From positions 400 through 64,399 of the forward strand of contig JAMCZU010000032.1 in NCBI GenBank assembly GCA_023485405.1: DNA of 64,000 bases, given 5' to 3'. Positions 1 to 64,000 of the stretch are shown here, piece by piece. Positions within the stretch are counted from its first letter, which is position 1, and the number at the start of each line of letters is the position of its first letter. The translations under genes were made by a program, and so were the position numbers. A model generated the notes under the pieces. That model was given only the letters and a program-made list of their open reading frames with translations, ran no database searches and was not told where the DNA came from. The DNA comes from Patescibacteria group bacterium (GTDB lineage Bacteria > Patescibacteriota > UBA1384 > UBA12157 > JAENIV01).

Positions 1-211
1 CCCATGGTTGAATCGTAATCAAATTTGGGTCAGGTGTCGCGATATTGGCCATTTGTTTAAGCGGCACTTTTGATCCATAGTACACGACGGCAATATTTTC
101 AACCAAAGCGGAACTGGCTTTGCCAGTCCGAAGACCCTTAAGAGATTCTGATAATTTATCAACCACTTGCTGCATTTTTGGGTTGAGATTTCTTAGAATT
201 GATTGGTACAT
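1..211 (-). CDS. frr: ribosome recycling factor, N-terminal ~70 aa (gene runs off window start)
   Basis: minus-strand translation from ATG at 209-211 reads MYQSILRNLNPKMQQVVDKLSESLKGLRTGKASSALVENIAVVYYGSKVPLKQMANI, matching the RRF N-terminus (IRTGRASPSLLD..V.YYG...PL.QLA). Confidence 0.75.
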   Translation of the reverse strand, partial: MYQSILRNLNPKMQQVVDKLSESLKGLRTGKASSALVENIAVVYYGSKVPLKQMANIATPDPNLITIQPW

Positions 212-228
212 ATTCCCTCGCTTTAATC

Positions 229-549
229 TTAAAGTTCTTCGCCCAATTCGTATCTTATAAATCTTTTAATTTGGATATTTTCACCAATTTTGGCCGTTGC
301 CTGATCAATCAAATCTTTAATCGTCATGGCCTCATCTTTAATATAACTTCCCGCAAGTAGTTCTGGCAAGTCTTTTGGGTTCATTGAGGCAATTTGCATC
401 GCCAAATTGTGGGCAAGATCCTTAAACTCAGCATTGCGGACAACGAAATCACTTTCACAAGCAATTTCGAGTAAAACACCAATTTTACCAGCATGAACGT
501 AAGCTTCAACCAAACCTTGATTAGTTGAACGCTCGGCTTTTTTTTGAGC
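229..549 (-). pseudogene. tsf: elongation factor Ts, C-terminal part only; track ORF 229..609 continues into an inverted duplicate of itself
   Basis: GKIGVLLEIACESDFVVRNAEF... matches the EF-Ts core; the N-terminal ~55 aa expected between 549 and the rpsB stop are replaced by the right arm of the inverted repeat (550-689). Confidence 0.55.
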
Positions 550-689
550 AATTGCTTGTGAAAGTGATTTCGTTGTCCGCAATGCTGAGTTTAAGGATCT
601 TGCCCACAATTTGGCGATGCAAATTGCCTCAATGAACCCAAAAGACTTGCCAGAACTACTTGCGGGAAGTTATATTAAAGATGAGGCCA
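327..689. repeat. perfect inverted duplication: arms 327-466 and 550-689 (140 bp each) separated by an 83-bp spacer
   Basis: the reverse complement of 550-689 is identical base-for-base to 327-466; the right arm ends 3 nt from the rpsB stop. Confidence 0.9.
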
Positions 690-692
690 AGA

Positions 693-1400
693 TCATTTAG
701 TTTCCTCTTTAATCTCTTCTTTTTTTTCTTCTTTTTTCCCTTTAAGTTCTTCTTCAATTTTTCCTAAAATAATTTTAATCGTATTTTGTGAATCGTCGTT
801 GGCCGGAATTGGAATATCAATTAAATCCGGATTAGCGTTGGTATCACAAATTCCCACAATTGGCATATTAACTTTTTGTGCTTCTTTGACCGCCACCAAT
901 TCTTTGGCAGTGTCCACCACAAAAAGTACATCGGGCAAATTATTCAAATCTTTAATACCTTCGAAAATCAAATTTAATTTAGCCGCTTTTTCCTCAATTC
1001 TCTTTCTTTCTTTCTTAGTAAACTTTGTAAATTCCGGCGATTTAATTTGTTCTTCAAGACTAGCTAAAGTTTTCAAAGACTTTCGAATGGTTTCAAAATT
1101 TGTCAGTGTCCCACCGGGCCAACGTTCAACCATATAAGGCATATGCAAATTTAAAGCTGTATTTTTAACAATTTCTTTTGCCTGTGACTTAGTTCCCAAA
1201 AATAAAACGGTTTTACCCGCACCGATTTCTTTTTTTAAATAAACAATAGCTTTTTCAAGCTGTTCAAGTGTTTTTTCTAAATTAATGACATAAACGCTAT
1301 CACGAATAGTATAAATAAATTGTTTGGCTCGAGGGAAAGATTTTTCTTTCTTGTGCCCGAAATGCGCTCCCGCTTCTAACAATTGGGTTAGTGTTGGCAT
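693..1400 (-). CDS. rpsB: 30S ribosomal protein S2
   Basis: MPTLTQLLEAGAHFGHKKEKSFPRAKQFIY... is the S2 signature N-terminus. Confidence 0.95.
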   Translation of the reverse strand: MPTLTQLLEAGAHFGHKKEKSFPRAKQFIYTIRDSVYVINLEKTLEQLEKAIVYLKKEIGAGKTVLFLGTKSQAKEIVKNTALNLHMPYMVERWPGGTLTNFETIRKSLKTLASLEEQIKSPEFTKFTKKERKRIEEKAAKLNLIFEGIKDLNNLPDVLFVVDTAKELVAVKEAQKVNMPIVGICDTNANPDLIDIPIPANDDSQNTIKIILGKIEEELKGKKEEKKEEIKEETK

Positions 1401-1487
1401 TACAATGCTCCTATTAGATTAATTATTCTATCAATAGAAATCTTATCATATATCCTTATACTTGGCAATAGTCAAAGATTAAAATCC

Positions 1488-1516
1488 TTGTCAAATTACC
1501 TTCTTTATGTTAAGAT
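1488..1516 (+). promoter_or_regulatory. sigma70-like promoter, TTGTCA-17-TAAGAT with TG extension, ending ~7 nt before the rpmE ATG (possible leaderless mRNA)
   Basis: ttgtca at 1488-1493, 17-nt spacer, tgt-taagat at 1508-1516; no SD before the ATG at 1523. Confidence 0.35.
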
Positions 1517-1522
1517 ATATTT

Positions 1523-1753
1523 ATGAAAAAAGATATTCATCCTCAATACAATGAAAATACTAAAGTTACCTGTTCTTGCGGTAACACTTTTGAAGTCGGC
1601 TCCACCGTCGAAACAATTCATGTAGAGGTCTGCTCTGCTTGTCATCCGTTTTATACCGGCACGGCGAAATTTATTGATACCGCCGGCCGCGTTGATAAAT
1701 TCCAAGAAAAAGTCCGAAAAGCTCAAGAAATGCGGAAGAAAAAAGAAAAGTAA
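1523..1753 (+). CDS. rpmE: 50S ribosomal protein L31
   Basis: MKKDIHPQY...CSCG...[11 protein letters not shown]...GRVDKF is the L31 zinc-ribbon pattern. Confidence 0.95.
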
Positions 1754-1782
1754 AAATCCGATTATCTTAATTATGGACTATT

Positions 1783-2664
1783 ATGCCCGATAATTATCTC
1801 TTACAACAACTCAAAGAGGCTGAAGAACTCTTAAAAACCAGTGACGATTCTAGTATTCGTGAACTGGCCAAACTTGAAATTGAAGACTTACAAAAAAGAG
1901 TTTTTACCACCAAAGATGCTCACAAAAATCTTATTTTGGAAATTCGCGCCGGCACTGGTGGTGATGAAGCGGGACTTTTTGCCAATGAACTTTTTCGAAT
2001 GTATCAACGATTTGCCGAACGTCATGGTTGGCGAATAAATATTTTAAGTTCTAATCAAACTTCTTCGGGCGGGCTAAAAGAATTGGTAGCCGAAATTCAG
2101 GGTGAAGGCTCTTACCAAATGCTCAAATACGAATCAGGAGTTCATCGCGTGCAAAGAGTGCCAAAAACCGAAAAAAGCGGCCGACTTCACACTTCAGCCG
2201 CAACCGTCGCCGTGCTACCCGAAGTTGAAGAAACTGAAATTCAAATTAATCCTCAGGATTTACGGATTGATGTTTATCATGCCCAAGGCCATGGCGGTCA
2301 AGGTGTAAATACAACTGATTCCGCCGTTAGAATCACTCACCTACCAACCGGGCTGGTGGTTACTTGCCAAGATGAACGTTCACAAATCAAAAATCGCGCC
2401 AAGGCTTTAGGTGTACTTCGTTCCAGACTTTACGAAATTGAAGAAGAAAAAAAACGCCAAGAACAAGGAACAGCTAGACGTTCGCAAATTGGCACCGGTG
2501 ACCGTAGTGAAAAAATTAGAACTTATAACTTTCCGCAAGACCGAATCACTGATCATCGAATTAAAAAATCTTGGAGTAAAATTTCTCAAATTCTTGATGG
2601 CAATTTAGAACCAATAATTTCAGCTTTACAAAAAGCTGAAATGGATCTCAAACTAACCTCTTAA
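1783..2664 (+). CDS. prfA: peptide chain release factor 1 (short form, 293 aa)
   Basis: GGQ motif ([21 protein letters not shown]) and P-K-T tripeptide in [26 protein letters not shown] (RF1-type PxT). Confidence 0.85.
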
Positions 2665-2669
2665 ACCAA

Positions 2670-2694
2670 CTCTGACACCTACGAGGTGTCAGAG
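2670..2694. repeat. REP1 hairpin copy 1 (inverted orientation): ctctgacacct-acg-aggtgtcagag
   Basis: 11-bp stem, 3-nt loop; differs from copies 2 and 3 by a compensatory t/a versus c/g pair that preserves pairing. Confidence 0.8.
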
Positions 2695-2700
2695 TAATGA

Positions 2701-3378
2701 TTAACCAGTATAATTGTCAATCAATACATTCTTAATCAAAGATAATTCTTTTTGATAAGATTTTCTGCTCTCGACAAATTTTTTATATTCTTTTGGCGAT
2801 AACGTCAAAATATCTGAAAATGAACAAATTTTCTCTTTTTTAATATCTGAATCAATATACTCATAATATGACGAAAATTCCCAACTATTTAATTTATCTA
2901 CCAAACCAGCTGAAGTTGGATTTAGATGGATATATCTTGTTAAATGAAGTAATTGTTCATCGGAGGACACTACTATACTCTTAAATCTTCCTGTCCAAAG
3001 AGGTCCCACTCGTTTATGTTTGATATTAAAATATCTGGCATAACTATTGAGTAATTTAGACATATATTTCGCAATTCCTTTATCAGTAATTTGTTTCAAT
3101 AATAAATGCAAATGTGTTGGCATCAGACAATACGCTATAATCTCAACCAAAACATCATTATCTTTTCTTAAATTAGCAATAATAGCTTGTTGATTTGCAT
3201 CTGTGAGTTCATTAAAATTTGAATATTTATAAATAAAATCAATATAGCGATATAAATCCAAAATATCTAACATTCTCAAATAATCTTCGTTATTATTAAA
3301 AATCTTAAATTGAGCAATACTTCGGCTAAAAATATGATAATACTGATCATTAACTAAAGGGTCTTTACGACTTTGCAA
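2701..3378 (-). CDS. IS200/RAYT-family Y1 (HuH) tyrosine transposase
   Basis: HuH motif in AYCLMPTHLHLLL; catalytic-Tyr region SYARYFNIKHKRVGPLWTGRFKS; flanked by oppositely oriented REP hairpins. Confidence 0.8.
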   Translation of the reverse strand: MQSRKDPLVNDQYYHIFSRSIAQFKIFNNNEDYLRMLDILDLYRYIDFIYKYSNFNELTDANQQAIIANLRKDNDVLVEIIAYCLMPTHLHLLLKQITDKGIAKYMSKLLNSYARYFNIKHKRVGPLWTGRFKSIVVSSDEQLLHLTRYIHLNPTSAGLVDKLNSWEFSSYYEYIDSDIKKEKICSFSDILTLSPKEYKKFVESRKSYQKELSLIKNVLIDNYTG

Positions 3379-3413
3379 TTCTCCTCCTTAATGTAATTAT
3401 AACAGATTTGAAA

Positions 3414-3444
3414 CCACTCCGACACCTCGTAGGTGTCGGAGTGG
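3414..3444. repeat. REP1 hairpin copy 2: ccactccgacacct-cgt-aggtgtcggagtgg followed by tggttag tail
   Basis: 14-bp perfect stem; shares the agtggtggttag tail with copy 3. Confidence 0.8.
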
Positions 3445-3456
3445 TGGTTAGAGTCC

Positions 3457-4095
3457 CTAATTAATAGAATAGATGTCAAATCTAAATCCAGTTCTCCCAA
3501 TTTTGGATGCTAATAATTTTATATTTCTATCGTATTTCTTTGACAAATCTTTCAGCAACTTTTGATCAGCAAAATCAGCCCAAGCAAAATAAGCTCTACC
3601 ACCATCTTTTAAATAAAGATTAAACTCCTTAAAAAATCTTGTTAAAACACTATTATTCTCATCCCAAAAACAAATTTCGGTTAAATTGAGAGCTTTTGCT
3701 TGGGCTGATTTTGCTTTAATAGTTATAACATCAAATTTATCTTGAACAGTAGAGAATAAATCACTTATTAAAAATTTTATATTTCTAAAACTCAGTTTTT
3801 TCTTGTTAAAATTTGCATTCTTTATCGCTTCTGGATTTAAGTCCATTCCAACAACTTTACCAGCTCCTTTTTTAATAGCTCCAAAAGCAATTATTCCATT
3901 ACCGGTACACAAATCTAAAACACTGTCACCTTGATTAATCTGCATTTGATCAATCATCAATTCACTATCAGTTCCACCTGCATATACACCAGGAAAACAA
4001 GCCAAATCGATTCCGCATATTGTTTTTGACATTAATCCATTTTGGTTTCTGATTTTTTTAATGTATTTAGTTTGAGTCACCAAAGATTTTTTCAT
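3457..4095 (-). CDS. small class I SAM-dependent methyltransferase (MTS-type)
   Basis: motif I VLDLCTGNGIIAFGA and motif II-like VVGMDLNPEAI; flanked on both sides by REP1 copies. Confidence 0.65.
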   Translation of the reverse strand: MKKSLVTQTKYIKKIRNQNGLMSKTICGIDLACFPGVYAGGTDSELMIDQMQINQGDSVLDLCTGNGIIAFGAIKKGAGKVVGMDLNPEAIKNANFNKKKLSFRNIKFLISDLFSTVQDKFDVITIKAKSAQAKALNLTEICFWDENNSVLTRFFKEFNLYLKDGGRAYFAWADFADQKLLKDLSKKYDRNIKLLASKIGRTGFRFDIYSIN

Positions 4096-4141
4096 GAGTC
4101 TAGCGTATCATCTTATTAAATTAGTGTTTAATTAAACCTTT

Positions 4142-4176
4142 TCCGACACCTCGTAGGTGTCGGAGTGGTGGTTAGG
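4142..4176. repeat. REP1 hairpin copy 3 with agtggtggttagg tail
   Basis: tccgacacct-cgt-aggtgtcgga with the same tail as copy 2. Confidence 0.8.
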
Positions 4177-4182
4177 TTGGAA

Positions 4183-5355
4183 CTATTCGGTTGAGCCTAA
4201 TTTAAGTTTTACCGTTTGTTCTTTTTTATCGCGTAAAAACTTAATTTCAATTTCATCCCCAACTTGATATTTTTGGATTACTCCGCCCAATGGATGACTT
4301 TCGTCAATCCTCTCACCATTAATTTCTAAAATAATATCATTGGCTTTTAAGCCAGCAACATCCGCTGGACTACCCGCTACTACCGCTGGACTATTAGCGC
4401 CACCGGTGATTAAAGCACCGTAGTCAATGGATAAATTATTGCTTTTCGCAATTTCTTTATTTAAAGTGACATACCTCACTCCGATTTGTGGTTTAACAAT
4501 TTTACCTGTCTTTTTATAAGACTCGAGCGCGCCTTTAGCTTGGTTAATAGGAATTGCAAAACCAATACTTTGGGCATTACCAGCAATCGCTGTATTAATG
4601 CCAATGACTTGACCAGCTAAATTAACTAGTGGTCCGCCAGAATTACCAGGATTAATGGCGGCATCTGTTTGCAGTAAATTATTTAATTGTTCTTGGTCAT
4701 TACTACTCCCAGCCGTCAGCTGTCTTTCACGAGCTGAAATTACTCCCGCTGTCACCGTATTTTGAAGTTGCCCTAAAGCATTACCAATGGCTACCACCCA
4801 TTGACCAACCTGAAGATCATCCGAGTCACCCAAATCAACTACCGGAAGGCCACTTGCTTCAATTTTTAAAATCGCTAAATCGTTGGTCGGATCCAAGGCG
4901 ACAACTTTGGCATCGTAAGTTTTAGCATCGGCCGTAAGTACGGCTAAACTTTCACCGGCCTGGGCCACATGTTTATTGGTCAAAATAAGACCATCATTAG
5001 TAATGATAAAACCGGTACCACCACCTTGTTGCTGCGTTACTTGGCCAAAAATATCTCGAGCGTTAGTAGTAGTTGTAATTGAAACTACCGCTGGTGCCAC
5101 TTTTTTAGTCGCATCAATAATCGCCGATGATTCATCTAATCTTAGTTTTTCGGTTTTGGTAGTAGTAAGATTAACTGATCCACCTTTAATTCCAAAAACT
5201 TCCTGTAATTTGCTATTGGAAACTAAAAGTAAAGTTGCGCCAGTTCCACCCAAAAGACCCATTAAAAAACTTAAGACCAAAAATATAACGACGAATGTTC
5301 CCCCGCGTTTTAAATTGTTGTTTTTATTACCATCTAAATAATGAATCTTTGGCAT
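4183..5355 (-). CDS. htrA: HtrA/DegP-family serine protease (trypsin domain plus PDZ)
   Basis: catalytic triad contexts TNKHV, DLAILKI, GNSGGPLVN; N-terminal membrane anchor; C-terminal PDZ. Confidence 0.9.
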   Translation of the reverse strand: MPKIHYLDGNKNNNLKRGGTFVVIFLVLSFLMGLLGGTGATLLLVSNSKLQEVFGIKGGSVNLTTTKTEKLRLDESSAIIDATKKVAPAVVSITTTTNARDIFGQVTQQQGGGTGFIITNDGLILTNKHVAQAGESLAVLTADAKTYDAKVVALDPTNDLAILKIEASGLPVVDLGDSDDLQVGQWVVAIGNALGQLQNTVTAGVISARERQLTAGSSNDQEQLNNLLQTDAAINPGNSGGPLVNLAGQVIGINTAIAGNAQSIGFAIPINQAKGALESYKKTGKIVKPQIGVRYVTLNKEIAKSNNLSIDYGALITGGANSPAVVAGSPADVAGLKANDIILEINGERIDESHPLGGVIQKYQVGDEIEIKFLRDKKEQTVKLKLGSTE

Positions 5356-5604
5356 TTATTTCTCCTCTTCCTCTTTCGCTTCTTGGGTACTTTTACCCAA
5401 GAAATATGTGACTAGCACTGCTAATAAAGTCACGATAATAGCATATATTAATTTTGAAATAAATCCAGAACCCGCCTTAATAAAATGATCAATAAAATCT
5501 TTAATCGCCTCATTCCACGCTAAAGCTGCGACTAAGCCAAAACCAGCCGTCGCTAGTTGCGTCATGGTTTTTAAAAATTCCGACCTGAGATTATTTTTTT
5601 TCAT
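5356..5604 (-). CDS. small membrane protein, function unknown
   Basis: 82 aa, two hydrophobic helices, acidic tail; overlaps the gatB stop (operon-like). Confidence 0.35.
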   Translation of the reverse strand: MKKNNLRSEFLKTMTQLATAGFGLVAALAWNEAIKDFIDHFIKAGSGFISKLIYAIIVTLLAVLVTYFLGKSTQEAKEEEEK

Positions 5605-7025
5605 TTTATCCTTTCATTTAATAATTTGTTAACTATTTGAGGATTAGCTTTACCTTGGGTTTTTTTCATCACCTGCCCCACTAAAAAACCCAACGCTTCT
5701 TTTTTACCCTTTTTAAAATCTTCGACTGATTTTTGATTTTCTTTTGAAACTTCATCAATAATTTTAATAATTTCTGACTCATTACTGACTTGACCCAAAC
5801 CTTTTTCTTTGATAATTTCGCTAGCATTCTTGCCATTTGTAACCATCTCTGCCAAAACATTTTTGGCAATTTTCCCTGAAATTTCACCCTTTTCAATCAG
5901 TTGCAATAACTCAATTAAATTTCCGGATTTTATTTGACCGCCTTCACCTGACAGGTGGGGTTTATGGTTAGGTAGTTCATTAATAACCCAATTAGCAGCA
6001 AGTTTTGGTGAAACTTTTGTTGCTACTTCTTCAAAATATTCGGCCATTTGTTTATCTAAAGTTAAAACAGCGGCATCTTGCGGTGCCAGACCTAAATCAT
6101 CAATATACCTTTTTCTTTTTTCAGCTGGTAATTCCGGCATTTCCTCTTTAATTTTTGCTAAATTAAACTCAACTGTTTCAAATGGCGGGATGTCGGGCTC
6201 GGGAAAGTAACGATAGTCCTGAGCGTATTCTTTGCTTCTTTGAGAATATGTTTCGCCTTTACCGTCATTCCAACCCCGGGTTTCTTTCACTATTTTTTCA
6301 CCCTTTTCAAGCAATTGCCTTTGGCGTTTTTCTTCGTAAGCAAGAGCTCGTTCCACCATCTTGAAACTATTCATATTTTTAATTTCAACCGGTATCCCTA
6401 TTTCCCATTTCTCGTTTCTTATTTCTGCGACGCTAATATTAGCGTCGCACCGTAGGTGTCCACTTTCCATATTAGCGTCAGAAACTGAAAGAAACCTGAG
6501 AATAGTTCGAAGTTCTTGCATAAAAATTTTTGCTTCCTGGGGCGAAGAAATTTCCGGGTTCGTCACAATTTCCATCAAAGGCGTGCCTGCACGGTTTAAA
6601 TCAACTAAAGTGGCATTCTCAGTATGGATCAACTTACCAGCGTCTTCTTCAAGATGAATTCTGGTTAAATTAATTTTTCTTATTTCTTCTTTCTTATTTC
6701 TTATTTCTAAATACCCGCCAGTACAAAATGGCAGATCAAATTGAGAAATTTGATAATTTTTTGGTAAATCAGGATAAAAATAATGCTTACGATCAAACTT
6801 ACTTTTTTCGGCAATTTTAGAGTTTAAAGCCAGACCGGTTTTTAGTGTCCACTCGATTGCTTGACGGTTGGCTACCGGCAATACCCCAGGCAAACCCAAA
6901 CAAACTGGGCAGACCAAAGTATTTGGTTTTGCCTCTTCGGCTTTATTATTGCAACCACAAAACATTTTTGATTGAGTTTTTAATTGGACATGAATTTCCA
7001 AACCAATAATTGTCTTATATTCCAT
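5601..7025 (-). CDS. gatB: Asp/Glu-tRNA amidotransferase subunit B
   Basis: MEYKTIIGLEIHVQLKTQSKMFCGC... and the C-terminal GatB/YqeY domain. Confidence 0.95.
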   Translation of the reverse strand: MEYKTIIGLEIHVQLKTQSKMFCGCNNKAEEAKPNTLVCPVCLGLPGVLPVANRQAIEWTLKTGLALNSKIAEKSKFDRKHYFYPDLPKNYQISQFDLPFCTGGYLEIRNKKEEIRKINLTRIHLEEDAGKLIHTENATLVDLNRAGTPLMEIVTNPEISSPQEAKIFMQELRTILRFLSVSDANMESGHLRCDANISVAEIRNEKWEIGIPVEIKNMNSFKMVERALAYEEKRQRQLLEKGEKIVKETRGWNDGKGETYSQRSKEYAQDYRYFPEPDIPPFETVEFNLAKIKEEMPELPAEKRKRYIDDLGLAPQDAAVLTLDKQMAEYFEEVATKVSPKLAANWVINELPNHKPHLSGEGGQIKSGNLIELLQLIEKGEISGKIAKNVLAEMVTNGKNASEIIKEKGLGQVSNESEIIKIIDEVSKENQKSVEDFKKGKKEALGFLVGQVMKKTQGKANPQIVNKLLNERIK

Positions 7026-7028
7026 AAT

Positions 7029-7529
7029 TTATACTAATTCTCCAATTGCTTTTTTGAAATTTGAAATTGCCTCGCGAGCCATAAAATCAGTAATTTCATA
7101 TTGACTGTTATGAACTAATTCATTTCTAATTTTGTGACCACGCCAAGCTGCATCAAGTCCTTCGGGCGAAAAACGATTCTTCGAAGCCTTAAGCCGATCA
7201 CCCATTGTTAATCCTGGCGCACGCAAACCCTTTAATATATGGTCTAAAAGTTTATCTGCCTCTAAAACCGCGCGAGCAAAATTAGACGGCCGACCCAAAC
7301 GCATTAACTGCTCAATTTCTTGCCATTTAGTTTCAACGAAACTTCGGTCAATTCCACCACTACCATAACTTTCGTGCGATCTTCCTTTATGTTTTTTCCC
7401 AAATATCAACCGGAAAGGAAAAGATACAATCCACCATAAACCTTTAAATATATTTTCAACGATTTTTTGCTCAGTTGACCCGCCTTGCCGCGAGGCAGGT
7501 TTATAATATTTATGCACCTTGTAACCCAT
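7029..7529 (-). CDS. hypothetical membrane-anchored protein with HEPN-like Rx4H motif
   Basis: N-terminal hydrophobic segment; C-terminal KIRNELVHN (R-x4-H); sits between gatA and gatB. Confidence 0.3.
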   Translation of the reverse strand: MGYKVHKYYKPASRQGGSTEQKIVENIFKGLWWIVSFPFRLIFGKKHKGRSHESYGSGGIDRSFVETKWQEIEQLMRLGRPSNFARAVLEADKLLDHILKGLRAPGLTMGDRLKASKNRFSPEGLDAAWRGHKIRNELVHNSQYEITDFMAREAISNFKKAIGELV

Positions 7530-8964
7530 CTTTTACCCCCTCATATTTTTTTGCTAAATCAAAAATCTTAAAATCAGAAAATTGCGGCCCAATAATTTGC
7601 AAACCCACTGGCAAATCATCAACTTTTTTACAAGGCACTGAAATAGCCGGTAGCCCTGCTAGGTTCACCGCAATAGTATAAATATCAGATAAATACATTG
7701 TCAAAGGATCGGTGGTTTTTTCACCAATTTTAAAAGCGGTTGTTGGTGCCACTGGCCCTAAAATAAAATCAACTTCTTGAAAAACTTTGTCAAAATCTTT
7801 TTTAACCAAGCTTCTGACCTTTTGCGCTTTATTGTAATATTGATCAATATAGCCTGCCGATGAAGTATAAGTGCCAAGCATAATTCTTCTTTTGGCTTCT
7901 TTGCCAAATCCACTTGACCGACTTTTTAAATAAACATCTAACAAATTCTTAATTCTTAATTCTGAATTCTTAATTTCACTGTATCCATATTTAATCCCAT
8001 CGTAACGAGCTAAATTAGAAGCCACTTCCACCGGCATAATAATATAGTAGCACGAGAGAGCATATTTAGAGTTCGGTAAACTGACTTCCTTAATTTCTGC
8101 ACCCATTTCTTTAAATTTCGAAATTGCCTGTTCAATGACCTTTTTAACTTTTGGGTCCAAACCTTCCGCAAAATACTCATTCGGTATCCCTATTTTTAAA
8201 TCTCTTATTTCTATTTTCTTATTTCTTATTTCTTCTTTTAGACTGGTTGAGTCCTTTGGATCATATCCTGAAATTGCCTCAAATAATATTTCTACATCCT
8301 CAACGGATCTCGCCATCGGCCCAATTTGATCTAAGGACGAAGCCATCGCAAAAAGACCATAACGGGAAACCAAGCCATAAGTTGGTTTAAAACCAACAAT
8401 GCCACAGAAACTGGCTGGTTGTCTGATTGAACCACCAGTGTCCGAGCCTATTGCTAAAGGCGACATACCGGATGCCACCGCCACCGCCGAACCACCCGAG
8501 GAACCACCCGGCACTCGCGTTTTGTCGTGAGGATTTTTGGTTGGTCCAAAAACAGAAGTTTCCGTTGATGAACCCATCGCAAATTCATCTAAATTAGTTT
8601 TTCCCAAAATGACCGCGCCCGCTTCTTTTAATTTAGTAATTACTGTTGCTTCATAGGGCGGAACAAACCCCTGAAGTATCTTTGAAGCCGCTGCTGTCTC
8701 TATACCTTCAATCGCTATATTATCTTTAATCGCAATTGGCACACCATCCAACAAACCTTTGGGGTTACCTGCCTCAAATCTTTTTTGACTTTCTTCGGCT
8801 GCGTCAAGTGCATTGGAATTTAAAACTTTTACAAAAGCATTTAATTCGTGATTCAAATTAGTAATTTTTTCAAAACAAACTTTTGCCAGCTCAACTGGTG
8901 TTGTTTTTTTATTTTTGAATAGTTCAAAAGTCTCTTTAATATTTAATTCTTTTTTGTCAGTCAT
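7510..8964 (-). CDS. gatA: Asp/Glu-tRNA amidotransferase subunit A (amidase signature)
   Basis: GGSSGGSAVAVASG amidase signature; Ser-cisSer-Lys context. Confidence 0.95.
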   Translation of the reverse strand: MTDKKELNIKETFELFKNKKTTPVELAKVCFEKITNLNHELNAFVKVLNSNALDAAEESQKRFEAGNPKGLLDGVPIAIKDNIAIEGIETAAASKILQGFVPPYEATVITKLKEAGAVILGKTNLDEFAMGSSTETSVFGPTKNPHDKTRVPGGSSGGSAVAVASGMSPLAIGSDTGGSIRQPASFCGIVGFKPTYGLVSRYGLFAMASSLDQIGPMARSVEDVEILFEAISGYDPKDSTSLKEEIRNKKIEIRDLKIGIPNEYFAEGLDPKVKKVIEQAISKFKEMGAEIKEVSLPNSKYALSCYYIIMPVEVASNLARYDGIKYGYSEIKNSELRIKNLLDVYLKSRSSGFGKEAKRRIMLGTYTSSAGYIDQYYNKAQKVRSLVKKDFDKVFQEVDFILGPVAPTTAFKIGEKTTDPLTMYLSDIYTIAVNLAGLPAISVPCKKVDDLPVGLQIIGPQFSDFKIFDLAKKYEGVKDGLQGA

Positions 8965-9000
8965 TTTTATCTAATAATATCTTACTACAGATATAAGCTA

Positions 9001-9029
9001 TTGACAATGATAAAAATTTCTGTTATGAT
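9001..9029 (+). promoter_or_regulatory. consensus sigma70 promoter TTGACA-17-TATGAT with TGn extension, followed by a UUCG-tetraloop 5' hairpin (9040-9057)
   Basis: ttgaca 9001-9006; tgt-tatgat 9021-9029; gtctcgc-ttcg-gcaagac hairpin; SD aaggagg 9076-9082; GTG start 9091. Confidence 0.5.
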
Positions 9030-9090
9030 ATATTTTTGTGTCTCGCTTCGGCAAGACGTAAGAATACCAAAATCCAAGGAGGACAACTAA

Positions 9091-9453
9091 GTGAAGTTTC
9101 AGGACGCTACGGATGCCAAGCTCAAAATCCAAGTGGATAATCATCCTGAACACGTCTATCTAACTCTGGAAGGAGAAGTTGATCTGCTAGGCGAGTCGTT
9201 ACTTGATTTAGTGGCAAACGATGTGCCTTACAAAAGAAATATTATCGTTGATCTAAGAAAAACCGTCTTTTTCCTGCCTTCGATCGGTCGTAAGTTCTTA
9301 ATCAAGCTTGCCAAGAAGACAAGACGGGATAATGAGCTAAAGGTCATCGTACCACAAGACGGACCTGTCAAGAGAGCCTTTACGGTGATGACTTTCCATA
9401 GATACATCCCGGAAGACATCAATATTCATTACGAACCCAACAGCAATAACTAG
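9091..9453 (+). CDS. STAS-domain protein (anti-sigma-factor antagonist-like), GTG start
   Basis: SpoIIAA-like pattern (…GEVDLLGESLLDLV…IIVDLRKTVFFLPSIGRKFLIKL…); local GC ~45% versus ~33% around it; antisense to the surrounding gatCAB-ligA genes. Confidence 0.55.
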   Translation: MKFQDATDAKLKIQVDNHPEHVYLTLEGEVDLLGESLLDLVANDVPYKRNIIVDLRKTVFFLPSIGRKFLIKLAKKTRRDNELKVIVPQDGPVKRAFTVMTFHRYIPEDINIHYEPNSNN

Positions 9454-9460
9454 CCCAACA

Positions 9461-9484
9461 GCCCCGGCCTTGTGCCGGGGCTTT
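9461..9484. terminator. GC-rich hairpin gccccggc-cttgt-gccggggc after the STAS gene
   Basis: perfect 8-bp GC stem immediately after the stop; weak T tract. Confidence 0.45.
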
Positions 9485-9496
9485 CCATATCAGAAT

Positions 9497-9766
9497 TTAT
9501 TCAAAAATTTGTTTTGTTTTAATATAATTATCTTGTTTTGCCGGCGCATTTTGAAGCACTTTCTCAACTGGCAAACTCTTCTCCACTTCGTCAGTACGAC
9601 TAACATTTTTCAAATTGGAAATCTGGGAGATTGCTTCAATTTCATCCGTTGGCGCTTTTTCACACTCGGCGACATAATCTAAAATTTCCTCCAGATTTTC
9701 ACCATCAGATTTTAGTCGCGCTAAAGCGGCGGTGTGCTCAATTTCTTCTTTTGATATTTTAGCCAT
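9497..9766 (-). CDS. gatC: Asp/Glu-tRNA amidotransferase subunit C
   Basis: MAKISKEEIEHTAALARLKSDGENLEE... is the GatC pattern. Confidence 0.85.
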   Translation of the reverse strand: MAKISKEEIEHTAALARLKSDGENLEEILDYVAECEKAPTDEIEAISQISNLKNVSRTDEVEKSLPVEKVLQNAPAKQDNYIKTKQIFE

Positions 9767-11818
9767 TTAGTCCTTTCTTATTTTTAAAAACTCTTCTTCG
9801 GAAATTATTTTAACACCAAGTTTTTGGGCTTTTTCATATTTCTCACCCGGTTCATTTCCTGATACCACGTATGAAGTTTGATCACTGACTGATTCCGAAA
9901 TCTCTCCACCTAAATCACGCACTATTTTTTTGGCCTCATCTCGTGACAGCGTCTTTAATCCACCAGTAAAAACAAAAGTTAATCCGACGAATTTCTTATC
10001 ACGAATATGCACAAATTTTATTTTTACTCCAAAATTTAAAAGGCGATTAATAAAATCAAGATTATGTTTATCTTGAAAATAATCAAAAATTGATTTAGCT
10101 ACAATCGGCCCAATATCTTGAATCTCCTGCCAGTCTTCTGGTTTTTTATTTTTTAAGGCATTTGAAATTGATTTGAAATTTGAAATTTGAAATTTGAAAT
10201 TCATGGCGTCAGCCATATCGTACGCCGTTTCTTCCCCTACATTTGGAATGCCTAAAGCATAAATAAAGCGCGGCAATTCAATTTCTTTGTGCGCTTGGAT
10301 TGAATCAATAATATTTTGGGCGGATTTTTCTGCAAATCGTTCTAACGGTTCAATATCACCCTTTTTCAGTTCAAACAAATCAGCCGCATCTTTGACGAGC
10401 CCTATTTCCATAAATTTATTTAAAATTTTTGGACCAAGACCCGTAATATCAAAAGCACCACGTGAAACAAAATGCCTGAGCGCCCGAAGTTTTACCGTAA
10501 AACAGTTTTTATTGAGACAACGATAAGCCGCTTTTCCTTTTTCGCGCACGACTTTACCACCACACTGTGGACATTTTTTGGGAAACTTAAATTCTTTTTC
10601 TTTACCCGTGCGCAGTTCTTTAATCACTTTGGCCACTTCCGGGATCACATCACCAGCCTTGTGAACCACGATTGTATCCCCAATTCGAATATCTTTTTTT
10701 CTAATTTCATCTTCATTATGCAAAGTCGCTCGCGAGACTGTAGACCCAGCCACTATTACCGGTTTTAAAATCGCGACCGGCGTCAAAGTGCCCGTGCGAC
10801 CAACTTGAACAATAATATCTTGAACGGTAGTAGTTGCTTCTTCCGGCGCAAATTTATAAGCAATCATCCCGCGAGGCGCTTTGCCCACCACACCCAATTT
10901 TTCTCTTGTCAAATTGTCATTTATTACCGCTACAATACCATCAATTTGATAAGGCAATTTTTCGCGTGATTTTTCAACTTCAATTTTTACTTTTTCTACT
11001 TCGTTTAAATTCTTGCAATAACGATTTTGAGGCAGAGTTTTAAAACCCAAATCTTTCAAAGTTTCGTGGGATTCCTGATGGGTTTTAACCATTTCCACCC
11101 CATTTACGAAATGGGGTAAAAGGTCCCAAGCGATAAAATCAAGTTTTCGTGATGCGGAAATCTTTGGATTTAATTGGCGAATGGAACCAGCCGCGGCGTT
11201 GCGCGGGTTAGCCAAGAGCGGTAAATTTTGCTTTCGATACTGCGCATTCAAACTTTCAAATACTTTAATCGGCATATAAACCTCTCCCCGAATTTCAATA
11301 ATTTTGAGATTTGAGATTTGAGATTTGAGATTTGCGACTGGCAGTCGCAGTGGTATCGCTTCGATAGTCTTTAAATTTTGAGTCACCTCTTCACCAATTT
11401 TACCATCACCACGGGTAGCACCACGCACTAAAACACCATTTTCATAAATTAATGAAACCGCCAGACCATCCATCTTAAGTTCCGCAAAGTAATCAAACTT
11501 TTCATCTAAGATTTTTTTATTTCGCGTTTCCCAATCCTCAAGTTCTTCAAACGAAAAAGCATCGGTTAAAGAAAGCATTGGCTGCGAATGGGTTACTCTT
11601 TGAAATTTTTTTAAAGGCTCACCACCCACTCGCTGAGTGGGTGAATCGAGTGTTAAAAACTCAGGAAATTTATTTTCTAAATCTTGAAGTTCGTGCTTTA
11701 AAGAATCGTTCACTGCATCAGAAACTAAGGATTTATCTAAAACATGATAAGCGTAGCGATACTTCTCAATCAACTCTTTTAATTTTTCGATTCGATTTTT
11801 TGCCTCAACTTTGGTCAT
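9767..11818 (-). CDS. ligA: NAD-dependent DNA ligase
   Basis: adenylation motif KMDGLAVSL, Zn finger CPQCGGKVVREKGKAAYRCLNKNC, HhH and BRCT C-terminus; contains two in-frame heptamer-repeat tracts. Confidence 0.95.
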   Translation of the reverse strand: MTKVEAKNRIEKLKELIEKYRYAYHVLDKSLVSDAVNDSLKHELQDLENKFPEFLTLDSPTQRVGGEPLKKFQRVTHSQPMLSLTDAFSFEELEDWETRNKKILDEKFDYFAELKMDGLAVSLIYENGVLVRGATRGDGKIGEEVTQNLKTIEAIPLRLPVANLKSQISNLKIIEIRGEVYMPIKVFESLNAQYRKQNLPLLANPRNAAAGSIRQLNPKISASRKLDFIAWDLLPHFVNGVEMVKTHQESHETLKDLGFKTLPQNRYCKNLNEVEKVKIEVEKSREKLPYQIDGIVAVINDNLTREKLGVVGKAPRGMIAYKFAPEEATTTVQDIIVQVGRTGTLTPVAILKPVIVAGSTVSRATLHNEDEIRKKDIRIGDTIVVHKAGDVIPEVAKVIKELRTGKEKEFKFPKKCPQCGGKVVREKGKAAYRCLNKNCFTVKLRALRHFVSRGAFDITGLGPKILNKFMEIGLVKDAADLFELKKGDIEPLERFAEKSAQNIIDSIQAHKEIELPRFIYALGIPNVGEETAYDMADAMNFKFQISNFKSISNALKNKKPEDWQEIQDIGPIVAKSIFDYFQDKHNLDFINRLLNFGVKIKFVHIRDKKFVGLTFVFTGGLKTLSRDEAKKIVRDLGGEISESVSDQTSYVVSGNEPGEKYEKAQKLGVKIISEEEFLKIRKD

Positions 11819-11935
11819 AATATAATTATTGATCTTAAACTTAACCTGTTTACACCCATACCAGGTATGAGGGTAAAGGGTTAGATAATTATTCTCTTTC
11901 TTACCTTATTTTACTCTTTTTTCCCTCCTGTTACA

Positions 11936-11971
11936 ACAAAAAACCTCCGCAGAAACGAAGGTTTTTTTTAA
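11936..11971 (-). terminator. rho-independent terminator (A tract-hairpin-T tract, bidirectional) after the pilin gene
   Basis: aacctccg-cagaaa-cgaaggtt flanked by caaaaaa and tttttttt. Confidence 0.5.
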
Positions 11972-11988
11972 AAATTGATTTTAAACTA

Positions 11989-12546
11989 TTAATTTACGCT
12001 ACATATTTGACCACAGTTCTGTGTGTCGCCGCCCATTAATTGATAATTGCCACAAGCACTGTTTACTGCACCAGTTTCAGGTTGTTCCAGATTGGTACCT
12101 AAAATATAGCCATTACCATCATAGGATTGATATACATAACCTAAATCCGATGTTGGACCACCACCCAAATAAGCAGGGTTACCTGTACTTGTATCTTCTT
12201 TATTCGTAGGATCTACTGGTAGAGAAGCCAGATAATTATTACCCACCAAAACATTATAAAGAGTCCTATAGTCACCATTGGCAGTAGGAGGATATGGATT
12301 AGTACCAGTACCCCAATATGTCTTATCCCATGGAGAAAAGAAACATCCCTTCGGATAACTACTATTTTTATAATAGTAACTATCCAAAGCAGTTTGCATT
12401 GTCCGCATATCGGCTTTGCGTTTAGTGTCACGGGCTCTGACTCGGGCACTGGAAACTCCCACGGTGACCACTGCTGCCAAAATACCAATAATTGCTATCA
12501 CTACCAGAAGCTCAATTAATGTAAAACCTTTACGATTTGAGAACAT
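11989..12546 (-). CDS. type IV pilin (prepilin N-terminal methylation motif)
   Basis: KGFTLIELLVVIAIIGILAAVV class-III signal; Cys-rich C-terminal head. Confidence 0.8.
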   Translation of the reverse strand: MFSNRKGFTLIELLVVIAIIGILAAVVTVGVSSARVRARDTKRKADMRTMQTALDSYYYKNSSYPKGCFFSPWDKTYWGTGTNPYPPTANGDYRTLYNVLVGNNYLASLPVDPTNKEDTSTGNPAYLGGGPTSDLGYVYQSYDGNGYILGTNLEQPETGAVNSACGNYQLMGGDTQNCGQICSVN

Positions 12547-12560
12547 TTTTCTCCTAAAAT

Positions 12561-13172
12561 CTACTCTGACCAGAGATATGCACCGGAAGTATAAAGAGAA
12601 ACTGTTTTACTAGTGGGTGCTGCCGGATCATATATCTCACGAATAGAGGTAGAATTACAAGCATCACTTGGGCCAGTACCACAAATGGTTTCCATTTGAA
12701 GATTGGCTTTTAATTTATATTCCTTACCATCACTCGCATACGCATAGCAACCATGAAAATCTAAATCATTTGTATACTGTTGATTATTAGACGCAGGTAC
12801 CCCTTTTGGATCTTGAGGTAAAACTGAAATAAAATCAGGCGCCAAGTTTGGTATCCAACCGGTACTTCCTGAACTTGTAAGACCCGGTGGATTACTTTGG
12901 TTATAAGTTCGACAGAGTCCGCCCCAAGAAACACCAGGCGATAATAATACTCCGCTAACTTTAACACCAACGTTGCCGCTACTTATTGGGTAGCTACCAT
13001 TTTTATCATTATATTGCTCGAGTGCTCCTTGGAGTGACCTTAAATTTGCAATTCTTTTGGCATCACGAGCAGTTTTACGAGAATTGTTAACATTAACAAT
13101 CACGAGCGACGCTAAAAGACCAATAATAAACATCACTACCAAGAGTTCAATTAGAGTAAAACCCTTTTTCAT
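12561..13172 (-). CDS. type IV pilin (prepilin N-terminal methylation motif)
   Basis: MKKGFTLIELLVVMFIIGLLASL. Confidence 0.8.
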   Translation of the reverse strand: MKKGFTLIELLVVMFIIGLLASLVIVNVNNSRKTARDAKRIANLRSLQGALEQYNDKNGSYPISSGNVGVKVSGVLLSPGVSWGGLCRTYNQSNPPGLTSSGSTGWIPNLAPDFISVLPQDPKGVPASNNQQYTNDLDFHGCYAYASDGKEYKLKANLQMETICGTGPSDACNSTSIREIYDPAAPTSKTVSLYTSGAYLWSE

Positions 13173-13223
13173 AAGCCTCCTTTTAATAACTTAATTTAAG
13201 TATAAAAATAATAGTATTATATG

Positions 13224-13352
13224 TCAAATTTCTAAATCCAAATTTCTAATTTCTAATAAAATGTCCAATGATGCAATGTCTAATATCAAAACTTTTGGAC
13301 ATTGAGATTTTGACATTTGGATTTTTATTTGTCATTAGATATTAGGATTTTG
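13224..13352. repeat. AT-rich MITE-like element, copy A (~129 bp)
   Basis: shares the 5' end aaatttcta..ctaaatcc/aaatttctaatttctaataaaatg and the 3' end cattag..attaggattttg with copies at 14267 and 24881; ends are mutually inverted (ctaaatcctaat / attaggattt). Confidence 0.7.
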
Positions 13353-14261
13353 TTATTTACTGATCATCTCTCTTAATCTCTTTATTCTCTCCCCAACCGG
13401 TGGATGAGTGTCAAAAAGCCCGACCAGCCAGCCCCTTTTCTCATCTTTTTTAAAAGGACTTTCAATGTAAAGATGAGCAGTCGCTTTGTTGGCCACCTCT
13501 AGTGGTTCAGGATCTTGGGAAATTTTTTCCAAGGCCGAAGCTAGGCCTTCAGGATAACGAGTCAGTAATGCTCCCGTGGCGTCAGCTAAAAATTCACGCT
13601 TTCGGGAAATGGCTAACTGAATTAGAGTCGCCGCGATTGGCGCTAAAATGGCCATCACAATGGCTACAATAAAAAGAATCAGTTGAATTTGGCCACCACC
13701 GTCACTATCAGACCGGCGCCGACCGCCGCCAAACCATGTCCAGCGAAGAAAAAAATCAGAAAGCAAAGTGACCACTCCTACTAAAACCACCACGATCGTC
13801 ATTAACCTAATATCATAATTGCCCACGTGAGACATTTCATGGGCAATTACTCCTTCTAATTCCGTCTTATTAAGTTTTTCAAGGAGCCCGGAGGTCACCG
13901 CCAATGCCGCATGTTTTGGGTCACGGCCGGTGGCAAAAGCGTTCGGCGCACCGTCTTGGATTAAATAAATTCGTGGCTTGGGGAGCCCTGCCGTAATGCT
14001 TAAATTTTCAACGACGCGATGAAGCTCTAAAAACGGTTCCTTGCGTGGTACTTCTTTTGCCCCCGAAATTGCCAAAGTGATCGAATCAGAATAATAATAA
14101 GAAACCAAGGCTTGAATGGTGGCAAATAAAACGGCGATAACCAAAATCAATTGGTTGTTAAAATACCAAGAAAGCAAGTAACCCAAACCAATTACAAAAA
14201 CAAGAAAGACGAATATTAATAAAACTGTCCTCCTTTTATTCGAGTCTATTTCTTTATACAT
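13353..14261 (-). CDS. htpX: HtpX-family M48 zinc metalloprotease
   Basis: HEMSHV zinc-binding motif, multiple TM segments. Confidence 0.9.
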   Translation of the reverse strand: MYKEIDSNKRRTVLLIFVFLVFVIGLGYLLSWYFNNQLILVIAVLFATIQALVSYYYSDSITLAISGAKEVPRKEPFLELHRVVENLSITAGLPKPRIYLIQDGAPNAFATGRDPKHAALAVTSGLLEKLNKTELEGVIAHEMSHVGNYDIRLMTIVVVLVGVVTLLSDFFLRWTWFGGGRRRSDSDGGGQIQLILFIVAIVMAILAPIAATLIQLAISRKREFLADATGALLTRYPEGLASALEKISQDPEPLEVANKATAHLYIESPFKKDEKRGWLVGLFDTHPPVGERIKRLREMISK

Positions 14262-14266
14262 AATCT

Positions 14267-14392
14267 AAAAATTTCTAAGCCCTAAATCCTAATTTCTAAT
14301 AAAATGCCCAATGACTAAATTTCAAATTTTTGACATTTAATATTTGACATTTGAAATTTTATTAGACATTTGTTATTAGGATTTTGGATTTA
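14267..14392. repeat. AT-rich MITE-like element, copy B (~126 bp)
   Basis: aaatttctaagccctaaatcctaatttctaataaaatg ... ttaggattttggatttag; fills the htpX-lemA intergenic space exactly. Confidence 0.7.
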
Positions 14393-14941
14393 GAATTTTA
14401 CCTGTGGGGTTTCTTTTTCGGCTTCATTCATCCCAAATAACTCAAACTCTTTCGAACCAGTCATCCCCGCGACCATACTGTTGGGAAAAACTTGAATCTT
14501 GGTGTTAAAGTCACGGACATTGCCATTGTAAAAACGACGAGCTGCTTCGATTTTGTTTTCAGTATCAGTTAATTCGTCTTGCAGTTTTTGAAAATTCTCC
14601 GTTGCTCGAAGTTGAGGATAGTTCTCTGCTACCGCAAAAAGAGATTTCAAAGTATCGGTTAAAGCATTTTCCGCCTTACCTGCTTCTTCAGCTCCTTTAG
14701 CTTGCATTGCTTGCGAACGTGCTTCAGTTACTTTTTCAAAAACTTCTTTTTCGTGAGTAGCATAACCTTTAACTGTCTCAACTAAATTAGGAATTAAATC
14801 ATGACGACGTTTTAATTGCACATCAATGTCTGACCAGGCTTCTTTGGTCCGGTTTCTTAAAGTGACAATGCCATTGAAAACCGCAATAAACCAAATAATC
14901 AAAACTCCAAGTAACCCTAAACCAACCCATAGAATAATCAT
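14390..14941 (-). CDS. lemA: LemA-family protein
   Basis: N-terminal TM plus IVTLRNRTKEAWSDIDVQLKRRHDLIPNLVETVKGY (LemA); conserved LemA-HtpX pairing. Confidence 0.85.
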   Translation of the reverse strand: MIILWVGLGLLGVLIIWFIAVFNGIVTLRNRTKEAWSDIDVQLKRRHDLIPNLVETVKGYATHEKEVFEKVTEARSQAMQAKGAEEAGKAENALTDTLKSLFAVAENYPQLRATENFQKLQDELTDTENKIEAARRFYNGNVRDFNTKIQVFPNSMVAGMTGSKEFELFGMNEAEKETPQVKF

Positions 14942-14954
14942 AAATGCTCCTTTA

Positions 14955-15662
14955 TCACTCCAATGATGAATTTGTTACTTTATATATATTATACGAACCA
15001 GTTAAAGTGCCAGTGGAATCAGATTTGTCTTCCAAAACAGCAGTTAGTTCAAAATTCTGACCATCTGATTTATAACCGTAATAAAATTTTGGGGCTGAAG
15101 GATCGTTTGGCAAACTTTGAAGATATGTTGGCGCTAAGGCTTGGGCTAAAATACTTGTTTGATCGGAAGTTTTAATTTGATCGGTGCTGACGGGATATTC
15201 GGCTTTGACGGCATAATATTTCTTTAAAGCATCTTTAAGATTGGCTAAATCTTTTTTACGGGTTTGGTCATTGATGTTAACTGTTGTCTCAGATGACGAA
15301 CTGGCTGTGGGACTAGCGGTGGGCAGAACCGAAGAAATCGCCGGTGATATTTTAGGCGAAACTGTGGGCGAAGGTACGGGATTGCTACTCTTAAAAATCC
15401 AGCCTTTCCAACGAGCAAAGAATAAGGTACCCACAAACAAAAGAATTAGTAGAAAAATGATGACAATATAAGAAAAAATCGGCTTTTTGGGCCCGGGCAA
15501 AGGCGCATTATTTGGCGATACCGGCGGTGCTGGCATTGATACTGGTGCTGGCTTTTGTTCGCCCGGTTTTTGACCCATCGGCTCGGGCGCGGTGATATTG
15601 GGTGGCATCTCAAAAGGAGCTGGTCCTTCTGAAGATGAAGAATTTATAGTTGGCTGATCCAT
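14955..15662 (-). CDS. proline-rich single-pass membrane protein, unknown function
   Basis: Pro-rich N-terminus, one TM, Ser/Thr/Pro-rich linker and C-terminal globular part. Confidence 0.35.
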   Translation of the reverse strand: MDQPTINSSSSEGPAPFEMPPNITAPEPMGQKPGEQKPAPVSMPAPPVSPNNAPLPGPKKPIFSYIVIIFLLILLFVGTLFFARWKGWIFKSSNPVPSPTVSPKISPAISSVLPTASPTASSSSETTVNINDQTRKKDLANLKDALKKYYAVKAEYPVSTDQIKTSDQTSILAQALAPTYLQSLPNDPSAPKFYYGYKSDGQNFELTAVLEDKSDSTGTLTGSYNIYKVTNSSLE

Positions 15663-15748
15663 TTTTCCCCTCCCTAAATCCAGTTCTTTCAGAACTGGAT
15701 CGGGCGGCCCGCTTTTAGCGGGCTTAGCCTTTTACATTTATTATTGTA

Positions 15749-16030
15749 TCACTTTTTAGCTAATAATTCTGCTTTTCTTTTTTTGGCAATTTTTTGTTTT
15801 TCTGCTTGTTCGGCTTTTTTAGTTTCTTTAATTTTAGTTTTTTCTTCTTTTTCCTGTTTTTTATTTTTCATTTCAGCTAAAATCTCTTTTGCTTCTGGTG
15901 AATCAATTGAAACAGCCAACTTTTGCGGTAATAAATAATTGCGAGCAAAACCAGATTTAACTTGAACAATTTCCCCTCTTTGGCCTAAATTCTCTACTTC
16001 TTTTAGTAAAATAACTTGCGTATGAAACAT
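15749..16030 (-). CDS. rplI: 50S ribosomal protein L9, N-terminal domain only with Lys-rich tail
   Basis: [35 protein letters not shown] matches the L9 N-domain; the C-domain is replaced by [14 protein letters not shown]... Confidence 0.55.
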
Positions 16031-17230
16031 TTATTTTCCTGCCTCTTCTAGCGCTTTATCCAATTGTGGATCAAGGTTTTGAGATTGATCAGTTTCTGTT
16101 CGATCAACTTCAATATTAGGCTTAATTCCCTCTTTGTCAATGGTTCGGTCGTTAGGCGTCAGCCATTTGGCAATCGTTAGTTTTAAAACTGCCGAAGTAT
16201 CAAGATTTTGAAGTTCTTGAACAGAGCCTTTACCAAAAGTTTTTTTACCAATTAAAGTGGCACCGCGAAGATCTTGTAAGGCACCGGCCACAATTTCGGA
16301 GGCCGAAGCTGAACCCTCGTTGACCAAAACAATCACTTTATAATCTTTCAAAATTGGCTCGAAAGTTGTTTTTAACTCATCTTTATGACCATCTTTATAT
16401 TGCTCTTTAACTACCACTGAACCCTTTGGCACAAAAAGTGAGGAAACATCAACGGCTGAGTCTAAATAACCACCCGGATTATTACGCAAATCCAGCACGA
16501 TCGCTTTAGGTTTTTTCTGCGCCAATTCAGAAGCTGCTTTTTTAGCTAATTCAGATGTGTCACTACCAAACTGAGTAATTTGAATATAACCAATCTCGCC
16601 CTTCATTTCCCACTTGACCGAACTAACCGTAATTAAACCTCGAGTAATTTTAAATTCCTGAGGTGTTTGAAAACCCTGACGATTGATCAGTAGTGTTACT
16701 TCTGTACCTTTCGCTCCACGAATTTTCGAAACTGCTTCATCGAGCGATAAGTTAGATATATCCTTGCCATCAATCCCTAAAATTTGATCTTGAGCCTTAA
16801 GCCCAGCTTTTTCAGCCGGTGAATCACCAAGTGGCGCAATTATAATAATTTTCCCATCTTTTTTGGATAATTCCGCCCCAATGCCTTCAAATTTACCAGA
16901 AAGATCTTGTTGTAACGCGGTATTTTCAGTTTGATCCAAAAAATTTGAGTAAGGGTCGCCTAAAGCTTCGGTCATACCTTTAATCGCCCCGTAAACTAAC
17001 TTTTGCGCTGAATATGTCCCGACATATTTATCCGAAATTGTATTCCAAGCTTTCCAAAAAATACCAAAATCAACACTTTCCGGTTTTTTGAGCTCTAAAT
17101 TAGTAATTGTCGGCTTATAATTGGTCCCTAAAATTAAATTTTTATGACCAATTAAATAACCAGTAAAATAAAAAATGATCGCGATCCAAAGAACACCGAC
17201 GATGATAAGAATTTTTTTGAGATTTTTCAA
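16031..17230 (-). CDS. ctpA: carboxy-terminal processing protease (S41) with PDZ domain
   Basis: PDZ segment GIGAELSKKDGKIIIIAPLGDSPAEKAGL; S41 core LVNEGSASASEIVAGALQDLRGATLIGKKTFGKGSVQ. Confidence 0.9.
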   Translation of the reverse strand: MKNLKKILIIVGVLWIAIIFYFTGYLIGHKNLILGTNYKPTITNLELKKPESVDFGIFWKAWNTISDKYVGTYSAQKLVYGAIKGMTEALGDPYSNFLDQTENTALQQDLSGKFEGIGAELSKKDGKIIIIAPLGDSPAEKAGLKAQDQILGIDGKDISNLSLDEAVSKIRGAKGTEVTLLINRQGFQTPQEFKITRGLITVSSVKWEMKGEIGYIQITQFGSDTSELAKKAASELAQKKPKAIVLDLRNNPGGYLDSAVDVSSLFVPKGSVVVKEQYKDGHKDELKTTFEPILKDYKVIVLVNEGSASASEIVAGALQDLRGATLIGKKTFGKGSVQELQNLDTSAVLKLTIAKWLTPNDRTIDKEGIKPNIEVDRTETDQSQNLDPQLDKALEEAGK

Positions 17231-17240
17231 ATTCCTCTCC

Positions 17241-18371
17241 TTAATTTATTATTCCCCCACCTAAAACTTCTTCTCCTTTGTAAAAAACAATTGATTGACC
17301 GGGTGTAACCGCTCGTTGGGGCTTTTTAAATGTTACCTTAACTTGATTATTGTTTATAATTTTCAGCTTACAATTTTCTGCCGGATGACCGTAACGAATT
17401 TTTGCTTTAATATCGCTATAAGGTTTACTCAACCAATTTAAATCAGTAGCAATTAATTCTTTTTGCATTAAATCTTTCTCATCACCAACAATGAGAGTGT
17501 TCGTCTGACTATCCAATTTTACCACAAAGTAAGCTTTTGGGCCACCTAAACCTAAACGCTCTCGTTGACCAATAGTATAATCAATTAAACCACTATGTTG
17601 ACCTAAAATATTACCCTCAACATCAGTAATCACGCCTGGCTTAGTCAACTTTTTAGTGTGACGTCGTAAAAAAGTACAAATATCTCTGTTGGGGATAAAA
17701 CAAATACCTTGAGATTCTCGTCGCTCGGCTGTCGGCAATCCCCATTTTTTAGCCATTTTTCTAATGTCTGGTTTTGAATAATCACCTACCGGAAAAAGAA
17801 TATGTTTTAAATGTTCTTGCTTTAACATCCAGAGAAAATAAGTCTGATCTTTGGCTTTGTCTACAGCCGTGAGTAGTTTATATTTAACATTAGGATTTTG
17901 ACATTTAGATTTTTGTTTGTCATTTGAAATTTGGATTTTGCCATTTTCACTTCCAATGCGGGCATAATGTCCGGTCGCAAGGTAGTCCGCTTTCATCTCC
18001 AAAGTTTTTTTCAACAGTATTTCTCCTTTAATATCGCGGTTGCAAACCACGCACGGATTTGGCGTTCGACCATTTTCGTGTTCTTTAATATAGTAGTCAA
18101 CGACGCTTTTTTTAAATTCTTCTTCAAAATTGACGACATAAAAAGGAATGTTTAATTTGGCCGCTACGGCGCGCGCCGCCGTTGCCGCCTCCAATGAACA
18201 ACAAACATTTTCTCTCACTAAATCAGTTTGAGAAGTTTCTTCCGACCAAAGTTTCATAAAAATTCCAATTACCTCGTAACCTTGTTTTTGAAGGAGGGCG
18301 GCTGCCACTGACGAATCCACCCCGCCCGACATTGCACAAACCACCGCTTTATTTTTCATATTTTTTACCAT
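17241..18371 (-). CDS. mnmA: tRNA-specific 2-thiouridylase
   Basis: PP-loop AVVCAMSGGVDSSVAA; carries a ~17-aa in-frame insertion encoded by a MITE-like fragment (17890-17942). Confidence 0.9.
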   Translation of the reverse strand: MVKNMKNKAVVCAMSGGVDSSVAAALLQKQGYEVIGIFMKLWSEETSQTDLVRENVCCSLEAATAARAVAAKLNIPFYVVNFEEEFKKSVVDYYIKEHENGRTPNPCVVCNRDIKGEILLKKTLEMKADYLATGHYARIGSENGKIQISNDKQKSKCQNPNVKYKLLTAVDKAKDQTYFLWMLKQEHLKHILFPVGDYSKPDIRKMAKKWGLPTAERRESQGICFIPNRDICTFLRRHTKKLTKPGVITDVEGNILGQHSGLIDYTIGQRERLGLGGPKAYFVVKLDSQTNTLIVGDEKDLMQKELIATDLNWLSKPYSDIKAKIRYGHPAENCKLKIINNNQVKVTFKKPQRAVTPGQSIVFYKGEEVLGGGIIN

Positions 18372-18386
18372 AATATAAATAATTTC

Positions 18387-18433
18387 TTACATTCCTAAAC
18401 CTGTTGTCCACCTACGAGGTGGACATTTTGGTT
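18387..18433. repeat. REP2 element copy 1: ttacattcctaaacctgttgtccacct-acg-aggtggacattttggtt
   Basis: palindrome tgtccacct/aggtggaca with the same acg loop core as REP1; overlaps the folD 3' end. Confidence 0.75.
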
Positions 18434-19218
18434 GTCTCAACAATATTTTTCATCAGACAGGCCACTGTCACCGGACCAACGCCACCAGGCACGGGTGAGT
18501 AAGCTTTGATTTTTAAGTAGACCTCGGAATCTACGTCGCCTACTATTTTACCCGCTGCTTCGGAGTTACCAGCATCAATAATAATAGTATCGGCTTTGAC
18601 CATTTCGGGCTTAATTAAAGATGGTACACCAGCAGCGGTGACAATAATATCTGCTTCTAAAGTTTTTGCTTTTAAATCAACTGTTTTTGAATCACAAACT
18701 ACCGGTTTTAAGCCTTGGCCTTGAAGTATTTTCTCTAAAGGTTGCCCCACTAATCGACCATGACCAATAATAACTATTTTTTTGCCCTTGATATTTATTT
18801 TATAAAACTTTAAAATTTCTAAAATCGCCTGAGCCGTTGGTGCCATAAAAGAGCCATAAAATCCATCAACATCTTTTTCTCCTTTAATTTGCTTTAAAAT
18901 TTTCTCTGTTTGAAATTCAGGAGGGAGTGGCAATTGAACGACAATACCACTGATATATTTGTTAACATTTAGCTCACGAATTAATTCGGTCACTTTTTTT
19001 TCTGGCGTAATTCCTGACAAATGAAAAAGCTGAAAACCAAGACCAAGACTTGCCGCTTTTTTTTCCTTAATTTTGATATAACTAACACTTGATGAATCTT
19101 CGCCCACTAAAATGACACCAAGAGTTGGCGCAGTTTTGAGATCTTTTTTAATTTGAAGATAAATATTTTCCGCCACCGGTTTACCAAATAGAATCATTTC
19201 AACCTCTTTACTCAGCAA
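18412..19218 (-). CDS. folD: bifunctional methylene-THF dehydrogenase/cyclohydrolase
   Basis: GKKIVIIGHGRLVGQPL Rossmann motif and DVDGF motif. Confidence 0.9.
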   Translation of the reverse strand: MLSKEVEMILFGKPVAENIYLQIKKDLKTAPTLGVILVGEDSSSVSYIKIKEKKAASLGLGFQLFHLSGITPEKKVTELIRELNVNKYISGIVVQLPLPPEFQTEKILKQIKGEKDVDGFYGSFMAPTAQAILEILKFYKINIKGKKIVIIGHGRLVGQPLEKILQGQGLKPVVCDSKTVDLKAKTLEADIIVTAAGVPSLIKPEMVKADTIIIDAGNSEAAGKIVGDVDSEVYLKIKAYSPVPGGVGPVTVACLMKNIVETTKMSTS

Positions 19219-20155
19219 AATTTTGCGTCACCATTTTGCCATAAACACCGATATCAATAATACCAACACCAATTCGGCCATATTTTGGATCTAAAATATT
19301 ATCACGATGTTTAGGTGAATTCATAAAACCAATTTCCGCCAATTCCTCAGTTGGTGCCAGCGCAATATTTTCGCCAGCCAACCAATAATTTACACCACCT
19401 TCAGTCATTCTATCAGCCGGTGTTTTACTGGCTAAATCAACATGAGAAAAATAACCATTTTTTGCCATATCAATTGAATGAAACCGAGCAACTGTCCGAA
19501 TCGTCAGATCTAATTTTAAAGGCGGAAGACCCACTTTCACCCTTTCATTATTAACCTGATTAATCATGATATTTTCTGAATTTTCATCAATCGTAAATTT
19601 TTCTATTTTAAAATCGAGCTTAATTGTTTCTTCGCTTTGAGAGACGGTGCCAAAAAAGTTTAAAGAGTTAACACCGTCAAAAACTTTTTCCATTTGATTT
19701 TCGGCTTTAGCTGATGATTTAATGAAAAAACCAGAAATAGGAGATTTGACTAAACTATCTTTAAACGCCGGTGAAACAGGTAAGACAAAACAAATCATTA
19801 AAATAATCGCGGCCACAACAATTCCTTTGACTAGACCGGGAATAATGCCAAAAAAACGATTAAATTTATTTTCACCAACCCATAGTGGCACAAAACGAAA
19901 AATCAAAAGAGTAATTAAGTAAAAAATAAGCTGAAATAAAATCCACAGAGTTAGAAAACCAATTGGTTTAGCTAAGTTAGGATTTTGCCCCCAATGAGTA
20001 AAAATTGCAGCTGCCGCGTCAAAATAGTGTAATGACAGAATAAAAGATATTACAATACCAATCAAATCAAGAGTTTGAGACAAAAAACCACGGCGAAACC
20101 CCATCCAACCGTGGAGTATAATAATTAGGATAATCAAGATTTCAATATAAATCAT
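19208..20155 (-). CDS. CvpA-family membrane domain fused to a C-terminal CAP/SCP (YkwD-like) domain
   Basis: four TM helices typical of CvpA; C-terminal ...GYFSHV...GENIA...SPKHRDNIL...GVG... CAP signature. Confidence 0.55.
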   Translation of the reverse strand: MIYIEILIILIIILHGWMGFRRGFLSQTLDLIGIVISFILSLHYFDAAAAIFTHWGQNPNLAKPIGFLTLWILFQLIFYLITLLIFRFVPLWVGENKFNRFFGIIPGLVKGIVVAAIILMICFVLPVSPAFKDSLVKSPISGFFIKSSAKAENQMEKVFDGVNSLNFFGTVSQSEETIKLDFKIEKFTIDENSENIMINQVNNERVKVGLPPLKLDLTIRTVARFHSIDMAKNGYFSHVDLASKTPADRMTEGGVNYWLAGENIALAPTEELAEIGFMNSPKHRDNILDPKYGRIGVGIIDIGVYGKMVTQNFAE

Positions 20156-20179
20156 AGACCCATCATAACAAATTTTTTA

Positions 20180-20584
20180 CTACTGTTTAACCTTCTTTTT
20201 GTAATCGGCAATTGCTTTGACAAGTGCTTCTTCAGCCAAAACCGAACAATGTTGTTTGACCGGCGGTAAACCATCTAAAGATTCGACAATTGTTTGATTG
20301 CTAATTTTTTTAAGCTCTTTTAAGTCTTTGCCCACAATCATATCAGTTAACATTGATGAAGTCGCAATGGCAGCCCCACAACCAAAGGTTTGAAATTTTG
20401 CTTCTTTGATATATTCTTTGCCCGCTTTTTTTTCAACTTTGATTTGAAGTTCCATTAGATCGCCGCAGACAGGATTACCAACTCGACCGCGACCAGATGG
20501 ATTTTTAATCGTCCCCATATTACGAGGATGCGAGAAATGCTCCATCACTTTTTTTGAATAAAGTGAAGATATATTTTTACTCAT
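20180..20584 (-). CDS. iscU: Fe-S cluster scaffold, NifU/IscU N-terminal-domain type
   Basis: three conserved Cys contexts GNPVCGD, FGCGAAIA, KQHCSVLAEEA. Confidence 0.85.
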   Translation of the reverse strand: MSKNISSLYSKKVMEHFSHPRNMGTIKNPSGRGRVGNPVCGDLMELQIKVEKKAGKEYIKEAKFQTFGCGAAIATSSMLTDMIVGKDLKELKKISNQTIVESLDGLPPVKQHCSVLAEEALVKAIADYKKKVKQ

Positions 20585-21783
20585 TTTACTCCTAAAGGAC
20601 TAATTTCCCTTAATCTTTTAATAATTGTTTTTAAATTTGTTATCGTATAATCAATTTCTTCTTTGGTCGTTTTTTCTCCCAAAGTAAAGCGAATTGAGCC
20701 ATGAGAGCGTTCGGCATTATTGTAAGTGGCCATTAAAACATGGGAAGGCTTGAGTGACAACGAAGTGCAAGCCGAACCCGAAGAGGCGGCGATACCAACT
20801 AAGTCTAAACTCAAAAGAATAGATTCACCCTCGACATATTTAAAATAAAAATTGGCATTGTTGGGACTACGAGACTGCCTTGAACCATTAAGCTCAACCT
20901 CGGAGATTTCTTTTAGAACACGATCAATAAAATAATCTCTTAACTTTAATGTTTTTTCGGCTCTTATTTCATATTTCTTATCTCTCAAAACTTCTGTGGC
21001 TTTACCCAAAGCTACAATCCCCGCCACATTTTCCGTCCCCGCACGCAAATTCATCTCTTGTTCACCACCAAAAATAATTTTTCGCAGTGGTACATCCTTT
21101 CGAAAATAAAGCGCGCCAATTCCTTTAGGTGCACCAATTTTATGCCCGGAAATTGTTAAAAGATCAACATGCAAGAAATCAACATTCATTGGCAAATATT
21201 CCGCTGCCTGAACCGCATCGGTATGGAAATAAATTTTGTTTTCTCTTTTCTCGTTTTCTTTCTCAATCATTTTACCAATTTCACGAATAGGTTGGATAAC
21301 ACCAATTTCATTATTAACATATATGACGGAGGCTAAAACTGTATTTTTTTTGACTGCTTTTTTAACTTGTTCTTTTGTAATAAGTCCTTCTTTATTGGGT
21401 TTTAAATAGGTTATTTCGGCCAAATTATTTTTTTCTAAATATTCGCAAGTTCTTAAAATCGCATAATGTTCAATTGCACTAGTGATAATATGTGGTTTAG
21501 AATTTGAAATTTGAAATTTGCCTTTAGCAGACCAATTTGAAATTCCTCGCACAGCAAGATTATCCGCTTCCGTTCCACCAGAGGTAAAAATAATTTCTTC
21601 TGGCTTACTATTTAAAAATTCTGCTACTTGAGTGCGTGCTTTTTCAACCGCTGTTCTAGCAACTTGACCCCAACTATGAATACTTGAAGGATTACCAAAA
21701 TTATTTTCCAAAAAAGGTAAGAGTGCTTTTTTAACCTCATTTTTCACCGGACTGGTAGCTGAATAATCAAGATAAACTTTCAT
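20581..21783 (-). CDS. iscS: cysteine desulfurase (NifS/IscS class V aminotransferase)
   Basis: PLP-Lys motif SGHKIGAPKGIGALY; catalytic Cys in SSGSACTS. Confidence 0.9.
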   Translation of the reverse strand: MKVYLDYSATSPVKNEVKKALLPFLENNFGNPSSIHSWGQVARTAVEKARTQVAEFLNSKPEEIIFTSGGTEADNLAVRGISNWSAKGKFQISNSKPHIITSAIEHYAILRTCEYLEKNNLAEITYLKPNKEGLITKEQVKKAVKKNTVLASVIYVNNEIGVIQPIREIGKMIEKENEKRENKIYFHTDAVQAAEYLPMNVDFLHVDLLTISGHKIGAPKGIGALYFRKDVPLRKIIFGGEQEMNLRAGTENVAGIVALGKATEVLRDKKYEIRAEKTLKLRDYFIDRVLKEISEVELNGSRQSRSPNNANFYFKYVEGESILLSLDLVGIAASSGSACTSLSLKPSHVLMATYNNAERSHGSIRFTLGEKTTKEEIDYTITNLKTIIKRLREISPLGVK

Positions 21784-21986
21784 TATTTCGCCTTCTTCGC
21801 AATTTTTCTTAAGTCTTCAACGCAACGCTTACATTCACCGCGCAAAGAAAGAAAATCATCGTATGACAAAAGGACGGCGACCGGTTTTGAATAGCGCATG
21901 ACTTCAAAAATTTCACCATTTTGAACTTTTTGAACGACTTCTGAAATATTAGATTGTAGCTCATTGATGTTAATAGTTTGATTCAT
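21783..21986 (-). CDS. Phd/YefM-family antitoxin-like small protein, start/stop-overlapped with iscS
   Basis: EVMRYSKPVAVLLSYDDFLSL matches Phd/YefM; ATGA overlap with the iscS start; no toxin partner follows. Confidence 0.5.
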   Translation of the reverse strand: MNQTININELQSNISEVVQKVQNGEIFEVMRYSKPVAVLLSYDDFLSLRGECKRCVEDLRKIAKKAK

Positions 21987-21994
21987 ATTTTCTC

Positions 21995-22060
21995 CCGGGT
22001 AGTAGAAATTTGATATTTTCTTCGAAAATGCTTTAGCATTATCAAATTTTCACTACCCGG
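21995..22060 (-). promoter_or_regulatory. 66-bp operator-like nested palindrome upstream of phd-iscS-iscU
   Basis: 21-bp arms ccgggtagtagaaatttgata / tatcaaattttcactacccgg enclosing the smaller palindromes tttcgaaa and atgctttagcat; minus-strand TTGACA-18-TATATT promoter ~35 nt upstream. Confidence 0.5.
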
Positions 22061-22096
22061 CTCCACATCTAATATATCATCATATATAACATCTTG

Positions 22097-22282
22097 TCAA
22101 TCACTCAAGGGAGTATTTTGAGAACTGGCTTTTTTAGCCGAATCAGAAAAACTTTTAACGATCCTTTCTACTTTCCAGTAAATAAGTCCTACAAGGCTAA
22201 TTACTACTATTAATATAATAGTAGTAATGATCAAGCCTAAGTATTTCTTCGCCGGCTGGCGAATTTTTTTTTCCTTCTTCAT
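22097..22282 (-). CDS. small single-TM protein, unknown
   Basis: 61 aa, basic N-terminus plus one TM. Confidence 0.3.
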   Translation of the reverse strand: MKKEKKIRQPAKKYLGLIITTIILIVVISLVGLIYWKVERIVKSFSDSAKKASSQNTPLSD

Positions 22283-22356
22283 TATGTTTTTATTGTATCA
22301 AAAAGAATTTATTAAATCTTAATTTACTGATATGATAATAACACCGAAAGGATAAA

Positions 22357-23268
22357 ATGCGTATTTCTTACTCGGCATACGATACTTTTAACCGCTGTCC
22401 CCTTCAATATAAGTTCTCTTATATTGAACAAATTGAACGCCCAGAAAAACCGGAACTTTTTTTTGGCAGTCTGATTCATAAAACTGTCCAGTTTGCCTTA
22501 AAAAAAGATCCTATTTTACCTAAAGAACAAGAATTGATGGATTTTCTTAAAATTAAGTGGCAACCAGAAATCTTTTCTTCTAAAAATGAATCCCAACAAT
22601 ATTTTGAATTCGGCAAAGAAATGATTCGAAAATTCTACGCTGATTGGCAACCGGGACTTAGAAATATTGTGGCGACTGAAAAATATTTTCAAGTTCCCCT
22701 ATCTTCTAAACATATTTTATCTGGTTTAATTGACCGAATCGATAAATTACCATATGGAGCTTTTGAGATCATTGATTATAAAACTAATAAGGCTCTTCCG
22801 ACCCAATTAGAAATAGATACTGACAAACAATTGGCTATCTATAATTTAGCGGTCCAAAGTTTGTGGCCAGAAGCCCAAGATGTGCGATTAACCCTTTATT
22901 TTTTAAAACATAATTTAAAAATTACCACCAAAAGACAACCTTACGAAATTGAACAAATCAAAACTGAAGTTATCAATATCGCTGATAAAATTGAAAACGA
23001 AAAAGAATTTGCTCCAAAAGCTAACAAGTTTTGTGATTGGTGTGATTTTAGACATCTTTGTCCTTTGCAAGAAGGGAAAGTTGAAAATAGAGAACAAAAT
23101 GATGATATTAATAAAATTATCGAAGAATATATTGAAGCCCAACAAAAAATCAAAGATTTAGAACCACAAATTCATCAACATTTTGATTTGGAAAAAATTG
23201 AAGAATTTTCAAATAAAGAAATTACAATCACTAGAGATAAAGATAAAAAAATAATAATTAAAAATTAG
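22357..23268 (+). CDS. PD-(D/E)XK nuclease with Cas4/RecB-like Fe-S Cys cluster
   Basis: N-terminal Cys (RCPLQY), PD-(D/E)XK core (DRID...EIIDYKT), C-terminal CDWCDFRHLCP cluster. Confidence 0.6.
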   Translation: MRISYSAYDTFNRCPLQYKFSYIEQIERPEKPELFFGSLIHKTVQFALKKDPILPKEQELMDFLKIKWQPEIFSSKNESQQYFEFGKEMIRKFYADWQPGLRNIVATEKYFQVPLSSKHILSGLIDRIDKLPYGAFEIIDYKTNKALPTQLEIDTDKQLAIYNLAVQSLWPEAQDVRLTLYFLKHNLKITTKRQPYEIEQIKTEVINIADKIENEKEFAPKANKFCDWCDFRHLCPLQEGKVENREQNDDINKIIEEYIEAQQKIKDLEPQIHQHFDLEKIEEFSNKEITITRDKDKKIIIKN

Positions 23269-24023
23269 ATCTTAAATAACTTCTCAGCATTTTTAGTAGT
23301 TTGTGTTTCTACTTTTTCTAAAGGAATTTTTTTTATTTCAGCGATTTTTTTTGCCACTTCTATTACATAAGTTGGTTCATTTCTTTTACCACGATAAGGT
23401 TCCGGCGTCATATAAGGACAATCGGTTTCAATTAAAATTCTTTCCAATGGTGTTTCTTTTAAAACCTCGATTGTTTTTTGATTTTTGCTAAAAGTAATCA
23501 GGCCGGTAAAAGAAAGATAAAAACCCATTTCTAATACTGCCTGAGCAAATTGCCAATCTTCTTGAAAACAATGCATCACGCCTGAAGGAATTGGACTTTC
23601 GGTCATTAAAATTGGTAAAATGTCTGCCGCTGCTTCTCTTGAATGCACAATAATTGGCTTAGAAACTACTTGGGCCAATTTGATTGATTTTATTAAAACT
23701 TCTTTTTGATTTAACAAGTTAGATTTATCGTAATAATAATCCAAGCCAATCTCGCCAATAGCCACAACTTTTTTATTTTTAGCTAATTTTTGAAAATTTT
23801 CTTCATCAAAAGCTTCATCTTTGACATGAATTGGATGCAAACCCACGGCCGCAAAAACACCCTCAAATTTTTCAGCAATTTCAATCGCTTTAAGTGAAGT
23901 TTTCAAATTCGAACTTGGAATAATAATTTTTTCAACTCCAGCAATTTTAGCTCTCTCAATTACCTGACCGTTGTCGAGCTCAAAAGCTTCGAAGTTTAAA
24001 TGAGCATGAGTATCAATAAACAT
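23265..24023 (-). CDS. tatD: TatD-family metal-dependent DNase/hydrolase
   Basis: MFIDTHAHLNF N-terminus and the conserved His/Glu/Asp ladder. Confidence 0.9.
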   Translation of the reverse strand: MFIDTHAHLNFEAFELDNGQVIERAKIAGVEKIIIPSSNLKTSLKAIEIAEKFEGVFAAVGLHPIHVKDEAFDEENFQKLAKNKKVVAIGEIGLDYYYDKSNLLNQKEVLIKSIKLAQVVSKPIIVHSREAAADILPILMTESPIPSGVMHCFQEDWQFAQAVLEMGFYLSFTGLITFSKNQKTIEVLKETPLERILIETDCPYMTPEPYRGKRNEPTYVIEVAKKIAEIKKIPLEKVETQTTKNAEKLFKI

Positions 24024-24860
24024 TTATTTTCCTACCAACGAAGCATAGACAATACAACCTAAAATTACAATAGCCGAGATAACAGTCCTCAACTTTAATT
24101 TTTCGTGCAAAAAAATGGTTGAACAAATATAAACTAGAATTGGCGATAAGATTAACACCAGTGAGGTATAAACCACCCCAAATTGTTCAAAACCATAAAA
24201 TTTGCTAATCATTTGTAGTGTTCCAAGTGAAGCACTCGCCAAAATTAAAGCCGAGTTTTTCCCGGCCACTTTTTTAATTTGCGGATGATAAAACAAAAAG
24301 AAAAAAATGAAAAGTATGCCTGTTCTAATACAATACAAAGCCACGGGCGAAAAAACTACTAACAAAATTTTAATTAGAATTAACTCCACTGACATAAAAA
24401 GTACGGCTAAAAGTAACTTGTAACCACCAAGTGTTATTTCTAGATGAGCTTTATTAAGATGAGCTACAATAAGAAAAATGGCCGCGATAATAGCAACGAT
24501 TTCAATTTGTAAATTTTGCTCACCTTTAAGAAAAATGGTAGCTAAAAGAATCGTCAGCAAGGGCTGAAACATCATAATCAATTCAAATTCATGAACTTTT
24601 TCCGACTGAACGCCTTGATAATAAAAAATATTCCAAACAGTGGCCGCTATTATCATTGCCAAAAATATTAATAAATAGCGAAGTGAAAAAACCTCAATGG
24701 AAATTTTACCCAAAAATGGGAAAAGCAGAGCCGTTAATAAAAAAAGAAATAAAAACAAAATTGGCACAAAAACATGAACCGAAACTTGCCGACGAGTCAG
24801 AGTGATTTTATCAACCAGAATACCTCCGACCTGAGCTAAAGCCGAAATAAAAGGAAACAT
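24024..24860 (-). CDS. polytopic membrane protein (DMT/EamA-like), unknown substrate
   Basis: ~10 predicted TM helices. Confidence 0.4.
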   Translation of the reverse strand: MFPFISALAQVGGILVDKITLTRRQVSVHVFVPILFLFLFLLTALLFPFLGKISIEVFSLRYLLIFLAMIIAATVWNIFYYQGVQSEKVHEFELIMMFQPLLTILLATIFLKGEQNLQIEIVAIIAAIFLIVAHLNKAHLEITLGGYKLLLAVLFMSVELILIKILLVVFSPVALYCIRTGILFIFFFLFYHPQIKKVAGKNSALILASASLGTLQMISKFYGFEQFGVVYTSLVLILSPILVYICSTIFLHEKLKLRTVISAIVILGCIVYASLVGK

Positions 24861-24880
24861 TAAAAAAACCTCCGGTTTTT

Positions 24881-25001
24881 AAATTTCTAAGCTCTAAATC
24901 CTAATTTCAAATAAAATTTCAAATGATTAAATGTCTAATTTAGATTTTGAAATTTGAATTTGGATATTTTATTTGGCATTAGTCATTAGGATTTTGGATT
25001 T
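24881..25001. repeat. AT-rich MITE-like element, copy C (~121 bp)
   Basis: aaatttctaagctctaaatcctaatttcaaataaaat ... cattagtcattaggattttggattt; abuts the metG stop. Confidence 0.7.
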
Positions 25002-26435
25002 TTATTTGTGTCTGGGAAATAAGTGGTCCGGTTTCATTGATTTAAGTTGATCAATAATTAACCACGAAGTTTCTGGTAAAAATGGATCAATTTGAAAAGC
25101 AATTTGCGAAATTGCTTCCAGTAATTGGCTGATTACTTTTTCAAGTTTTTGGGGATCTTTTTCAAAAAGCTCCCAGGGTTTTTCAGTATCAATTTTTTTA
25201 TTTGCCTCAACCACAATATCCCAAATTAAATCCAAAGCTTTATGAAATTCCAAATTTTCAATCGCGCGATCAATTTGGAAATAAGATTTTGTGATCGTTT
25301 TATATCGCCATGGAACTTTATAACGATTAGCCATCGTAATCACGCGCTGGACTAAATTACCTAAATCATTAGCTAGATCCGAACAATAACGTTTCTCAAA
25401 ACGATCAATCGTAAAATCACCATCTTGACCAAAAGGCATTTCGCGAAAAAGAAAATAACGCAAAGCGTCCACGCCATAAATACGAGAAATTTGGAGTGGA
25501 TCAATAATGTTACCACGGCTTTTTGAAATTTTTTCACCATCAACTGTCAAGAATCCATGAATAAAAATCTTACGCGGTAATTCTAATCCTGCCGCCATCA
25601 ACATTGCTGGCCAAATAATACAATGAAAACGAAAAATATCTTTACCAATTAATTGTAATGATGGTGGCCAATGACCACGTGCACCGGTGATATAATTTAA
25701 AAGGGCATCAACCCAAACATAAATAGTTTGTGTTTTATCCCAAGGTACTGATATGCCCCAACTGACTTTACTACGAGAAATGGCCAAATCTCGCAAAGGT
25801 TCTCTTTTTAAAAAACTTAGAATCTCATTTCTTCTTTCGATTGGTTCAATTTCAATTTTGTTTTTTTCAATTACATCAATAAGTTGATTTTGATATTTTG
25901 AAAGTTTGAAAAAATAAATATTTTCAAAAACACCTTCACATTTTTTTTTATGAATCAAACAAACATTATTCGGACCAAGCTCATTTTTTGTTTTATATTC
26001 CTCACAACCAACACAATACAAACCTTCGTAACGATCTTTGTAAATTTCGTCAAGATCGCACAATTTTTGAACAAAATCCTGAACATATTTTTCATGAGCA
26101 GGATCGGTTGTTCGAATAAAATTATCGTATCGAATCTCTAGTGCCGCCCAGGCTGCTTTGTAATGCAAAGAGACTTCATCAACAAATTCCTTCGGCTTCA
26201 TTCCTCTTTTTTCAGCTGCTTGTATTATTTTTTGACCATGTTCATCGGTTCCCGCCAAATAAAAAGTATCTCGACCACGCCGGCGCCAATAACGAGCTAA
26301 AATATCAGCGGCGATCATTTCGTAAGCATGGCCAATATGAGGAATATCGGAAACATAATGAATGGCGGTCGTAATAAAAAAAGTCTCTTTTTCTTGAGAT
26401 GATTTTTCTGTTTGTGGTGTTGAAATTTCTGCCAT
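25002..26435 (-). CDS. metG: methionyl-tRNA synthetase
   Basis: HIGH motif (HIGHAYEM), KMSKS (KISKSRGN), CxxC zinc knuckles. Confidence 0.95.
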   Translation of the reverse strand: MAEISTPQTEKSSQEKETFFITTAIHYVSDIPHIGHAYEMIAADILARYWRRRGRDTFYLAGTDEHGQKIIQAAEKRGMKPKEFVDEVSLHYKAAWAALEIRYDNFIRTTDPAHEKYVQDFVQKLCDLDEIYKDRYEGLYCVGCEEYKTKNELGPNNVCLIHKKKCEGVFENIYFFKLSKYQNQLIDVIEKNKIEIEPIERRNEILSFLKREPLRDLAISRSKVSWGISVPWDKTQTIYVWVDALLNYITGARGHWPPSLQLIGKDIFRFHCIIWPAMLMAAGLELPRKIFIHGFLTVDGEKISKSRGNIIDPLQISRIYGVDALRYFLFREMPFGQDGDFTIDRFEKRYCSDLANDLGNLVQRVITMANRYKVPWRYKTITKSYFQIDRAIENLEFHKALDLIWDIVVEANKKIDTEKPWELFEKDPQKLEKVISQLLEAISQIAFQIDPFLPETSWLIIDQLKSMKPDHLFPRHK

Positions 26436-26438
26436 AAT

Positions 26439-27092
26439 TTACCTATTGATTAAAATAACAAATTCACCTTGCGGTCTAATGTTTAATAAAACTTCTGAAA
26501 TTTTTCCACGATAAATTTCTTCAAATTTCTTAGTTAATTCGCGACCAATAACAACTGAGTGGTCTCCCAAGACTTCTTTTAATTCTTCTAGAGTTTTTAG
26601 AATTCGATTCGGTGACTCAAAAAAAACAATGGGAAAATCAAGTTTCGAAATATTCTTTAATAATGTTTGGCGCCCTTTTTTCTTAGGCAAAAATCCCAAA
26701 AATAAAAACCTGTCTAATGGTTTGTCAGTCATAGAAATTAAGGTTGTCAAAGACGACACGCCAGAAACCGGAACTATTTCTATCTTACTTTTTATCGCCA
26801 CTTCTATCAAGACGCCGGCTGGATCACTAATGCCCGGTGTGCCAGCATCAGTAACAAGGGCAATGTCCTTACCACTCTCCAATTCGGCAATTAAAAATTG
26901 AATTTTTTGCAACTGCGAATGCTGGTGAAAGGAAATTAATGTTTTTTGAATCTCAAAATGTTTTAAAAGAATACCCGTGTGCCGTGTGTCTTCACAAGCA
27001 ATTAAATCCACTTCCTTTAGAATTCGTAATGCCCGCAATGTAATATCTTCTAAATTACCAATCGGGGTGGCGACAACATAAAGAGTGCCCAT
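26439..27092 (-). CDS. rsmI: 16S rRNA (cytidine1402-2'-O)-methyltransferase
   Basis: LYVVATPIGNLEDITLRALRILKEVDLIACEDTR tetrapyrrole-methylase fold. Confidence 0.9.
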   Translation of the reverse strand: MGTLYVVATPIGNLEDITLRALRILKEVDLIACEDTRHTGILLKHFEIQKTLISFHQHSQLQKIQFLIAELESGKDIALVTDAGTPGISDPAGVLIEVAIKSKIEIVPVSGVSSLTTLISMTDKPLDRFLFLGFLPKKKGRQTLLKNISKLDFPIVFFESPNRILKTLEELKEVLGDHSVVIGRELTKKFEEIYRGKISEVLLNIRPQGEFVILINR

Positions 27093-27105
27093 TTAAATCC
27101 TTTCT

Positions 27106-28503
27106 TTAAAAAAACGAATAAATAGTCGCCAAGCCTACAATAACCATCACAATGGTCGCCACCCAACCCATAAAGGTGATAAAACGATGATTAGCGCGCG
27201 CACCCATCACTTTTTTATTACTCGAAATTAAGACAATTAAAATTAAAATAACTGGCGCCACCAAACCGTTAGCCACCGCCGCATAAATTAAAGCTTTAAT
27301 TGGATCTAAGCCAATGAAATTAACTGCCAAACCAATCAGCATTGAAAAAATAATCACGCCGTAAAAAGCCTTGGCTTGAGAAAACTTACGAAATAAACCT
27401 TCTTTCCAACCAAAAGATTCGCTCACGGCGTATGAGGCCGCGCCAGCTAAAACTGGTATTCCCAAAAGACCAACACTGAAAATTCCAATCGCAAAGAGTA
27501 AATAAGCGTAATTTCCAGCCAATGGTTTAAGAGCAATAGCCGCATCCGAAGCCGAATTAATATTAGTAATGCCATTTGGAAATAATACAGCTCCACAAAC
27601 TGCAATAATAAAGAACATTGCTAAATTAGAAAAAAACATTCCCACCCACACATCAATCCGCATTTTTTTTATTGCCTTATCAGTTACCCCGTCTTCCATT
27701 TCTTTCTGTGATTTACCGTCAGCAATTTGTTCTTCAATCTCTTGAGAGGTTTCCCAAAAAAATAAATAAGGCGAGATGGTGGTACCAAAAATACCACAGA
27801 TTAAAATAATTTGCTCTTTGTTAAAAGAAATTTTCGGAATTAACCCATTTTTCAGCACTTGAAACCACGGAAAGTCTTTGATCACAAAAGCAGTTACCAC
27901 ATAAACACCTAAAAGAACGGCTAAATATTTCAGATACCGAGCATATTTTTCATATGAAATAAAAATCTGCAAAGATAAACAAAAAATCGTAAAAAAGATC
28001 ACTAAAATCGTAAATGACGCATTTGGCCAAAAGAGTTGACTTGCTTTAGCCAGAGCACCTAAATCGGCACCAATATTAAAAGAGTTGGCAAGCAGGACTA
28101 AAATTGCCACCAAATAAAGGACCGGCCGCGGAAAATATTGTCGAATATTATGAGCTAAACCTCGACCAGTATGCAAACCAATCCGAGCGCACATTTCTTG
28201 AACGATCGCCATTAAAGGAAAAGAGAAAGCGGCTAACCAAAGAAGTTGAAAACCATATTTTGCACCAGTTTGTGAGTAAGTCACAATTCCTGATGGATCA
28301 TCATCAGCCGAACCGGTCGTGAGTCCTGGTCCTAAACCACGCCAAAAATTTTTTGCTTGTCTTACTGGCGGCACTTCTGAAACTTTATAAGCAGCATCTT
28401 CAACTGCTTTGACACCTTCCTTACTTTCTCTTTCTACCTTAACTAAAATATCTTCGGCTTTTTGAAAAGTTTTATCTTTTTCTTGATTGTTATTTTTATT
28501 CAT
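27106..28503 (-). CDS. mntH: NRAMP-family divalent metal transporter
   Basis: GPGLTTGSADDDPSGIVTYSQTGAKYGF Nramp consensus; 11-12 TM helices. Confidence 0.85.
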   Translation of the reverse strand: MNKNNNQEKDKTFQKAEDILVKVERESKEGVKAVEDAAYKVSEVPPVRQAKNFWRGLGPGLTTGSADDDPSGIVTYSQTGAKYGFQLLWLAAFSFPLMAIVQEMCARIGLHTGRGLAHNIRQYFPRPVLYLVAILVLLANSFNIGADLGALAKASQLFWPNASFTILVIFFTIFCLSLQIFISYEKYARYLKYLAVLLGVYVVTAFVIKDFPWFQVLKNGLIPKISFNKEQIILICGIFGTTISPYLFFWETSQEIEEQIADGKSQKEMEDGVTDKAIKKMRIDVWVGMFFSNLAMFFIIAVCGAVLFPNGITNINSASDAAIALKPLAGNYAYLLFAIGIFSVGLLGIPVLAGAASYAVSESFGWKEGLFRKFSQAKAFYGVIIFSMLIGLAVNFIGLDPIKALIYAAVANGLVAPVILILIVLISSNKKVMGARANHRFITFMGWVATIVMVIVGLATIYSFF

Positions 28504-28548
28504 CTATTACAGTATAAATAAAAAAATCCAAAATCCAAAATCCAAATT

Positions 28549-29343
28549 TCAAAATTGATAGTTTTTAAGAACATTACATAACACGAACCATTGTTTTAAA
28601 GTTAGGTCTTCAGCGCGAAGCGATGGATCGATTTGTGCTTTTTTCAAAATATCAGTCACTTTATCTTTTTCCAATCTTAATGTCGCTGCCAAGGAATTTC
28701 GAATCTGTCGTCGCTTGGCCGAAAAACCAGCTTTGACAATTTGAAAAAACAACTTTGACCCAACCTTATCCGCATACCTGGTATGAGGGTATGGTTGGAG
28801 TTTTAAGATGGCGGCGTCAACTTGGGGTTGGGGGCGGAAACTATTTTTGGACACCGTCATAATAATTTCCGCATTGGCATAAAATTCAACCGCCAAGGTT
28901 AAAATACCCCGCTCCGAATCACCAGGCTTAGCAACGATTTTTTCAGCGACTTCTTTTTGCACCATCACTACCATTAATTCCGGTTGATTTTGGCTTTCTA
29001 AAAATTTCCGGATTAATGGCGAGGCAATATTAAAAGGCAAATTTGAAACGACTTTGTACTTTTTAAAAATTGATAAATCAAAAAAGAGAGCATCTTGATG
29101 AACGATAGTTAAATTTTTATTTTTACCCAACGCCTTACGCAGCATTTCTGCTAATTCAAAATCTTTTTCGATGGCATAAACTTTTGCCCCAGCATCTATT
29201 AACGCTTTGGTTAATATTCCCAAACCCGGCCCAATTTCAATAACAACATCATCCTTTTTAATTTCAGCAACCTTAATAATATCAGGAATGATTTTATCAT
29301 TGATTAAAAAATTTTGTCCCAGAAATTTTTTTTGTTTAAACAT
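28549..29343 (-). CDS. rsmA: 16S rRNA dimethyladenosine transferase
   Basis: FLGQNFLINDKII and EIGPGLGILT motifs. Confidence 0.9.
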   Translation of the reverse strand: MFKQKKFLGQNFLINDKIIPDIIKVAEIKKDDVVIEIGPGLGILTKALIDAGAKVYAIEKDFELAEMLRKALGKNKNLTIVHQDALFFDLSIFKKYKVVSNLPFNIASPLIRKFLESQNQPELMVVMVQKEVAEKIVAKPGDSERGILTLAVEFYANAEIIMTVSKNSFRPQPQVDAAILKLQPYPHTRYADKVGSKLFFQIVKAGFSAKRRQIRNSLAATLRLEKDKVTDILKKAQIDPSLRAEDLTLKQWFVLCNVLKNYQF

Positions 29344-30180
29344 TTATTCTTTCGTTAGCACTACTGGTATTACTCCTGCTCCAAGCGGGGCCAATTGTGA
29401 AAAAGCATCAGCAGAAAGATCGATTACGGCGTCCGACTGGATTCCCGCATCAATTATTCTTACAATGACTGATTTCCCAGAATTAACAGCCGTCACTCTT
29501 ACATAAGAATATCGAGGCAAGGTATTGGAAGCAGCTGTATTCCCAGAAATTAAATCATACCAAGTCGCATTTCCGCGCCCTAAAACAACAACTTTCGTAC
29601 CGTTATAAACAATTTTATCCTGCGGTTTTATTGTTACTTCCTCATTTAATAATTTTCGCGAAACTTCTTGGCCATTTTCTCGCCGCACGAGATAAGTCTT
29701 AACTTTTGTACCATTTTTTCCAGTCTGGTCAACTCTTGATTTTCCTTTTTCTAAATCTGGATCATCTTTGTTGATAATTTTATACGCTACTGTTTCTTCT
29801 TCTTTAAGCTCAGTTTCTGCAACTCTGGTGATATTAATCTTTAAATTTTCACGAAGCCACGTACTTTTGGCCGGGTCGATTTTATCTTGTTCACCCAAGT
29901 TAATATTTTGTTCCTCGAGGAGTTCTCCAATTTGTTTTTTCCATGTTCTAACAATAAAATTTTTTCCACCATCATTTATTTCAACTGGCAAAGCTCTTTG
30001 AATTTCAATTCGACTACCAATGCCAAGCTGTGGGTCAGGAAAAGTACTAAATTTATCTTCAGGATAAATATCAACATTTAGGTCGCTGGTCATATCTTTT
30101 AAAGTGCTAAACTTTGCACTACCAAAATAAACCTCACGCGGATGGTTAGGATCCGAAACATCAACTACGCCCGAGACCAT
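29344..30180 (-). CDS. YabE-like G5 plus RlpA-like double-psi beta-barrel (3D) domain protein; N-terminus may extend upstream via a non-canonical start
   Basis: C-terminal YSYVRVTAVNSGKSVIVRIIDAG...IDLSADAF (RlpA-like); central G5 region; an in-frame hydrophobic segment LAIFLAIYLSL lies upstream of the listed ATG. Confidence 0.6.
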   Translation of the reverse strand: MVSGVVDVSDPNHPREVYFGSAKFSTLKDMTSDLNVDIYPEDKFSTFPDPQLGIGSRIEIQRALPVEINDGGKNFIVRTWKKQIGELLEEQNINLGEQDKIDPAKSTWLRENLKINITRVAETELKEEETVAYKIINKDDPDLEKGKSRVDQTGKNGTKVKTYLVRRENGQEVSRKLLNEEVTIKPQDKIVYNGTKVVVLGRGNATWYDLISGNTAASNTLPRYSYVRVTAVNSGKSVIVRIIDAGIQSDAVIDLSADAFSQLAPLGAGVIPVVLTKE

Positions 30181-30369
30181 CGGCTCAACCGGTGGAGTAT
30201 GACTTTTAAGACTTAAGTAGATCGCTAAAAAAATTGCTAAAATAATGACTCCTTTATTTAGTCTATTTCAAATTTTACCCTATCCATTAATAAAATCAAA
30301 TTTCTGAATATTAAGATAAAATTAAAATAACCTTGTCATAACTCGCTCAAGAATTCAAGAAATAGTTAT

Positions 30370-31176
30370 CTAATCTAATTTTCCATTTTTATCTGTTTTG
30401 TTACCAAAAACAGGCCGAAAACTAAACAATTTTCCTGTTACTAATCCTATAAATTGGCACAAATAATAAAAATTTCTTTTACAGAAATCATATAAATCTT
30501 CTTTATTCGTAAAACCAACTGGATCCTCTTTTGCTAAATGATCAATTTTTTTAGCTTTTATAGCTGGGAAAGATTCGATTTCAGACATAGAAATTTGAAT
30601 ATTAATCGTACCTACTTTAAGTTGACCATAATGACTTGCAAAATCTCTTATTGAACGAGTCCCACTTTCAAAAATGCCAATTTCTTTAAAATAATTATTA
30701 AATTTTTTCAAAAGGCTTAAAATACTTTGTGCTTTCCTCGATTTTGCCTTAGGAACGTTCGAAAGTATATTGTGTAATTTTTTAAATGAATTATTATGTG
30801 AACCAAAAAACAAAGATATAACTCTAGCAATTACTTGTAAACAGGCTTCTTGTTGTAAAATAAAGGCTTCGTATTCGAAAACAATAGCTTCAGATGGTAC
30901 CCCAATAACACCTGGGTAAATACTCGTATGAATCTTGCTTATTTGATTATCATAAATTATTTTTTCTTCTTCCTCCTTTAGCCTTTTCATATGATAATAA
31001 CAAGCATTAATTTTATCAAAACAATCGAAAAGAATCTCTTTTAAATAATATTTTGGTATTTTTAAATTCGCTTTTTCCCTTGTGGGCCAAAAGTATGCAG
31101 ACCAATATTTGTGTCTATAGTTATAATGTGAGGCCACAAAAGATAGCATTTCTTTTGAAATTTCAGGAGGATTCAT
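30370..31176 (-). CDS. hypothetical protein in a very AT-rich (~25% GC) patch
   Basis: 268 aa, no recognizable motif; composition distinct from its neighbours. Confidence 0.3.
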   Translation of the reverse strand: MNPPEISKEMLSFVASHYNYRHKYWSAYFWPTREKANLKIPKYYLKEILFDCFDKINACYYHMKRLKEEEEKIIYDNQISKIHTSIYPGVIGVPSEAIVFEYEAFILQQEACLQVIARVISLFFGSHNNSFKKLHNILSNVPKAKSRKAQSILSLLKKFNNYFKEIGIFESGTRSIRDFASHYGQLKVGTINIQISMSEIESFPAIKAKKIDHLAKEDPVGFTNKEDLYDFCKRNFYYLCQFIGLVTGKLFSFRPVFGNKTDKNGKLD

Positions 31177-31262
31177 GTTAGTAAATACCTCTATAATTTT
31201 ATTTCTTTCGTATTATACCATAAATTAAGATTAAATTCCTCTCAAAAACATTTTTAAAAAAG

Positions 31263-31691
31263 TTAAATATCTTTTGGTTCTATAAATTTAATCTTATCAA
31301 TCGAGGCGCAACATATTTTTCCCTTGATAGAATTTTTGGTCAATTTTTTAAGAACTTTTACTAAAATTCTTTGCGCCGTTTTTGGTTTTGTATCAGTCGC
31401 TTCAATTAAAATCACTCCGTAACTTTTTCTTATCATTTCTTGGTATTTTGAGTCAATTATAAAATCTCTATCAAAAGCTAATAGAATTGCCTCTTCTTTA
31501 ATGCAAGTTTCCAGATGTTTTTGGTCTGTAAGCCCTGGTTTCTTTAAAATTTTGAGTCCTTCAACAACAGTTTGGCCTCGAGACTTTAAAAATTTCCCCG
31601 CCGGAACGGGGAAATTTTCATCTAAGTAGAATTTGAATTTATGCGGGTAAGTAGTCAACCCTCTCCTTAGCATAGCGAATTTTTTCATCAA
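31263..31691 (-). CDS. DUF5615-like PIN/Mut7-C-like putative toxin
   Basis: N-terminal YLDENFP motif; paired with the upstream DUF433 gene. Confidence 0.5.
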   Translation of the reverse strand: MMKKFAMLRRGLTTYPHKFKFYLDENFPVPAGKFLKSRGQTVVEGLKILKKPGLTDQKHLETCIKEEAILLAFDRDFIIDSKYQEMIRKSYGVILIEATDTKPKTAQRILVKVLKKLTKNSIKGKICCASIDKIKFIEPKDI

Positions 31692-31863
31692 AATAATTCA
31701 ACGCAGTTCTCACTTGCTCTCTTTTTAGATGAGGGTAGTCTTTATAGATCTGATCAATATTATCATCAATAATATAATTATAGACTATATCAAAAGATAT
31801 ACGAGTACCAGAAATTCGCTTTTTACCTCCTAAAATATTTTTAGTACAAATAATTTTTGCCAT
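31639..31863 (-). CDS. DUF433-family antitoxin-like protein
   Basis: GGKKRISGTRISFDIVYNYI...YPHLKREQVRTALNY matches the DUF433 pattern. Confidence 0.55.
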   Translation of the reverse strand: MAKIICTKNILGGKKRISGTRISFDIVYNYIIDDNIDQIYKDYPHLKREQVRTALNYFDEKIRYAKERVDYLPA

Positions 31864-31920
31864 TTTTACTCCGTTTAATTATATTATACAACTTTTTCTA
31901 TTATGTTCAATTTGTCAATT

Positions 31921-34887
31921 TTATATTCTTTCCAATAATTCCTCGGAAATTTCGGAAAGAAAACGCGATGGCATATTAGCTTGGATGGAACCATAAAGCA
32001 GGCGCGAACAGGCATAACTAAAATACAGTCTTTTTCGCGCACGGGTAATACCAACATAACAAAGCCGTCGTTCTTCTTCAAGCTCCGCCGGCTCCATGAG
32101 AGAATTGGCATGAGGGAACAAGCCTTCTTCCATTCCCACCATAAAAACAATTGGAAATTCTAAACCCTTGGCGTTATGCAAAGTCATCAATGTGATCGCG
32201 TCAGTCGAACGGTCAAGATTATCAATATCAGAAACTAAAGTAACTTGTTCTAAAAAACTTTCCAGATTTTCGGCCGATGCCGCGACCGATTTTAATTCTT
32301 CAATATTCTCCCACCGTCCTTCCCCTTCTTCGGTGCCATCTAAAATCCAATTTTTATAAGTTGATTTTAGAGCCACTAAATCAATGAGTTCAGAGACTTT
32401 TATTTTTTTTGAAGTTTGACGAAGTTCTTCAATCATTTCTAAAAACTTTAATACTTTTGGATTGTTTTTGTCTATTTGGGATTTCTCGCCAATTCCTCGT
32501 GGGGGGACATTGATAATTCTTTTTTGAGCGACCCGATCGGTTGGATTTAAAATTAATTTCAAATAAGCCAAAATATCCTTAATTTCTCGTCTTTCGTAGA
32601 ATCTTAAAGCGCCAATTAAACGATATGGAATGCCTTTTTGCATCAAGGCTTCTTCAAAAATTCGTGACTGGGCATTAGTTCGATATAAAATCACAAATTG
32701 ATTATAACCGCCTAACATTTTAAGGGCTTCGACTTCGTCAAGAATAAATTCGGCTTCTTCCTTTTCACTTCGTGCTTCAAAAACCGTCGGTGCGATACCA
32801 TCTTCATTGTCAGTCCAAAGTGTTTTTTTACTCCTAACACAATTTTTTTCGATCACACATTGAGCCGAAGCAATAATTTTTTTAGTCGAACGATAATTTT
32901 GTTCCATCTTAATAATTTTCGCCTTAGGATAATCTTTCTCAAAATCTAAAATATTTTTAAAATTAGCACCGCGAAAACCGTAGATGGAGTTGTGAACGAC
33001 AACCCCTTCAGCAATATAATTATGCAAATTTTCAATATCTAGATCGTAAAGAACTTCATTAGTCATCCGACAATTGATACCGATAATTTCGTCTTCAACT
33101 ATTTTGCCGTTGCGAAGAACAGGAATGACCATCCCTGGTCTTAAGTTACTCACCGGCATAAAATCAAAACTCGTTTTACTATCCGTTAGTCGGGCTGATT
33201 TGATAATATCTAAACTATTAATTCCGGCTAATTTTTCAGCCAAAACTAGAGCTTCACTATAATCTTTTCTGGAGGTTTCAATCCGCCAGCTTCTTTTATC
33301 CATTCTAGTTGCGAATCCCATATTTTCAAATTTTTCACGTAATCTAGGATCTGTCGTAGTAATTCTGACTCGATGAGCATGCCAAGGTCTTTGTTGACCA
33401 AGACGATCCTCACCAAACATATTTAAAGTAATAAATTGCCGTCCTTGATATTTTTGCGTAAATTCTAAAGTCACAGCTTGAGGACGATGATGCGGAAAAT
33501 CCCACTTTAGATCTAAATCTTCTAATAAATTTTTGGCTCTTTTTTTGGTATCTATATTTTTAAATAACATGTCAATGTGTTCTTGCCGAATTTGCATAGT
33601 TCTACCTTGATTAAAAAATATAGAAGTTGGTATACCATAATAACTTGAAAAAAAGGCTTCATAATACTTAGCCTCCGAAAGATTCTTACAGATTTTTAAA
33701 ATCCACATTCTATCTGCTTTTTCTTGATTTGCTCGTACCTGTAATCCGTGAGCCGTTTCATGACCTTTTTTCCCATATCTAATACTTTTAGTAAAACCTA
33801 TCCTATATCCTTTATCTCTGCGAAACATTAAATAAACAAAAAAACTATCCTTGATTAGTTTCCATTTAGAGAAGAAAATGTGTTCAGAACTCGCCTCGAT
33901 CATATGTCCACTTTTTGTTTCAATTTGCCAAACTTTTCCTTTAAAATTTCGTTTAAAAACTTTTGATACCTCTGATTTCGTAGTAGTACCGTATCCATTA
34001 GCACAGATAACTTTGTCTTTCGGCTTAATTAATCTTATTTCTTTCTGACCTTCAGAAGTTAGTACTTTAGTCTTGCCAGATAAACATTGAAAATCATCCC
34101 CCACCACACAAATATTTTGATATTTTTTAGCTAAAAGAGTACTAAAACGATATTGCGCAAAATTGGTATCTTGATACTCGTCAATTAAAATATAACGAAA
34201 TTGATCTTGGTAGCGTGCTAAAACTGCCGGAAATTTTTCGAAAAGTTCCACAGTTTTAAAAAGTAAATCATCAAAATCCAGGGCGTTCGCGATTTTTAAA
34301 TCTTTTTGATACTGCTGGTAAATTTTTAAAACAATTTCACCAAAATGACCTTTGGAAAATTTGGCATAATTTTGAGGATTTAGAAGTTCATTTTTAGCTC
34401 CAGAAATATAATTTCTAATCACTCGAGGGTTATATTGTTTTTTATCAATTCCCACAACATCCATCGCATGTTTTACCGCCGATAAAGAATCGTCGCTGTC
34501 ATAAATATTAAAAGAACGAGTGTAATCTAAATTTTGAATATTAAAACGCAAAATCTTGGCGCAGATAGAATGAAACGTCCCTAGCCATGGCAGCTTTGAA
34601 ATTTGAAATTTAGAATTTGAAATTCCGAGTAACTTTGTTACTCGACTGGCCATTTCTTCAGCCGCTTTGTTGGTAAAAGTCACAGCTAAAATATTTTCCG
34701 GATGAATTTTTTTTTCACAAATTAAATAAGCAATTCGATGAGTTAAAGCTTTAGTTTTACCAGAACCTGCCCCTGCTAAAATTAAAACCGGTCCTTCGGT
34801 TGTAATAACCGCTTCTTTTTGTTCGGTGTTTAAATTTTCTAAAATATCTAAATTCATTGCACGACTTATTATACAACAAGATAGCAA
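31921..34887 (-). CDS. uvrD: UvrD/PcrA-family DNA helicase containing an intein; likely true start is the ATG at 34857 (MNLDILENLN)
   Basis: Walker A AGAGSGKT, motif III VVGDDFQ|intein|SIYGFRGA, motifs V/VI (VTLMTLHNAKGLEF, YVGITRAR). Confidence 0.9.
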   Translation of the reverse strand: MLSCCIISRAMNLDILENLNTEQKEAVITTEGPVLILAGAGSGKTKALTHRIAYLICEKKIHPENILAVTFTNKAAEEMASRVTKLLGISNSKFQISKLPWLGTFHSICAKILRFNIQNLDYTRSFNIYDSDDSLSAVKHAMDVVGIDKKQYNPRVIRNYISGAKNELLNPQNYAKFSKGHFGEIVLKIYQQYQKDLKIANALDFDDLLFKTVELFEKFPAVLARYQDQFRYILIDEYQDTNFAQYRFSTLLAKKYQNICVVGDDFQCLSGKTKVLTSEGQKEIRLIKPKDKVICANGYGTTTKSEVSKVFKRNFKGKVWQIETKSGHMIEASSEHIFFSKWKLIKDSFFVYLMFRRDKGYRIGFTKSIRYGKKGHETAHGLQVRANQEKADRMWILKICKNLSEAKYYEAFFSSYYGIPTSIFFNQGRTMQIRQEHIDMLFKNIDTKKRAKNLLEDLDLKWDFPHHRPQAVTLEFTQKYQGRQFITLNMFGEDRLGQQRPWHAHRVRITTTDPRLREKFENMGFATRMDKRSWRIETSRKDYSEALVLAEKLAGINSLDIIKSARLTDSKTSFDFMPVSNLRPGMVIPVLRNGKIVEDEIIGINCRMTNEVLYDLDIENLHNYIAEGVVVHNSIYGFRGANFKNILDFEKDYPKAKIIKMEQNYRSTKKIIASAQCVIEKNCVRSKKTLWTDNEDGIAPTVFEARSEKEEAEFILDEVEALKMLGGYNQFVILYRTNAQSRIFEEALMQKGIPYRLIGALRFYERREIKDILAYLKLILNPTDRVAQKRIINVPPRGIGEKSQIDKNNPKVLKFLEMIEELRQTSKKIKVSELIDLVALKSTYKNWILDGTEEGEGRWENIEELKSVAASAENLESFLEQVTLVSDIDNLDRSTDAITLMTLHNAKGLEFPIVFMVGMEEGLFPHANSLMEPAELEEERRLCYVGITRARKRLYFSYACSRLLYGSIQANMPSRFLSEISEELLERI
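32989..34086 (-). other. intein (366 aa) inserted in UvrD motif III
   Basis: begins CLSGKTKV right after GDDFQ, ends VVHN immediately before SIYGFRGAN; extein junction reconstitutes GDDFQSIYGFRGA. Confidence 0.8.
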
Positions 34888-34920
34888 AAAGGCGTATCAA
34901 ATTGATACGCCTTGTCAAAA
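34886..34920 (-). terminator. hairpin terminator ggcgtatca-aat-tgatacgcc flanked by A and T tracts
   Basis: 9-bp perfect stem; on the minus strand it is followed by cttttt; lies between the GC-rich RNA-like locus and the uvrD start. Confidence 0.45.
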
Positions 34921-34926
34921 AATAGC

Positions 34927-35475
34927 GTCAGGAACGGATAGTTCTTAGTACGGATCGGATCAATCCATTCCCGAGTCCGGGGTTTGCTTGTCTCCCCACG
35001 CTCTGTGCCTGTGTACTCCGGCCGATTCCAGCCTTCCACAGAGTTCGCGTAGCCGGAAGTGGCTGTTAATTTTTGTGCTTTTTTATTTTCTGGTTTTTCG
35101 CGCCTTTTGCGCAGAATATAACCTTCAAGCTTGGCCTTTGCTTGAAGCCAGCCGCCAATTATAGATAGCACGGCCCGACCTATTTTATTGCTTCTGTTTC
35201 AAGACCTTCTTTTTCCTTTCCGTACTAAGGGAAATTTGGGTCTCTAGCTGGTCGGTCTGTTCCCAGCAAACTGATAATATTCTATCATAGATTAGTTACA
35301 ATGTCAAGACTTTTTGGTAAATTAAAAGGCGCGATCGGAATCGGCCCAAATATACTTTAAATTATTGGCCGTCGTCGCGCCTTTATGGTATGGGCAAAGT
35401 AATTGGCTTTGTCCCTACCATAAGCATAAGCTTACAGTAAGAACAGCATAACTCCACCCCTGTTCTTCTCATCGT
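34927..35475 (+). ncRNA. GC-rich ORF-free structured-RNA candidate (possibly RNase P RNA-like; strand and identity uncertain)
   Basis: 10-bp long-range complements cttagtacgg (34945) / ccgtactaag (35221) and cggccgattcc (35018) / ggaatcggcc (35338); gagtccgggg plus downstream acggcccgacc resemble RNase P CR-I/CR-V (a P4 with a bulged nucleotide); gcttgaagccag P15-like; terminal hairpin plus U tract near 35436-35480. Confidence 0.3.
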
Positions 35476-35530
35476 TTTATTTCGATGATTACATTATTAT
35501 ACCGTATTTTAGACCAAAAGTCAATGGTTC

Positions 35531-35578
35531 TTTACATTCCTAAACCTATTGTCCACCTACGAGGTGGACATTTCGGTT
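35531..35578. repeat. REP2 element copy 2: tttacattcctaaacctattgtccacct-acg-aggtggacatttcggtt
   Basis: near-identical to the copy at 18387; abuts the dnaB stop. Confidence 0.75.
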
Positions 35579-38183
35579 ATGTCTCCTTTAGCTTCTTTTC
35601 GATGGTAGCAAACTTCATATATTCTGGTTTCCAGTAAAGTTGAACGTCGCCAGTGGGACCATGACGATGCTTGCGGATTAAAATTTCGGCAATATTTTTC
35701 TTTTCGGAATCTTGTTCATACATCTCGTCACGATAAATAAACATCACCACGTCGGCGTCTTGTTCTATGGAATTATGAACAACAATATCGTTAGCGATAA
35801 AATTATGGTTTTTTGGCACCGTTATATCATAAACTGATTCAACACCAACTTCCTTAATTTCAGCTATTTCATCCCAAAAAATATCCGAATCAGCCAAATC
35901 ACTAAGCACACCATCTCCTAAAACTTGGGCGATACTAGAAAGACGATTTCTAGAAATGCCATTATTATATCGCTGCGTGCCAGAATATGCCCATTGCATT
36001 TCTTGGTGGAATTGTCTCGTTGTCCAACCTAAATCCGTAAATTTTTGCACAATTTTCTGCCAAATATCTTTAGGAATAATATCAACATTAGTGTTTGGCT
36101 CGATTTGCCTTAAATCTTTAATTGCTTTTTTAACAATTTTATCTTTGCGACCAAAAATCCCGATCTCTTCCATAAATTTTAATTGATTTTCCGACCCTGA
36201 AATTACAAGATCAAAGACTGGCAAATACCCCCTCTTTTTATTGATTTTAATTCTTGATTGTATCTCAAAACGAAGCAATAAATGCTGTAAGCTTTTAATT
36301 AGTTTTTCACTTTTAGAAGCATAATGTAATCGCCAAATTCCCGAAGAAAAAGTCAAACCACCATCAGTTGAAAAAAGATGTCTGACAAAAAGAGCCAATT
36401 GCTTTTGAGATAATGTAAAGATAAGCTCAGGAATTTCTTTTTCACCAGAACGTTGGTCAAAAATCCCCAATTCTTCATCGAGCCACTTTACGATGGGATT
36501 TCTCCGACCACGAGCCAATGGCGCTGGTGCAGAAAGGTAAAGATGAAACCAAGTTTTTTGTTTAACTAAACGATTTTTTGTTCCAAATGCTTTTTGAGAC
36601 GCTCGATCAACAATACTAATACTTTCTGGATCAGCATTGGTGTAATGAAGTGGTTGATGTTTAAGATAGCATCCATCACCAATTAAATGAGCAAGTACAA
36701 TAATTTTTTCGTCTGACATTGTCACAATATTTTTAAAATCAATTCGCCGAGGGGTTGCTAACCGATCACCACCCGCTAATTTATCTAATCTCTCCCAGCC
36801 ATTAATAGTCATAAATTGATGATTGGCTGTTGCCTTAATTTTCCGGCCGCTTTTAAAAATAAGTTCAAAAACTTTTTTTCTTCCTGTTGAAAAGACTTTA
36901 TTGGCTATTTCTTTGAGTAATTTACCTTGTCCATCAACTGTTAAAACAGTAAATTCTTTTTGACCAACTAGTTTTTCAATTGGCTGGCAAATGCCTGTTT
37001 TAGCATTAAAAATTAAAGTGTCGCCGGTTAAACAACCACTCTCTCTAAGATCAGCTAACATTGGTTTTTTATCTGGACGGTGCTCCACTGCTCGGGATAG
37101 TTGCGATAAAGCTAATATTGGTACATTTAATTCCCTAGCTAAGGCTTTGAGTGAGCGGGAAATTTCCGAAACTTCTTGGACCCGATTGTCAGAACCCTTC
37201 GTGCTCATCCCCGACATTAATTGCAAATAATCAATCACAATTAAACCAAGATCTTGCTCCATCAAAAGTCGGCGACCTTTAGTTCTAATTTCCATCACAT
37301 TTAAAAAGGGTGAGTCATCAATAAAAATGGGTGTTTCTGAAAGCATCCCCATGGCATAATTTAATTTACCGAAATCTTCATCTTCCAAATTACCGGTACG
37401 TAACTTCCAGGAATCAACTGAACCTCGAAGGCACAAGAGTCGGTCAATAATCTGTTCTTTGGACATTTCCAACGAGAAAATTCCGACCGCTTGTTTATGT
37501 TCACAAGCAACATGATCGGCAATATTTAAAGCAAAAGCCGATTTACCCACCGACGGCCGAGCCGCCAGGATCACTAAATCTGATTTTTGCAAACCAGCCA
37601 GGACATTGTCTAAATCCCGAAAACCAGTCGGCACGCCTCGAATTGCCCCTTTTTCTTTGTGCAACTTGTCAATTCGATCAAAAGAATCAGCTAAAATATC
37701 TTTAATTGGCGTGAAATACTGTTTAACATATTTTTGCGAAACACTAAATAAAGTACTTTCGGCCCGATCTAAAATTGTCTCGAGTTCAGAATTTTCATCA
37801 AAACCAAGCTCGGTGATAGTCGCCGCGGCTGTGACTAAGCGCCTTAAAGTTGCTTTTTGATGAACAATATTAGCATAAGTTGTGATATGAGCAGCGGTTG
37901 GTACCGAATTGACCAAAGTAGCAATGTACGATGCACCACCAATACTTTTCAGTTTCTTATCTTTTTCTAATTCGTTGGTCAAAGTGACCACGTCAATCGG
38001 TTTTCGTTTTTCAAACAGTTTAATAATACAACTATATATAGTAGCGTGATCTTCGCGGTAAAAATCATCCGATCGCAAAATATCAGCCACTTTAATAATG
38101 GCATTTTGATCCAAAAGCACTGAACCTAGAACTGATTGCTCTGCTTCAATATTTTGTGGGGGAACCTTTATGCCGTCGGGCAT
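35577..38183 (-). CDS. dnaB: replicative DNA helicase DnaB containing an intein
   Basis: Walker A ARPSVGKSAF; H4 motif split as KPMLADLRESG|intein|SIEQDADVVMF. Confidence 0.9.
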   Translation of the reverse strand: MPDGIKVPPQNIEAEQSVLGSVLLDQNAIIKVADILRSDDFYREDHATIYSCIIKLFEKRKPIDVVTLTNELEKDKKLKSIGGASYIATLVNSVPTAAHITTYANIVHQKATLRRLVTAAATITELGFDENSELETILDRAESTLFSVSQKYVKQYFTPIKDILADSFDRIDKLHKEKGAIRGVPTGFRDLDNVLAGLQKSDLVILAARPSVGKSAFALNIADHVACEHKQAVGIFSLEMSKEQIIDRLLCLRGSVDSWKLRTGNLEDEDFGKLNYAMGMLSETPIFIDDSPFLNVMEIRTKGRRLLMEQDLGLIVIDYLQLMSGMSTKGSDNRVQEVSEISRSLKALARELNVPILALSQLSRAVEHRPDKKPMLADLRESGCLTGDTLIFNAKTGICQPIEKLVGQKEFTVLTVDGQGKLLKEIANKVFSTGRKKVFELIFKSGRKIKATANHQFMTINGWERLDKLAGGDRLATPRRIDFKNIVTMSDEKIIVLAHLIGDGCYLKHQPLHYTNADPESISIVDRASQKAFGTKNRLVKQKTWFHLYLSAPAPLARGRRNPIVKWLDEELGIFDQRSGEKEIPELIFTLSQKQLALFVRHLFSTDGGLTFSSGIWRLHYASKSEKLIKSLQHLLLRFEIQSRIKINKKRGYLPVFDLVISGSENQLKFMEEIGIFGRKDKIVKKAIKDLRQIEPNTNVDIIPKDIWQKIVQKFTDLGWTTRQFHQEMQWAYSGTQRYNNGISRNRLSSIAQVLGDGVLSDLADSDIFWDEIAEIKEVGVESVYDITVPKNHNFIANDIVVHNSIEQDADVVMFIYRDEMYEQDSEKKNIAEILIRKHRHGPTGDVQLYWKPEYMKFATIEKKLKET
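35772..37034 (-). other. intein (421 aa) with double-motif LAGLIDADG homing endonuclease in the DnaB H4 motif
   Basis: starts CLTGDTLI after RESG, ends IVVHN before SIEQDAD; internal LAHLIGDGCY and FVRHLFSTDGG LAGLIDADG-like motifs. Confidence 0.85.
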
Positions 38184-38337
38184 TCTGCCCTCCTTTGAAT
38201 AAACTTAAAACTCAAAAGTTAAAACTACAACAGAAAGCTCAAACAATTATTATCTTTTTAGCTTTATCATGCAGTTTTCAGTTTTGCACTTTTAGTTTTT
38301 AGTTGCAACATGTGGAAACTGTGGATTATGGGGATAA

Positions 38338-39945
38338 CTATTCTTCAATATCAAAAACTTCCTTGGCGCCGTTTAAGAGTTCTTCTTCACTGTCAGTCGG
38401 TTTTCTAACCACTAACGCAGGGTCAACCACACAGTTAAGTTTATAATTAGTACCCGTATTTTTTTGAATGATGCCTTCAATAATTTGCGTATTGCGCTTG
38501 CCAGAGATCATGTCGGCATGAAATTTAAATTTAAAAGCTAAGGTGATAGTGTCATCTTGGGTTTCGGCTAAAACCGCATCTTTTAAAAGGGCAGATAAAG
38601 AATGATTATGAGCTTTGGCACCTTTAATAATTTCTTGCCAGAGATCTTGATTGAAGTTTTTTTTCTTAGCCTCGGGTCGTCCCTCACTCTCGGGCTCCCT
38701 AACCAACCTATTCCCTCGCTCCGCTCGGTCAACCGCCACTTCGTTCAGGACATCCCCTCGGCTATTAACATTTTTCTCTTCTATTTTTACATTTTCATTC
38801 AGAATTCTGAATTCTGAATTCTGAATTCCCTTTGTAAACTCAAAAACAATCATTTCGAGTGGCAACTGTGGCAAAGAGGCTGATTTAATTTGCGGTAAAG
38901 CTAGAGCGAATTTTTCGATCATTTTCATTAAAAAATTTACTTCAAACATCTCAGCTATTTTTTTTACTTTGTCCTGCTCTTCTTGGGTTAAATCAAAAAG
39001 TTGATCTTCTCCCAATTTCCACAAAGCAATTTTTCGCAAAACCTCAATCAATTTAATGGTAAAATTTTCAAAATCAACACCCTGCAAATGAAGTTTTGAA
39101 ATAAGTTCAAAAGCTAATTTTCGATTTCCCGCGGCGAGTGCTTCGGAAAAATCAAAAACACTTTTATCTTGGGCCAAACCTAAAATTTGTTGAATTTGTT
39201 CGAGGGTAATATTGGAAGCGGCTGTTTTTCTAATTGACGAAATTTGGCCAAACAGAGATAGAGCATCCCTGTACGAGCCAGCTGCCAGTTGTGACAAGAG
39301 GCCAATGGCCTCGTCATCAATCTTAATTCCTTCCACTTGAGCCACCTTTTTAAGTAATTTTTTTAGTTCCTCTAAATCCGCCCGACGAAAATCAAATCTT
39401 TGAACACGAGATAAAATCGTTGGCAAAATCTTTTGCGGTTCAGTGGTCGCCATAATAAAAATGGCATGAATAGGTGGTTCTTCTAAAGTTTTAAGAAGTG
39501 CATTAAAAGCCTCCTTGGTTAACATATGGACTTCGTCAATAATGTAGATCTTATAATTTGATTTGGTCGGCGCAAAACGAATTTTTTCCCGCAAGTCTCT
39601 AATTTCGTCAATGCCTCGATTAGAAGCGGCATCAATTTCAATCAAATCCAATGATTTTCCAAGTGTTATTTCTTTGCAAGTTGAACATTTATTACAAGGC
39701 TCGTATGAATCTTTTGCCAAAACTCTGCCCGTGCAATTTAAAGCTTTAGCCATAATTCGGGCTAGTGTTGTTTTTCCCGAACCCCTCGGTCCCGCAAATA
39801 AATAACCATGCGAAAAATCTCCTGACGAAAGAGCATTGGTCAAGGTTTGAACAATATGTTCCTGCCCCATAATATCAGCAAATTTTTGTGGTCTAAATTT
39901 TCGATAAAAAACCATACACGCTCCCTTAGGTCGCTTAATTTTCAA
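38338..39945 (-). CDS. dnaX: DNA polymerase III subunit gamma/tau; start probably the internal MVFYRKFRPQ Met
   Basis: GPRGSGKTTLARIMAKALNC Walker A; Zn module CNKCSTCKEI; SRVQRF sensor. Confidence 0.9.
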   Translation of the reverse strand: MKIKRPKGACMVFYRKFRPQKFADIMGQEHIVQTLTNALSSGDFSHGYLFAGPRGSGKTTLARIMAKALNCTGRVLAKDSYEPCNKCSTCKEITLGKSLDLIEIDAASNRGIDEIRDLREKIRFAPTKSNYKIYIIDEVHMLTKEAFNALLKTLEEPPIHAIFIMATTEPQKILPTILSRVQRFDFRRADLEELKKLLKKVAQVEGIKIDDEAIGLLSQLAAGSYRDALSLFGQISSIRKTAASNITLEQIQQILGLAQDKSVFDFSEALAAGNRKLAFELISKLHLQGVDFENFTIKLIEVLRKIALWKLGEDQLFDLTQEEQDKVKKIAEMFEVNFLMKMIEKFALALPQIKSASLPQLPLEMIVFEFTKGIQNSEFRILNENVKIEEKNVNSRGDVLNEVAVDRAERGNRLVREPESEGRPEAKKKNFNQDLWQEIIKGAKAHNHSLSALLKDAVLAETQDDTITLAFKFKFHADMISGKRNTQIIEGIIQKNTGTNYKLNCVVDPALVVRKPTDSEEELLNGAKEVFDIEE

Positions 39946-40115
39946 TTTTTAATTTTAAATTTTTATTGAATTTTAAAATTCGAATTTTGAATTTGATTTT
40001 AAATTTGAAATTTATAATTTAATCATTTTTACTATATTCTATTTTAGTAAAAACACAAATTATGCTACAATGTGGATAACAAGTTAGAAGCAGGCATAAA
40101 GATGTTGGAGGGGTT

Positions 40116-41990
40116 TTGACATCAACAGATTTAAAAAGAGCGATTGCTCAAAAAACAGCTATTCCACCAGAAGTAGTCGCTAAAACTCTTGATATTATTC
40201 AACAAACTATCAGTACCGAACTTTCGACCGGCCGAAGTGTTAATTTCCCAGGCTTTGGTAATTTTGTTTTAATTAAATATCCGCCCAGAACAATTAAAGA
40301 TGTTCGTAACCCCGCTAAAACTTATCTTTCTTTAGAAAAGAATAAAGCAAAATTCAGGCCAAGTCTTGACTTTAAAAAAGAGCTTCTTGAAAAACCAACG
40401 CCGCCAAAACAAGATACCACTCCAGAAAAAGAAAATAATTCTTTTGATCAGACAATTAATGTTTGTTATGTTGATTTATCGAAAACCACTGTGCCGAAAA
40501 AAATCTTAAATTTATTGCCGGAACACATCGCCCGTCATTATCAAATCGTTCCATTAGAAGAAAAAAATAACAAAATAGTAGTGGCAATGATTGATCCAGA
40601 AGATCGCGAAGCAATTGAATTTGTCAAAAAGAAGACGGGGATGGATCTAGATATTCGACTTTGCACTCAAGCAGATTTAAATCATGTTTTAGAACAGTAT
40701 TCGGCTGTTTCAGGCGAACTTAAGAAAATTATTGAATCCGCTGAAGAAGACGAGGAAATACCCACTCAAAAAGGACCAAGCAAAGAAAAAGTTGAAGAAA
40801 TCACTGAAACTGCCCCGGCCGCTAAAATTGTTCAATCACTGATTAAAAGAGCGGTTCGGGAAAAAGCTTCTGATATCCACATTGAACCTCAAGAAGAAGA
40901 AATTATTGTTCGATTTCGCGAAGACGGTATTTTAAAAGAAATCATTAAACTACCTAAAGAAATTCAAAGTGGTATTTCTTCACGAATTAAAATTCTTTCG
41001 GATATGAAAATTGACGAAACAAGATTGCCCCAAGATGGTCGCTTTCAAACTGTGCTTGATGGTGCCGAAGTTGATTTTCGCGTTTCCACTTTACCTACCG
41101 TCAACGGCGAAAAGGTAGTCATGAGAATTCTAGATAAATCAGCCGGTATTTTAACTCTGGAACAATTGGGACTGCGCGGCAGCGCTTTTGTCACACTTGA
41201 AGATAATATCCACAAAGCGCATGGGATGGTGTTAGTGACTGGCCCAACTGGTTCAGGTAAAACCACAACTCTATACGCTGTGATTGATAAAATCCAAAGT
41301 GTCGGGATAAATATTGTCACCTTGGAAGATCCGGTTGAGTACCGCATGCCTCGAGTTAATCAATCTCAAGTTTATACCAAAATCAATTTTACTTTTGCTA
41401 ACGGTCTTCGCTCGATTGTCCGTCAAGATCCAGATGTGATTATGATTGGGGAAATTCGAGACTACGAAACAGCCGATATGGCTATTCATGCCGCACTAAC
41501 GGGACATGTTGTTTTGTCAACCTTGCATACGAACGACGCCGCTGGTGCTATTCCTCGAATGATGGATATGAAAATTGAGCCATTTTTGATTAATTCATCG
41601 GTAAATTGTATTGTGGCGCAACGACTTTGCCGCCGGATTTGCGATAATTGCAAGGAAGAAATGACGGTTGACTCTTCTGAACAAAAACTGGCCGAAGAAG
41701 AACTAAAAAAAATGCCCGAAAAAGAAAAAAGACCAGAAAAAATTCAATTTTTCCACGGCAAAGGCTGCGAAAATTGTAATGGCACAGGTTACAAAGGCCG
41801 GATTGGTATTTTTGAAGTTTTTGATTTGAAAGATAATTTGAAAGAATTAGTTGCCAAACGGGCGTCAGGCACAATTTTAGGCCAAGAAGCCATTAAAAAC
41901 GGGATGGTGACAATGAAACAAGACGGTTTTTTAAAAGTAGTAGATGGCTTAACAACACTCGAGGAAGTCTGGCGAGTGACTAAAGACTAA
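40116..41990 (+). CDS. pilB: type IV pilus assembly ATPase PilB/GspE with an N-terminal HU/IHF-like DNA-binding domain; TTG start
   Basis: residues ~3-90 match the HU fold (GFGNFVL…RNPAKTY…KAKFRPSLDFKKEL); then GSPII_E N domain, Walker A VLVTGPTGSGKTTTLYA, and tetra-Cys CRRICDNC…CENCNGTGYKGR. Confidence 0.85.
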   Translation: MTSTDLKRAIAQKTAIPPEVVAKTLDIIQQTISTELSTGRSVNFPGFGNFVLIKYPPRTIKDVRNPAKTYLSLEKNKAKFRPSLDFKKELLEKPTPPKQDTTPEKENNSFDQTINVCYVDLSKTTVPKKILNLLPEHIARHYQIVPLEEKNNKIVVAMIDPEDREAIEFVKKKTGMDLDIRLCTQADLNHVLEQYSAVSGELKKIIESAEEDEEIPTQKGPSKEKVEEITETAPAAKIVQSLIKRAVREKASDIHIEPQEEEIIVRFREDGILKEIIKLPKEIQSGISSRIKILSDMKIDETRLPQDGRFQTVLDGAEVDFRVSTLPTVNGEKVVMRILDKSAGILTLEQLGLRGSAFVTLEDNIHKAHGMVLVTGPTGSGKTTTLYAVIDKIQSVGINIVTLEDPVEYRMPRVNQSQVYTKINFTFANGLRSIVRQDPDVIMIGEIRDYETADMAIHAALTGHVVLSTLHTNDAAGAIPRMMDMKIEPFLINSSVNCIVAQRLCRRICDNCKEEMTVDSSEQKLAEEELKKMPEKEKRPEKIQFFHGKGCENCNGTGYKGRIGIFEVFDLKDNLKELVAKRASGTILGQEAIKNGMVTMKQDGFLKVVDGLTTLEEVWRVTKD

Positions 41991-42001
41991 AAAGAGGTAT
42001 A

Positions 42002-43219
42002 ATGAAATTTATTTACAACGCAAAAAGTTCTAAAGGAGAAATTCAAAATGGCAATCTGGAAGCGCCGAACGAGACGGCAGCGGCCAAAATGCTTCAAGAG
42101 CAAGGACTTTTTGTTTTAAATTTAGCCAAAGAAGGGGAAAATAAACTGACCCAAAAAGGAAATATTAAAATTCCCTTTTTGTCAGACCGAGTCAGCTTAA
42201 AAGACAAAATTATTTTTACGCAGCAATTAGCAATGATGGTCAAATCTGGCCTGCCGCTGATTGATGCTTTTGGCGCTTTAAAAGAACAAACCGAAAATAA
42301 ATATTTCGCCGGGGTGATTGCTGACCTAGCCGAAAATGTCCGCGGCGGCAAAACATTTTCAGGAAGCCTTTTAAAATACCCCAAGATTTTTTCTAATTTT
42401 TATATTGCGATGATTTCTTCTGGTGAAAAAAGCGGTAAATTAGACGAGGTTTTAGGGAGATTAGCCGAAGAATTAGAAAAAGATTACGAACTTATCTCTA
42501 AAGTTAAAGCGGCAATTACTTATCCAATTTTAATCGTTTTCGCCTTGATTGGTATTATTATTTTAATGCTAATTTTTGTCGTGCCACAGCTTAAAAAAAT
42601 ATTTTCGGATATAGGTGTAGAATTACCTTTGATTACTAGAATAATTCTAGGCAGCAGCGACACAATGATTAAGTATTGGTATTTATTTTTAATTGGTCTA
42701 ATTGGTTTGGCTGTTGGTTTACGTTTTTACGGTAAAACCACCAAAGGTGGCTTAGTACTTGATAGCCTTAAAATTAAAGTGCCGGTGATTGGGAAACTTT
42801 TTCGTAAAATTTATATGGCTAGATTTTGCCGTACCGCTGGTTCACTGGTTGTTTCAGGACTGCCTATTCTAGATATTATTAAAACTACTTCCAAAGTTTT
42901 AGGAAATCGTGTTTATCAAGTGGCTTTAGAAAAAACTGGTGAAGATGTTAAAAATGGTCTGACTTTTTCGTCGGCGCTTAAAAAACAAAAAATATTTCCG
43001 GCCATGATTTATCATCTTGTTTCCATCGGTGAAAAAAGCGGTAAATTAGACGAAATATTATTGACGATGGCCGTTTTCTTTGATCGTGAAGTTGAAGCCA
43101 CCACCAACAGTTTAGCCAGTTTAATTGAGCCAATTCTAATTATTATTGTCGGTGCTGGTGTTGGTTTAGTGGTTGCTTCGGTGATTATGCCAATTTATTC
43201 ATTAGTCAATGTAATATAA
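42002..43219 (+). CDS. pilC: type IV pilus platform protein PilC (GspF family)
   Basis: two T2SF repeats, each with three TM segments. Confidence 0.9.
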   Translation: MKFIYNAKSSKGEIQNGNLEAPNETAAAKMLQEQGLFVLNLAKEGENKLTQKGNIKIPFLSDRVSLKDKIIFTQQLAMMVKSGLPLIDAFGALKEQTENKYFAGVIADLAENVRGGKTFSGSLLKYPKIFSNFYIAMISSGEKSGKLDEVLGRLAEELEKDYELISKVKAAITYPILIVFALIGIIILMLIFVVPQLKKIFSDIGVELPLITRIILGSSDTMIKYWYLFLIGLIGLAVGLRFYGKTTKGGLVLDSLKIKVPVIGKLFRKIYMARFCRTAGSLVVSGLPILDIIKTTSKVLGNRVYQVALEKTGEDVKNGLTFSSALKKQKIFPAMIYHLVSIGEKSGKLDEILLTMAVFFDREVEATTNSLASLIEPILIIIVGAGVGLVVASVIMPIYSLVNVI

Positions 43220-43222
43220 AAT

Positions 43223-44584
43223 ATGAAAAAAGGATTTACTTTAATTGAAGGGATTATTGTTGTTTTTGTTTTGTCGTTGGTGGCCTTGGCTATAATGACC
43301 GCTTATATTGGTGTTTATAAATCAATTGATTTGGCCAAAGCTAAAATTACGGCTGTTTCGATCGCCAATGAAAAAATGGAAATTCTAAGAAATATGCCTT
43401 ACGACAGTTTAGCCACAGTCCATGGACCAATTTTACCACAAGGTAGTATTCTTGATGACGAAACGGTTACTAGTTCAGGCAAAACCTTTAATGTTCATAC
43501 GGACATTAAATACGTTGATGATCCTTTCGATGGTCTGTTGCCAATTGATATCTATCCTTATGACTATAAAAAAGCCGAGATTACCGTCACTTCCACCAAA
43601 TATAATACCCGGCTGGCGCAACTTTCGACTAATATTGCCGCCAAAGCCGCCGAAACACCTTCTAACACTGGTATTATTAAAATCTGTGTCATTGATGTCG
43701 CCAATCTTCCAGTTGTCGGTGCCACTATTACCATTACCAATACCACGCTGACACCAACGGTTAATGTCACCACCACCACTGGTTCAGACGGCTGTGTGAT
43801 GGTACCAAAATTACCACCTGACAATAACAATAATTACCACTTGACCGCCACCAAAGATGGCTATTCAACTGATATGACTTATCCTCGAACCGCTCAAAAT
43901 CCCAATGAACCTTTGGCAGATGTTGATGTTTACGCCCAGCAAGTCACCAGTCAAACTTTTGTCATTGACCGTCTTGCCAATCTGACACTGCATTTTAGTA
44001 ATCCCGTTACTTTTACTTTACAAGGCAGTAAAAAAATGTACTTTAATCCCGTCACTTATAAATATTCTCAAACTTTTACCACTGATAGTGGTGGCAACAT
44101 TACCCTTAACAATTTGGAATTTGATAATTACCGAATAATTAATACTTCTTCGCCTTATTTTGTGGTCACCACCTCACCTCTTCGATCAGTTAATGTGGAA
44201 GGTCTTTGGTATTTTTATTTGGCCCCAGCTGCTAATTTAACCGTTCAGGTTAATTTAGCGTCAACAGGAAGTAATCCGTCAATTTATAACTATTTACCTT
44301 TAAGTGGTCAAGTTGGCAGTACGGTCAATATTGCCGTCAATGGTGGTAATATTCAAAATAACGCTTCAATTAAACTTCATAAAACAATTATGACGTATGT
44401 TGGTTCAACTCAAGTACCTCAAGATATCGAAATTGTGGGTACCAATATCACTGTTACGCCTCAAAATCAAATAATTGCTGACTTTAATTTAACGGGGGCC
44501 GAGTTAGGTAGTTGGGACCTAATAATCACTAATCCCAACACAGAAAGTGTGATTCAGACAAATGGCTTTGAAGTTACAAATTAA
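43223..44584 (+). CDS. large prepilin-like protein (N-terminal methylation motif plus beta-rich C-terminal domains)
   Basis: MKKGFTLIEGIIVVFVLSLVALAI; Thr/Val-rich Ig-like C-terminus. Confidence 0.6.
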   Translation: MKKGFTLIEGIIVVFVLSLVALAIMTAYIGVYKSIDLAKAKITAVSIANEKMEILRNMPYDSLATVHGPILPQGSILDDETVTSSGKTFNVHTDIKYVDDPFDGLLPIDIYPYDYKKAEITVTSTKYNTRLAQLSTNIAAKAAETPSNTGIIKICVIDVANLPVVGATITITNTTLTPTVNVTTTTGSDGCVMVPKLPPDNNNNYHLTATKDGYSTDMTYPRTAQNPNEPLADVDVYAQQVTSQTFVIDRLANLTLHFSNPVTFTLQGSKKMYFNPVTYKYSQTFTTDSGGNITLNNLEFDNYRIINTSSPYFVVTTSPLRSVNVEGLWYFYLAPAANLTVQVNLASTGSNPSIYNYLPLSGQVGSTVNIAVNGGNIQNNASIKLHKTIMTYVGSTQVPQDIEIVGTNITVTPQNQIIADFNLTGAELGSWDLIITNPNTESVIQTNGFEVTN

Positions 44585-45155
44585 AAAATATGACGGTTTT
44601 AGCCTAATGGAATTAATGGTAACAATTACGATTTTAATATTGATGAGTACGGCTTTTATGGTTTTATTTAGTAATGGCTACAAAACATATAGATACAACC
44701 GAGAGATGATTGGTAGCGCCGAACAAGCCGCCATTGGCATCAGAGCCTTTGAAAAAACTGCCCGCGGCGCGACCAATATTACTGAGGCCGCCAATAATCT
44801 TTTGACTTTCTTGGCTTATCAAAAAGGCGATAATTATCCGGCGCCCAGTAAAATTAGTTTTTACCTGACCGGCGCTAGCTTCTACAAATCAGTTATTCCT
44901 CCTACTCCTTCGGGCTCAACTTACATTTATCAAGATGCGGACAAAGTTGTCACCCTTATCACTGATCACGTCAGCAGTCAAAACATGTTTTCATATTATA
45001 ATGAAGCCGGAACATTGCTTTCGATGCCACCGGCTAAAGAGGCAATTAAAATGATTAATTTTTCTATCACCATTGATTTAGATCCGGCCCAAGCACCAAA
45101 TGGTGTCAACCAATCAACAAAAGTAGAACTTCGAAATTTAAAGACAAATCTTTAA
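44562..45155 (+). CDS. minor pilin/pseudopilin
   Basis: DG|FSLMELMVTITILILM prepilin cleavage/methylation motif. Confidence 0.6.
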   Translation: MALKLQIKKYDGFSLMELMVTITILILMSTAFMVLFSNGYKTYRYNREMIGSAEQAAIGIRAFEKTARGATNITEAANNLLTFLAYQKGDNYPAPSKISFYLTGASFYKSVIPPTPSGSTYIYQDADKVVTLITDHVSSQNMFSYYNEAGTLLSMPPAKEAIKMINFSITIDLDPAQAPNGVNQSTKVELRNLKTNL

Positions 45156-45156
45156 A

Positions 45157-46506
45157 ATGAAAATTAAAATAAATAAATTAAAATCAAAACACAAAGGTTC
45201 TCTTTTGCCATTGGTTTTAATCGCTTCATTTTTATTTATTGCTTTTGCTTATGCTCTAGTGGCCATTGCCATGAGTAATGTTAATACCGCTCGCTACCAC
45301 GAAAAAACTGTCTCCGCCCTAGAAGTCGCTGAAGCAGGCATCAATTATTATATGTGGCATTTGTCGCATTCTAACACCGATTACTGTGACGGCCAAACTT
45401 GCCCTGCGGGGTCACCTTACGGTCCTTACGTTCATAATTACCAAACAGAAAATGGCAGTATTATTGGTCAATACACCCTTACCATTACCCCACCCGCACC
45501 TGGCGATGCCATTGTTACAGTTAAATCGGTTGGTAAAATTAATGGCTCAAGTGCTAACCGAACCGTTGTGGCTGAAGTAGGAATGCCTTCTTTTGCTCGC
45601 TACGCATTTCTGACTGCCACCGAAGCATGGTTTGGTGACACCGAAACAACCAACGGACCGGTTCACTCTAATATTGGCATTCATTTTGACGGCACCGCTA
45701 ATGGGGTGGTTTCATCCTCATCAACAACTTATGTTCCTTCAACCAGTTTTGGCGGCGATGGTCATACTTCTCACAACGGTGTCTGGGGCAACGGTGGCCC
45801 AACTGGTTATTGGACTTTTCCCGTGCCAACAGTAGATTTTGGCCATGTCTCGGTTGATTTAACTACTTTAAAAAGTAAAGCCGGTAATGGTGGTATACTT
45901 CTTGGTAAAACAACGGGAGGTAATATTGGTTACTATTTAAAACTTAAGCCTAATAACACGATTGAAGTTTATTATGTTACCAGAGAAAGAACTTCTGGCA
46001 TTGCAATTAGTTCTCTTGTAGAAACTCGCAATGCACCGATCAATGGTGTTGTTTATGTTTCAGACAACATTTGGGTTGATGGTACTTATAACGCACCAAT
46101 CACTATTGCTGCTGTCGCCGATTCCGGCCAATACGCTAAAATTAAAATCAAAGACAATCTTCTTTATTCAACTAAAAACGGTTCAGTTAAAATTGGCTTA
46201 ATTGCTAAAGGTAATATTGAAGTGCCCCAATATGCTAACACTAATTTAGAAATTGATGCGGCTTTACTTTCACAAAACGGTCATGTTTGGTACCCACAAG
46301 CTGGTGGAGTTAAAAACAGTATCACTATTTATGGTTCAGTTTCATCTTTTGATTATTGGACATGGTCTTGGGTTAGTGGTGGCGGTACTGTTACCTCCGG
46401 CTACCAAACAACAACCCAAACCTACGATCAAAATTTAACTTTAGGACCACCGCCCCAGTTTCCGACTACCGGCAGCTATACCATTTTAACTTGGAAAGAA
46501 GAATGA
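45157..46506 (+). CDS. PilX-like pilus assembly protein
   Basis: N-terminal TM followed by ...NVNTARYHEKTVSALEVAEAGINYY (PilX_N-like). Confidence 0.5.
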   Translation: MKIKINKLKSKHKGSLLPLVLIASFLFIAFAYALVAIAMSNVNTARYHEKTVSALEVAEAGINYYMWHLSHSNTDYCDGQTCPAGSPYGPYVHNYQTENGSIIGQYTLTITPPAPGDAIVTVKSVGKINGSSANRTVVAEVGMPSFARYAFLTATEAWFGDTETTNGPVHSNIGIHFDGTANGVVSSSSTTYVPSTSFGGDGHTSHNGVWGNGGPTGYWTFPVPTVDFGHVSVDLTTLKSKAGNGGILLGKTTGGNIGYYLKLKPNNTIEVYYVTRERTSGIAISSLVETRNAPINGVVYVSDNIWVDGTYNAPITIAAVADSGQYAKIKIKDNLLYSTKNGSVKIGLIAKGNIEVPQYANTNLEIDAALLSQNGHVWYPQAGGVKNSITIYGSVSSFDYWTWSWVSGGGTVTSGYQTTTQTYDQNLTLGPPPQFPTTGSYTILTWKEE

Positions 46507-46536
46507 TATAATATAGTAAAGAAGAAATAAGGCTAA

Positions 46537-46580
46537 GCTCGCCTTCGGCGAGCCGCCCGATTCCGATGTAACATCGGAAT
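46537..46580 (+). promoter_or_regulatory. two tandem intra-operon hairpins between pilX-like and pilM (UUCG tetraloop stem; 9-bp stem attccgatg-taa-catcggaat)
   Basis: gctcgcc-ttcg-gcgagc and attccgatg-taa-catcggaat lie just before the SD gggagaggg and the pilM ATG. Confidence 0.35.
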
Positions 46581-46592
46581 TTAGGGAGAGGG

Positions 46593-47519
46593 ATGTACGA
46601 ATCAGTCTTGGGATTTAAAAAACCTATCCTAGGTTTAGATATTGGTTATAAAACTTTAAAAGTAATGCAACTTCGTGGCGATGGCCCCGGATCCAGTCTT
46701 TTAGGTGTGGCGGAAATTCAAATTCCTCCTAGAAGTTTGGGTAAAGAAGGTATTAAAGAAAAAGAAGCCATTGCCAAAGCAATTACCAATGCAATGCTTA
46801 GTGCTAAGCCACACTCAATCACCGCTAAAATTGTTTCTTCAGCTCTACCAGAATCATTAGTTTTTACCAAATCAGTTGATTTGCCAACAATGACTCCTCA
46901 AGAAATAAACAAAAATATTCCTTATCAAGCCGGTGAATTTTTCCCTATCCCGCCCAGTGAAACTTATATGGATTGGCAAGTAGTCGGAGAACTTCCTGGT
47001 ACAAACACCACTGATGTTTTGGTCGTCGCCGCTCCTAAAATAATTATTGATTCATTCGCCGAAACGATCAAAATGGCCGGATTAGAATTAATGAGTTTAG
47101 AAACCAAACCAGTAGCTGATGTCAGGGCTTTAATTTCAGGAAGTGACAGAGGACCTTATTTGATCTTAGATCTCGGCGCCAAAACATCGAGTCTTACCTG
47201 TTATGATCAAGGCACGGTTAAACTGACTTCGACAATTTCGATCGGCGGCGACGATTTGACAAATGATTTCCAACCAAATTTAAAAAATATGGTAACTGAA
47301 ATTATTCATTTTGCCAAGTATTATCAAAATCGTATTGGACAAGCAACTATTTTTCATAAAATTATTTTAGCTGGCGGTGGTGCCAATACCAACGGCCTGA
47401 GGAAAACACTGGAAGATGCCACGCGAATAAAAACAGAAATTACTTGGCCAATCATTAAAACAAAAACCTATAATCCTAAATACGCCACCGTCATAGGATT
47501 AGCGATGAAAAGAATATGA
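46593..47519 (+). CDS. pilM: type IV pilus assembly protein PilM (actin-like ATPase fold)
   Basis: ILGLDIGYKTLKVMQL N-terminal phosphate-1 motif; ~310 aa. Confidence 0.85.
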   Translation: MYESVLGFKKPILGLDIGYKTLKVMQLRGDGPGSSLLGVAEIQIPPRSLGKEGIKEKEAIAKAITNAMLSAKPHSITAKIVSSALPESLVFTKSVDLPTMTPQEINKNIPYQAGEFFPIPPSETYMDWQVVGELPGTNTTDVLVVAAPKIIIDSFAETIKMAGLELMSLETKPVADVRALISGSDRGPYLILDLGAKTSSLTCYDQGTVKLTSTISIGGDDLTNDFQPNLKNMVTEIIHFAKYYQNRIGQATIFHKIILAGGGANTNGLRKTLEDATRIKTEITWPIIKTKTYNPKYATVIGLAMKRI

Positions 47520-48079
47520 TAAATATTAATTTACTTCCCCCGGAATTAAAATTGCAAAGGATCGCCGCCAAAAGAAATGCTTCTCTTATCAGTATTTGTA
47601 TTGTGGCTGTTTTAATTGTGGCTATCTTGGGTATTATTAGCCAATCATTAAAGTCAACGGTTGAAACATATCTTAGTAGTACTAAAAATAATATCAAAAA
47701 AGAATCCGATCAAATTGATCAATACCAGGAGCTTCAAGATCTAGCCTTATTTACTAATGACCGTTGGCAGACAACCCAAGAAATTGAAAAAAATCATGTT
47801 TACTGGTCTCAAGTTCTCCAAGAACTAAGTAACTGTGCCCCCACCGATGTTCAATTCGAAAACTTAGTGGCTAACAGTGAAAAATCGCCTAATTTTATTC
47901 TTCAAGGAAATACCACCACTGAAAGAGAAATTATTAAATTTAAAGATAAATTGGAAGCTTCGCCATTTTTCAAAAACATTGCTTTTAAAAGTTCAAGTCT
48001 TTCCACCGATCAAGCTACTACCAATCAAAAATTAAAATTTACTTTAGAATTTGATTTAGAACAGAAGAAAGTTGAATGA
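47516..48079 (+). CDS. pilN: PilN
   Basis: INLLPPELKLQR followed by a single TM. Confidence 0.75.
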   Translation: MININLLPPELKLQRIAAKRNASLISICIVAVLIVAILGIISQSLKSTVETYLSSTKNNIKKESDQIDQYQELQDLALFTNDRWQTTQEIEKNHVYWSQVLQELSNCAPTDVQFENLVANSEKSPNFILQGNTTTEREIIKFKDKLEASPFFKNIAFKSSSLSTDQATTNQKLKFTLEFDLEQKKVE

Positions 48080-48819
48080 TGAAAAATAAATCATTATTTA
48101 TTTTAACCGTTACTTTTGTCATTATTTTGGGCATTGCAATATTTTTAATTAGACCAGTTGTCTCTTCAATCCTTGCTTCATATAAAGATTTATCTCAAAC
48201 AAAAGAAAATCTTAAATTAATTGAAGAAAAAAAACAGATTCTTGAATCTTTAAAAAGTAACCAAAACTTAACCAAAGTAGCTGACATTGCGGAAAAATAT
48301 ATTCCCAAAGAAGAAGAATCGGGTCAATTAATTATTGAATTAACTGCCATCGCCCAAGCTAATAACTTAAGAGTTGACCAAACCTCAATTGAAAAATCAA
48401 AAGATACTCCCACTGCTGATAGCACTGATACTAACACCACTGGTAAAGCAACGCCAACACCGTCATCTACCACTGCTGGTTCCACTATTAAAACAGTTAA
48501 TTTTACCGAAAAATTAAATGGCAGTTATGTTGACTTTATAAATTTTCTCAAAGCGCTGGAAGCAAGTTCACGATTAATTCTGGTAAAAAATATTTCAATG
48601 CAGACAAAAACCGAGCAAGGTAAACCCACCTCTTTCGATGTCCAGCTTTCTGGTTCGGCTTATTACAAAAGTAAAGTTGATTTAGAGCAAAATTTGACCA
48701 ACATTAAAATTACCGAAGAAACTTTAAATAAATTCTTAAATTTAAAAAGCTATGGTCAACCAATTAATCTGCCGGGCGAATCAGGTTTCGGTCGAACTAA
48801 TCCATTTGAGAGCTATTAA
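48076..48819 (+). CDS. pilO: PilO-like
   Basis: TM plus coiled coil; Thr-rich linker; gene order pilM-N-O. Confidence 0.6.
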   Translation: MMKNKSLFILTVTFVIILGIAIFLIRPVVSSILASYKDLSQTKENLKLIEEKKQILESLKSNQNLTKVADIAEKYIPKEEESGQLIIELTAIAQANNLRVDQTSIEKSKDTPTADSTDTNTTGKATPTPSSTTAGSTIKTVNFTEKLNGSYVDFINFLKALEASSRLILVKNISMQTKTEQGKPTSFDVQLSGSAYYKSKVDLEQNLTNIKITEETLNKFLNLKSYGQPINLPGESGFGRTNPFESY

Positions 48820-48908
48820 AGACTCACCAATAACTAATCTGAACGAATAACCAATAACAAATAAAATAGTATTAGTTATTAGATAAAATTAGTTATTAGC
48901 GTGGCTAC

Positions 48909-49289
48909 TTACTCGCCGAGGGCCTTTTTAATTTTGGCAATGACTTCACCAGGCATTGTTTCTGATTTAACAATATAGTCAGTCGCACCTAATTTTTTGC
49001 CCTGTGCCCGGTCAACATCTTGAATTAAAGCAGTCAGCATAATAATCGGTATATCTTTAAATTCTACGTCACCACGAAGATTCTTTAAAACATCAAAACC
49101 ATTTACTTTAGGCATCATGACATCTAAAATAACCAAGGCTGGTTTTATTTCTCGAGCTTTATTGAGTGCTTCTTCGCCATTTTTAGCTTGAACAATTGTA
49201 AAACCTTCGGCTTTGAGACGATCTTCGTACATTTCAAGTAATGTTAAATCGTCATCAACTAATAAAATTGTCTTTCCCGTCTGCTCCAT
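48909..49289 (-). CDS. single-domain CheY-like response regulator
   Basis: LLVDDD..., phospho-acceptor Asp in VILDVMMP, conserved T and K. Confidence 0.8.
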   Translation of the reverse strand: MEQTGKTILLVDDDLTLLEMYEDRLKAEGFTIVQAKNGEEALNKAREIKPALVILDVMMPKVNGFDVLKNLRGDVEFKDIPIIMLTALIQDVDRAQGKKLGATDYIVKSETMPGEVIAKIKKALGE

Positions 49290-49362
49290 AAAATTCCTTC
49301 TAGTTACAGTTACATTGTAACATGTAAATACAATCGGTCAAATTTGTCAAATCAATAGCTAA

Positions 49363-50088
49363 TCATTTGTTAACAATGAAGCGTAGATAAAAGAAGATAT
49401 CACTAGCGATAATTAAAAAAACAATCAAAACTAAAAAAAAGAGGACCAAAGATGAAGGTTTTTTTCGAGGTAGTGGTTCTGGTGGTGATTCTTTTAGTGC
49501 TAATGGTTCAAATTGAATTTCCGGTGATTCGGTCACATTTTGAGCCGAGGCGACCGGTGGAACAGGTGGCGGTGGAGGTGGTGGAGGGTTTTCTGGCGGT
49601 GGGGCAGCCGGTGGCGTAGCTGCTGGCGGTACGATTGGTGGGGCAGGATTTTCATTTTGCGGTTCAACATCCACCGCTTCAGTCACTGGTTTGGTTACCA
49701 CTTTTTTATGATACTTATTTAAAACATTTTCAATTTTTTTAATCACATCAGCCGGCATCACTTCTGATTTGATAATATAATCATCCGCGCCAGACTCAAT
49801 CGCCCGACTTTTGTTAATATCTCGAACTAGCGCCGACAAAATAATCACTGGTATATCTTTAGTCTGAGGATCGCTTTTAATTGAAGCTAATGTTTCGTAA
49901 CCATTGACTTTAGGCATCATAATGTCTAACAAAACAATGTCAGGTTTAACATGATGAATTTTGGCTAAACATTCTTCGCCATTACTCGATGTTTCCACCT
50001 TAAAACCGGCCAACTCCAACCTCTCCTTGTACATATCAAGGAGCATCTTGTCATCGTCAACCATTAAAACTTTAGTACTGTTGGGCAT
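49363..50088 (-). CDS. response-regulator receiver domain, proline-rich linker, C-terminal TM anchor (start at ATG 50088, not the upstream track Met)
   Basis: SD ggagggg then ATG CCC AAC (MPNSTKVLMVDDD); PPIVPPAATPPAAPPPENPPPPPPPP; C-terminal hydrophobic LVLFFLVLIVFLIIA. Confidence 0.6.
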   Translation of the reverse strand: MPNSTKVLMVDDDKMLLDMYKERLELAGFKVETSSNGEECLAKIHHVKPDIVLLDIMMPKVNGYETLASIKSDPQTKDIPVIILSALVRDINKSRAIESGADDYIIKSEVMPADVIKKIENVLNKYHKKVVTKPVTEAVDVEPQNENPAPPIVPPAATPPAAPPPENPPPPPPPPVPPVASAQNVTESPEIQFEPLALKESPPEPLPRKKPSSLVLFFLVLIVFLIIASDIFFYLRFIVNK

Positions 50089-50425
50089 TTCCCCTCCGCT
50101 CCGTGTTTTGCGTTCCTCACACGGAAGCAAAACCGGAAGTCCGCCAAAGTGAAATCTATTTGCAGATTCCAATAATTTGGATACTGCAAGAGATTGAACG
50201 CCGGCGGGTATCTACATTTATATATTTATTATACAACTAAATTTTGTGTCAAGCAACGTCAGTTGCACAATGGTCTTTTAAGCGAGCCATGTGTCTATCA
50301 AAGTAAATCGCGGAGCCGAGCGGGCAGGTGTGAACGCAGTGAACGAGCGAGGCGAGCGCTTAGGACCGATTTTCACGCTGGGAAAATCGAGTCCGGTACT
50401 TTGATGGACACTGGCGAGCGATCTC
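50089..50425. other. 337-nt region with no convincing ORF, GC-rich (~50%) at its pheS-proximal end; candidate ncRNA or structured leader
   Basis: the only ORF (50194..50472) is Arg-rich junk; contains stable hairpins (cgattttc..gaaaatcg, ccgtgt..acacgg); a TTGACA/TATAAT-like promoter for the response regulator sits near 50236-50262 (minus strand). Confidence 0.25.
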
Positions 50426-51148
50426 TTAAAACTGCTTTAAAAAACGTAAATCATTGGCATAAAAAACTCTAATATCAGAAATCCCATATTTCATCATTGT
50501 TAACCTATCTATGCCAACACCAAAAGCAAAACCAGAAACTTTTTCCGGATCATAATTTGCTGCCTTAAAAACATTTGGATGAACCATACCAGCACCCAAA
50601 AGTTCCACCCAACCGGTCTGTTTGCAAGTCTGACAACCCTTACCCCCACAAATAGTGCAACTGACATCCACTTCCATCCCTGGCTCCACAAAAGGAAAAT
50701 AACCTGGTCGCCATCTAATTTTTGTACTTTCGCCAAAAAACTCTTTGATAAATTGCGCTAAAGCGCCCTTTAAGTCAGCCATGGAAACATTTTTATCAAC
50801 TACTAGTCCTTCAATCTGGTAAAAATTGGGTGAATGGGAAGCATCGGCCGCATCACGACGAAAAACTTCTCCGGGAATAATAATTTTAAAAGGTGGTTGA
50901 TGTTTTTCCATATAAGCCACTTGGCCCGCCGAGGTTTGAGTGCGTAATACTTTGTTTTGTTGACCTTTAACCACAAAAGTGTCTTGCATGTCACGTGCAG
51001 GGTGGTCTTTCGGCATATTTAAGGCGTCAAAATTATACCATTCACTTTCGATATCTGGTCCTTCGACCATTTCAAAACCAAGCTTCTGGAAAATCGAAAC
51101 CAATTTTCGTTCGACTTGAGTTAAGGGGTGTAAATGACCTTTTAACAT
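50426..51148 (-). CDS. pheS: phenylalanyl-tRNA synthetase alpha subunit (short form)
   Basis: class II motifs (FRRDAADASHSPNFYQIEGL, GAGMVHPNV); no pheT follows. Confidence 0.9.
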   Translation of the reverse strand: MLKGHLHPLTQVERKLVSIFQKLGFEMVEGPDIESEWYNFDALNMPKDHPARDMQDTFVVKGQQNKVLRTQTSAGQVAYMEKHQPPFKIIIPGEVFRRDAADASHSPNFYQIEGLVVDKNVSMADLKGALAQFIKEFFGESTKIRWRPGYFPFVEPGMEVDVSCTICGGKGCQTCKQTGWVELLGAGMVHPNVFKAANYDPEKVSGFAFGVGIDRLTMMKYGISDIRVFYANDLRFLKQF

Positions 51149-51157
51149 AACCTTATT

Positions 51158-51586
51158 TTAGCAAGAGTGTATGTTAAATTCAAGAAATTGATTGACGGTG
51201 AGTATTTCAATATTTTTAAATTGCTTTAGTACTAACAAATGCTTATCACCTGTGACTAAATAACCCGCTCCTGCCATCAGCGCTGTTTCAATAATAAGAT
51301 TATCGTCTAGATCAGAAGAAATATTTTGCAAACTACCTCCTAATGGCACCATTTGGACCAATTCTAAAATTACTTCAATTAGTTCTTCGAGCTTTTCGTA
51401 AGGCAAGTTAAAATCTTCAGTCAACACCTCTTTTAATTCTTGTAATATGGCCATCGAACAAAAAATCTGGCATTTTTGTTGCGCCAGATCAATTGCTTTT
51501 TTGGGATTTCCGCCAAACAACACGGCCGAGATCCAAATATTGGTATCAAAAACAACTTTATTTTTCACCATACCGTCTTTCGGCAA
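51158..51586 (-). CDS. vapC: PIN-domain toxin (VapC-like)
   Basis: VVFDTNIWISAVLFGG and acidic residues of the PIN fold. Confidence 0.75.
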   Translation of the reverse strand: MPKDGMVKNKVVFDTNIWISAVLFGGNPKKAIDLAQQKCQIFCSMAILQELKEVLTEDFNLPYEKLEELIEVILELVQMVPLGGSLQNISSDLDDNLIIETALMAGAGYLVTGDKHLLVLKQFKNIEILTVNQFLEFNIHSC

Positions 51587-51821
51587 TAGCTTTATCTATC
51601 TTATCAGCATCGATTTTTTTACCTTTGGCAAATCTTTTTCCCCACCGAGAAATATTTTCCCAGTTCGATTTACTACGAATGTACTTTTTGGCACCAATCC
51701 GAAGAACATCGCTGCGGCTTAAAGCTTCTTTTTTGGCAAATTTGTCAATCTCATCAAGAGTTTGCTCCGTAAATGAAATATTGACTGTTTTTAAAACCAT
51801 TTTTATCCTTTCGCAACACAT
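51558..51821 (-). CDS. vapB: ribbon-helix-helix (CopG-like) antitoxin; probable start at the MVLKTVNISF Met
   Basis: KTVNISFTEQTLDEIDKFAKKEALSRSDVLRIGAKKY RHH pattern; overlaps vapC. Confidence 0.6.
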   Translation of the reverse strand: MCCERIKMVLKTVNISFTEQTLDEIDKFAKKEALSRSDVLRIGAKKYIRSKSNWENISRWGKRFAKGKKIDADKIDKAIAERRYGEK

Positions 51822-51959
51822 TAATTAATATATAAATAGTTGTTGCGCCCTCCATAGCTAAATCTATTTTGAGAAGAGAAATAATCATCTACTTCTCAAA
51901 GAGATTGAGCGAAGGATGGGCTATTCTTATAATATACAAATTTTGTATGTTTGTCAAAG

Positions 51960-52010
51960 TTACAACTCTTCGGCTTCTTTGGTGGGACGAGCCAGTGGTT
52001 TCATATCACC
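51960..52010 (-). repeat. punctuation repeat copy M1, encoding mini-ORF MKPLARPTKEAEEL (51960..52004) with its own SD
   Basis: ttacaactcttcggcttctttggtgggacgagccagtggtttcatatcacc; SD aggtga 3-4 nt before the ATG; minus-strand TTGACA-17-TATTAT promoter immediately downstream. Confidence 0.6.
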
Positions 52011-52011
52011 T

Positions 52012-52425
52012 TTATGTAATATTCGAGTTTTGATTCTGCGCCTTGAGATTATTCGGAAATAAATAGCTAATCAACCAAATAAAAATAATATTTGCAACTA
52101 TTAATGTAATAAAGAAATAAGAAAAATAAGTTATAAAGTTAAATTCCCAGGAACGGGAAAAGAAGTTACCAATAATTAAAATCATGATCAAGCTCCCTAA
52201 TTCACTTAATATTAAACTAAACCATCTTGCCCAAACTTTCCTTTTTATTTCACAGATAAAAATTAGTAACATAAAAATAAATATGGAATTTAAAGTGATC
52301 GCTTCAATAAAAAAGGTTATACTGAGACCAATATTATCATAACTTCCTGTTATACTGTTAGCCAATAAAAGTGATAATAAAGTTAAAAAGAATAAAGATA
52401 TCATGAAAATTATAAACTTACTCAT
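52012..52425 (-). CDS. small 4-TM membrane protein, unknown
   Basis: 137 aa, four hydrophobic helices. Confidence 0.4.
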   Translation of the reverse strand: MSKFIIFMISLFFLTLLSLLLANSITGSYDNIGLSITFFIEAITLNSIFIFMLLIFICEIKRKVWARWFSLILSELGSLIMILIIGNFFSRSWEFNFITYFSYFFITLIVANIIFIWLISYLFPNNLKAQNQNSNIT

Positions 52426-52642
52426 AACTTAGAATTCATTTTTTATTTTTATCCTTAAAGTTCTTCGGCTTTTGGGTTTAAATATTGCTCAATAATTTTA
52501 ATATTCTCTAAATCTTTTGGTATGTTCATCATCTTTTTCCAAGCAATCAAATCTTCAAGACGGATAAATTTAATTTTTTCAATTCATCTAATAAGTCTTT
52601 CATTTTGTCCTTTAGAAAAATTTAATCACAATACTAGTAAAA

Positions 52643-52981
52643 CTAACCTATTAAATAATCTATTATTCCAGTTAATATATACCATGTGGAGAAAAACATT
52701 AAAAATGAAGTTATTGTTACAGCCAATATTACAACAAAAGCATCACCAAACGAACGTCCTTCTCTTTTACATAAAATTAATTGAACAATTACCGAGATCA
52801 AACAAGTAAAGAAAATAAAAATTAGACCGTATATAAAAACACCTAAACTTGCCCCAAAGTCGCCATCGCCTATAATATAGTTATAAAATGAAAAACATAT
52901 TCCCACAACAGCTAAAAATGTTAGAACACTGCCGAAAATATATAAAGTTAACCTATTTTGTAACCAAGCTTCTCCATTCAT
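52643..52981 (-). CDS. small 3-TM membrane protein, unknown
   Basis: 112 aa; its start ATG overlaps the stop of mini-ORF M2 (TAATG). Confidence 0.4.
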   Translation of the reverse strand: MNGEAWLQNRLTLYIFGSVLTFLAVVGICFSFYNYIIGDGDFGASLGVFIYGLIFIFFTCLISVIVQLILCKREGRSFGDAFVVILAVTITSFLMFFSTWYILTGIIDYLIG

Positions 52982-53030
52982 TACAACTTCTCTGCCTCTT
53001 TGGACGGTTGAACTAATGGCTTCATATCGC
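52981..53030 (-). repeat. punctuation repeat copy M2, encoding mini-ORF MKPLVQPSKEAEKL (52981..53025)
   Basis: ttacaacttctctgcctctttggacggttgaactaatggcttcatatcgcc; in-frame with hicA, separated from it by a single TAA. Confidence 0.6.
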
Positions 53031-53037
53031 CTATTTT

Positions 53038-53268
53038 TTAGCCTTTAAGTAATCTACGAAATTCTTCAACTGAAAGACCAGCCCTTCTAATTTGCGAATG
53101 AAGTAATCCTGGGGCTAATTCTTTATGATTTGGTATTGAAAGCGGTGGTCGACCGGGACTGTTGGAATATAAAATCATATGGCTACCTTCTTGATGATCT
53201 AATTGATAGCCAATTTTTGAGAAAACTTTTACCGCTTTCTTACCAGAAATATTAGATAATATCCCCAA
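53038..53268 (-). CDS. hicA: HicA-family (YcfA-like) mRNA interferase toxin
   Basis: KVFSKIGYQLDHQEGSHMILYSN...PLSIPNHKELAPGLLHSQIRRAGL. Confidence 0.65.
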   Translation of the reverse strand: MGILSNISGKKAVKVFSKIGYQLDHQEGSHMILYSNSPGRPPLSIPNHKELAPGLLHSQIRRAGLSVEEFRRLLKG

Positions 53269-53517
53269 TTAAACTCCTACAGTTACATAACGAATTTCTT
53301 CAGATGGAACAATTTTGTGATGTTTTTTGATAACTTTTAAATATCCACTGATAGCTTCTTGAATATTTTTTAAAGCTTCTTCTTCGGTTTTCCCCTGACT
53401 CATACAGCCGGGAAGAGTTGGAGCATCAGCAATAAACCCCTCATATTCAGGATCATATTCTAGATAAATTTTGAATTTTTTCATTTTAAATCTCCGCAAT
53501 ATAAATATATCAGTCAA
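53269..53517 (-). CDS. hicB: HicB-family (UPF0150) antitoxin, TTG start
   Basis: YEGFIADAPTLPGCMSQGKTEEEALKNIQEAISGYL. Confidence 0.65.
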   Translation of the reverse strand: MTDIFILRRFKMKKFKIYLEYDPEYEGFIADAPTLPGCMSQGKTEEEALKNIQEAISGYLKVIKKHHKIVPSEEIRYVTVGV

Positions 53518-53560
53518 ACAAGCAATTGTAAATAATCATAATTTTCGATTATTTAATCAT

Positions 53561-53599
53561 TTACAACTCCTCGGCTTCTTTGGCTAGGATGAATAATAT
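53561..53599 (-). repeat. punctuation repeat copy M3 (degenerate; no ATG, peptide remnant ..ILAKEAEEL)
   Basis: ttacaactcctcggcttctttggctaggatgaataatattt. Confidence 0.5.
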
Positions 53600-54217
53600 T
53601 TAATTAAATTTAACAGTTGTTAAGATTTCTTGGAAATAAACAGGATCAGCTAGTCCGTCCTTTATGATAGCTAAAAGATAATGTCGGTCTTTCACAAATA
53701 TCTCAGTGGTCCCTTGTCCAAATCTTTGCTTTTCTGCTTGAGTCTCATTTAAAGCTTCGTGACTATCTATTGTTGTCATCGATGTTTGTCCGTCGGGATT
53801 TTCTTGTTGCCATTGCTTCGCCATATCATCAAACGATAAGTCATTAACATCACGAATATCACTCTCAGGCGAAACGCTACTATCAAATTGGGCATTAAAA
53901 CTAATCGCCTTAGCTTCTTGATCCGATAATATTTCTTTTGGATTATATTTCTCTGGTTGGACTGTTATCAATCCTAAATTACTGTCATATAAATACCAAT
54001 TAGAAGGATATTTAAAAGAATAGCCATATTTCGTATTTGCAAAAGTTTTCCAGTCAGAAGTATCGATATTTGGTGCTAGACTAGTAGAATTTGGAGTATT
54101 TGTTGGCGAAGTCTGAAATTTAGTCGAGCTATTTTTAGACAACCAAAAAATTACTCCTACCGATACTAACAATAGAACCCCCAAAATAATTAATAAAATC
54201 TTTAAAGTTTTGGTCAT
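53600..54217 (-). CDS. signal-anchored secreted protein, unknown
   Basis: N-terminal TM/signal then a polar 180-aa domain; its ATG directly abuts the stop of mini-ORF M4 (TTATAAATG). Confidence 0.4.
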   Translation of the reverse strand: MTKTLKILLIILGVLLLVSVGVIFWLSKNSSTKFQTSPTNTPNSTSLAPNIDTSDWKTFANTKYGYSFKYPSNWYLYDSNLGLITVQPEKYNPKEILSDQEAKAISFNAQFDSSVSPESDIRDVNDLSFDDMAKQWQQENPDGQTSMTTIDSHEALNETQAEKQRFGQGTTEIFVKDRHYLLAIIKDGLADPVYFQEILTTVKFN

Positions 54218-54262
54218 TTATAATTCTTCGGCTTCTTTGGGCGGCTGGGCTAATGGCTTCAC
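54218..54262 (-). repeat. punctuation repeat copy M4, encoding mini-ORF (V/M)KPLAQPPKEAEEL with GTG start
   Basis: ttataattcttcggcttctttgggcggctgggctaatggcttcac; GTG overlaps the TGA of the upstream gene (GTGA); closest in sequence to the kinase tail. Confidence 0.55.
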
Positions 54263-54555
54263 AACCCAAGCGATTTGGCAAATTCGATTACTTTTTCTTC
54301 AGTGATTTCGTTTACAACATAGGTAATACGAAAATAAACTTTATTATCTATTGTGTCAATGCTAAAAATCCCCGGAATATGATTATTCCCTTGGGTATAC
54401 TCAAGATACTCGCATAAGTCACTATGAAACTTTTTTAAAATATCTTGGTTTTTATCTAAAATTTCAAAATAAAGATCTCGACTTTTGAAATTAGCAAAGA
54501 TTGTAAAACCTCGTTTAAATTTGGGAATATCTTTTGGAAGAATTTGTTTAACCAT
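54259..54555 (-). CDS. hypothetical small protein
   Basis: 98 aa, no recognizable motif. Confidence 0.3.
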   Translation of the reverse strand: MVKQILPKDIPKFKRGFTIFANFKSRDLYFEILDKNQDILKKFHSDLCEYLEYTQGNNHIPGIFSIDTIDNKVYFRITYVVNEITEEKVIEFAKSLGL

Positions 54556-54634
54556 CTAATTGTATCCTTATATTTGTATTATATATTGAATTTGCAAATT
54601 TAAAAGGGATTAGTATTGAACTAACCCCCAAATG

Positions 54635-55294
54635 TTACCATACAAGAAAAGGCAATGCCGCAACAGAAATTACGGCGGCAGTATAAGCAATCGAGGAAGC
54701 AGCCCACGATGGTAAGGATGTTGACTGAGAAATTGCATCGCGTACTGTTTTTCGTATATTTGTAAAAGTGCCTCTTGTTGTTCGACAAAAACCGCTCGGT
54801 GGGTTCCAAATCCCAAACTGTGGACCATTTTGCCACCATGATATTAGATGAGCATTAAAGAGATCTTGGTTAGTCCACCTATCCTTAATATGCAAATTCA
54901 AATGCCAACCATTTCTTCCGATACAACCACCGACATTTCCTGGTTCCCAACGAATCATACAACGGTATCTGCCAACATTCCAACCAGCTCTCGTTTGAGA
55001 TTGAGTTTGAGATTGACTTACCTCTTCGACATCGAATTCAATATCAGACTCGTTTTGTGCTGACGCTGTTGCTACTACCTTCAACCGCTCAACTTCAGAA
55101 CCAGTTGGCTCATCGAAAGATGTTAACTGGAACTCTCCATTGTCATCACTAAAAATAACAATGGCGGATCCAGAATTTGTACTTTCTGCATCAGATGCTG
55201 ATCCTGTTGCAACAACCGTTTCATTGTGCCCACCGCCACCACCACAACCAGCAAGAATTACACAAACAACAAACAATACGAGTAATACTTTCAA
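54635..55294 (-). CDS. lipoprotein (TTG start at 55294; the track ORF extends upstream to 55333)
   Basis: SD aaaaggggga then TTG AAA GTA... giving MKVLLVLFVVCVILAGC with lipobox LAGC; GC-richer than neighbours. Confidence 0.5.
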   Translation of the reverse strand: MKVLLVLFVVCVILAGCGGGGGHNETVVATGSASDAESTNSGSAIVIFSDDNGEFQLTSFDEPTGSEVERLKVVATASAQNESDIEFDVEEVSQSQTQSQTRAGWNVGRYRCMIRWEPGNVGGCIGRNGWHLNLHIKDRWTNQDLFNAHLISWWQNGPQFGIWNPPSGFCRTTRGTFTNIRKTVRDAISQSTSLPSWAASSIAYTAAVISVAALPFLVW

Positions 55295-55388
55295 GGTACT
55301 TTCCCCCTTTTGATCGTGTAGCACTAAAAACAATACCAGCTATATTAAAAGGAATTTCTAATATTATGTCAATATTTTGAGTACTTTT

Positions 55389-57236
55389 TTACAACTCTTC
55401 GGCTTCTTTGGGCGGCTGGGCTAAAGGTTTTAATTCTTCTTTGTTTTTGGGCACTTGGGCCTCAAGATCTTGGATCTCTTTTTGCACTTTAGCCTCGGGC
55501 AAAGAAAAAGTAAAAGTCGAACCTTTGCCTTGACCTTCGCTGTCAGCCCAGACCCGACCATGATGAAGCTCAACTAAGGCTCGGGTAATATAGAGTCCTA
55601 AACCAGTGCCCTGCGATTCGGCGGTGGTGTAATCGCCCACTCGATGAAATTTCTTAAATAATTTCGGCAATTCTTCTTTAGGAATACCAATGCCTTGATC
55701 TTTAACATGAATTAAAATTTGCCGTGGACCTACCAATCGCTTTAGCCGCTCATCCACCGCCGATTTAATCGCCTCTTGATCATCTAATGGCCCGTCCTTA
55801 ATCATTCCTTCAATTTTACTCCAAGTTGCTTGGACTTGCTCCGTTGGCACGGTTTCGATAAGGAGCTGAATTTCGCCCGGCTCTTTGGAATATTTAATCG
55901 AGTTACCAATTAAATTCACCAAAATTTCCTTGATTTTATCGGAATCGCCAAAAGTTTCCCAATGATTGGCATTTTGAAAAACAATTTTTTGCTTTCTTTC
56001 CTCGGCCTTGAATTTTAATTCATCAATGGTTTGTTCAATGACGCCCGTCAGACTGACTTCTTTCTTTTCAACCAAGAGTCTTCCTTCTTCGATGCGAGAG
56101 ACATTTAACATATCTGTGACGAGCCTGGCCAAGCGCTTGGCCGAAGCATAAACCCGATCCATATAATGAATGGCCTTGGGATCATCAATTCTCGCCAATT
56201 TTTCATCCAGCATCATTGAAAGATAACCTTCGATCGCTGAAACAGGTGTTAATAATTCATGGCTCGCCAAGGATACAAATTCGGTTTTCATCTTGTCGAG
56301 TTCCTTGAGATGTTCGTTGGCATGAGCCAATTGTTCAGCTGTTTCTTCTAGTTGCTTGCGAAATTCAATTTCTCGCTTAACAGACTTAATTAGAAGATAG
56401 CCGCCATAACAAACTATTGTTAAAATAATGAAATCAATAAATCTTTCTTCGATAGTTTCCGAAAAAATAAGTTGAGCTAAAAGCGCTAGCACGACAACCC
56501 CTAAAGCTGTTTCGGTTAAAATAACTTTAATATCAAAAAGCTCGTACTTAATAATTGCATATGCCGTAAAACTTACTAAAATAACTGATGAAACATAGCC
56601 AAAGTTACTTAAAAACTCAAATGTTGTTCCAAAAAATGCAGGTAATATAACATCTGTAACAATTATTACTGAACTAGAAATTATTGCTCCAGCAAATAAC
56701 CACTTTATTTTTTTCTTGGATTCTTCGTTAGATTTTTTATAATTGATTAAAATTAACGAGATAAAAATAATTAGATTAATAAGAATACCTATTAAAAATA
56801 CTGGTAACAATTGTCCGTACTCAAAGGTAAGTATATTATTTTGAAAATAAATTCTTCCAATAAAACTTGGACTCAAGGCAATTATCGAAATAAATATTGA
56901 GATTAATAAACAAAAAACATCAACAAATTTCATAATTTTTATATTTTCTGAGATTTTTTGAGGAAAATAAATAATAAAATGTACTAACAAATAAAGTACA
57001 AGAGCACCTAAGGTATACGTTAGTCTTGCCCAAAGTAAATTTAAATTATATGTTTGGTTAATTAATGTTAAAAGATTTACAGCTTGCCAAACCGCAATAG
57101 AAAAAGCTAGATATGAAAAGTTAAGAGAATTATTTTTCTTCCATCCTTCATTAGTAACTAGAGTTATAAAACCTAAAAATAAGGTTAAACAAATTATTAT
57201 AATTAGAAAAGAAAGTAATGTATTACTCAAATCCAT
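55389..57236 (-). CDS. multi-TM sensor histidine kinase; last 14 codons (55389-55432) are punctuation-repeat copy M5
   Basis: ~8 TM helices, HisKA H-box LASHELLTPVSAIEGY, HATPase_c G-boxes; C-terminal KPLAQPPKEAEEL identical to mini-ORF M4. Confidence 0.85.
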   Translation of the reverse strand: MDLSNTLLSFLIIIICLTLFLGFITLVTNEGWKKNNSLNFSYLAFSIAVWQAVNLLTLINQTYNLNLLWARLTYTLGALVLYLLVHFIIYFPQKISENIKIMKFVDVFCLLISIFISIIALSPSFIGRIYFQNNILTFEYGQLLPVFLIGILINLIIFISLILINYKKSNEESKKKIKWLFAGAIISSSVIIVTDVILPAFFGTTFEFLSNFGYVSSVILVSFTAYAIIKYELFDIKVILTETALGVVVLALLAQLIFSETIEERFIDFIILTIVCYGGYLLIKSVKREIEFRKQLEETAEQLAHANEHLKELDKMKTEFVSLASHELLTPVSAIEGYLSMMLDEKLARIDDPKAIHYMDRVYASAKRLARLVTDMLNVSRIEEGRLLVEKKEVSLTGVIEQTIDELKFKAEERKQKIVFQNANHWETFGDSDKIKEILVNLIGNSIKYSKEPGEIQLLIETVPTEQVQATWSKIEGMIKDGPLDDQEAIKSAVDERLKRLVGPRQILIHVKDQGIGIPKEELPKLFKKFHRVGDYTTAESQGTGLGLYITRALVELHHGRVWADSEGQGKGSTFTFSLPEAKVQKEIQDLEAQVPKNKEELKPLAQPPKEAEEL

Positions 57237-57398
57237 ATAATTCTCCTGTTAACTTTATTATACCATCATAATTACAATTTTATTACTATCAAGTAGTCTT
57301 TGTTGCAAAAACATTTTTATAACAGGAAATGAAAAGTCTTGACAGGAAACGATATTATATGTTCTACTATATTTAAAAGGCAAAAGGAGGTGGTCAAA

Positions 57399-57518
57399 TT
57401 GGATAGCAACACCTGCCCTTCGTGTCAATCAAGAATAAGCTCACACTGTAAAGTATGCCCATATTGTGGGCATATAATCAAAAAAGAAGACGATCACGAG
57501 TACAAACCACCAGACTGA
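57399..57518 (+). CDS. 39-aa Cys-rich zinc-ribbon-like peptide (TTG start, strong SD); alternative precursor candidate
   Basis: SD aaggagg 8 nt upstream; LDSNTCPSCQSRISSHCKVCPYCGHIIKKEDDHEYKPPD with CPxC…CPYCG knuckles. Confidence 0.4.
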   Translation: MDSNTCPSCQSRISSHCKVCPYCGHIIKKEDDHEYKPPD

Positions 57519-57596
57519 AGTTTTTCACTATCATAATTGCATTTTAACTCTCAACTATGAGTTGGGAGTTATTTTTAACATTTTATATGCGAGAAC

Positions 57597-57625
57597 TTGA
57601 CAACTAATTGAGACGAGTCCATAAT
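57597..57625 (+). promoter_or_regulatory. sigma70-like promoter TTGACA-17-CATAAT driving the short peptide gene and the rSAM gene
   Basis: ttgaca 57597-57602; cataat 57620-57625; two small hairpins in the ~90-nt leader. Confidence 0.4.
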
Positions 57626-57716
57626 ACAAACTAAAGCTAATGGATTTTGGCAATCCGTTAGTAGTTCGATCCTCTGTATCGAGGATAGCACTTTCACAAA
57701 GAAAGGAGTGACAAAC

Positions 57717-57830
57717 ATGAAACGAAAGAAAAAACTTGTCTCTGCTGCGTTGACCAAGAAAGATTGCACTCTCCGACTCACTCAGGCCTTGAATTCAGGC
57801 AGTCAAGGCCCAGACACCAGTAGAACATAG
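57717..57830 (+). CDS. 37-aa peptide MKRKKKLVSAALTKKDCTLRLTQALNSGSQGPDTSRT, candidate RiPP precursor
   Basis: SD aaaggagtg 7 nt before the ATG; absent from the track because <60 aa; immediately upstream of the PqqD-rSAM-SPASM gene. Confidence 0.4.
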   Translation: MKRKKKLVSAALTKKDCTLRLTQALNSGSQGPDTSRT

Positions 57831-57852
57831 ACAGGCAACAGAAAACGGTACC

Positions 57853-57882
57853 GATCAAGGCCTTGATCTTTTGGTCAAGGCC
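57853..57882 (+). promoter_or_regulatory. 16-bp perfect palindrome gatcaaggccttgatc plus tttt and a further tcaaggcc half-site, between the peptide gene and the rSAM gene (attenuator/operator candidate)
   Basis: four tcaaggcc/ggccttga half-sites within 57783-57882. Confidence 0.4.
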
Positions 57883-57911
57883 TAATACTTTTACAGGAGG
57901 GAAGCAGGAAA

Positions 57912-59300
57912 ATGGATGGTTATATAGCTTTGGAGGATAATTTCACATTACGCAGTTCGGAATCTGAGAAAACATTGCTAGATCTACAAACTGGCGAAAA
58001 GTATGTTATTGCCAACGATCAATTCGAGTTTCTTGCAGCATGCGATGGTTCTAAAAAGCTAGCAGAAATAAGTTCAGAATATAACAAAGCTTCACGCAAG
58101 GTGATAGCAAACCTTATCAGTAATCTGAATACTATCGAAGCTATTAAATTCTCGGATTCACCACACCAAAGAATCCTGCCTATTCATACCGTAGACGAGC
58201 CGAGATTGATGGGAGTTCAACTCGAAGCAACTAGTCGATGTAATATGAAATGCGTACATTGTCATCAAGGCGATTTTTATAGTCATTTTCAAGACTTAAG
58301 TCTTGCAGAAATTGAACGTTTGGTTGATGAAATGCAAGACCTACAAGTCGAGAATGTTAGCCTTAGTGGTGGAGAACCTCTTTTTAGCAATCTTACATTT
58401 GATATTGCGAATCTCATCGAGCAAAAGGACATTCGTATTTCATCCATTTTTACAAATGGATGGCTTATCGATGATGATGTTATTAAAAAAATTTTATCAT
58501 GGCGCAGTAGGGTTACGGTTTTTGTTAGTTTAGATGCTATTACCACTGAAGGAATGCGATTCCGCGGTTTTAAGCCAAATCAAGGTGCAAGAATATTAAA
58601 GATAATTCTAAATAATATTTTTGCACTCAGAAAAGCTGCTATTCCAGTCATTGTTAACACAGTAATGACGCCATACAATATTTTCCACCTTGATGAAATG
58701 TATGAATTTATGAGAAAAATTGATGTTACTAGCTGGAGGCTTGGTTTTCCTAAACGCGCAGGGTCTTTTAAGCAAAACTACCAACAATATGAGCTTAAAT
58801 GGGAAGATATGTCGTCGGCAGCACTTCGTTTGATAAAAACACATCTCCGATTAGAAAGGCCTTTCGATCTGCAAGTAGAATTTCTCTATCGGGAAAGATT
58901 ATTCAAAAACTTCCAACTACTTGTTGATGAAGACTTTATTTGCAACTACGAAGAAAGACGTGAGAGTTGCTGCATAAAATCAAACGGCAACGTTGTTTCT
59001 TGTTCTTACTGTAATGATATGCCAGTAGGTAATATCCGCAAGCAGTCATTGAGGACAATTTGGTATTCACCTCAAATGCAGTCAATCAAAAATTTACAAA
59101 TCAGAGACATTGGAGAATGTTGCGATTGTGAGTTAAGAATATTGTGTGCGACTGGCTGCAGAGCCAACGCTTATTTCCTTAATCATGAATTTCTAAATAG
59201 CAAAGATGAACAAGCATGCAGATCGGTAAAGTTTTTCATTGAAAGTCTATTGCCAGTCTTACAGGCTGAAGGCATTTTGCCCAAAAACTGGCCCCGGTAA
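57912..59300 (+). CDS. radical SAM/SPASM peptide-modifying enzyme with N-terminal PqqD-like RRE domain
   Basis: residues ~20-90 PqqD-like (LLDLQTGEKYVIANDQFEFLAACDGSKKLAEI); CNMKCVHC CX3CX2C; C-terminal SPASM Cys pattern CSYCND…CCDCELRILCATGC. Confidence 0.85.
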   Translation: MDGYIALEDNFTLRSSESEKTLLDLQTGEKYVIANDQFEFLAACDGSKKLAEISSEYNKASRKVIANLISNLNTIEAIKFSDSPHQRILPIHTVDEPRLMGVQLEATSRCNMKCVHCHQGDFYSHFQDLSLAEIERLVDEMQDLQVENVSLSGGEPLFSNLTFDIANLIEQKDIRISSIFTNGWLIDDDVIKKILSWRSRVTVFVSLDAITTEGMRFRGFKPNQGARILKIILNNIFALRKAAIPVIVNTVMTPYNIFHLDEMYEFMRKIDVTSWRLGFPKRAGSFKQNYQQYELKWEDMSSAALRLIKTHLRLERPFDLQVEFLYRERLFKNFQLLVDEDFICNYEERRESCCIKSNGNVVSCSYCNDMPVGNIRKQSLRTIWYSPQMQSIKNLQIRDIGECCDCELRILCATGCRANAYFLNHEFLNSKDEQACRSVKFFIESLLPVLQAEGILPKNWPR

Positions 59301-59357
59301 ATCCTTCCGGGGCATTTTATTCAATAGTTAACCACAACATGACATTTATTCATAGCT

Positions 59358-60068
59358 ATGAAAAATAATATATATTCACCTTATCAAAAATTAGCTTCTT
59401 TTTATGATAAAACATATGATGGAAAATTTTATTTTAAATATGCTAATTTTATTAGTAAACTAGCAAAAAAAAATAAAATTAAAAATCCTATAGTTTTAGA
59501 TTTAGCATGTGGCACAGGCAGTTTGATCAAAGAATTGAATAAAAAGCTTAAAAATGTCGAAGGTGCTGACATTTCTACTGAAATGTTGCAAGTAGCTAAA
59601 TTGAAAAATCCGAAAAACAAATTTTATAGTCAAAGTTTTCAAGATTTACACTTGAATAAAACTTACGACATTATTACTTGTACATTTGATTCGATAAATT
59701 ATCTATTAAAAAAAGAAGATTTATATCGAACCATCAAAAACATTTCTCGACATCTTAAAAATAATGGCTTATTTATTTTTGACTTCAACACAACTAATAA
59801 AAAAATTGATTCAAAATTTATAAATAACAATATTATATTTAATAATTCGATAAACAAAAATTATTGGGATGCCAAAATTGAAATAATCGAAGATGGTAAA
59901 GCCAATATAGAAAATCACAGAGAAAGACTTTATACTTTAAAAGAAATAGAAAATGTCCTAGAAAAATATGGAATCAAAATTATCGAACTGTACTCCAATT
60001 TTAATGAACAAGTGAACGAAAAAAGTAAATCTAATAGATTATTTGTTATTGCTAAAAAAATTAAATAG
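59358..60068 (+). CDS. class I SAM-dependent methyltransferase
   Basis: motif I VLDLACGTGSL, acidic motif II; very AT-rich (~27% GC). Confidence 0.8.
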   Translation: MKNNIYSPYQKLASFYDKTYDGKFYFKYANFISKLAKKNKIKNPIVLDLACGTGSLIKELNKKLKNVEGADISTEMLQVAKLKNPKNKFYSQSFQDLHLNKTYDIITCTFDSINYLLKKEDLYRTIKNISRHLKNNGLFIFDFNTTNKKIDSKFINNNIIFNNSINKNYWDAKIEIIEDGKANIENHRERLYTLKEIENVLEKYGIKIIELYSNFNEQVNEKSKSNRLFVIAKKIK

Positions 60069-60203
60069 AAATAAAATTATTTCAAGGTTTAAATTGTTTT
60101 ATTTTTTCAAAACCAATCTTGGTTTTGTGCGATTGAGATTATCGCAAAAAGGTCCTTCACCATTTTCAAATATTTCAATTGGGCCTTACCGATCAAAAAA
60201 AAT

Positions 60204-60225
60204 AGAGCCCTTTTAAGGGGGCTCT
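60204..60225. terminator. bidirectional hairpin terminator agagccc-ttttaagg-gggctct between the convergent methyltransferase and AOS genes
   Basis: A tract before, T-rich loop; convergent gene ends on both sides. Confidence 0.45.
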
Positions 60226-60242
60226 AACATAATTGGGCCGCT

Positions 60243-61496
60243 TTAGGCCATTTTACTCAACAAATTCTGAGGGCTATGTTGCAAATACTTGCTAAAAAGC
60301 CCTTTTATCACACCGAGAAGATGATCTATATCCTCCAGATCATGTAAGGCTGTGGGGCAAAACCGCAAAACAGCTTCGCCTTTGGGAACTGCCGGATATT
60401 CAAAGGGTGGACAAAATATCCCCTTTTCCTCAAGATCATCAGCAAACTGGCGAGCGAGCAATTCATCACCAATCAGAATCGGAACGACCTGCGTAGAGCT
60501 ACTCAAGGTGTCGAATCCGATTTGTTTTAAGCCGAAACGAAGCTTATCTGCCAGAGCTAAGACCTGTTGCCTTCTCCACGGTTCTGATTGAGCTATCTCT
60601 AGCGCCTTAATGGCAGCGCCGCATTCACCCGGTGACAAAGGCATACTATGGATTTGTGGACGACTATGTCTAATATATTCGATGAACCATTTTTCACCAA
60701 CGATAAATCCACCCATAGACCCCAACGCTTTGGAGATGACCCCCATTTTAACATCCACTCGGTTTCCCACACCAGCAAGTTCACATGTTCCTCTACCTTT
60801 TTTGCCTAGAATACCAGTAGCATGAGCATCGTCAACATACACGACGGCTCCGAATACTTCAGCAATAACGCAAATATCCTCAAGGGGAGCGATACCTCCA
60901 CTGGTTGAGAATATTCCGTCGGTTACAATAAGATTCAGGTCTGTCTTATGAAGATTTAACTTATGCTCAAGGTCCTGCATATCCCCAGATCGGTAATTTA
61001 TTACCTTGACGTTCGCACCCCTGGTTAAATAGGCCGCATCTTTTGCACTGGAATGTGATAATTCGTCAATAAACACTGCTCTCGACGCACGAGTATTTTC
61101 GCCAGGACAAAGATAAGAAAGTGGCGAAGCGATTACTGCAGGTATGGTGCCATGATTTGCAGCAGAGCCCGAAGTAAAAACAACAGAATCCTCTTCCCCC
61201 ATAAATCCTGCTATTTTCCTTTCGAGTTCTTTATTGATGTCCATCTCGATTACCATACGAGACGGCAAAGCTCCACAACCATATTTACGAGCCGCTTTTG
61301 CCTCTGCCTCAATAACTCTTTCGTCACTCGCAAGACCCAAATAATCAAGTGACCCAAACTGCAAAAGTTCTTTGCCGCCCAATACAATATATGGACGAAC
61401 TGCCTGGCCTTTCGCAATCCTTCTTTCAGGATAGTAATCAGACATCTCTTTTATATTCAGCTGGGCAGCTATCACATTTTTCAATCTTTCACTCAT
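60243..61496 (-). CDS. alpha-oxoamine synthase family PLP enzyme (BioF/KBL/SPT-like)
   Basis: PLP-Lys context VISKALGSMGGF, His/Asp residues of fold type I; GC ~47%. Confidence 0.8.
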   Translation of the reverse strand: MSERLKNVIAAQLNIKEMSDYYPERRIAKGQAVRPYIVLGGKELLQFGSLDYLGLASDERVIEAEAKAARKYGCGALPSRMVIEMDINKELERKIAGFMGEEDSVVFTSGSAANHGTIPAVIASPLSYLCPGENTRASRAVFIDELSHSSAKDAAYLTRGANVKVINYRSGDMQDLEHKLNLHKTDLNLIVTDGIFSTSGGIAPLEDICVIAEVFGAVVYVDDAHATGILGKKGRGTCELAGVGNRVDVKMGVISKALGSMGGFIVGEKWFIEYIRHSRPQIHSMPLSPGECGAAIKALEIAQSEPWRRQQVLALADKLRFGLKQIGFDTLSSSTQVVPILIGDELLARQFADDLEEKGIFCPPFEYPAVPKGEAVLRFCPTALHDLEDIDHLLGVIKGLFSKYLQHSPQNLLSKMA

Positions 61497-61509
61497 CCTT
61501 CTTTACCCC

Positions 61510-61773
61510 CTATCTTCCATATTTAAGATAACCAGTCAAAGCTAAAATAGCAGCAGGCAGACTTATAGCACCAAGCATAAACACCGGCCACTCACGGATG
61601 GTAATTCCATAATTAAGCCACGCAATTTCATCTAACAAAAGAGCTACAAGAAGGGCCATTGTAAAATCCTTGGCACTTTTTGTCTTAAACATCTTGACGA
61701 CTTGCGCGTACATTCCATAAACAAGTACGATACTTGTTAAGAAAGCAAAAACGCGACTTCCGTCAGTATACAC
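61510..61773 (-). CDS. SemiSWEET/PQ-loop-like 3-TM transporter (tentative)
   Basis: 87 aa, three TM helices, W..YG motif; 14-nt gap from the upstream AOS gene. Confidence 0.4.
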   Translation of the reverse strand: MYTDGSRVFAFLTSIVLVYGMYAQVVKMFKTKSAKDFTMALLVALLLDEIAWLNYGITIREWPVFMLGAISLPAAILALTGYLKYGR

Positions 61774-62198
61774 AGGAATGTCCTCCTTTTATTTTCAAGT
61801 TTCATCCGCCCAAAACGGAATGTGTCAAATTTAGACCAAAAGTTCAATCCAATTCAGTCCAAATTTATATTAAATTTTCTCACATTTTTATCAAAATGTC
61901 AATGGGTTTGAGACCAAAATCATAAATTATTACTCTAGTAATTATACTATTTTATTGACGATAGGAAGTTTCTTTAGTAAGTTAGTTGATTTTCCATAGT
62001 TTTATTATACCGCCGAATACTGCGATATATCAAATGAATCCAATATGTTATGGATCACGACAAAAAATTAATTTATATCTGTTACAACATTAAAATAATA
62101 GCACAATAATAAAAACTCCCCGTACTCCGCTATGCTTCAGATGAGATTTCCCGTTAGAATTTAAAAAGAGGCTTGTTAACCAGGCCTCTTTTCGATCG

Positions 62199-63224
62199 TT
62201 AAAAAAGTAGTTTTTGTGCGTTTTTTGAAAAAATCCGCGCCTTAATTTCCTTGCTATCGCCGAATACATCTTCGACAGCACGTCTTAAAGCAATTACCAT
62301 TTTCAGTCCAGAATACACGAAAACCAAACTGTGATTGATATGATAGTATAATTGCTCATCAGGATCCGCCCAGTGGTAATTAAAATCGGTCGCATAACGC
62401 TGGCCCAACACAGGGTGTATAACAGGCTGAACTCTTAAAAGGTTAAATGGTTGGTCTGTTGCAAAAAGCATCCTCTCTGACCCGAAGGTCTCTAGAGCTG
62501 CACGAAATATCTTGACATCATCCACTGCCGACGTATCGACGTAGACATTTTCATATCTTGACAAGGTTTCATAAGCCGCGAGAAGGTCGTCACTATAGAT
62601 TCTGTCCGTACCCATATGAGCTAAAATCAAACACAGTTGGGGAAATCTTTGAACGACTGATTCTACATCATTTATCTGGCTACTCAAGAAAGATGGCAAG
62701 TGCATTACTAACGGCAAACCCGATTTATTCAGTTCATTGAGCATTAAATCGGGATAAGATCTTCCAAGTGTCTTGTCACCAGGTATCGGGTAAAGTTTCA
62801 CTCCGTGAAAATGGAAATGCTCCATATCCTTTTGATATAACTTCAAATCATCGGCTGTTCCTGTCCAAAAAGGAATGAAACTCTGATCATGTTCTGAAAG
62901 CTCGGCCAAGTAGTTATTGGCACTGGCAAAATCAAATCCAGGAAATGGAAAGGCAAAAGCAACCTGACGCATCACTTTATCAGAAAAAAACATTTCTCTT
63001 AACCGATAGTGAATTTCAGCATCAGCATAGAGAAAAGTACTGCCCATGTAACGATCCCAATTTTCAGAAAGCGGTCGGATACACTTCGCAGGCATTACGT
63101 GAGTATGGAAATCAAGTATTTCACTTGGAATCCAATCGAGAACCTCTTGCAAAAGGGCAATTTCTTCATTGTTGATTTTGAAACCATATTGCAGATAGGA
63201 ATCAGTTCGGTTTTTCAGGTACAT
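62199..63224 (-). CDS. amidohydrolase-2 (TIM-barrel metal-dependent hydrolase) family protein
   Basis: LDFHTHVMP metal-binding start, HMGTD, DQPF motifs; GC ~45%. Confidence 0.65.
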   Translation of the reverse strand: MYLKNRTDSYLQYGFKINNEEIALLQEVLDWIPSEILDFHTHVMPAKCIRPLSENWDRYMGSTFLYADAEIHYRLREMFFSDKVMRQVAFAFPFPGFDFASANNYLAELSEHDQSFIPFWTGTADDLKLYQKDMEHFHFHGVKLYPIPGDKTLGRSYPDLMLNELNKSGLPLVMHLPSFLSSQINDVESVVQRFPQLCLILAHMGTDRIYSDDLLAAYETLSRYENVYVDTSAVDDVKIFRAALETFGSERMLFATDQPFNLLRVQPVIHPVLGQRYATDFNYHWADPDEQLYYHINHSLVFVYSGLKMVIALRRAVEDVFGDSKEIKARIFSKNAQKLLF

Positions 63225-63320
63225 TCACATATCCCCCTTTTGAAATTACTTTATATTATAACCAGAATCGCTAGATAAGTAAAGACTAAAGGTCTCTAAG
63301 ATTTTAATAAAATAAAAAAG

Positions 63321-63347
63321 CCCCCATAGTATAAAAACCTATGGGGG
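63321..63347 (-). terminator. hairpin terminator cccccatag-tataaaaac-ctatggggg with T tract on the minus strand
   Basis: 9-bp GC-rich stem; on the minus strand followed by cttttttatttt. Confidence 0.5.
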
Positions 63348-63504
63348 GACATGGACATTGGCGTCCGTCGTAGAGTTCGACCTCTACTTGTAGCTTCCGC
63401 TAGTTGAGCATGTGTTCTTACACACTTTGATCTTTCGAATTTTCTTGATCATTCTAACCAACCCCCTTTCGTTAATTTTAGAGTATCATATTTCGCACCT
63501 TTAT

Positions 63505-63987
63505 TCAAACAGAGACCAGAACCTGAGACTCAAAAGTCCGGTAATCTACATCCGCCTGTCTGACTAATTCGCGCAACTTAAGGTTATTCTCGATAAATGT
63601 CGTGATTTCTCTTGGATCATACGACCGCAAATATAGCAATCCAATATGAATCCCAATCTTGAAGAAATCCGTGCTGTGATACTGCAATGTCGACGAAAAA
63701 ACATTGTGGTTGTAGTCGAAATCAGTTGAGCCCGCTGATCTGTCAAAACAAAAACTATCAAGAAATTCTTTCATAGTCACTTCTGTTTCTGCCTCAAAAG
63801 TGAAACCAGTTTGGAAATGTAGAGAAATGATCTTGAGATATTTCTGAATCGTCAAACCAGGGTTCATTAAGCGCAAAAGACCAGCTTTAAAATCGGCAAA
63901 GCCCTGTCCGCTCTGATCATAAAGAGTGTGATCGGAAACGTAGCCAAAACGCTCGATAGTCAGGTCGGGTCTGTTCATTATTTCCAC
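63505..63987 (-). CDS. hypothetical protein
   Basis: 160 aa, no recognizable motif; continues to the window edge region. Confidence 0.3.
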   Translation of the reverse strand: MEIMNRPDLTIERFGYVSDHTLYDQSGQGFADFKAGLLRLMNPGLTIQKYLKIISLHFQTGFTFEAETEVTMKEFLDSFCFDRSAGSTDFDYNHNVFSSTLQYHSTDFFKIGIHIGLLYLRSYDPREITTFIENNLKLRELVRQADVDYRTFESQVLVSV

Positions 63988-64000
63988 AAGATGTGGGGTG

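Follow-up and report, generated by a model that had tools for sequence, protein, structure and literature searches.

The window, a 64-kb stretch of DNA from a Berkelbacteria-like CPR genome with a G+C content of 36%, carries short tandem arrays of heptanucleotides inside gatB, gatA, ligA, a nifS/iscS-like gene, pcrA and dnaX (host genes named via NCBIfam) as well as in intergenic regions. Arrays were detected with TRF, our own scan for exact runs and a codon-level view, and all those listed in the initial annotation were recovered in this way at or within a few bases of where it had placed them. The features are as follows, with the strand in brackets (a dot where none is assigned) and the supporting analyses at the end of each line.

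6391-6426 (-): gatB-2, degenerate GAAATAA-type array in a GatB loop, peptide EIRNEKWEIG (TRF at 6400-6426, period 7; codon view)
6426-6449 (.): perfect 24-nt palindrome TGCGACGCTAAT/ATTAGCGTCGCA, adjoining gatB-2 and encoding conserved CDANISVA (hairpin scan)
6676-6708 (-): gatB-1, GAAATAA x4.7, a single mismatch in place of a would-be TAA (TRF, own scan, codon view)
7479-7499 (-): 21-nt GC-rich palindromic mini-insert CCTGCCTCGCGGCAAGGCGGG, by which a conserved hypothetical protein gains PASRQGG in frame (2 matches found, 0 expected)
7944-7975 (-): gatA-1, AATTAAG/AATTCAG x4.6, peptide EIKNSELRIKN (TRF, own scan, codon view)
8200-8238 (-): gatA-2, GAAATAA, peptide EEIRNKKIEIRD (TRF, own scan, codon view)
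10160-10216 (-): ligA-1, AATTTCA x4.4 (array 10160-10201, perfect over 10171-10201), peptide NFKFQISNFK, then a weak hairpin ATGGC-TGAC-GCCAT at 10203-10216 (TRF, own scan, codon view, lag identity)
11097-11117 (.): perfect 21-nt palindrome ACCCCATTT-ACG-AAATGGGGT in a third variable LigA loop, peptide PHFVNGV (hairpin scan)
11303-11349 (-): ligA-2, CAAATCT x4.6, perfect (11303-11334), peptide NLKSQISNLK, with adjoining palindrome TGCGACTG-G-CAGTCGCA (TRF, own scan, codon view, hairpin scan)
13227-13257 (-): intergenic heptamer-like TTAGAAA-type array upstream of a gene; similar sequence at 14280-14310 (TRF, sequence inspection)
14325-14359 (-): intergenic AAATGTC-type array upstream of htpX (TRF)
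17883-17939 (-): mnmA loop with weak, degenerate heptamer-like units (lag identity)
21496-21546 (-): nifS/iscS-like array, CAAATTT x2.9 plus variant AAATTCT (array proper 21496-21520), with remnant GGAATTTCAAATTGG at 21532-21546 (TRF, own scan, codon view, lag identity)
28523-28555 (.): intergenic array AAAATCC x3.4-4.7 immediately upstream of an NRAMP-like gene (TRF, own scan)
34594-34644 (-): pcrA/uvrD array, AATTTCA plus variant AATTCTA (34594-34625), peptide GISNSKFQISK, with adjoining palindrome CGAGTAAC-TTT-GTTACTCG (34626-34644) (TRF, codon view, hairpin scan, lag identity)
38201-38304 (.): two imperfect period-7 arrays between dnaB and dnaX (38201-38226; 38272-38304) (TRF)
38797-38828 (-): dnaX, GAATTCA x4.6, peptide GIQNSEFRILN (TRF, own scan, codon view)
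39935-40023 (.): AT-rich compound repeat of periods 6, 7, 14 and 26 in the divergent intergenic region beside dnaX, holding AAATTTCAAATT (TRF)

Even the degenerate gatB-2 array stands out by its lag-7 identity (0.64 against 0.38-0.48 at adjacent lags), while mnmA, also proposed as a host, turned out to be just weakly periodic in the window (lag-7 identity 0.56, lag-6 0.55); a clear TCAAAAT x3.7 array occupies a similar place in mnmA of L024, directly following the conserved motif GHYARI. The word AAATTTCAAATT, described as recurring in four genes in the same frame, occurs in three (ligA, nifS and pcrA) and at two intergenic sites, and its frame is uninformative: since 3 and 7 are coprime, a period-7 array gives one and the same cyclic 7-aa peptide whichever frame is read. 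The nifS and pcrA arrays of the window have in common a 16-mer that includes the same variant unit, and gatA-2 and gatB-1 the 18-mer GAAATAAGAAATAAGAAA. In gatB and gatA the mismatches sit exactly at would-be TAA codons, which argues that selection acts on the arrays.

Excess and DNA-level nature of the period-7 arrays

The excess of period-7 repeats that the initial annotation had proposed to look for is present in the window. Seven coding-sequence arrays were seen, against 0.10 in codon shuffles, 0.03 in local codon shuffles and 0.67 in synonymous shuffles, which hold the peptide fixed, and exact period-7 runs with 2.5 or more copies number 10, where dinucleotide shuffles give 0.3. The enrichment is specific to this period: at the same threshold, periods 4, 5 and 8-15 show no excess over dinucleotide shuffles of the window, period 6 gives 3 runs against 0.5 expected and none at 3 or more copies, and coding arrays of period 5, 6, 8, 9, 10 or 12 were not found in the window. 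Because period 7 alone is enriched, both inside and outside coding sequence, although genes would tolerate periods 6, 9 and 12 better, the arrays reflect a mutational bias rather than a product of selection. The periodicity resides in the DNA rather than in a repeated peptide, because the excess survives the synonymous shuffle and because orthologous sites hold different units.

Compared with solved orthologs, ligA-1 and ligA-2 add 10 and 6 aa (E. coli LigA), gatA-1 adds 5 aa (Aquifex GatA), the nifS/iscS-like array 7 aa (solved cysteine desulfurases) and the pcrA array 6 aa (PcrA 2pjr), and for these the earlier view of the arrays as net insertions stands. It does not extend to gatB-1 (0 aa) and gatB-2 (+2 aa; both against Aquifex GatB) or to gatA-2 (-4 aa), and several arrays overwrite a loop of unchanged length, so that insertion is not the general case; overwriting without length change relative to distant solved orthologs fits conversion or turnover rather than simple insertion. 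Nor can frame restoration by unit number be upheld in the form supposed: these net differences are not multiples of 7 aa, and perfect arrays cluster at 31-32 nt, equivalent to 4.4-4.6 units, so that their unit counts are not multiples of three. The units of arrays with this perfect length are free of stops.

Palindromes and GC-rich inserts at the arrays

The palindromes noted earlier next to the ligA and uvrD arrays are both present in the hairpin scan (TGCGACTGGCAGTCGCA at 11333-11349; CGAGTAACTTTGTTACTCG at 34626-34644). Overall, four perfect palindromes adjoin arrays against 0.29 expected (P about 2e-4), two further ones adjoin arrays detected by TRF alone, and each consists of a native arm and its inverted copy. 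The gatB palindrome at 6426-6449 is the sole 12-bp perfect stem inside any listed ORF of the window; the L001 ortholog keeps the peptide CDANISVA without the palindrome. At the third LigA loop site, other perfect palindromes occur in L025 (7517-7539) and L028 (3574-3602).

The mini-insert component of the earlier proposal also exists, in the form of GC-rich palindromic inserts of 21 or 30 nt that lie in frame within arrays and loops. The one at 7479-7499 is absent from the L001 and L027 orthologs, and members of its family occur in L026, L027, L028 and L053. In L027, taking out the 21-nt element restores a perfect 31-nt array, and L063 carries a 60-nt insert between two units that is lacking in L064, whose ligA is 95.7% identical; neither the 21-nt element nor the 60-nt insert shows a target duplication. 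Y1_Tnp genes lie near by in the window, where the gene is flanked by hairpins, and in L027.

Array sites and units in relatives

The Berkelbacteria-like sequence surveyed amounts to about 170 kb, all around ligA. Relatives with LigA 64-75% identical carry arrays at the same loop sites with different units, as found for ligA-1, ligA-2, gatA-1, gatA-2, gatB-1 and gatB-2, where third positions are saturated; the orthologous sites, which had been suggested as a test, thus do carry nucleotide arrays. The gatA-1 site holds AACTCAA x4.6 in L027 and ATCAAAG in L026, and the gatA-2 site holds unrelated arrays in L024, L027 and L063. Many Berkelbacteria-like genomes, and a few other lineages, have arrays at these loop sites, so that of the process originally envisaged its DNA-level character holds and its restriction to one genome does not. 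Loci of similar G+C in other CPR lineages contained no arrays.

Of 67 relatives, 27 have the ligA-1 insertion, in which positions covary; the other 40 have no array there. Among 26 LigA class B sequences, 18 have the same residue at positions 2 and 9 (5.7 expected), with six residue types represented, and units within an array therefore change together. The ligA-2 loop is filled by compound arrays in L001 and L024-L028; in L026, L027 and L028 the 3' compound part is conserved and a different variant unit is amplified at the 5' side in each, a pattern that bears the signature of in-situ amplification.

A single genome holds many different units, and pairs of arrays with identical units are commoner within a genome (6 of 54) than between genomes (9 of 576; P=0.002). 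L027 has identical perfect 32-nt arrays in two genes, and its ligA and gatA share about 50 nt, irregularities included. Sequence appears to move between array loci.

Unit-number polymorphism, proposed earlier as a check, was not seen in coding arrays of strain pairs at 99.4% (13.9 kb, three arrays) and 95.4% identity (two arrays), in which homopolymers and one 9-nt repeat do vary; any slippage is thus slow at best, and none was seen directly. Older arrays decay, as in L063/L064 and at gatB-1, whose array the window and L001 have in common, interruption included.

Origin of the arrays and known counterparts

We consider it moderately probable that the arrays are lineage-specific heptanucleotide microsatellites inside genes, generated by slippage or template switching together with inter-locus copying and filtered by selection. 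In the Berkelbacteria-like clade of the CPR, a DNA-level process with an intrinsic 7-nt register would make and homogenise short arrays of the form (AAAT+NNN)x4 plus a closing core, most likely by polymerase slippage or template switching between A-rich microhomologies 7 nt apart. Occasional copying between arrays would spread the favoured units of a genome, and selection would keep only stop-free orientations, frame-keeping changes and tolerant surface-loop positions, a filter that would explain the A-rich coding-strand units, the mismatches at would-be TAA and the constant loop lengths. The 31-32 nt mode may correspond to a seed of 10-11 nt plus 21 nt; as a single slip adds 7 nt and shifts the frame, such a +21 step would need reiterated slippage. 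Through the same tendency to switch templates, quasi-palindromes near by would become perfect ones, and mobile GC-rich palindromic inserts of only 21 and 30 nt preferentially land in the arrays. The data demonstrate that the arrays exist in excess, where they lie, that their units change in concert, that loci share sequence, and that palindromes and nested polymorphic inserts go with them; the slippage or template-switch mechanism, the three-unit step and the reason for period 7 we infer from these patterns.

Against this reading, the ligA-1 insertion is +10 aa, not +7, in 27 of 27 carriers, and a fixed-size cassette fits the 31-32 nt mode and the irregular sequence common to genes equally well. 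Arrays could accordingly be mobile or convertible cassettes of about 30 nt, copied without in-situ slippage by a dedicated activity such as the Y1/HUH transposase in the window or an RNA-mediated route. The fixed size, the arrays and 50-nt irregular composite shared between genes in L027, the variant-containing words common to nifS/pcrA and gatB/gatA in the window, the greater unit sharing within genomes, the nearby Y1_Tnp genes and the lack of slippage polymorphism between strains all fit. We nevertheless regard this origin as unlikely: unlike the GC-rich inserts, the arrays have yielded no defined termini, target duplications or empty/filled pairs, some replace loop sequence at unchanged length, the ligA-2 compound arrays look like local amplification of different variants on a common backbone, one genome holds many units, and Y1 transposases act on hairpins, which the arrays do not form.

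Retention of perfect arrays at the same sites despite saturated synonymous sites, and their occurrence just upstream of genes, might instead point to a selected function, as a periodic mRNA or DNA binding site (e.g. for proteins of the cold-shock or S1 type, each domain of which binds about 7 nt), a pause in translation or a useful loop peptide with a 7-residue period; a role of this kind has been put forward for intergenic TAACTGA repeats, and CspB was reported to bind heptamer repeats (MacGregor 2015; PMC4679880). Such a function seems distinctly improbable, given that the unit at a given site is not conserved, host proteins and loops are mutually unrelated, many orthologs have no array, inserts of 21-60 nt are tolerated mid-array, and older arrays decay. 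A side effect of the base composition of an AT-rich genome and its K/E/I/N-rich loops, for which the low G+C and the abundance of A-rich codons in array loops might speak, or an assembly artefact, is scarcely credible and was refuted by the shuffle controls (0.03-0.67 against 7-10 observed, period 7 alone standing out), the array-free CPR loci and the same array sites in independent assemblies from NCBI, JGI, ENA and Logan.

Read as slippage-derived microsatellites, the arrays invite comparison with contingency loci, in which phase-variable repeats of host-adapted pathogens, located in surface or restriction-modification genes, turn expression on or off through frameshifts and differ among closely related strains. 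Both are short tandem repeats inside coding sequence with slippage as the presumed generator; here no unit-number variation is seen at 95-99% identity, the frame is always intact and the host genes are essential. The 21- and 30-nt GC-rich inserts and the hairpin-flanked Y1_Tnp gene recall REP and Rickettsia palindromic elements, the latter much longer at about 100-150 bp. Intragenic REP elements are small palindromes in frame in functional genes, with associated Y1 'RAYT' transposases (Di Nocera et al. 2013; PMC3733652), and small in-frame palindromic repeats in genes are described for Rickettsia (Ogata et al. 2000, as cited in PMC3733652). These elements often lie in loops of DNA replication and repair genes; they are palindromes, not tandem heptamers, and the hairpins here lack the canonical one-end GTAG or CGTC tag.

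Among known systems, the heptanucleotide repeats of prokaryotes and the heptamer/SDR system of cyanobacteria come closest. In Xanthomonas and Nostoc, GGGNATC repeats prefer about four units (Rehm et al. 2015; PMC4692102), and the TAACTGA repeats found in Beggiatoaceae and cyanobacteria include a few arrays in ORFs, with a 7-aa periodic peptide LSVISYQ (MacGregor 2015; PMC4679880). Genome-favoured heptamers in many short arrays are common to these and the present case. There, one unit dominates per genome, is over-represented in intergenic regions and is read as a G-quadruplex or translational signal, and the ORF cases are mostly hypothetical proteins or protein ends; here a genome has several units, A/T-rich so that a G4 is impossible, in internal loops of conserved enzymes. 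In the summaries given by PMC4679880 and PMC4692102, heptanucleotides are the most abundant class of long SSR in most prokaryote genomes, with polymerase slippage as the proposed cause (Mrazek, Guo and Shah 2007); genes should rarely contain units whose length is not a multiple of 3, and the cases studied in most detail occur in excess in non-coding regions. To the extent covered by these summaries, over-representation of 7-nt against other long units and the proposed slippage-type origin are shared; here the arrays are in frame at conserved loop sites of core housekeeping genes, with A/T-rich units that turn over between genomes and a narrow size mode. Tandem heptamers of cyanobacteria (STRR) reportedly host very small hairpin-forming mobile elements of 21-27 nt, the small dispersed repeats or SDR (Elhai et al. 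2008), much as the heptamer arrays described here hold 21- and 30-nt GC-rich palindromic inserts without target duplication, one of them polymorphic between strains. The present system differs in belonging to the CPR instead of the Nostocales, in its unit and element sequences, and in placing arrays and inserts in frame in essential genes.

Period-7 arrays in housekeeping genes

The initial annotation had described in-frame tandem arrays of heptanucleotide units in a number of essential genes, and all of these were recovered by Tandem Repeats Finder as well as by our own scans as head-to-tail 7-nt units. The window has a G+C content of 36%, and its housekeeping genes, assigned with NCBIfam and Pfam, comprise gatB, gatA, ligA, htpX, mnmA, a nifS/iscS-like cysteine desulfurase gene, pcrA, dnaB and dnaX. 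Its LigA is 100% identical to the protein of a MAG deposited at NCBI as 'Patescibacteria group bacterium', and the nearest relatives beyond that MAG, some of them named Berkelbacteria, share 66-75% identity. The arrays occur at about one per 7 kb in 6-7 of ~50 genes and are dense in core replication and translation genes; every coding array lies in a minus-strand gene.

Arrays in coding sequence of the window (all in minus-strand genes) and net length of the protein relative to a solved structure
gatB-2, 6391-6426, net length +2 aa
gatB-1, 6676-6708, net length 0
gatA-1, 7944-7975, net length +5 aa (vs Aquifex GatA)
gatA-2, 8200-8238, net length -4 aa (vs Aquifex GatA)
ligA-1, 10160-10201, net length +10 aa (vs E. 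coli LigA)
ligA-2, 11303-11334, net length +6 aa (vs E. coli LigA)
nifS, 21496-21520, net length +7 aa
pcrA, 34594-34625, net length +6 aa
dnaX, 38797-38828

Exact period-7 runs of at least 2.5 copies number 10 in the window, as compared to 0.3 in dinucleotide shuffles. Coding sequence holds 7 arrays, where codon shuffles gave 0.10, shuffles confined to blocks of 20 codons 0.03, and permutation of synonymous codons under a fixed protein 0.67. The same shuffle-controlled scan of the window returned no coding arrays at periods 5, 6, 8, 9, 10 or 12; period 7 is the sole enriched period. The shuffle controls rule out both chance composition and a heptad repeat at the peptide level, while the presence of arrays in independent assemblies rules out an assembly artefact. 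The observation itself is confirmed.

Since 3 and 7 have no common factor, each frame of a period-7 array gives one cyclic heptapeptide, which is set by the unit and the strand alone. The recurrence of a word in the same frame in unrelated genes, which had been given weight initially, is therefore uninformative, as all frames of an array yield the identical cyclic heptapeptide. A stop codon occurs either nowhere in an array, whatever the frame, or once per 21 nt. The gatB and gatA units GAAATAA and GAATTAA hold a cyclic TAA, and single mismatches fall exactly at that codon; arrays with perfect repetition over 31-32 nt are built of stop-free units. The DNA-level repeat thus bears visible marks of selection. 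In every genome examined the host ORFs are intact, and alignment to solved structures places the arrays in variable loops. Some arrays are insertions, as had been proposed; others are written over a loop of normal length. The length differences follow no simple rule of multiples of 7 aa, which speaks against the proposed rule that unit number restores the frame.

Several further features of the window were recorded along the way.

pcrA, 31921-34887, Pfam Intein_splicing match at aa 303-633, an apparent intein
dnaB, 35577-38183, intein-model matches at ~aa 381-820, an apparent intein
ORF 40116-41990 as listed, HU-like domain (Bac_DNA_binding, aa 1-90) N-terminal to a type II/IV secretion ATPase (T2SSE)
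38320-38337, two adjacent DnaA-box-like nonamers with one mismatch each
40071-40079, one exact DnaA-box-like nonamer
13195-13260 and 14280-14345 (minus strand), similar stretches of ~45 nt (cattgg[ag]cattttattagaaattag...ttagaaattt) in upstream intergenic sequence, with heptamer-like TTAGRRN units
50426-53600, region with a pheS-like ORF consisting of the catalytic core alone (240 aa)

The ORF at 40116-41990 may be a genuine fusion, or else a mechanical ORF call with a TTG start has merged two genes. The nonamers and an AT-rich repeat at 39935-40023 lie near a divergence of gene orientation and a sign change in GC skew, but with 15 such boxes window-wide, not above the 18 expected by chance, an origin of replication is no more than a possibility. 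The paired upstream stretches might represent a promoter or leader element present in repeated copies. The pheS-like ORF is followed by ~2.4 kb without an ORF of at least 150 aa, in which neither an Rfam family nor a tRNA was found, in keeping with scans of the whole window that returned none of either.

Array sites in related genomes

The loci fetched for comparison amount to 789 kb. They contain 38 period-7 arrays, as opposed to 0-7 for any other period, concentrated in Berkelbacteria-like genomes and one MAG labelled Bdellovibrionales (L022); most of the fetched loci of similar G+C from other CPR bacteria have no period-7 arrays. Judged at the ligA, gatA and gatB sites, the loops that carry arrays in the window are also occupied in ten of these loci (L001, L024-L029 and L063-L065), with differing units, so the process is not genome-specific as first suggested. 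The ligA-1 unit is AATTTCA in the window, AAATTCG in L024 and L025 and AAATCCG in L027, and the peptide NQKSKIKNQN suggests AATCAAA as a further one. At gatA-1 the units are AATTAAG (window), AACTCAA (L027) and ATCAAAG (L026), and at gatA-2 five array sequences occur that are unrelated but differ little in length. For the PcrA N-terminus, a homolog search returned mostly fragments from other CPR lineages and no close orthologs.

The ligA-1 site splits LigA into classes with 29 and 39 residues, the latter (class B) comprising 27 of 67 sequences. Positions 2 and 9 of its 10-residue segment agree in 18 of 26 sequences, involving six residues, where shuffling predicts 5.7, a contrast inflated by kinship among the LigA sequences; the several residue types nevertheless show that the units change in concert. 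Between these genomes ligA is saturated at third codon positions (37-52% identity), yet many arrays are still perfect, and they must therefore be renewed or constrained. At ligA-2, L026, L027 and L028 have a 3' compound stretch in common, with a different variant unit amplified on its 5' side in each, a pattern that is the clearest sign of what would be amplification in situ.

Strain-level pairs, found through protein clusters, allowed the proposed check for repeat-number polymorphism. L024 and L065 are 99.4% identical over 13.9 kb and L063 and L064 95.4% identical, and in five coding arrays neither pair shows a change in heptamer number. What did differ between these strains were homopolymers and a 9-nt repeat. 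Scans of genome and metagenome contigs for same-species variants gave nothing closer than 73% identity. As unit number does not change between strains, the arrays are not hypermutable contingency loci, and slippage is a process that we infer. The 9-nt variation is intergenic: CCTCTATAA is present four times in L024 (~9059-9130) and three times in L065 (~8642-8700), and in the same region a 9-nt duplication, TTAGGAATG, differs in copy number.

Palindromes and GC-rich inserts at the arrays

Perfect palindromes adjoin arrays more often than expected (4 observed vs 0.29, P=2e-4), and two more, in gatB at 6426-6449 (12-bp stem) and in pcrA at 34626-34644, adjoin arrays seen by Tandem Repeats Finder alone. 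Each is unique, with one arm coding for conserved residues and the other an inverted copy of it, as in CDAN|ISVA in gatB, the extra PVA in ligA-2 and PRM-EIRG in L001. An intrinsic terminator was rejected as a reading of hairpin plus array, the array being A-rich on the strand where the hairpin precedes it. A third LigA loop holds three different perfect palindromes in the window, L025 and L028. Template-switch correction of quasi-palindromes is known from E. coli genetics, and these three palindromes would be the product expected of its repeated action; the perfect palindromes beside arrays point to a replication or repair system in this clade that is prone to template switching.

The mini-inserts proposed initially were also found, as GC-rich palindromic elements distinct from the heptamer arrays. 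One hairpin-capable family of 21 nt, CCTGCCTYGCCGGCRGGCRGG, inserts in either orientation and adds ~7 residues, for example PASRQGG, PASPAGG or LPAGKAG.

Copies of the 21-nt family CCTGCCTYGCCGGCRGGCRGG
Window 7479-7499, in frame, extends a conserved hypothetical protein by PASRQGG, which is absent from the orthologs
L028 3162-3182, in frame in ligA, PASPAGG
L026 17094-17114, in frame in gatA, opposite orientation
L027 4983-5003, in frame, splitting an otherwise perfect ligA-1 array midway, without target duplication
L053 388-408

A similar peptide, PSRQGG, is found in P0176, a PcrA fragment of a different Patescibacteria MAG, within the loop that holds the pcrA array in the window. In L063 a 60-nt insert (~11627-11686), made of two tandem 30-nt GC-rich units and encoding PTSPRLRGAG/PTSLKLSGAG, sits exactly between two ligA-1 heptamer units, and L064, whose ligA is 95.7% identical, has the empty site (4740/4741). 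Among class-B LigA proteins, 6 of 27 carry an insert inside the 10-residue array segment. These repeated insertions into one segment argue that arrays act as landing pads, and hence as entry points into genes for tiny palindromic mobile inserts. Formation of the arrays by insertion and excision with a 7-bp target-site duplication was rejected, since no duplication accompanies the nested inserts and the empty site is unaltered.

On the minus strand, the ORF at 2701-3378 matches Pfam Y1_Tnp and is IS200-like/RAYT-like. It is flanked by inverted hairpins (2669-2695 and 3413-3445) with the core CACCT-nnn-AGGTG, and three more copies follow other genes of the window (4142-4164, 18405-18425 and 35550-35570). 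L027 has the same 'REPtron' layout (Y1_Tnp at 12048-12725, hairpins at 11984-12008 and 12729-12761). GTAG/CTAC is located at the hairpin apex (CACCT-CGTAG-GTG), not at the end.

Origin of the arrays and comparison with known systems

Identical units are commoner within genomes, in 6 of 54 array pairs, than between genomes, in 9 of 576 (permutation P=0.002). In L027, ligA-2 and gatA-2 have ~50 nt in common, irregular parts included, and gatA-1 and gatB-2 are identical perfect 32-mers. The window has a 16-mer with one variant unit common to nifS and pcrA, and an 18-mer common to gatB and gatA. This sharing of units and irregular stretches implies that sequence moves between arrays, by ectopic conversion or some copying process. 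We lean towards heptanucleotide microsatellites kept by slippage or template switching together with exchange between loci. Of the initial interpretation, a lineage-specific repeat process at the DNA level, filtered by selection, and the mini-inserts stand; genome specificity, the unit-count rule, the argument from frame and universal insertion do not.

In the Berkelbacteria-like loci, 12 of 24 coding arrays are 31-32 nt long, with none above 34 nt; those below 31 nt are interrupted by mismatches, and the few intergenic arrays span 24-30 nt. A perfect array consists of an A-rich core plus three variable bases, four times over, and a closing core. A seed of 10-11 nt (unit plus core) extended by 21 nt would give exactly 31-32 nt, and solely in this form could the frame rule survive, with the constant +10 aa at ligA-1 as a misfit. 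A mobile cassette of fixed size is unlikely. More doubtful still is a dedicated 'writing' or conversion activity, for instance HUH/Y1-linked or RNA-templated, that would put cassettes of about four units (31-32 nt) in place, refresh them with units specific to the genome and provide designated landing pads for ultra-small palindromic mobile elements; if real, such machinery could also underlie the heptamer/SDR systems of cyanobacteria, Xanthomonas and Beggiatoaceae. Set beside sites whose units differ between relatives, a selected periodic signal is also improbable.

Orthologous sites can be compared across dozens of genomes, so that comparative genomics and population data at read level offer a test of why the period is 7 and how arrays arise. 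In reduced genomes, essential enzymes evidently put up with repeated rewriting of their surface loops, and the array segments of CPR proteins will lead alignments, phylogenies and structure predictions astray.

Rickettsia palindromic elements are ~100-150 bp long and inserted in frame; here the inserts are much shorter, at 21, 30 or 60 nt, and the units of an array are repeated directly. SDR elements, as Elhai and colleagues are said to have described in 2008, reportedly sit within Nostoc heptamer repeats as a hairpin-forming family of ~21-27 nt, and our loci likewise have an ultra-small hairpin family inside heptamer arrays, with presence/absence differences. The Y1 (HUH) transposase gene between inverted hairpins that recur elsewhere in the genome resembles REP/RAYT (REPtron) systems, in which, however, the GTAG (or CGTC) tag is at one palindrome end rather than at the apex. 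REP-like palindromes lying within replication and repair genes have been described (PMC3733652). Unlike contingency (phase-variable) loci, the arrays neither shift the frame nor vary in unit number between close strains. They share head-to-tail 7-nt units, excess over composition and the favoured period with the long heptanucleotide repeats of prokaryotes, which are reported to outnumber all other long simple repeats there (Mrazek 2007 via PMC4679880) and are considered rare in genes. The literature searched contains no paper on heptamer arrays in CPR genes. Separately, heptanucleotide repeats, intragenic palindromes and heptamers with nested mini-elements are already known; new with respect to that literature are dense, in-frame, position-conserved and unit-shifting arrays in essential genes of a CPR clade.

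Follow-up and report, generated by a model that had tools for sequence, protein, structure and literature searches.

Palindromic elements built of heptanucleotide arrays, probably selfish repeats, inserted between genes of a Patescibacteria genome

Introduction

The stretch of DNA analysed in this study (64 kb, referred to as the window), from a Berkelbacteria-like member of the Patescibacteria, contains three similar AT-rich sequences of about 120 bp, each located between two genes, as well as a segment of mnmA that resembles them. This raises the question of what these sequences are and how they came to lie where they are found. An initial annotation had described them as a dispersed, MITE-like family that fills intergenic gaps exactly, with a fragment exapted in frame within mnmA. 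No description of such heptameric palindromic elements was found in the literature for Patescibacteria.

Results

Three related copies in the window

The three copies were found where they had been annotated, all on the minus strand. With limits set from empty sites in relatives, copy 1 spans 13230-13352 (123 nt), copy 2 14273-14389 (117 nt) and copy 3 24885-25001 (117 nt). Pairwise blastn within the window gave 77% identity between copies 1 and 2 (E 2e-21), 81% between copies 2 and 3 (E 9e-26) and 75% between copies 1 and 3 (E 1e-17), and the nearest relatives of the window copies are one another. The inverted character of their conserved ends was also confirmed, each copy being about 70-74% identical to its own reverse complement (blastn E 6e-9 to 7e-8). 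Fold prediction, which had been proposed for these elements, yielded RNA folding energies of -27.4, -27.4 and -16.4 kcal/mol for copies 1, 2 and 3, with z-scores of -3.7 (-3.65), -4.5 and -1.8, respectively.

With regard to placement, the exact filling of the gaps holds on the stop-codon side, where 0-2 nt separate the TAA of the upstream gene from the element in all three cases, but not on the start-codon side, where the distances are 57, 11 and 24 nt for copies 1, 2 and 3. Copy 1 follows the HtpX stop codon (13353-13355) and is itself followed by a Shine-Dalgarno sequence and by the pre-existing promoter-like site (13227-13199, score 11/12) of a pilin-like gene (12561-13172), a site also present at the empty site of a relative. 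Copy 2 is located in the LemA-HtpX spacer, with the stop codon of LemA at 14390-14392 and the start codon of HtpX at 14261. Copy 3 separates the stop codon of the MetRS gene (25002-25004) from the start (24860) of an EamA transporter gene, both flanking genes being assigned by Pfam, with a GGAGG Shine-Dalgarno sequence after the copy and ahead of the transporter gene.

A dispersed family with a 7-nt architecture

The copies belong to a dispersed family, as had been proposed: nhmmer (E<=1e-5) identified 48 elements in 37 sequences including the window, that is, 45 members on 36 other contigs. Between unrelated contigs the elements alone align (75-88%), their flanks being unalignable, and one locus carries four copies within 8.6 kb. 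The neighbourhood consists of tandem genes for 31 elements, convergent genes for three and divergent genes for two, and two further elements lie inside ORFs. Most elements sit in the gap from the stop of one gene to the start of the next, co-directional one, and fill it, with mostly 0-20 nt to the flanking ORFs. This placement and the CTAA/TTAG cores are strongly conserved across genomes of 36-50% GC.

The consensus ends, AAATTTCTAA...TTAGAAATTT, belong to two inverted arms made of 7-nt units, namely an A-rich 5' arm of (CTAAnnn)x4-5 that grades into CAAA-type units and a T/G-rich 3' arm of (nnnTTAG)x4-5, on either side of a variable centre. Alignment A2 exhibits invariant columns at 7-nt spacing, although part of this regularity is ascertainment, because the metagenome members were collected with a pattern that fixed one unit per arm. 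Chance does not account for the periodicity, as 15 tandem arrays of period 7 occur in the window, where a 3rd-order Markov model predicts 0.8 (maximum 4 in 30 simulations). Over all loci, period 7 (n=59) exceeds period 6 (n=28) and period 8 (n=20). The two arms are complementary, with pairing in 81.7% of cells, compared with 77.5% after shuffling (0/500) and <=51% after sliding, and changes on both sides were observed in 45 cells (0/500 shuffles), such as CTAA:TTAG to CGAA:TTCG.

An arm of the element in mnmA and other heptamer arrays

The segment in mnmA (17885-17953, minus strand) is a genuine in-frame insertion that is absent from the solved (PDB) MnmA structures, but its net length is 54 nt or 18 residues (peptide ENGKIQISNDKQKSKCQNPNVK) rather than the 17 residues initially given. 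It is 85-87% identical over 54-60 nt to one arm of copy 1 (85% over 60 nt, blastn E 1e-14), and the homology is limited to the A-rich 5' arm. The closest relative (L001, DNA 86% identical over 5.7 kb) lacks the insert, the site measuring 15 nt there and 69 nt in the window. In alignment A1 the site is a hypervariable hot spot and the insert is lineage-specific; distant taxa keep no homologous stretch, and many Patescibacteria MnmA proteins carry other repeat-encoded peptides at the same site. Since the insert is predicted to form a disordered loop (pLDDT 44-57 in the structure model), its description as exapted is unsupported.

Nine further in-frame arrays, all on the minus strand, were found in GatA, GatB, LigA, DnaX, UvrD and an IscS-like gene. 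LigA contains (AATTTCA)x6 at 10160-10201, which encodes NFKFQISNFKSISN and corresponds to an insertion of about 10 aa relative to E. coli LigA, and (TCTCAAA)x4.6 at 11303-11334, which encodes NLKSQISNLK and corresponds to a 6-aa insertion (TRF, translation and PDB alignment for both). GatB contains an array encoding AEIRNEKWEI at 6400-6426 (TRF, translation) and (TAAGAAA)x4.7 encoding LEIRNKKEEIRK at 6676-6708, the latter over a variable loop, without any net gain or loss of length compared with Aquifex GatB. GatA contains (AAGAATT)x4.6 encoding EIKNSELRIKN at 7944-7975, which adds about 5 aa, and (AATAAGA)x5 encoding KEEIRNKKIEIR at 8203-8238 (TRF, translation for both). The remaining three, identified by TRF, translation and Pfam, are (TTTCAAA)x2.9 encoding KFQISNS in an IscS/NifS-like cysteine desulfurase gene (21501-21520), (TTTCAAA)x4.3 encoding ISNSKFQISK in a UvrD/PcrA helicase gene (34595-34624) and (TCAGAAT)x4.6 encoding IQNSEFRILN in DnaX (38797-38828). 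Compared with solved homologs, the in-frame arrays are insertions or lie over variable loops. They recur at hot spots, with units that differ by lineage, as at the two LigA sites among LigA homologs.

Three additional features occupy spacers. The related words noted initially at 28505-28550 and 39946-40030 are indeed repeat arrays: the first is a half-element, (AAAATCC)x4.7 at 28523-28555 on the plus strand (TRF), which fills the 45-nt KsgA-like/Nramp spacer and, on the transcribed strand, reads as the T/G-rich arm, and the second is an AATTTTA-type palindromic array (39935-40023, TRF) in the divergent DnaX/PilB spacer. A fourth palindromic element with a different unit (AACTAAA ... TTTAGTT) was found in the DnaX-DnaB spacer (38201-38304, minus strand). 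This element, the nine in-frame arrays and the 7-nt periodicity itself had not been part of the initial annotation. Through their heptamer-array arms, the intergenic elements are tied to the in-frame arrays and to the heptameric simple-sequence repeats (SSRs) of other bacteria.

Empty sites and growth in place

Filled and empty sites could be compared in three cases, copies 1 and 2 and mnmA. The site of copy 1 is empty in L082 (TAA|ATTTGACA), whose HtpX is 95% identical at the amino acid level, and that of copy 2 is empty in L083, where the LemA TAA is followed by 10 nt and then by the HtpX ATG. The three window elements are recent insertions from a repeat family that is widespread in candidate-phyla-radiation bacteria. 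The LemA-HtpX spacer measures <=25 nt in about 28 of 70 junctions of other genomes. In other lineages this junction carries quite different heptamer units, so that growth in situ fits there as well as repeated insertion.

Such growth is the essence of one rival explanation, according to which the elements are immobile heptanucleotide SSRs that grew by polymerase slippage and became palindromic through intramolecular template switching, their likeness reflecting shared unit preferences. The dominance of period 7 everywhere is compatible with this, as is the finding that one junction or loop may carry different units by lineage, each array being homogeneous (NSKFEIRNSK, NQKSKIKNQN, NPKSETLNPK). 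Native gene ends also resemble proto-arrays, for instance GTAAAATTTTAAATTTTAAATC in L083, and Xanthomonas has heptameric SSRs with inverted pairs, for which the slippage idea is cited (PMC4692102). Nevertheless, copies at unrelated loci and contigs are 75-91% identical over about 120 nt, including the non-periodic centre CTAATAAAATGTCCAATGACTAAAT, between unalignable flanks, and the element is complete at sites that are vacant in relatives whose flanking proteins are 85-95% identical. Growth in place alone is therefore an improbable origin of the family.

Mobility

A classical MITE would be a deletion derivative of an IS, moved in trans by a transposase that binds its terminal inverted repeats and produces a fixed target-site duplication. 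The small size, AT-richness and conserved inverted ends would suit such an element, as would the multiple copies, the empty sites in relatives and the mutual closeness of the window copies. However, no unambiguous target-site duplication is present at the junctions, which show only an ambiguous AA or AAAT that the repeat unit itself contains, and no transposase with ends matching the element was found in the 2 Mb of sequence compared. The ends vary in length because they are unit arrays, half-elements and pure arrays occur, and 4-bp conserved cores at 7-bp spacing would make an odd transposase site. The sole transposase-like gene in the window, a RAYT (2701-3378), goes with other repeats: its flanks carry GC-rich REP hairpins of a separate family, whose members in the window lie at 2658-2695, 3413-3453, 4142-4175, 18395-18430 and 35540-35583, RAYTs at four other loci (L002, L113, L108, L040) are likewise flanked by GC-rich REP hairpins, and heptamer elements flank no RAYT in the loci compared. 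REP/BIME palindromes resemble the elements in being extragenic and placed after genes, but REPs are 20-40-bp GC-rich hairpins flanking their own RAYT, whereas the heptamer elements measure about 120 bp and are AT-rich and periodic. With no clear duplication and no partner transposase found, strict membership of the MITE class is unlikely.

Tests for function

A cis element with a function in operon mRNAs, either an intercistronic hairpin for processing, stability or translation uncoupling, or a protein-binding array with a 3-4-nt core every 7 nt, could explain the very regular placement from stop to start of co-directional genes, the conserved CTAA/TTAG cores and the covarying arms. The 3' arm, formally (UAGNNNN)n, also matches the HutP recognition pattern, exemplified by the site in the Bacillus subtilis hut leader, UAGNNNNUAGNNNNUAG (PMC2425495); both have UAG every 7 nt in at least 3 units on the transcribed strand. 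The motif (TAGN4)x3 is found at three places in the window, where 0.13 would be expected; all three are on the transcribed strand inside copies 2 and 3, and 35 of 45 family members contain the motif. In contrast to the HutP site, the elements have no terminator to antagonise, occur as dozens of sites in each genome instead of in a single leader, and in many related cases have no UAG, as in the CGAAATC and ATAACAA units of other lineages. No HutP-like gene was seen among the 59 Pfam-scanned ORFs of the window.

A functional role is further opposed by the lack of the element at orthologous junctions of close relatives and by related arrays inside coding regions. The elements show no preferred orientation with respect to genes (14 vs 14), and there is no asymmetry in folding energy between RNA strands (14/31, p=0.38) and no Rfam match for the element. 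Neither a promoter nor a terminator signal belongs to it, and the terminator function raised initially is not supported. No result favours a role as promoter, terminator or strand-specific RNA, and the elements appear neutral or selfish rather than functional; a functional cis role is very unlikely. The strong conservation of cores and placement is a point against selfish spread, as it could reflect function instead.

Uptake signal sequences (USS/DUS) are found as inverted pairs after genes and also in frame in tolerant protein regions, a distribution that the hairpin pairs and in-frame arrays resemble, and type IV pilus genes are encoded in the window. Accumulation through biased uptake and recombination in naturally competent Patescibacteria is nonetheless hardly credible, as no core motif is strongly enriched (the best 8-10-mers reach about 4-18-fold, with <=20 copies per 64 kb, all within arrays) and the elements add length instead of arising by substitution.

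Discussion

The non-coding, AT-rich quasi-palindromes of about 100-135 bp form a Patescibacteria family that is probably a selfish, non-autonomous palindromic repeat of the MITE/RPE-like kind. New copies would be pasted into very short A/T-rich sites, TAA|ATTT or ...AAAT|, which occur directly after TAA stop codons, by microhomology-guided copying or by an enzyme. Because the original spacers in these compact genomes measured no more than about 10-60 nt, an insertion takes up the entire gap. A-rich half-arms free of stop codons, or pure heptamer arrays, may likewise be pasted in or may expand in frame at surface loops of housekeeping proteins and would be tolerated there as disordered loops. 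The arms would evolve further by unit slippage and arm-to-arm correction, which would keep them complementary. Elements co-transcribed in operons should form long AU-rich hairpins, with possible consequences at the RNA level such as RNase III cleavage, as for Correia elements.

RPEs insert in frame (Ogata et al. 2000/2002, summarised in PMC10969869). Like the window elements, they are palindromic selfish repeats of about 100-150 bp in a reduced genome, located between genes and in frame in unrelated housekeeping genes, where the added peptide segments are compatible with the fold; no sequence relationship is claimed. RPEs enter genes as complete elements that encode a conserved peptide, whereas window ORFs carry only the stop-free A-rich arm or pure arrays, because the outer units contain TAA/TAG in all frames. 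RPEs are not known to have a 7-nt substructure.

Correia/NEMIS elements of Neisseria and ERIC elements of enterobacteria are likewise short and non-autonomous, with inverted ends, intergenic positions in operons, presence/absence polymorphism between relatives and long mRNA hairpins. RNase III cleaves Correia hairpins, whereas the sites exposed by ERIC elements are those of RNase E (PMC10969869). The TA duplication, promoters and IHF sites of Correia elements were not found in the window elements, whose ends, unlike those of Correia and ERIC, are unit arrays of variable length.

Heptameric SSRs are known as GGGAATC in Xanthomonas and as GGGGA(C/T)T in Nostoc/Anabaena, the STRR class of heterocystous cyanobacteria (PMC4692102); those of Xanthomonas frequently form convergent, inverted pairs, 70-75 per genome, near upstream ORF ends (PMC4692102). 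In contrast to these SSRs, the window units are AT-rich and unable to form G-quadruplexes, two arrays and a specific centre make up a discrete element that is copied between loci, in-frame arrays are common within essential genes, and the phylum is a different one. Shared features are the 7-nt unit, the dispersal of few-unit arrays over the genome and a mostly intergenic position near the 3' end of the upstream ORF between co-directional genes, with an intragenic minority. The unit shape is also common to both, consisting of a short G run, an A and a T run (GGATTTn in the window).

Three related elements and their seven-nucleotide register

The initial annotation had described three related AT-rich sequences in intergenic gaps, and blastn within the window confirmed their kinship: copies 1 and 2 are 77% identical (E 2e-21), copies 2 and 3 are 81% identical (E 9e-26), and copies 1 and 3 are 75% identical (E 1e-17). 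They are also mutual nearest relatives within the wider family. Copy 1 (13230-13352, minus strand) lies between HtpX and a pilin-like gene, copy 2 (14273-14389, minus strand) between LemA and HtpX, and copy 3 (24885-25001, minus strand) between MetRS and an EamA transporter; all genes at these loci are on the minus strand. The elements are 117-123 nt long, have a GC content of 22% and contain stop codons in all frames, because TAA or TAG recurs every 7 nt. Each copy aligns to its own reverse complement and the family has conserved consensus ends, AAATTTCTAA/TTAGAAATTT, so that the inverted ends described previously are real. Fold prediction, suggested at that time as a check, gave -27.4, -27.4 and -16.4 kcal/mol for copies 1, 2 and 3, with z-scores against shuffled versions of -3.65, -4.5 and -1.8, respectively.

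A 7-nt register had been overlooked. Read in sevens, the copies run ttCTAAg ccCTAAa tcCTAAt ttCTAAt ... aTTAGga tTTAGgg cTTAGaa, and a 31-member alignment shows invariant columns every 7 nt, whose letters are CTAA for the 5' arm and TTAG for the 3' arm. RNAalifold found no consensus structure in this alignment because the arm registers slip by whole units, and a named structure, in which the outer 25 positions are paired, was therefore counted instead. In this sample of 31 related and pattern-selected sequences, 81.7% of the cells pair, compared with 77.5% when the 3' letters are shuffled (the observed value was reached in 0 of 500 shuffles) and at most 51% when the partner is slid by 1-3 columns. 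Changes on both sides were found at 12 pairs (45 cells), for example CTAA:TTAG to CGAA:TTCG. The counts show a closer match between the two arms of an element than between arms taken from different elements.

The register extends beyond the three copies. In the window, Tandem Repeats Finder detected 15 period-7 rows of three copies or more, whereas third-order Markov sequences gave a mean of 0.8 and a maximum of 4 in 30. Strong lag-7 autocorrelation is present in 7 of the 35 intergenic gaps that measure 45 nt or more, among them those holding a half-element of AAAATCC repeated 4.7 times (28523-28555) and another palindrome, the fourth, whose unit is AACTAAA...TTTAGTT (38201-38304). The three full copies are accompanied in the 64 kb by one half-copy. 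Other lineages have elements at the LemA-HtpX junction that were identified independently of the search pattern; these follow the same plan with other units, namely CGAAATC/GATTTCG (contig L013), ATAACAA/TTGTTAT (contig L008) and an ATGTTTA-type unit (contig L011).

Relatives in other contigs and empty sites

In contig L008, from another Patescibacterium, a profile of the three copies recovered full-length relatives close to HtpX. Scanning metagenomes with the pattern AAATCCTAAT-N55-85-ATTAGGATTT matched at least 120 stretches, some of which are chance or other elements; the same pattern gave 18 matches in viral contigs, all of them chance occurrences within coding sequence, with no family member among them, so part of the 120 metagenome matches must also be due to chance. 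When membership was set by profile at E<=1e-5, 48 elements were retained in 37 sequences, window included. Between contigs, alignment is limited to the elements (75-88% identity) while the flanks are unalignable, and the non-periodic centre CTAATAAAATGTCCAATGACTAAAT is also conserved. The elements are therefore homologous copies and not merely similar low-complexity DNA. A phage or viral origin was rejected after the viral-contig scan and a blastn against phage records, which gave no match. The nearest named relatives of the window by MnmA, HtpX and LigA proteins are Candidatus Berkelbacteria.

The distance from element to flanking ORFs is mostly 0-20 nt, and only 2 of the 48 elements overlap ORFs, one of these being mnmA. 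On one contig (L115), four copies within 8.6 kb occupy four of five consecutive spacers. Ten of the 48 abut contig ends, and the one contig checked in this respect, L082, stops within a different, REP-like hairpin repeat; if the family is general, repeats of this kind may add to contig breaks in MAGs.

The search pattern also caught an unrelated family of perfect palindromes of about 140 nt (GGTCATCGGAATGC...AAATCCTAATCGGAATC...; GGTCATCGGAATGCAAAACGAAATCCTAATCGGAATCATGAAACTATT...GAAAAGAGACC...), highly conserved and present in many near-identical copies on short contigs (L096, L097, L122, L126, L130, L132, L136, L137, L139, L140, L142, L150, L153, L158 and L162; Ga01050xx and related). Some of these contigs also bear long heptamer arrays (TGTGTCG/TGTCATG, 11-17 units) inside ORFs.

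Two of the sites are empty in close relatives. In contig L082, from the same run as L001 and with an HtpX 95% identical, the copy 1 site reads TAA|ATTTGACA, whereas in the window the HtpX TAA is followed by 123 nt and then by ATTTGACA. A promoter-like TTGACA-17-TATACT adjoins copy 1 and must be older than it, since the empty site continues directly into ATTTGACA. In contig L083 (HtpX 85% identical), the LemA TAA, 10 nt and the HtpX ATG follow one another, and the window has an additional 117 nt at this place. The LemA-HtpX spacer is at most 25 nt long in about 28 of the 70 genomes that keep the pair; this short junction is thus common, and probably ancestral. On the plus strand, all three copies start with AAAT|TTCTAA and end with ...GGAT(TTTG)|TTA(stop), junctions which are consistent with TAA|ATTT-like insertion sites. 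At the three sites compared, AA or AAAT may have been duplicated, but such a duplication is indistinguishable from the repeat unit itself. Judged by sequence comparison, the copies are recent insertions.

Arrays within essential genes

Long ORFs contain nine of the period-7 arrays, all in frame and on the coding strand. The encoded peptides are NFKFQISNFKSISN and NLKSQISNLK in LigA, EIRNKKEEIRK and AEIRNEKWEI in GatB, EIKNSELRIKN and KEEIRNKKIEIR in GatA, KFQISNS in an IscS-like cysteine desulfurase gene, ISNSKFQISK in UvrD and IQNSEFRILN in DnaX. Essential genes carry arrays of related units in frame. Relative to solved homologues, the two LigA segments are insertions that add about 6 and about 10 residues, and the GatA and GatB arrays coincide with variable loops whose length differs by 0 to +5. 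Both LigA sites are hot spots with varied repeat-encoded peptides, as in MnmA, according to the alignment of LigA homologues, among which no relative above 75% identity was found.

The mnmA segment is indeed akin to the element, as had been proposed, with 85% identity over 60 nt to one copy 1 arm (E 1e-14), and the insertion is in frame and absent both from solved homologues and from L001, a Logan contig (run SRR22388063) that shares 86% identity with the window across 5.7 kb. The site spans 69 nt in the window and 15 nt in L001, a net gain of 54 nt, and the segment corresponds to an 18-residue insertion with respect to solved homologues. Only the A-rich arm is present in mnmA, not the whole element, and it is also preceded by AAAT. 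AlphaFold modelled the window MnmA well (mean pLDDT 85), with the insert placed between two strands as a stretch devoid of secondary structure (pLDDT 44-57). In an alignment of 30 MnmA proteins the site is a hot spot with 0-50 extra residues, where the repeat-encoded peptides differ (FQISNFKSNPNDK, NDKSKCKN, KQILNSKSQ) and the nearest relatives have no inserted residues. The fragment had been called exapted, a reading which finds no support in a loop that is disordered in the model, variable between proteins and absent in the nearest relatives. An exact-protein look-up with the window MnmA gave no match.

Possible functions of the elements

Tandem gene arrangement predominates around the elements (31 co-directional against 3 convergent and 2 divergent). 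The terminator role considered in the initial annotation is not supported: no terminator-like site was found within the elements. Neither an intrinsic terminator nor a sigma-70 promoter cassette describes them, as they have no GC-rich stem with a T run and no conserved -35/-10; the sole good promoter match adjoins copy 1 and is also found at the empty site. Rfam gave no match at the gathering threshold in the window and none at E<=1 over 13100-14500. A DNA uptake sequence (USS/DUS) was rejected because k-mer analysis showed no dominant fixed core.

An mRNA-selected structure should show a strand bias in folding owing to G-U pairs. Folding does not favour the transcribed strand over the antisense strand (14 of 31, Wilcoxon p = 0.38) and, among members outside the window, orientation with respect to genes is random (14 versus 14). 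Selection at the RNA level was rejected on these grounds. If transcribed, an element would form an AU-rich hairpin of 40-50 bp, a plausible RNase III substrate by analogy, as Correia and ERIC elements undergo RNase processing (PMC10969869).

Formally, the 3' arm corresponds in sequence to (UAGNNNN)n, the pattern recognised by the ring protein HutP (PMC2425495). Three window sites carry at least three such units against 0.13 expected, all on the transcribed strand inside copies 2 and 3, and the pattern is present in 35 of 45 family members. Many related elements have no UAG, and no HutP-like gene was detected by Pfam among the ORFs of the 64-kb window. A periodic protein reader of the heptamer elements is unlikely. 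In its broadest form, this idea would make the elements a phylum-wide intercistronic code, not junk: CUAA/UUAG cores (3-4 nt) every 7 nt would be read, as HutP reads its repeats, by a protein that binds RNA or ssDNA and is ring-shaped or forms filaments. Once bound, it would open or close the long hairpin, thereby setting processing or translational coupling of neighbouring genes in these minimal genomes. A related proposal concerns origin, not function: a dedicated copying activity, not a transposase and working in the 7-nt register, would write arrays into protein loops as well as into the spaces between genes. We regard these proposals as improbable.

Origin of the copies

The elements are homologous, recently inserted, palindromic and periodic at 7 nt, and they are located at A/T sites close to stop codons. 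No cognate IS or transposase sharing their ends was found among the 59 window ORFs scanned with Pfam or beside elements in the contigs examined. The copies may have been made by copying guided by short homology, through template switching or illegitimate recombination between arrays, or by an enzyme of another kind than a transposase. These routes are favoured because the junctions are always on AAAT, which forms the core of the unit, because the terminal arrays vary in length, and because half-elements occur. A classical cut-and-paste transposase is less likely. Slippage by whole units would render arrays uniform internally and different between lineages, and template-switch correction of quasi-palindromes, a process reportedly established in work by Ripley and Lovett, would keep the arms complementary without selection. 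Within genes, a heptamer array would encode the same 7-residue peptide whatever the frame. Only stop-free units in the A-rich orientation would survive in ORFs; outer CTAA/TTAG units bring stops in all three frames. This rule agrees with the mnmA insert and with all in-frame arrays of the window.

One gene of the window specifies a RAYT-like transposase of the Y1 (IS200-type) class (2701-3378, minus strand; Pfam Y1_Tnp, E 5e-10), with HUH and RYIxxNP motifs and a score of 60.6 bits for NCBIfam REP_Tyr_transpos, below the cut-off of 80. REP-like GC-rich hairpins are found at 2658-2695, 3413-3453, 4142-4175, 18395-18430 and 35540-35583, the first two of which flank the RAYT gene in inverted orientation (TCCGACACCTCGTAGGTGTCGGAG). 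At four other loci, too, the RAYT homologue has GC-rich REPs of its own on its flanks. As the RAYTs of the window and of these four loci are flanked by such hairpins and not by heptamer elements, the RAYT was rejected as mobiliser of the latter. The window RAYT and its hairpins look like a REP/RAYT system in a Patescibacterium. The folD-mnmA junction of the window has received a variant REP-like hairpin whose tail is promoter-like (GTCCACCTCGTAGGTGGAC...TATATTATGG); it is absent from L001, in which folD and mnmA overlap. Spacers of other Patescibacteria, in L082 (1-41), in contig L057 (60-300) and in the flanks of contig L108, contain hairpin repeats that are richer in GC and resemble gtcattccagcgaaagctggaatgac or catcctgagcgaagcgaa, and they are the source of peptides like CHSERSEES in some MnmA inserts (homologue P0021); the L082 contig terminates inside such a REP-like repeat.

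Relation to known repeats

The family is best classified as combining known kinds, heptameric SSR palindromes and MITE- or RPE-like repeats. As in the heptameric repeats of Xanthomonas and Nostoc, for which function is unknown and polymerase slippage has been proposed (PMC4692102), there is a 7-nt unit in period-7 excess, mostly intergenic placement near the upstream ORF end, frequent inverted pairs and an intragenic minority. The present elements differ in being AT-rich and in forming discrete elements copied between loci. Their units (AAATCCn, AAATTTC and others) hold at most 2-3 G, so they lack the G-quadruplex-capable, G-rich unit of STRRs.

MITEs whose hairpins are transcribed and Rickettsia palindromic elements (RPEs) that insert in frame have been described (PMC10969869). 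The MITE-like reading of the initial annotation is retained insofar as these are mobile-looking palindromic repeats: they are small, AT-rich, devoid of coding capacity and foldable (-16 to -27 kcal/mol), with terminal inverted repeats and dispersed copies present or absent between relatives. They differ from MITEs and RPEs in their 7-nt substructure; no clear duplication was seen at the three sites compared, and no partner transposase was found in the window or beside elements in the contigs examined. Like RPEs, palindromic repeats are inserted in frame at structurally tolerant sites (MnmA, LigA, GatA and GatB); however, ORFs hold only half-elements or arrays, and no whole element is translated as a conserved peptide. 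REP/BIME are GC-rich hairpins of 20-40 bp that flank RAYT, whereas heptamer elements flank no RAYT in the contigs examined. PARCEL repeats, which are 25-residue tandem domains of surface proteins (PMC2996958), are a different thing. A literature search on such repeats in CPR/Patescibacteria returned nothing relevant, which is weak evidence of novelty as subscription journals were mostly outside the search.

The more interesting fact is the 7-nt construction, which reaches essential genes across the whole phylum. The genomes of Patescibacteria are among the smallest and densest of bacteria, yet these 64 kb contain four palindromic fillers of about 120 bp and nine in-frame arrays in essential genes. 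If general, the family would account for many low-complexity inserts (FQISNFK, EIRNSKF, NPKSQ) in CPR proteins and for length variation of proteins and spacers, and it may mislead gene callers. It would also provide a tractable case for heptanucleotide over-representation, a question left open in Xanthomonas and Nostoc, and, with RPEs as the first, a second and independent case in which selfish palindromes remodel housekeeping proteins of reduced genomes.

Other features of the window

Two genes contain inteins: that of UvrD/PcrA (31921-34887; Intein_splicing at residues 303-633) and that of DnaB (35577-38183; Intein_splicing and a LAGLIDADG domain at residues 398-804). The T2SSE/PilB (type IV pilus ATPase) ORF at 40116-41990 (plus strand) opens with a full HU-type Bac_DNA_binding domain (residues 1-90) in the same frame; HU and PilB may be truly fused, or the mechanical ORF call (TTG start) may have joined two separate genes. 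Toxin-antitoxin components, a Phd/YefM antitoxin gene (21783-21986) and a PIN-domain gene (51158-51586), stand among housekeeping genes. Near the start of the window, and probably of the contig, 319-466 and 550-697 form a 148-nt inverted repeat in EF-Ts coding sequence (98% complementary, 83-nt spacer) that resembles a snap-back or chimeric assembly artefact more than a biological feature. Finally, a run of small paralogous genes occupies 51930-55442; they share the 3' end TTACAACTCTTCGGCTTCTTTGG (plus strand), corresponding to the C-terminus ...KEAEEL-stop, and have similar upstream spacers (repeat families D5 and D6), and most have no Pfam match.

Follow-up and report, generated by a model that had tools for sequence, protein, structure and literature searches.

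Two neighbouring helicase genes of a Patescibacteria genome, uvrD and dnaB, are each interrupted in frame by an intein at a conserved helicase motif. Both genes lie within the window, the whole stretch of 64,000 nucleotides that was analysed (Table 1). The explanation that we favour, with a probability of roughly three in four as a whole, is that of two independent class-1 inteins, of which the one in UvrD bears a divergent homing endonuclease of GIY-YIG type.

Table 1. Window coordinates of the two helicase genes, their inteins and the subdomains and motifs within them
Feature	Positions	Strand	Extent	Characteristics
uvrD/pcrA-type SF1 helicase gene	31921..34857	-	stop codon included	probable start, ATG at 34857
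UvrD C-extein	31924..32988	-	colinear with residues 259-613 of L001 UvrD	starts SIYGFRGA (second half of motif III)
UvrD intein	32989..34086	-	366 aa, ORF aa 268-633	class-1 type; Intein_splicing, TIGR01445/TIGR01443, AF2
C-subdomain of UvrD-intein insert	33187..33504	-	intein aa 195-300	alpha-beta-beta-alpha-beta-beta-alpha (AF2); motifs FPHH, PWHAHRV, SWRIE
N-subdomain of UvrD-intein insert	33505..33849	-	intein aa 80-194	putative divergent GIY-YIG-like core; motifs FVYLMFRRDKGYRIGFT, VRANQEKADRMWILK, SEAKYYEAFFSSYYGIPT
UvrD N-extein	34087..34857	-	colinear with residues 1-258 of L001 UvrD	ends …VVGDDFQ (first half of motif III)
dnaB replicative helicase gene	35577..38183	-	868 aa, stop codon included	NF005852, Pfam DnaB and DnaB_C
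DnaB intein	35772..37034	-	421 aa, ORF aa 384-804	class-1 type, LAGLIDADG domain, motif H4
Second LAGLIDADG motif, DnaB intein	36357..36398	-		LALFVRHLFSTDGG; acidic residue present
First LAGLIDADG motif, DnaB intein	36666..36704	-		IIVLAHLIGDGCY; acidic residue present; read from sequence

The uvrD product matched Pfam UvrD-helicase (4e-82) and UvrD_C (5e-72) and the NCBIfam pcrA model TIGR01073 (766 bits), and the whole DnaB protein reached 1080 bits, at a cut-off of 780, with NF005852, a model spanning DnaB together with its intein. Counted from the first TTG (34887), the uvrD/pcrA reading frame covers 31921-34887 of the minus strand and encodes 988 aa; the ATG at 34857 (MNLDIL…) is the likely start, since the orthologue starts there in L001, a Patescibacteria MAG that is the nearest relative sequenced. 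That relative, whose UvrD is 79% identical to that of the window, has the same gene order dnaX-dnaB-uvrD and carries neither intein, so the adjacency of the two inteins follows from a conserved synteny. The distance between the host genes, originally put at about 700 bp, was measured as 689 bp between the ORFs and 719 bp from the probable uvrD ATG. Searches with Rfam, at gathering and permissive thresholds, and with ARAGORN revealed no known RNA in this spacer or in the whole window; a 100-aa ORF at 34869-35171 was dismissed as a gene candidate since, aligned with L001, it shows indels of lengths not divisible by three. Neither tblastn nor a Hint-profile scan covering all ORFs detected a third intein within the window, and an exact match to the window's DnaB protein was not found in the contig collection.

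The original prediction had placed the uvrD intein between GDDFQ and SIYGFRGA of motif III and the dnaB intein between RESG and SIEQDAD of motif H4, and both coordinates and sequences proved exact. The UvrD intein runs from CLSG to VVHN and shows the class-1 residues Cys1 (CLSGKT…), block B SSEH (aa 66-69), block F/G VLYDLDIENLHNYIAEGVVVHN and Ser at +1; in block B it differs from its family, the consensus of which is TPNH. The DnaB intein, running from CLTG to VVHN, has Cys1 (CLTGDT…), block B TANH (aa 69-72) and likewise a +1 Ser. A Hint-domain search, proposed as a check, returned both inserts above the cut-offs: Pfam Intein_splicing matched at 1.8e-14 (UvrD) and 8e-30 (DnaB), the intein N-terminal model TIGR01445 at 35.9 and 48.5 bits (cut-off 24.5) and the C-terminal model TIGR01443 at 23.9 and 36.7 bits (cut-off 15.6), respectively. 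Moreover, the AF2 model of the UvrD intein (pLDDT 78) gave 28 intein/Hint matches in the PDB at E<=1e-3, with TM-scores of 0.77-0.81 to mini-inteins, the top one (0.81) being to the Ssp DnaB mini-intein.

Joined together, the exteins restore UvrD motif III and DnaB motif H4 and are colinear, abutting exactly, with the intein-less L001 proteins (UvrD of 613 aa, DnaB of 459 aa); the fused uvrD site without the intein reads, in window DNA, …GTGGTGGGGGATGATTTTCAA directly followed by TCCATCTACGGTTTTCGCGGT…. Intein-less alleles were indeed present in related genomes, the sites being empty in L001 and in two further relatives (L002 and L003). The source being a metagenome-type genome, one might suspect disrupted pseudogenes or assembly chimeras instead of functional inteins. 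This is extremely improbable, as both inserts (1098 and 1263 nt) are in frame and stop-free, no catalytic intein residue is missing, and the junctions are residue-exact at sites that carry inteins in hundreds of other genomes.

Both inserts are almost certainly real inteins, and mutually unrelated ones. The original prediction had suggested a single family that colonised two P-loop motifs; spread within this genome would make the two close relatives. The likeness on which it was founded exists: both begin with CL(S/T)G and end with VVHN followed by Ser, and the Hint ends align at 31-38% identity. Such termini, however, are simply what the consensus of blocks A and G ordinarily shows. In the pairwise comparison only the generic Hint N and C blocks aligned, with 24/77 and 18/47 identities (about 120 aa in total, E around 2e-5 each). 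A Hint profile built on the UvrD intein gave the DnaB intein E-values of only 2e-6 and 4e-11, as against 1e-25 and 2.5e-28 for the UvrD intein. Nor are the inserted domains akin, one being LAGLIDADG and the other unannotated. For either intein, far closer relatives occupy the corresponding site in other organisms; for instance, the UvrD-intein insert is 38-50% identical to those of other UvrD motif III inteins. The single-family reading does not stand and we consider it very improbable.

By its sequence, the DnaB intein is an ordinary and already known LAGLIDADG intein of the Ssp/Npu/Mtu type at DnaB H4. The tandem LAGLIDADG motifs predicted for it were located (LIGDG, FSTDGG), and LAGLIDADG_3 (PF14528) matched its insert, and not that of UvrD, at 3e-18 and 66 bits (cut-off 22.5). 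The intein alone scored 447 bits against NF005852, and its Hint parts, compared by sequence with the solved mini-inteins of Ssp and Npu DnaB, gave E 3e-33 to 8e-31. The insertion point, RESG before and SIEQD after the intein, is that of the Ssp DnaB intein. With the DnaB H4 inteins of Synechocystis (Ssp), Nostoc (Npu) and mycobacteria it shares the host protein, the class-1 residues and the two-motif LAGLIDADG insert; there is no difference of substance, apart from a new host lineage (Patescibacteria); the closest relatives of the window's genome lack the intein. The DnaB H4 intein sites have been described (PMC4760082).

The UvrD intein encloses an insert of about 220 aa, which gave nothing above threshold in Pfam, NCBIfam or PDB sequences and no name in PHROGs; in particular, neither a LAGLIDADG or HNH motif nor a match to these families was detected (Pfam, NCBIfam) in the intein or in 84 family members, an absence that the original prediction had not remarked on. 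At E<=1e-3 a search with the insert returned 885 representative clusters (50% identity), of which 341 also passed E<=1e-10. All 157 family proteins examined carry the intein at UvrD motif III, with (V/I)GDxxQ before it, C…HN at its ends and (S/C)IYx(W/F)RGA after it. The family was found in 69 phage genomes, including E. coli and Bacillus phages, some of them annotated as 'intein-containing UvrD/Rep helicase'. It was absent from the 80 closest UvrD genes of species-representative genomes, yet was found in remotely related bacteria and in phages of several groups. The closest homologue of the window's insert is only 50% identical, and in E. coli phages the identity is 28-30% across the full 221 aa. 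As judged from these searches, the family is large and confined to the exact motif III site of UvrD/PcrA helicases in bacteria and phages.

Two subdomains can be distinguished in the insert. In the UvrD inteins of SPO1-like phages the N-subdomain occurs alone, the C-subdomain missing, and it is also found inside the intein of a ParB-N6/N4 DNA methylase of Streptococcus phages; by this distribution, the N-subdomain is a separable, intein-borne module. The C-subdomain yielded no sequence-family match, and the resemblance that Foldseek detected, to LAGLIDADG enzymes and to the C-terminal domain of MotA, is only weak; on the model, it is possibly a DNA-binding module.

The N-subdomain is predicted by AF2 to have the topology beta1-beta2-alpha-beta3-alpha, in an insert model of pLDDT only 69 built from 8 sequences. 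Among about 90 sequences of 30-50% identity, there is little or no variation at Y85, M87, G97 and E143, and conservation is at least 90% at L86, G93, R95, R118, E122, D125, W128 and P153. For R95, G97, R118 and E143 the value is at least 97%, and for R103 it is 78%; position 94, which would be the second Tyr of the motif, is Tyr in 71% of members and Phe in about 29%. For the Asn conserved in GIY-YIG enzymes, the family alignment shows no obvious counterpart.

The only Pfam family matched repeatedly was GIY-YIG (PF01541), by 9 of 40 members (best E 0.0025) and, in an independent set, by 7 of 44 (best 0.0012); these 16 matches among 84 members are all sub-threshold and, the members being mutually related, not independent of one another. 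The scores inspected were 12.6-16.1 bits and none reached the gathering score of 22.6. The match spans nearly the whole model (aa 3-69 against profile positions 2-70 of 78), and all three family consensus sequences matched in one register at E 0.015-0.17. Shuffled, reversed and C-subdomain sequences, used as controls, gave no match to PF01541.

With hhalign, the N-subdomain alignment was compared to three targets, namely the N-termini of E. coli UvrC and of I-TevI and a 9-sequence alignment of T4 Seg, Tev and UvrC; no comparison was significant (P 0.07-0.3). Despite this, the expected register was chosen with the UvrC and Seg alignments, and in UvrC VYLM was set over GVY, YRIG over YVG and EAxxxE over EALLLE. 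Pfam confirmed the UvrC and I-TevI sequences used as GIY-YIG. A home-made GIY-YIG HMM was discarded as evidence, as it did not separate the N-subdomain from the C-subdomain. A database search seeded with I-TevI, intended for a broad GIY-YIG profile, gave only 9 close relatives. A search with the N-subdomain profile yielded just 16 short fragments, none bearing a Pfam label, and scanning 40 N-subdomains against PHROGs and NCBIfam was uninformative. Against PDB sequences the profiles of both subdomains found nothing at E<=10, and Foldseek with the insert model found nothing in the PDB at E<=1e-3, its weak top matches being LAGLIDADG enzymes and not GIY-YIG. No UvrC or other GIY-YIG protein was detected among the 80 loci fetched.

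On balance, these data incline us to derive the UvrD-intein insert from GIY-YIG. The sub-threshold scores and the non-significant profile-profile tests would also be expected if the insert were a homing nuclease of an unrelated fold, that is, a new family of intein endonucleases with a Pfam signal arising by chance, and the near-invariant E122, D125, P198-H199, H238-R239 and W267-R268 are foreign to the GIY-YIG signature. The PF01541 matches, however, keep one register, cover the full domain and are accompanied by negative controls, and the predicted topology would fit GIY-YIG, as would order and spacing of Tyr…(Tyr)Arg-x-Gly…Arg…Glu; we hold such a new fold to be quite unlikely.

The insert probably serves, or once served, as the homing nuclease of the UvrD intein. 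A different view would regard it as not, or no longer, a nuclease, namely as a degenerate derivative of LAGLIDADG or some other domain with a DNA-binding or structural role, in a vertically inherited, immobile intein, kept for supporting folding or splicing or for regulating UvrD maturation. The weak Foldseek matches to mostly LAGLIDADG enzymes and the MotA C-terminal domain agree with this, as does the failure of any recognised nuclease family's catalytic motif to reach threshold; furthermore, GC and GC3 of the intein equal those of the host gene and thus give no sign of recent arrival. The insert, however, has no LAGLIDADG motif or helix, and strict conservation of its charged and aromatic residues extends across hundreds of clusters, unlike in a decaying endonuclease. 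Both the patchy spread and the recurrence of the module in an intein hosted by another gene are in keeping with an active mobile element. We hold this alternative to be unlikely, if somewhat less so than a new fold. That the insert, shared with the phage methylase intein, is at present an active homing endonuclease whose GIY-YIG core has diverged strongly and which lies in frame within a contiguous intein, is put forward tentatively.

According to the favoured explanation, each helicase precursor would be translated whole, intein included. The conserved residues suggest that the Hint domain excises the insert through a Cys1 thioester, trans-esterification to the +1 Ser and cyclisation of the terminal Asn, which would rejoin GDDFQ to SIYGFRGA in UvrD and RESG to SIEQDAD in DnaB, so that both helicases would be made intact. 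The spliced helicases would measure about 71 kDa (UvrD) and 50 kDa (DnaB), and the free inteins 42 and 48 kDa. The N-terminal part of the UvrD-intein insert, about 115 aa, would represent a very divergent GIY-YIG catalytic core, with Y85, (Y94)R95, R103/R118 and E143 as candidate residues, and the C-terminal part, about 105 aa, an accessory DNA-binding module. In uvrD alleles without the intein, the endonuclease may cleave close to the codons of motif III, and the intein would be copied in during repair of the cut allele. GIY-YIG enzymes as a rule produce 3' overhangs of 2 nt.

As an instance, the inteins of the window are routine, for both host sites were already known, and inteins concentrate in replication and repair ATPases (PMC4760082). 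Their presence here against empty sites in the nearest relative offers a clean pair for the study of intein gain and loss in reduced genomes. The UvrD-intein family comprises, besides its many clusters, cultivable E. coli and Bacillus phages, and its strongly conserved insert is nameless in the databases. The nuclease idea is directly testable in existing phage-E. coli systems. If the insert is a homing enzyme derived from GIY-YIG, it would add a further nuclease type to inteins, give a name to a family of hundreds of clusters and provide a new compact scaffold for site-specific nucleases.

In comparison with I-TevI, T4 Seg, the UvrC N-terminal domain and PF01541 in general, the N-subdomain would resemble GIY-YIG enzymes in its predicted beta-beta-alpha-beta-alpha core, with an invariant Tyr in strand 1, (Y/F)RxG in strand 2 and then a conserved Arg and Glu at UvrC-like spacing; it differs in its sub-threshold scores, the lack of the conserved Asn and the frequent Phe in place of the second Tyr. 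Unlike GIY-YIG homing endonucleases, the insert is devoid of NUMOD, zinc-finger or HTH DNA-binding modules, and the N-subdomain forms an in-frame fusion within a Hint domain, whereas enzymes of the I-TevI/Seg type are intron-encoded or free-standing genes.

The nuclease types reported for inteins are LAGLIDADG, HNH, Vsr-like and EndoVII-like. UvrD/PcrA inteins have themselves been published: a 2015 survey listed 16 of them (PMC4760082), the intein of SPO1/CampHawk phage UvrD was reported (PMC3868849), and the record of phage JohannJBalmer (MZ501084) is labelled 'intein-containing UvrD/Rep helicase'. They agree with the window's intein in host family, motif III junction and a homologous insert, the identity of which none of the three sources states. 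In the literature searched, no in-frame GIY-YIG domain inside an intein was found, the only link being free-standing GIY-YIG or Vsr-like endonuclease genes between the halves of split inteins, the 'fractured genes' of Dassa et al. (2009, PMC2677866), who predict that inteins could acquire such nuclease domains. Alike in both cases is a nuclease neither LAGLIDADG nor HNH that is tied to an intein in a helicase or replication gene. The fractured genes consist of split inteins and free-standing nuclease genes, whereas the UvrD intein is contiguous and holds its domain in frame; should the domain be a homing enzyme of GIY-YIG descent, it would close a gap to which Dassa et al. (2009) drew attention, that of contiguous inteins gaining nucleases other than LAGLIDADG and HNH.

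Reading of the open reading frames (ORFs) reproduced exactly the coordinates and lengths originally predicted for an intein in each of two neighbouring genes, uvrD/pcrA (motif III) and dnaB (motif H4). In Pfam searches UvrD-helicase and UvrD_C flanked the UvrD insert and DnaB and DnaB_C the DnaB insert, and the predicted intein nature of both was borne out by Intein_splicing matches in each; LAGLIDADG_3 was matched in the DnaB insert only. NCBIfam models of intein N- and C-termini scored above cut-off in both inserts, and the DnaB protein matched NF005852, a model spanning DnaB together with its intein, end to end with 1080 bits (cut-off 780). Both inteins possess class-1 residues (Cys1, block B (S/T)xxH, block F Asp and His) and a terminal His-Asn followed by Ser at +1. 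As read from the sequence, precise excision of both inserts restores the host motifs.

Host genes and inteins identified in the window
Feature	Position	Strand	Length	Remarks
uvrD/pcrA ORF	31921-34887	minus	988 aa	ORF list
UvrD intein	32989-34086 (ORF aa 268-633)	minus	366 aa	between GDDFQ and SIYGFRGA
dnaB ORF	35577-38183	minus	868 aa	ORF list
DnaB intein	35772-37034 (ORF aa 384-804)	minus	421 aa	between RESG and SIEQDAD

When modelled with AF2 (pLDDT 78), the UvrD intein resembled solved inteins, with 28 PDB matches at E ≤ 1e-3 and TM values of 0.77-0.81 against the mini-inteins Ssp DnaB, Npu DnaB and Mtu RecA. Its GC (0.34) and GC3 (0.24) were the same as those of the host gene; GC3 of the DnaB intein (0.23) was below that of its exteins (0.34-0.45). 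No third intein was detected in the window by tblastn with both inteins or by Hint profiles run against every ORF.

To find relatives, the UvrD sequence in its spliced form was searched against species-representative genomes. The best matches were two Patescibacteria MAGs, L001 (79% identity) and L002 (69%), and a Berkelbacteria MAG, L003 (57%), a result that places the window, on sequence similarity, among Patescibacteria (CPR). Intein-less alleles were available for comparison, including L001 with both genes uninterrupted (DnaB 459 aa, UvrD 613 aa) and with the gene order dnaX-dnaB-uvrD, as in the window. The extein halves abutted exactly when aligned to the L001 proteins, the empty sites being RESG·SIEQDAD in DnaB and GDDAQ·AIYGFRGA in UvrD (dots mark junctions), and no intein-sized match occurred among the 80 closest UvrD loci in species-representative genomes. 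Both inteins are therefore sporadic additions to a conserved neighbourhood, and their adjacency is a by-product of the conserved gene order. It should also be added that the +1 residue, Ser or Cys in UvrDs that bear the intein, is Ala in L001 UvrD (10001-11842). Ala cannot be a splicing nucleophile; an intein at this site would therefore fail to splice and would not be tolerated unless Ala were replaced by Ser or Cys, so that the L001 allele may resist stable intein invasion.

The original prediction of one intein family occupying two sites was not upheld, the two inteins being alike only in generic Hint ends, with unrelated middles. BLASTP aligned only the first 77 residues (31%) and the last 47 (38%), each at E of about 2e-5, and the shared CL(S/T)G and VVHN follow the generic consensus for blocks A and G; a common family is a wrong inference. 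The DnaB intein alone scored 447 bits against NF005852 and matched the Ssp and Npu DnaB mini-inteins, both of solved structure, at E of 3e-33 to 8e-31; among solved inteins, the UvrD intein matched that of Pho RadA best (E 9e-6). Both host sites are known, since motif H4 DnaB intein sites and 16 UvrD inteins were already listed by Novikova et al. (PMC4760082). The DnaB intein is already known; the UvrD intein adds a new member to a family that is known but has been poorly described.

Word-indexed search for the UvrD intein returned seven relatives only, each a UvrD/PcrA fragment interrupted by the intein at an identical position. When only the insert (intein aa 80-300) was used as query in an exhaustive search, 885 representative clusters were matched at E ≤ 1e-3, 341 of them at E ≤ 1e-10. 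Every resolvable junction among the 157 proteins examined read (V/I)GDxxQ·C…HN·(S/C)IYx(W/F)RGA. Named members were MAG proteins labelled only 'UvrD-helicase domain-containing', and unusually long ones were UvrD proteins with two or three inteins, in some cases at different sites (metagenomic homologues P0080, P0094, P0103 and P0097). The second contiguous intein of P0097 (aa 250-544) holds an in-frame DUF559/REase_MTES_1575 (Vsr-like) domain, a nuclease type reported in the literature consulted for split or antisense arrangements.

The insert domain was present in 69 phage genomes. Phi92/rV5-like phages of E. coli have it in full, some copies being annotated 'intein-containing UvrD/Rep family helicase' (e.g. 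JohannJBalmer). In SPO1-like phages of Bacillus, CampHawk among them, the intein is 275 aa long and contains just the N-terminal half of the insert (PMC3868849), and in Streptococcus suis phages this half lies within the intein of a ParB-N6/N4 DNA methylase. Because it stands alone in the SPO1-like and methylase inteins, the N-terminal half is a separable module, and at least two host genes have inteins that carry it. In Streptococcus phage Javan558 (MK448983; locus L084, 1373-3484), the ParB_N and N6/N4 DNA methylase gene, 'adenine-specific methyltransferase' only in GenBank, carries an intein with junctions …QHEP·CQPAG…VTHN·CLYGW… and an insert YLM…RVG…W…E…YGIP, the same module as the N-subdomain (aa 80-194) of the UvrD intein.

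The insert had no match above threshold in Pfam and NCBIfam, and its profiles had none among PDB sequences. Across about 90 sequences, 30-50% identical, invariant or nearly invariant residues of the N-terminal half were Y85, L86, M87, G93, R95, G97, R118, E122, D125, W128, E143 and P153 (UvrD intein numbering); P198 and H199 were conserved at the subdomain boundary, and H238, R239, W267 and R268 formed a looser set in the C-terminal half. Such a pattern is not what an endonuclease in decay shows. In its AF2 model (pLDDT 69) the insert comprised two parts, an N-terminal one of beta-beta-alpha-beta-alpha followed by three helices, and a C-terminal one of alpha-beta-beta-alpha-beta-beta-alpha. 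Foldseek gave no significant PDB match; the weak top ones, over about 90 aligned columns, were LAGLIDADG enzymes and the MotA C-terminal domain, a likeness that most likely stems from the modelled C-terminal unit. Among viral models, significant matches were phage helicase and methylase proteins with the same domain, with weak GIY-YIG and LAGLIDADG matches lower in the ranking.

As a starting point that was then tested, we took the residue pattern of the N-subdomain to resemble GIY-YIG. The suspicion arose from the order, spacing and context of conserved residues: Tyr in strand 1, (Y/F)RxG in strand 2, Arg about 9 residues later, then EAxxxE…P, which resembles EALLLE…P of UvrC. Pfam GIY-YIG (PF01541) was matched by 9 of 40 members scanned singly (best E 0.0025; other families ≤3 each) and by 7 of an independent set of 44 including phage inteins (best E 0.0012; no other family twice), these weak matches not being independent, as family members are related. 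With 40 C-terminal halves under the same procedure no family exceeded one match. One inspected match aligned aa 3-69 of a member to profile positions 2-70 of 78, and three family consensus sequences matched in the same register (E 0.015-0.17); shuffled, reversed and C-terminal consensus sequences did not match PF01541. The inspected scores (12.6-16.1 bits) were all below the gathering score of 22.6, and hhalign of the N-subdomain against single GIY-YIG sequences or a small alignment was not significant. The second Tyr of the motif is Phe in 29% of members and no Asn is conserved among them. We consider it probable that the insert is a nuclease of some kind and unlikely that it is a non-catalytic domain, and put its descent from GIY-YIG at a probability of roughly 0.55.

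Under the proposed mechanism, the UvrD and DnaB precursors would splice after translation, the LAGLIDADG domain of the DnaB intein, with both acidic residues present, would cut empty dnaB H4 sites, the insert of the UvrD intein would cut empty uvrD motif III sites, and each element would spread via repair from the intein-bearing copy.

The dnaB-uvrD spacer was originally described as holding a GC-rich RNA-like locus and a REP2 element; two conserved non-coding elements lie there, both lacking Rfam matches. The first (34886-35272, minus strand) spans about 385 nt and is a candidate structured RNA, also without tRNA or tmRNA match, with its own sigma-70-like promoter (TTGACA-17-TAGAAT, 35307-35279), an intrinsic terminator (34913-34889) and a folding z-score of -3.0. 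It is 71% identical to the L001 spacer, where the promoter is retained, and in this comparison of two sequences only, compensatory changes occur at 9 of the 74 pairs predicted, including the long-range helix UUAGUACGG/CCGUACUAA. An overlapping 100-aa ORF was rejected as a gene, its frame not being conserved. The second element (about 35320-35462, minus strand; about 145 nt) is near-invariant in three Patescibacteria genomes with 20-30% protein divergence and may be a small RNA gene; a promoter-like site (35524-35496) precedes a long imperfect hairpin and a GC-rich terminator hairpin, GGCGCGAC…GTCGCGCC-TTTT. The palindrome TGTCCACCTACGAGGTGGACA, identical at 35550-35570 and 18405-18425, sits in an element of about 73 nt (two copies, 84% identical), each time directly after the 3' end of a minus-strand gene, and is probably the REP2 of the original prediction, REP-like or terminator-like. 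Directly downstream of uvrD (31263-31863, minus strand) are two small overlapping ORFs of 74 and 142 aa, presumably a DUF433-type antitoxin and DUF5615/PIN-like toxin pair, adjoining a region of low GC (0.26-0.29; 30250-31250) with a 268-aa ORF, according to the ORF list and composition profile.

We found no report linking UvrD inteins to GIY-YIG in the open-access literature, and an earlier description elsewhere is possible; the insert domain merits structural and biochemical study. As of 2006, no intein had been seen to contain a GIY-YIG enzyme, according to Dunin-Horkawicz et al. (PMC1564403). The intein nucleases of a 2025 preprint (10.1101/2025.01.02.630785) are LAGLIDADG, HNH, Vsr-like and EndoVII-like, GIY-YIG being named there only in a list citing older papers, and free-standing GIY-YIG genes were described between split-intein halves by Dassa et al. 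2009 (PMC2677866).
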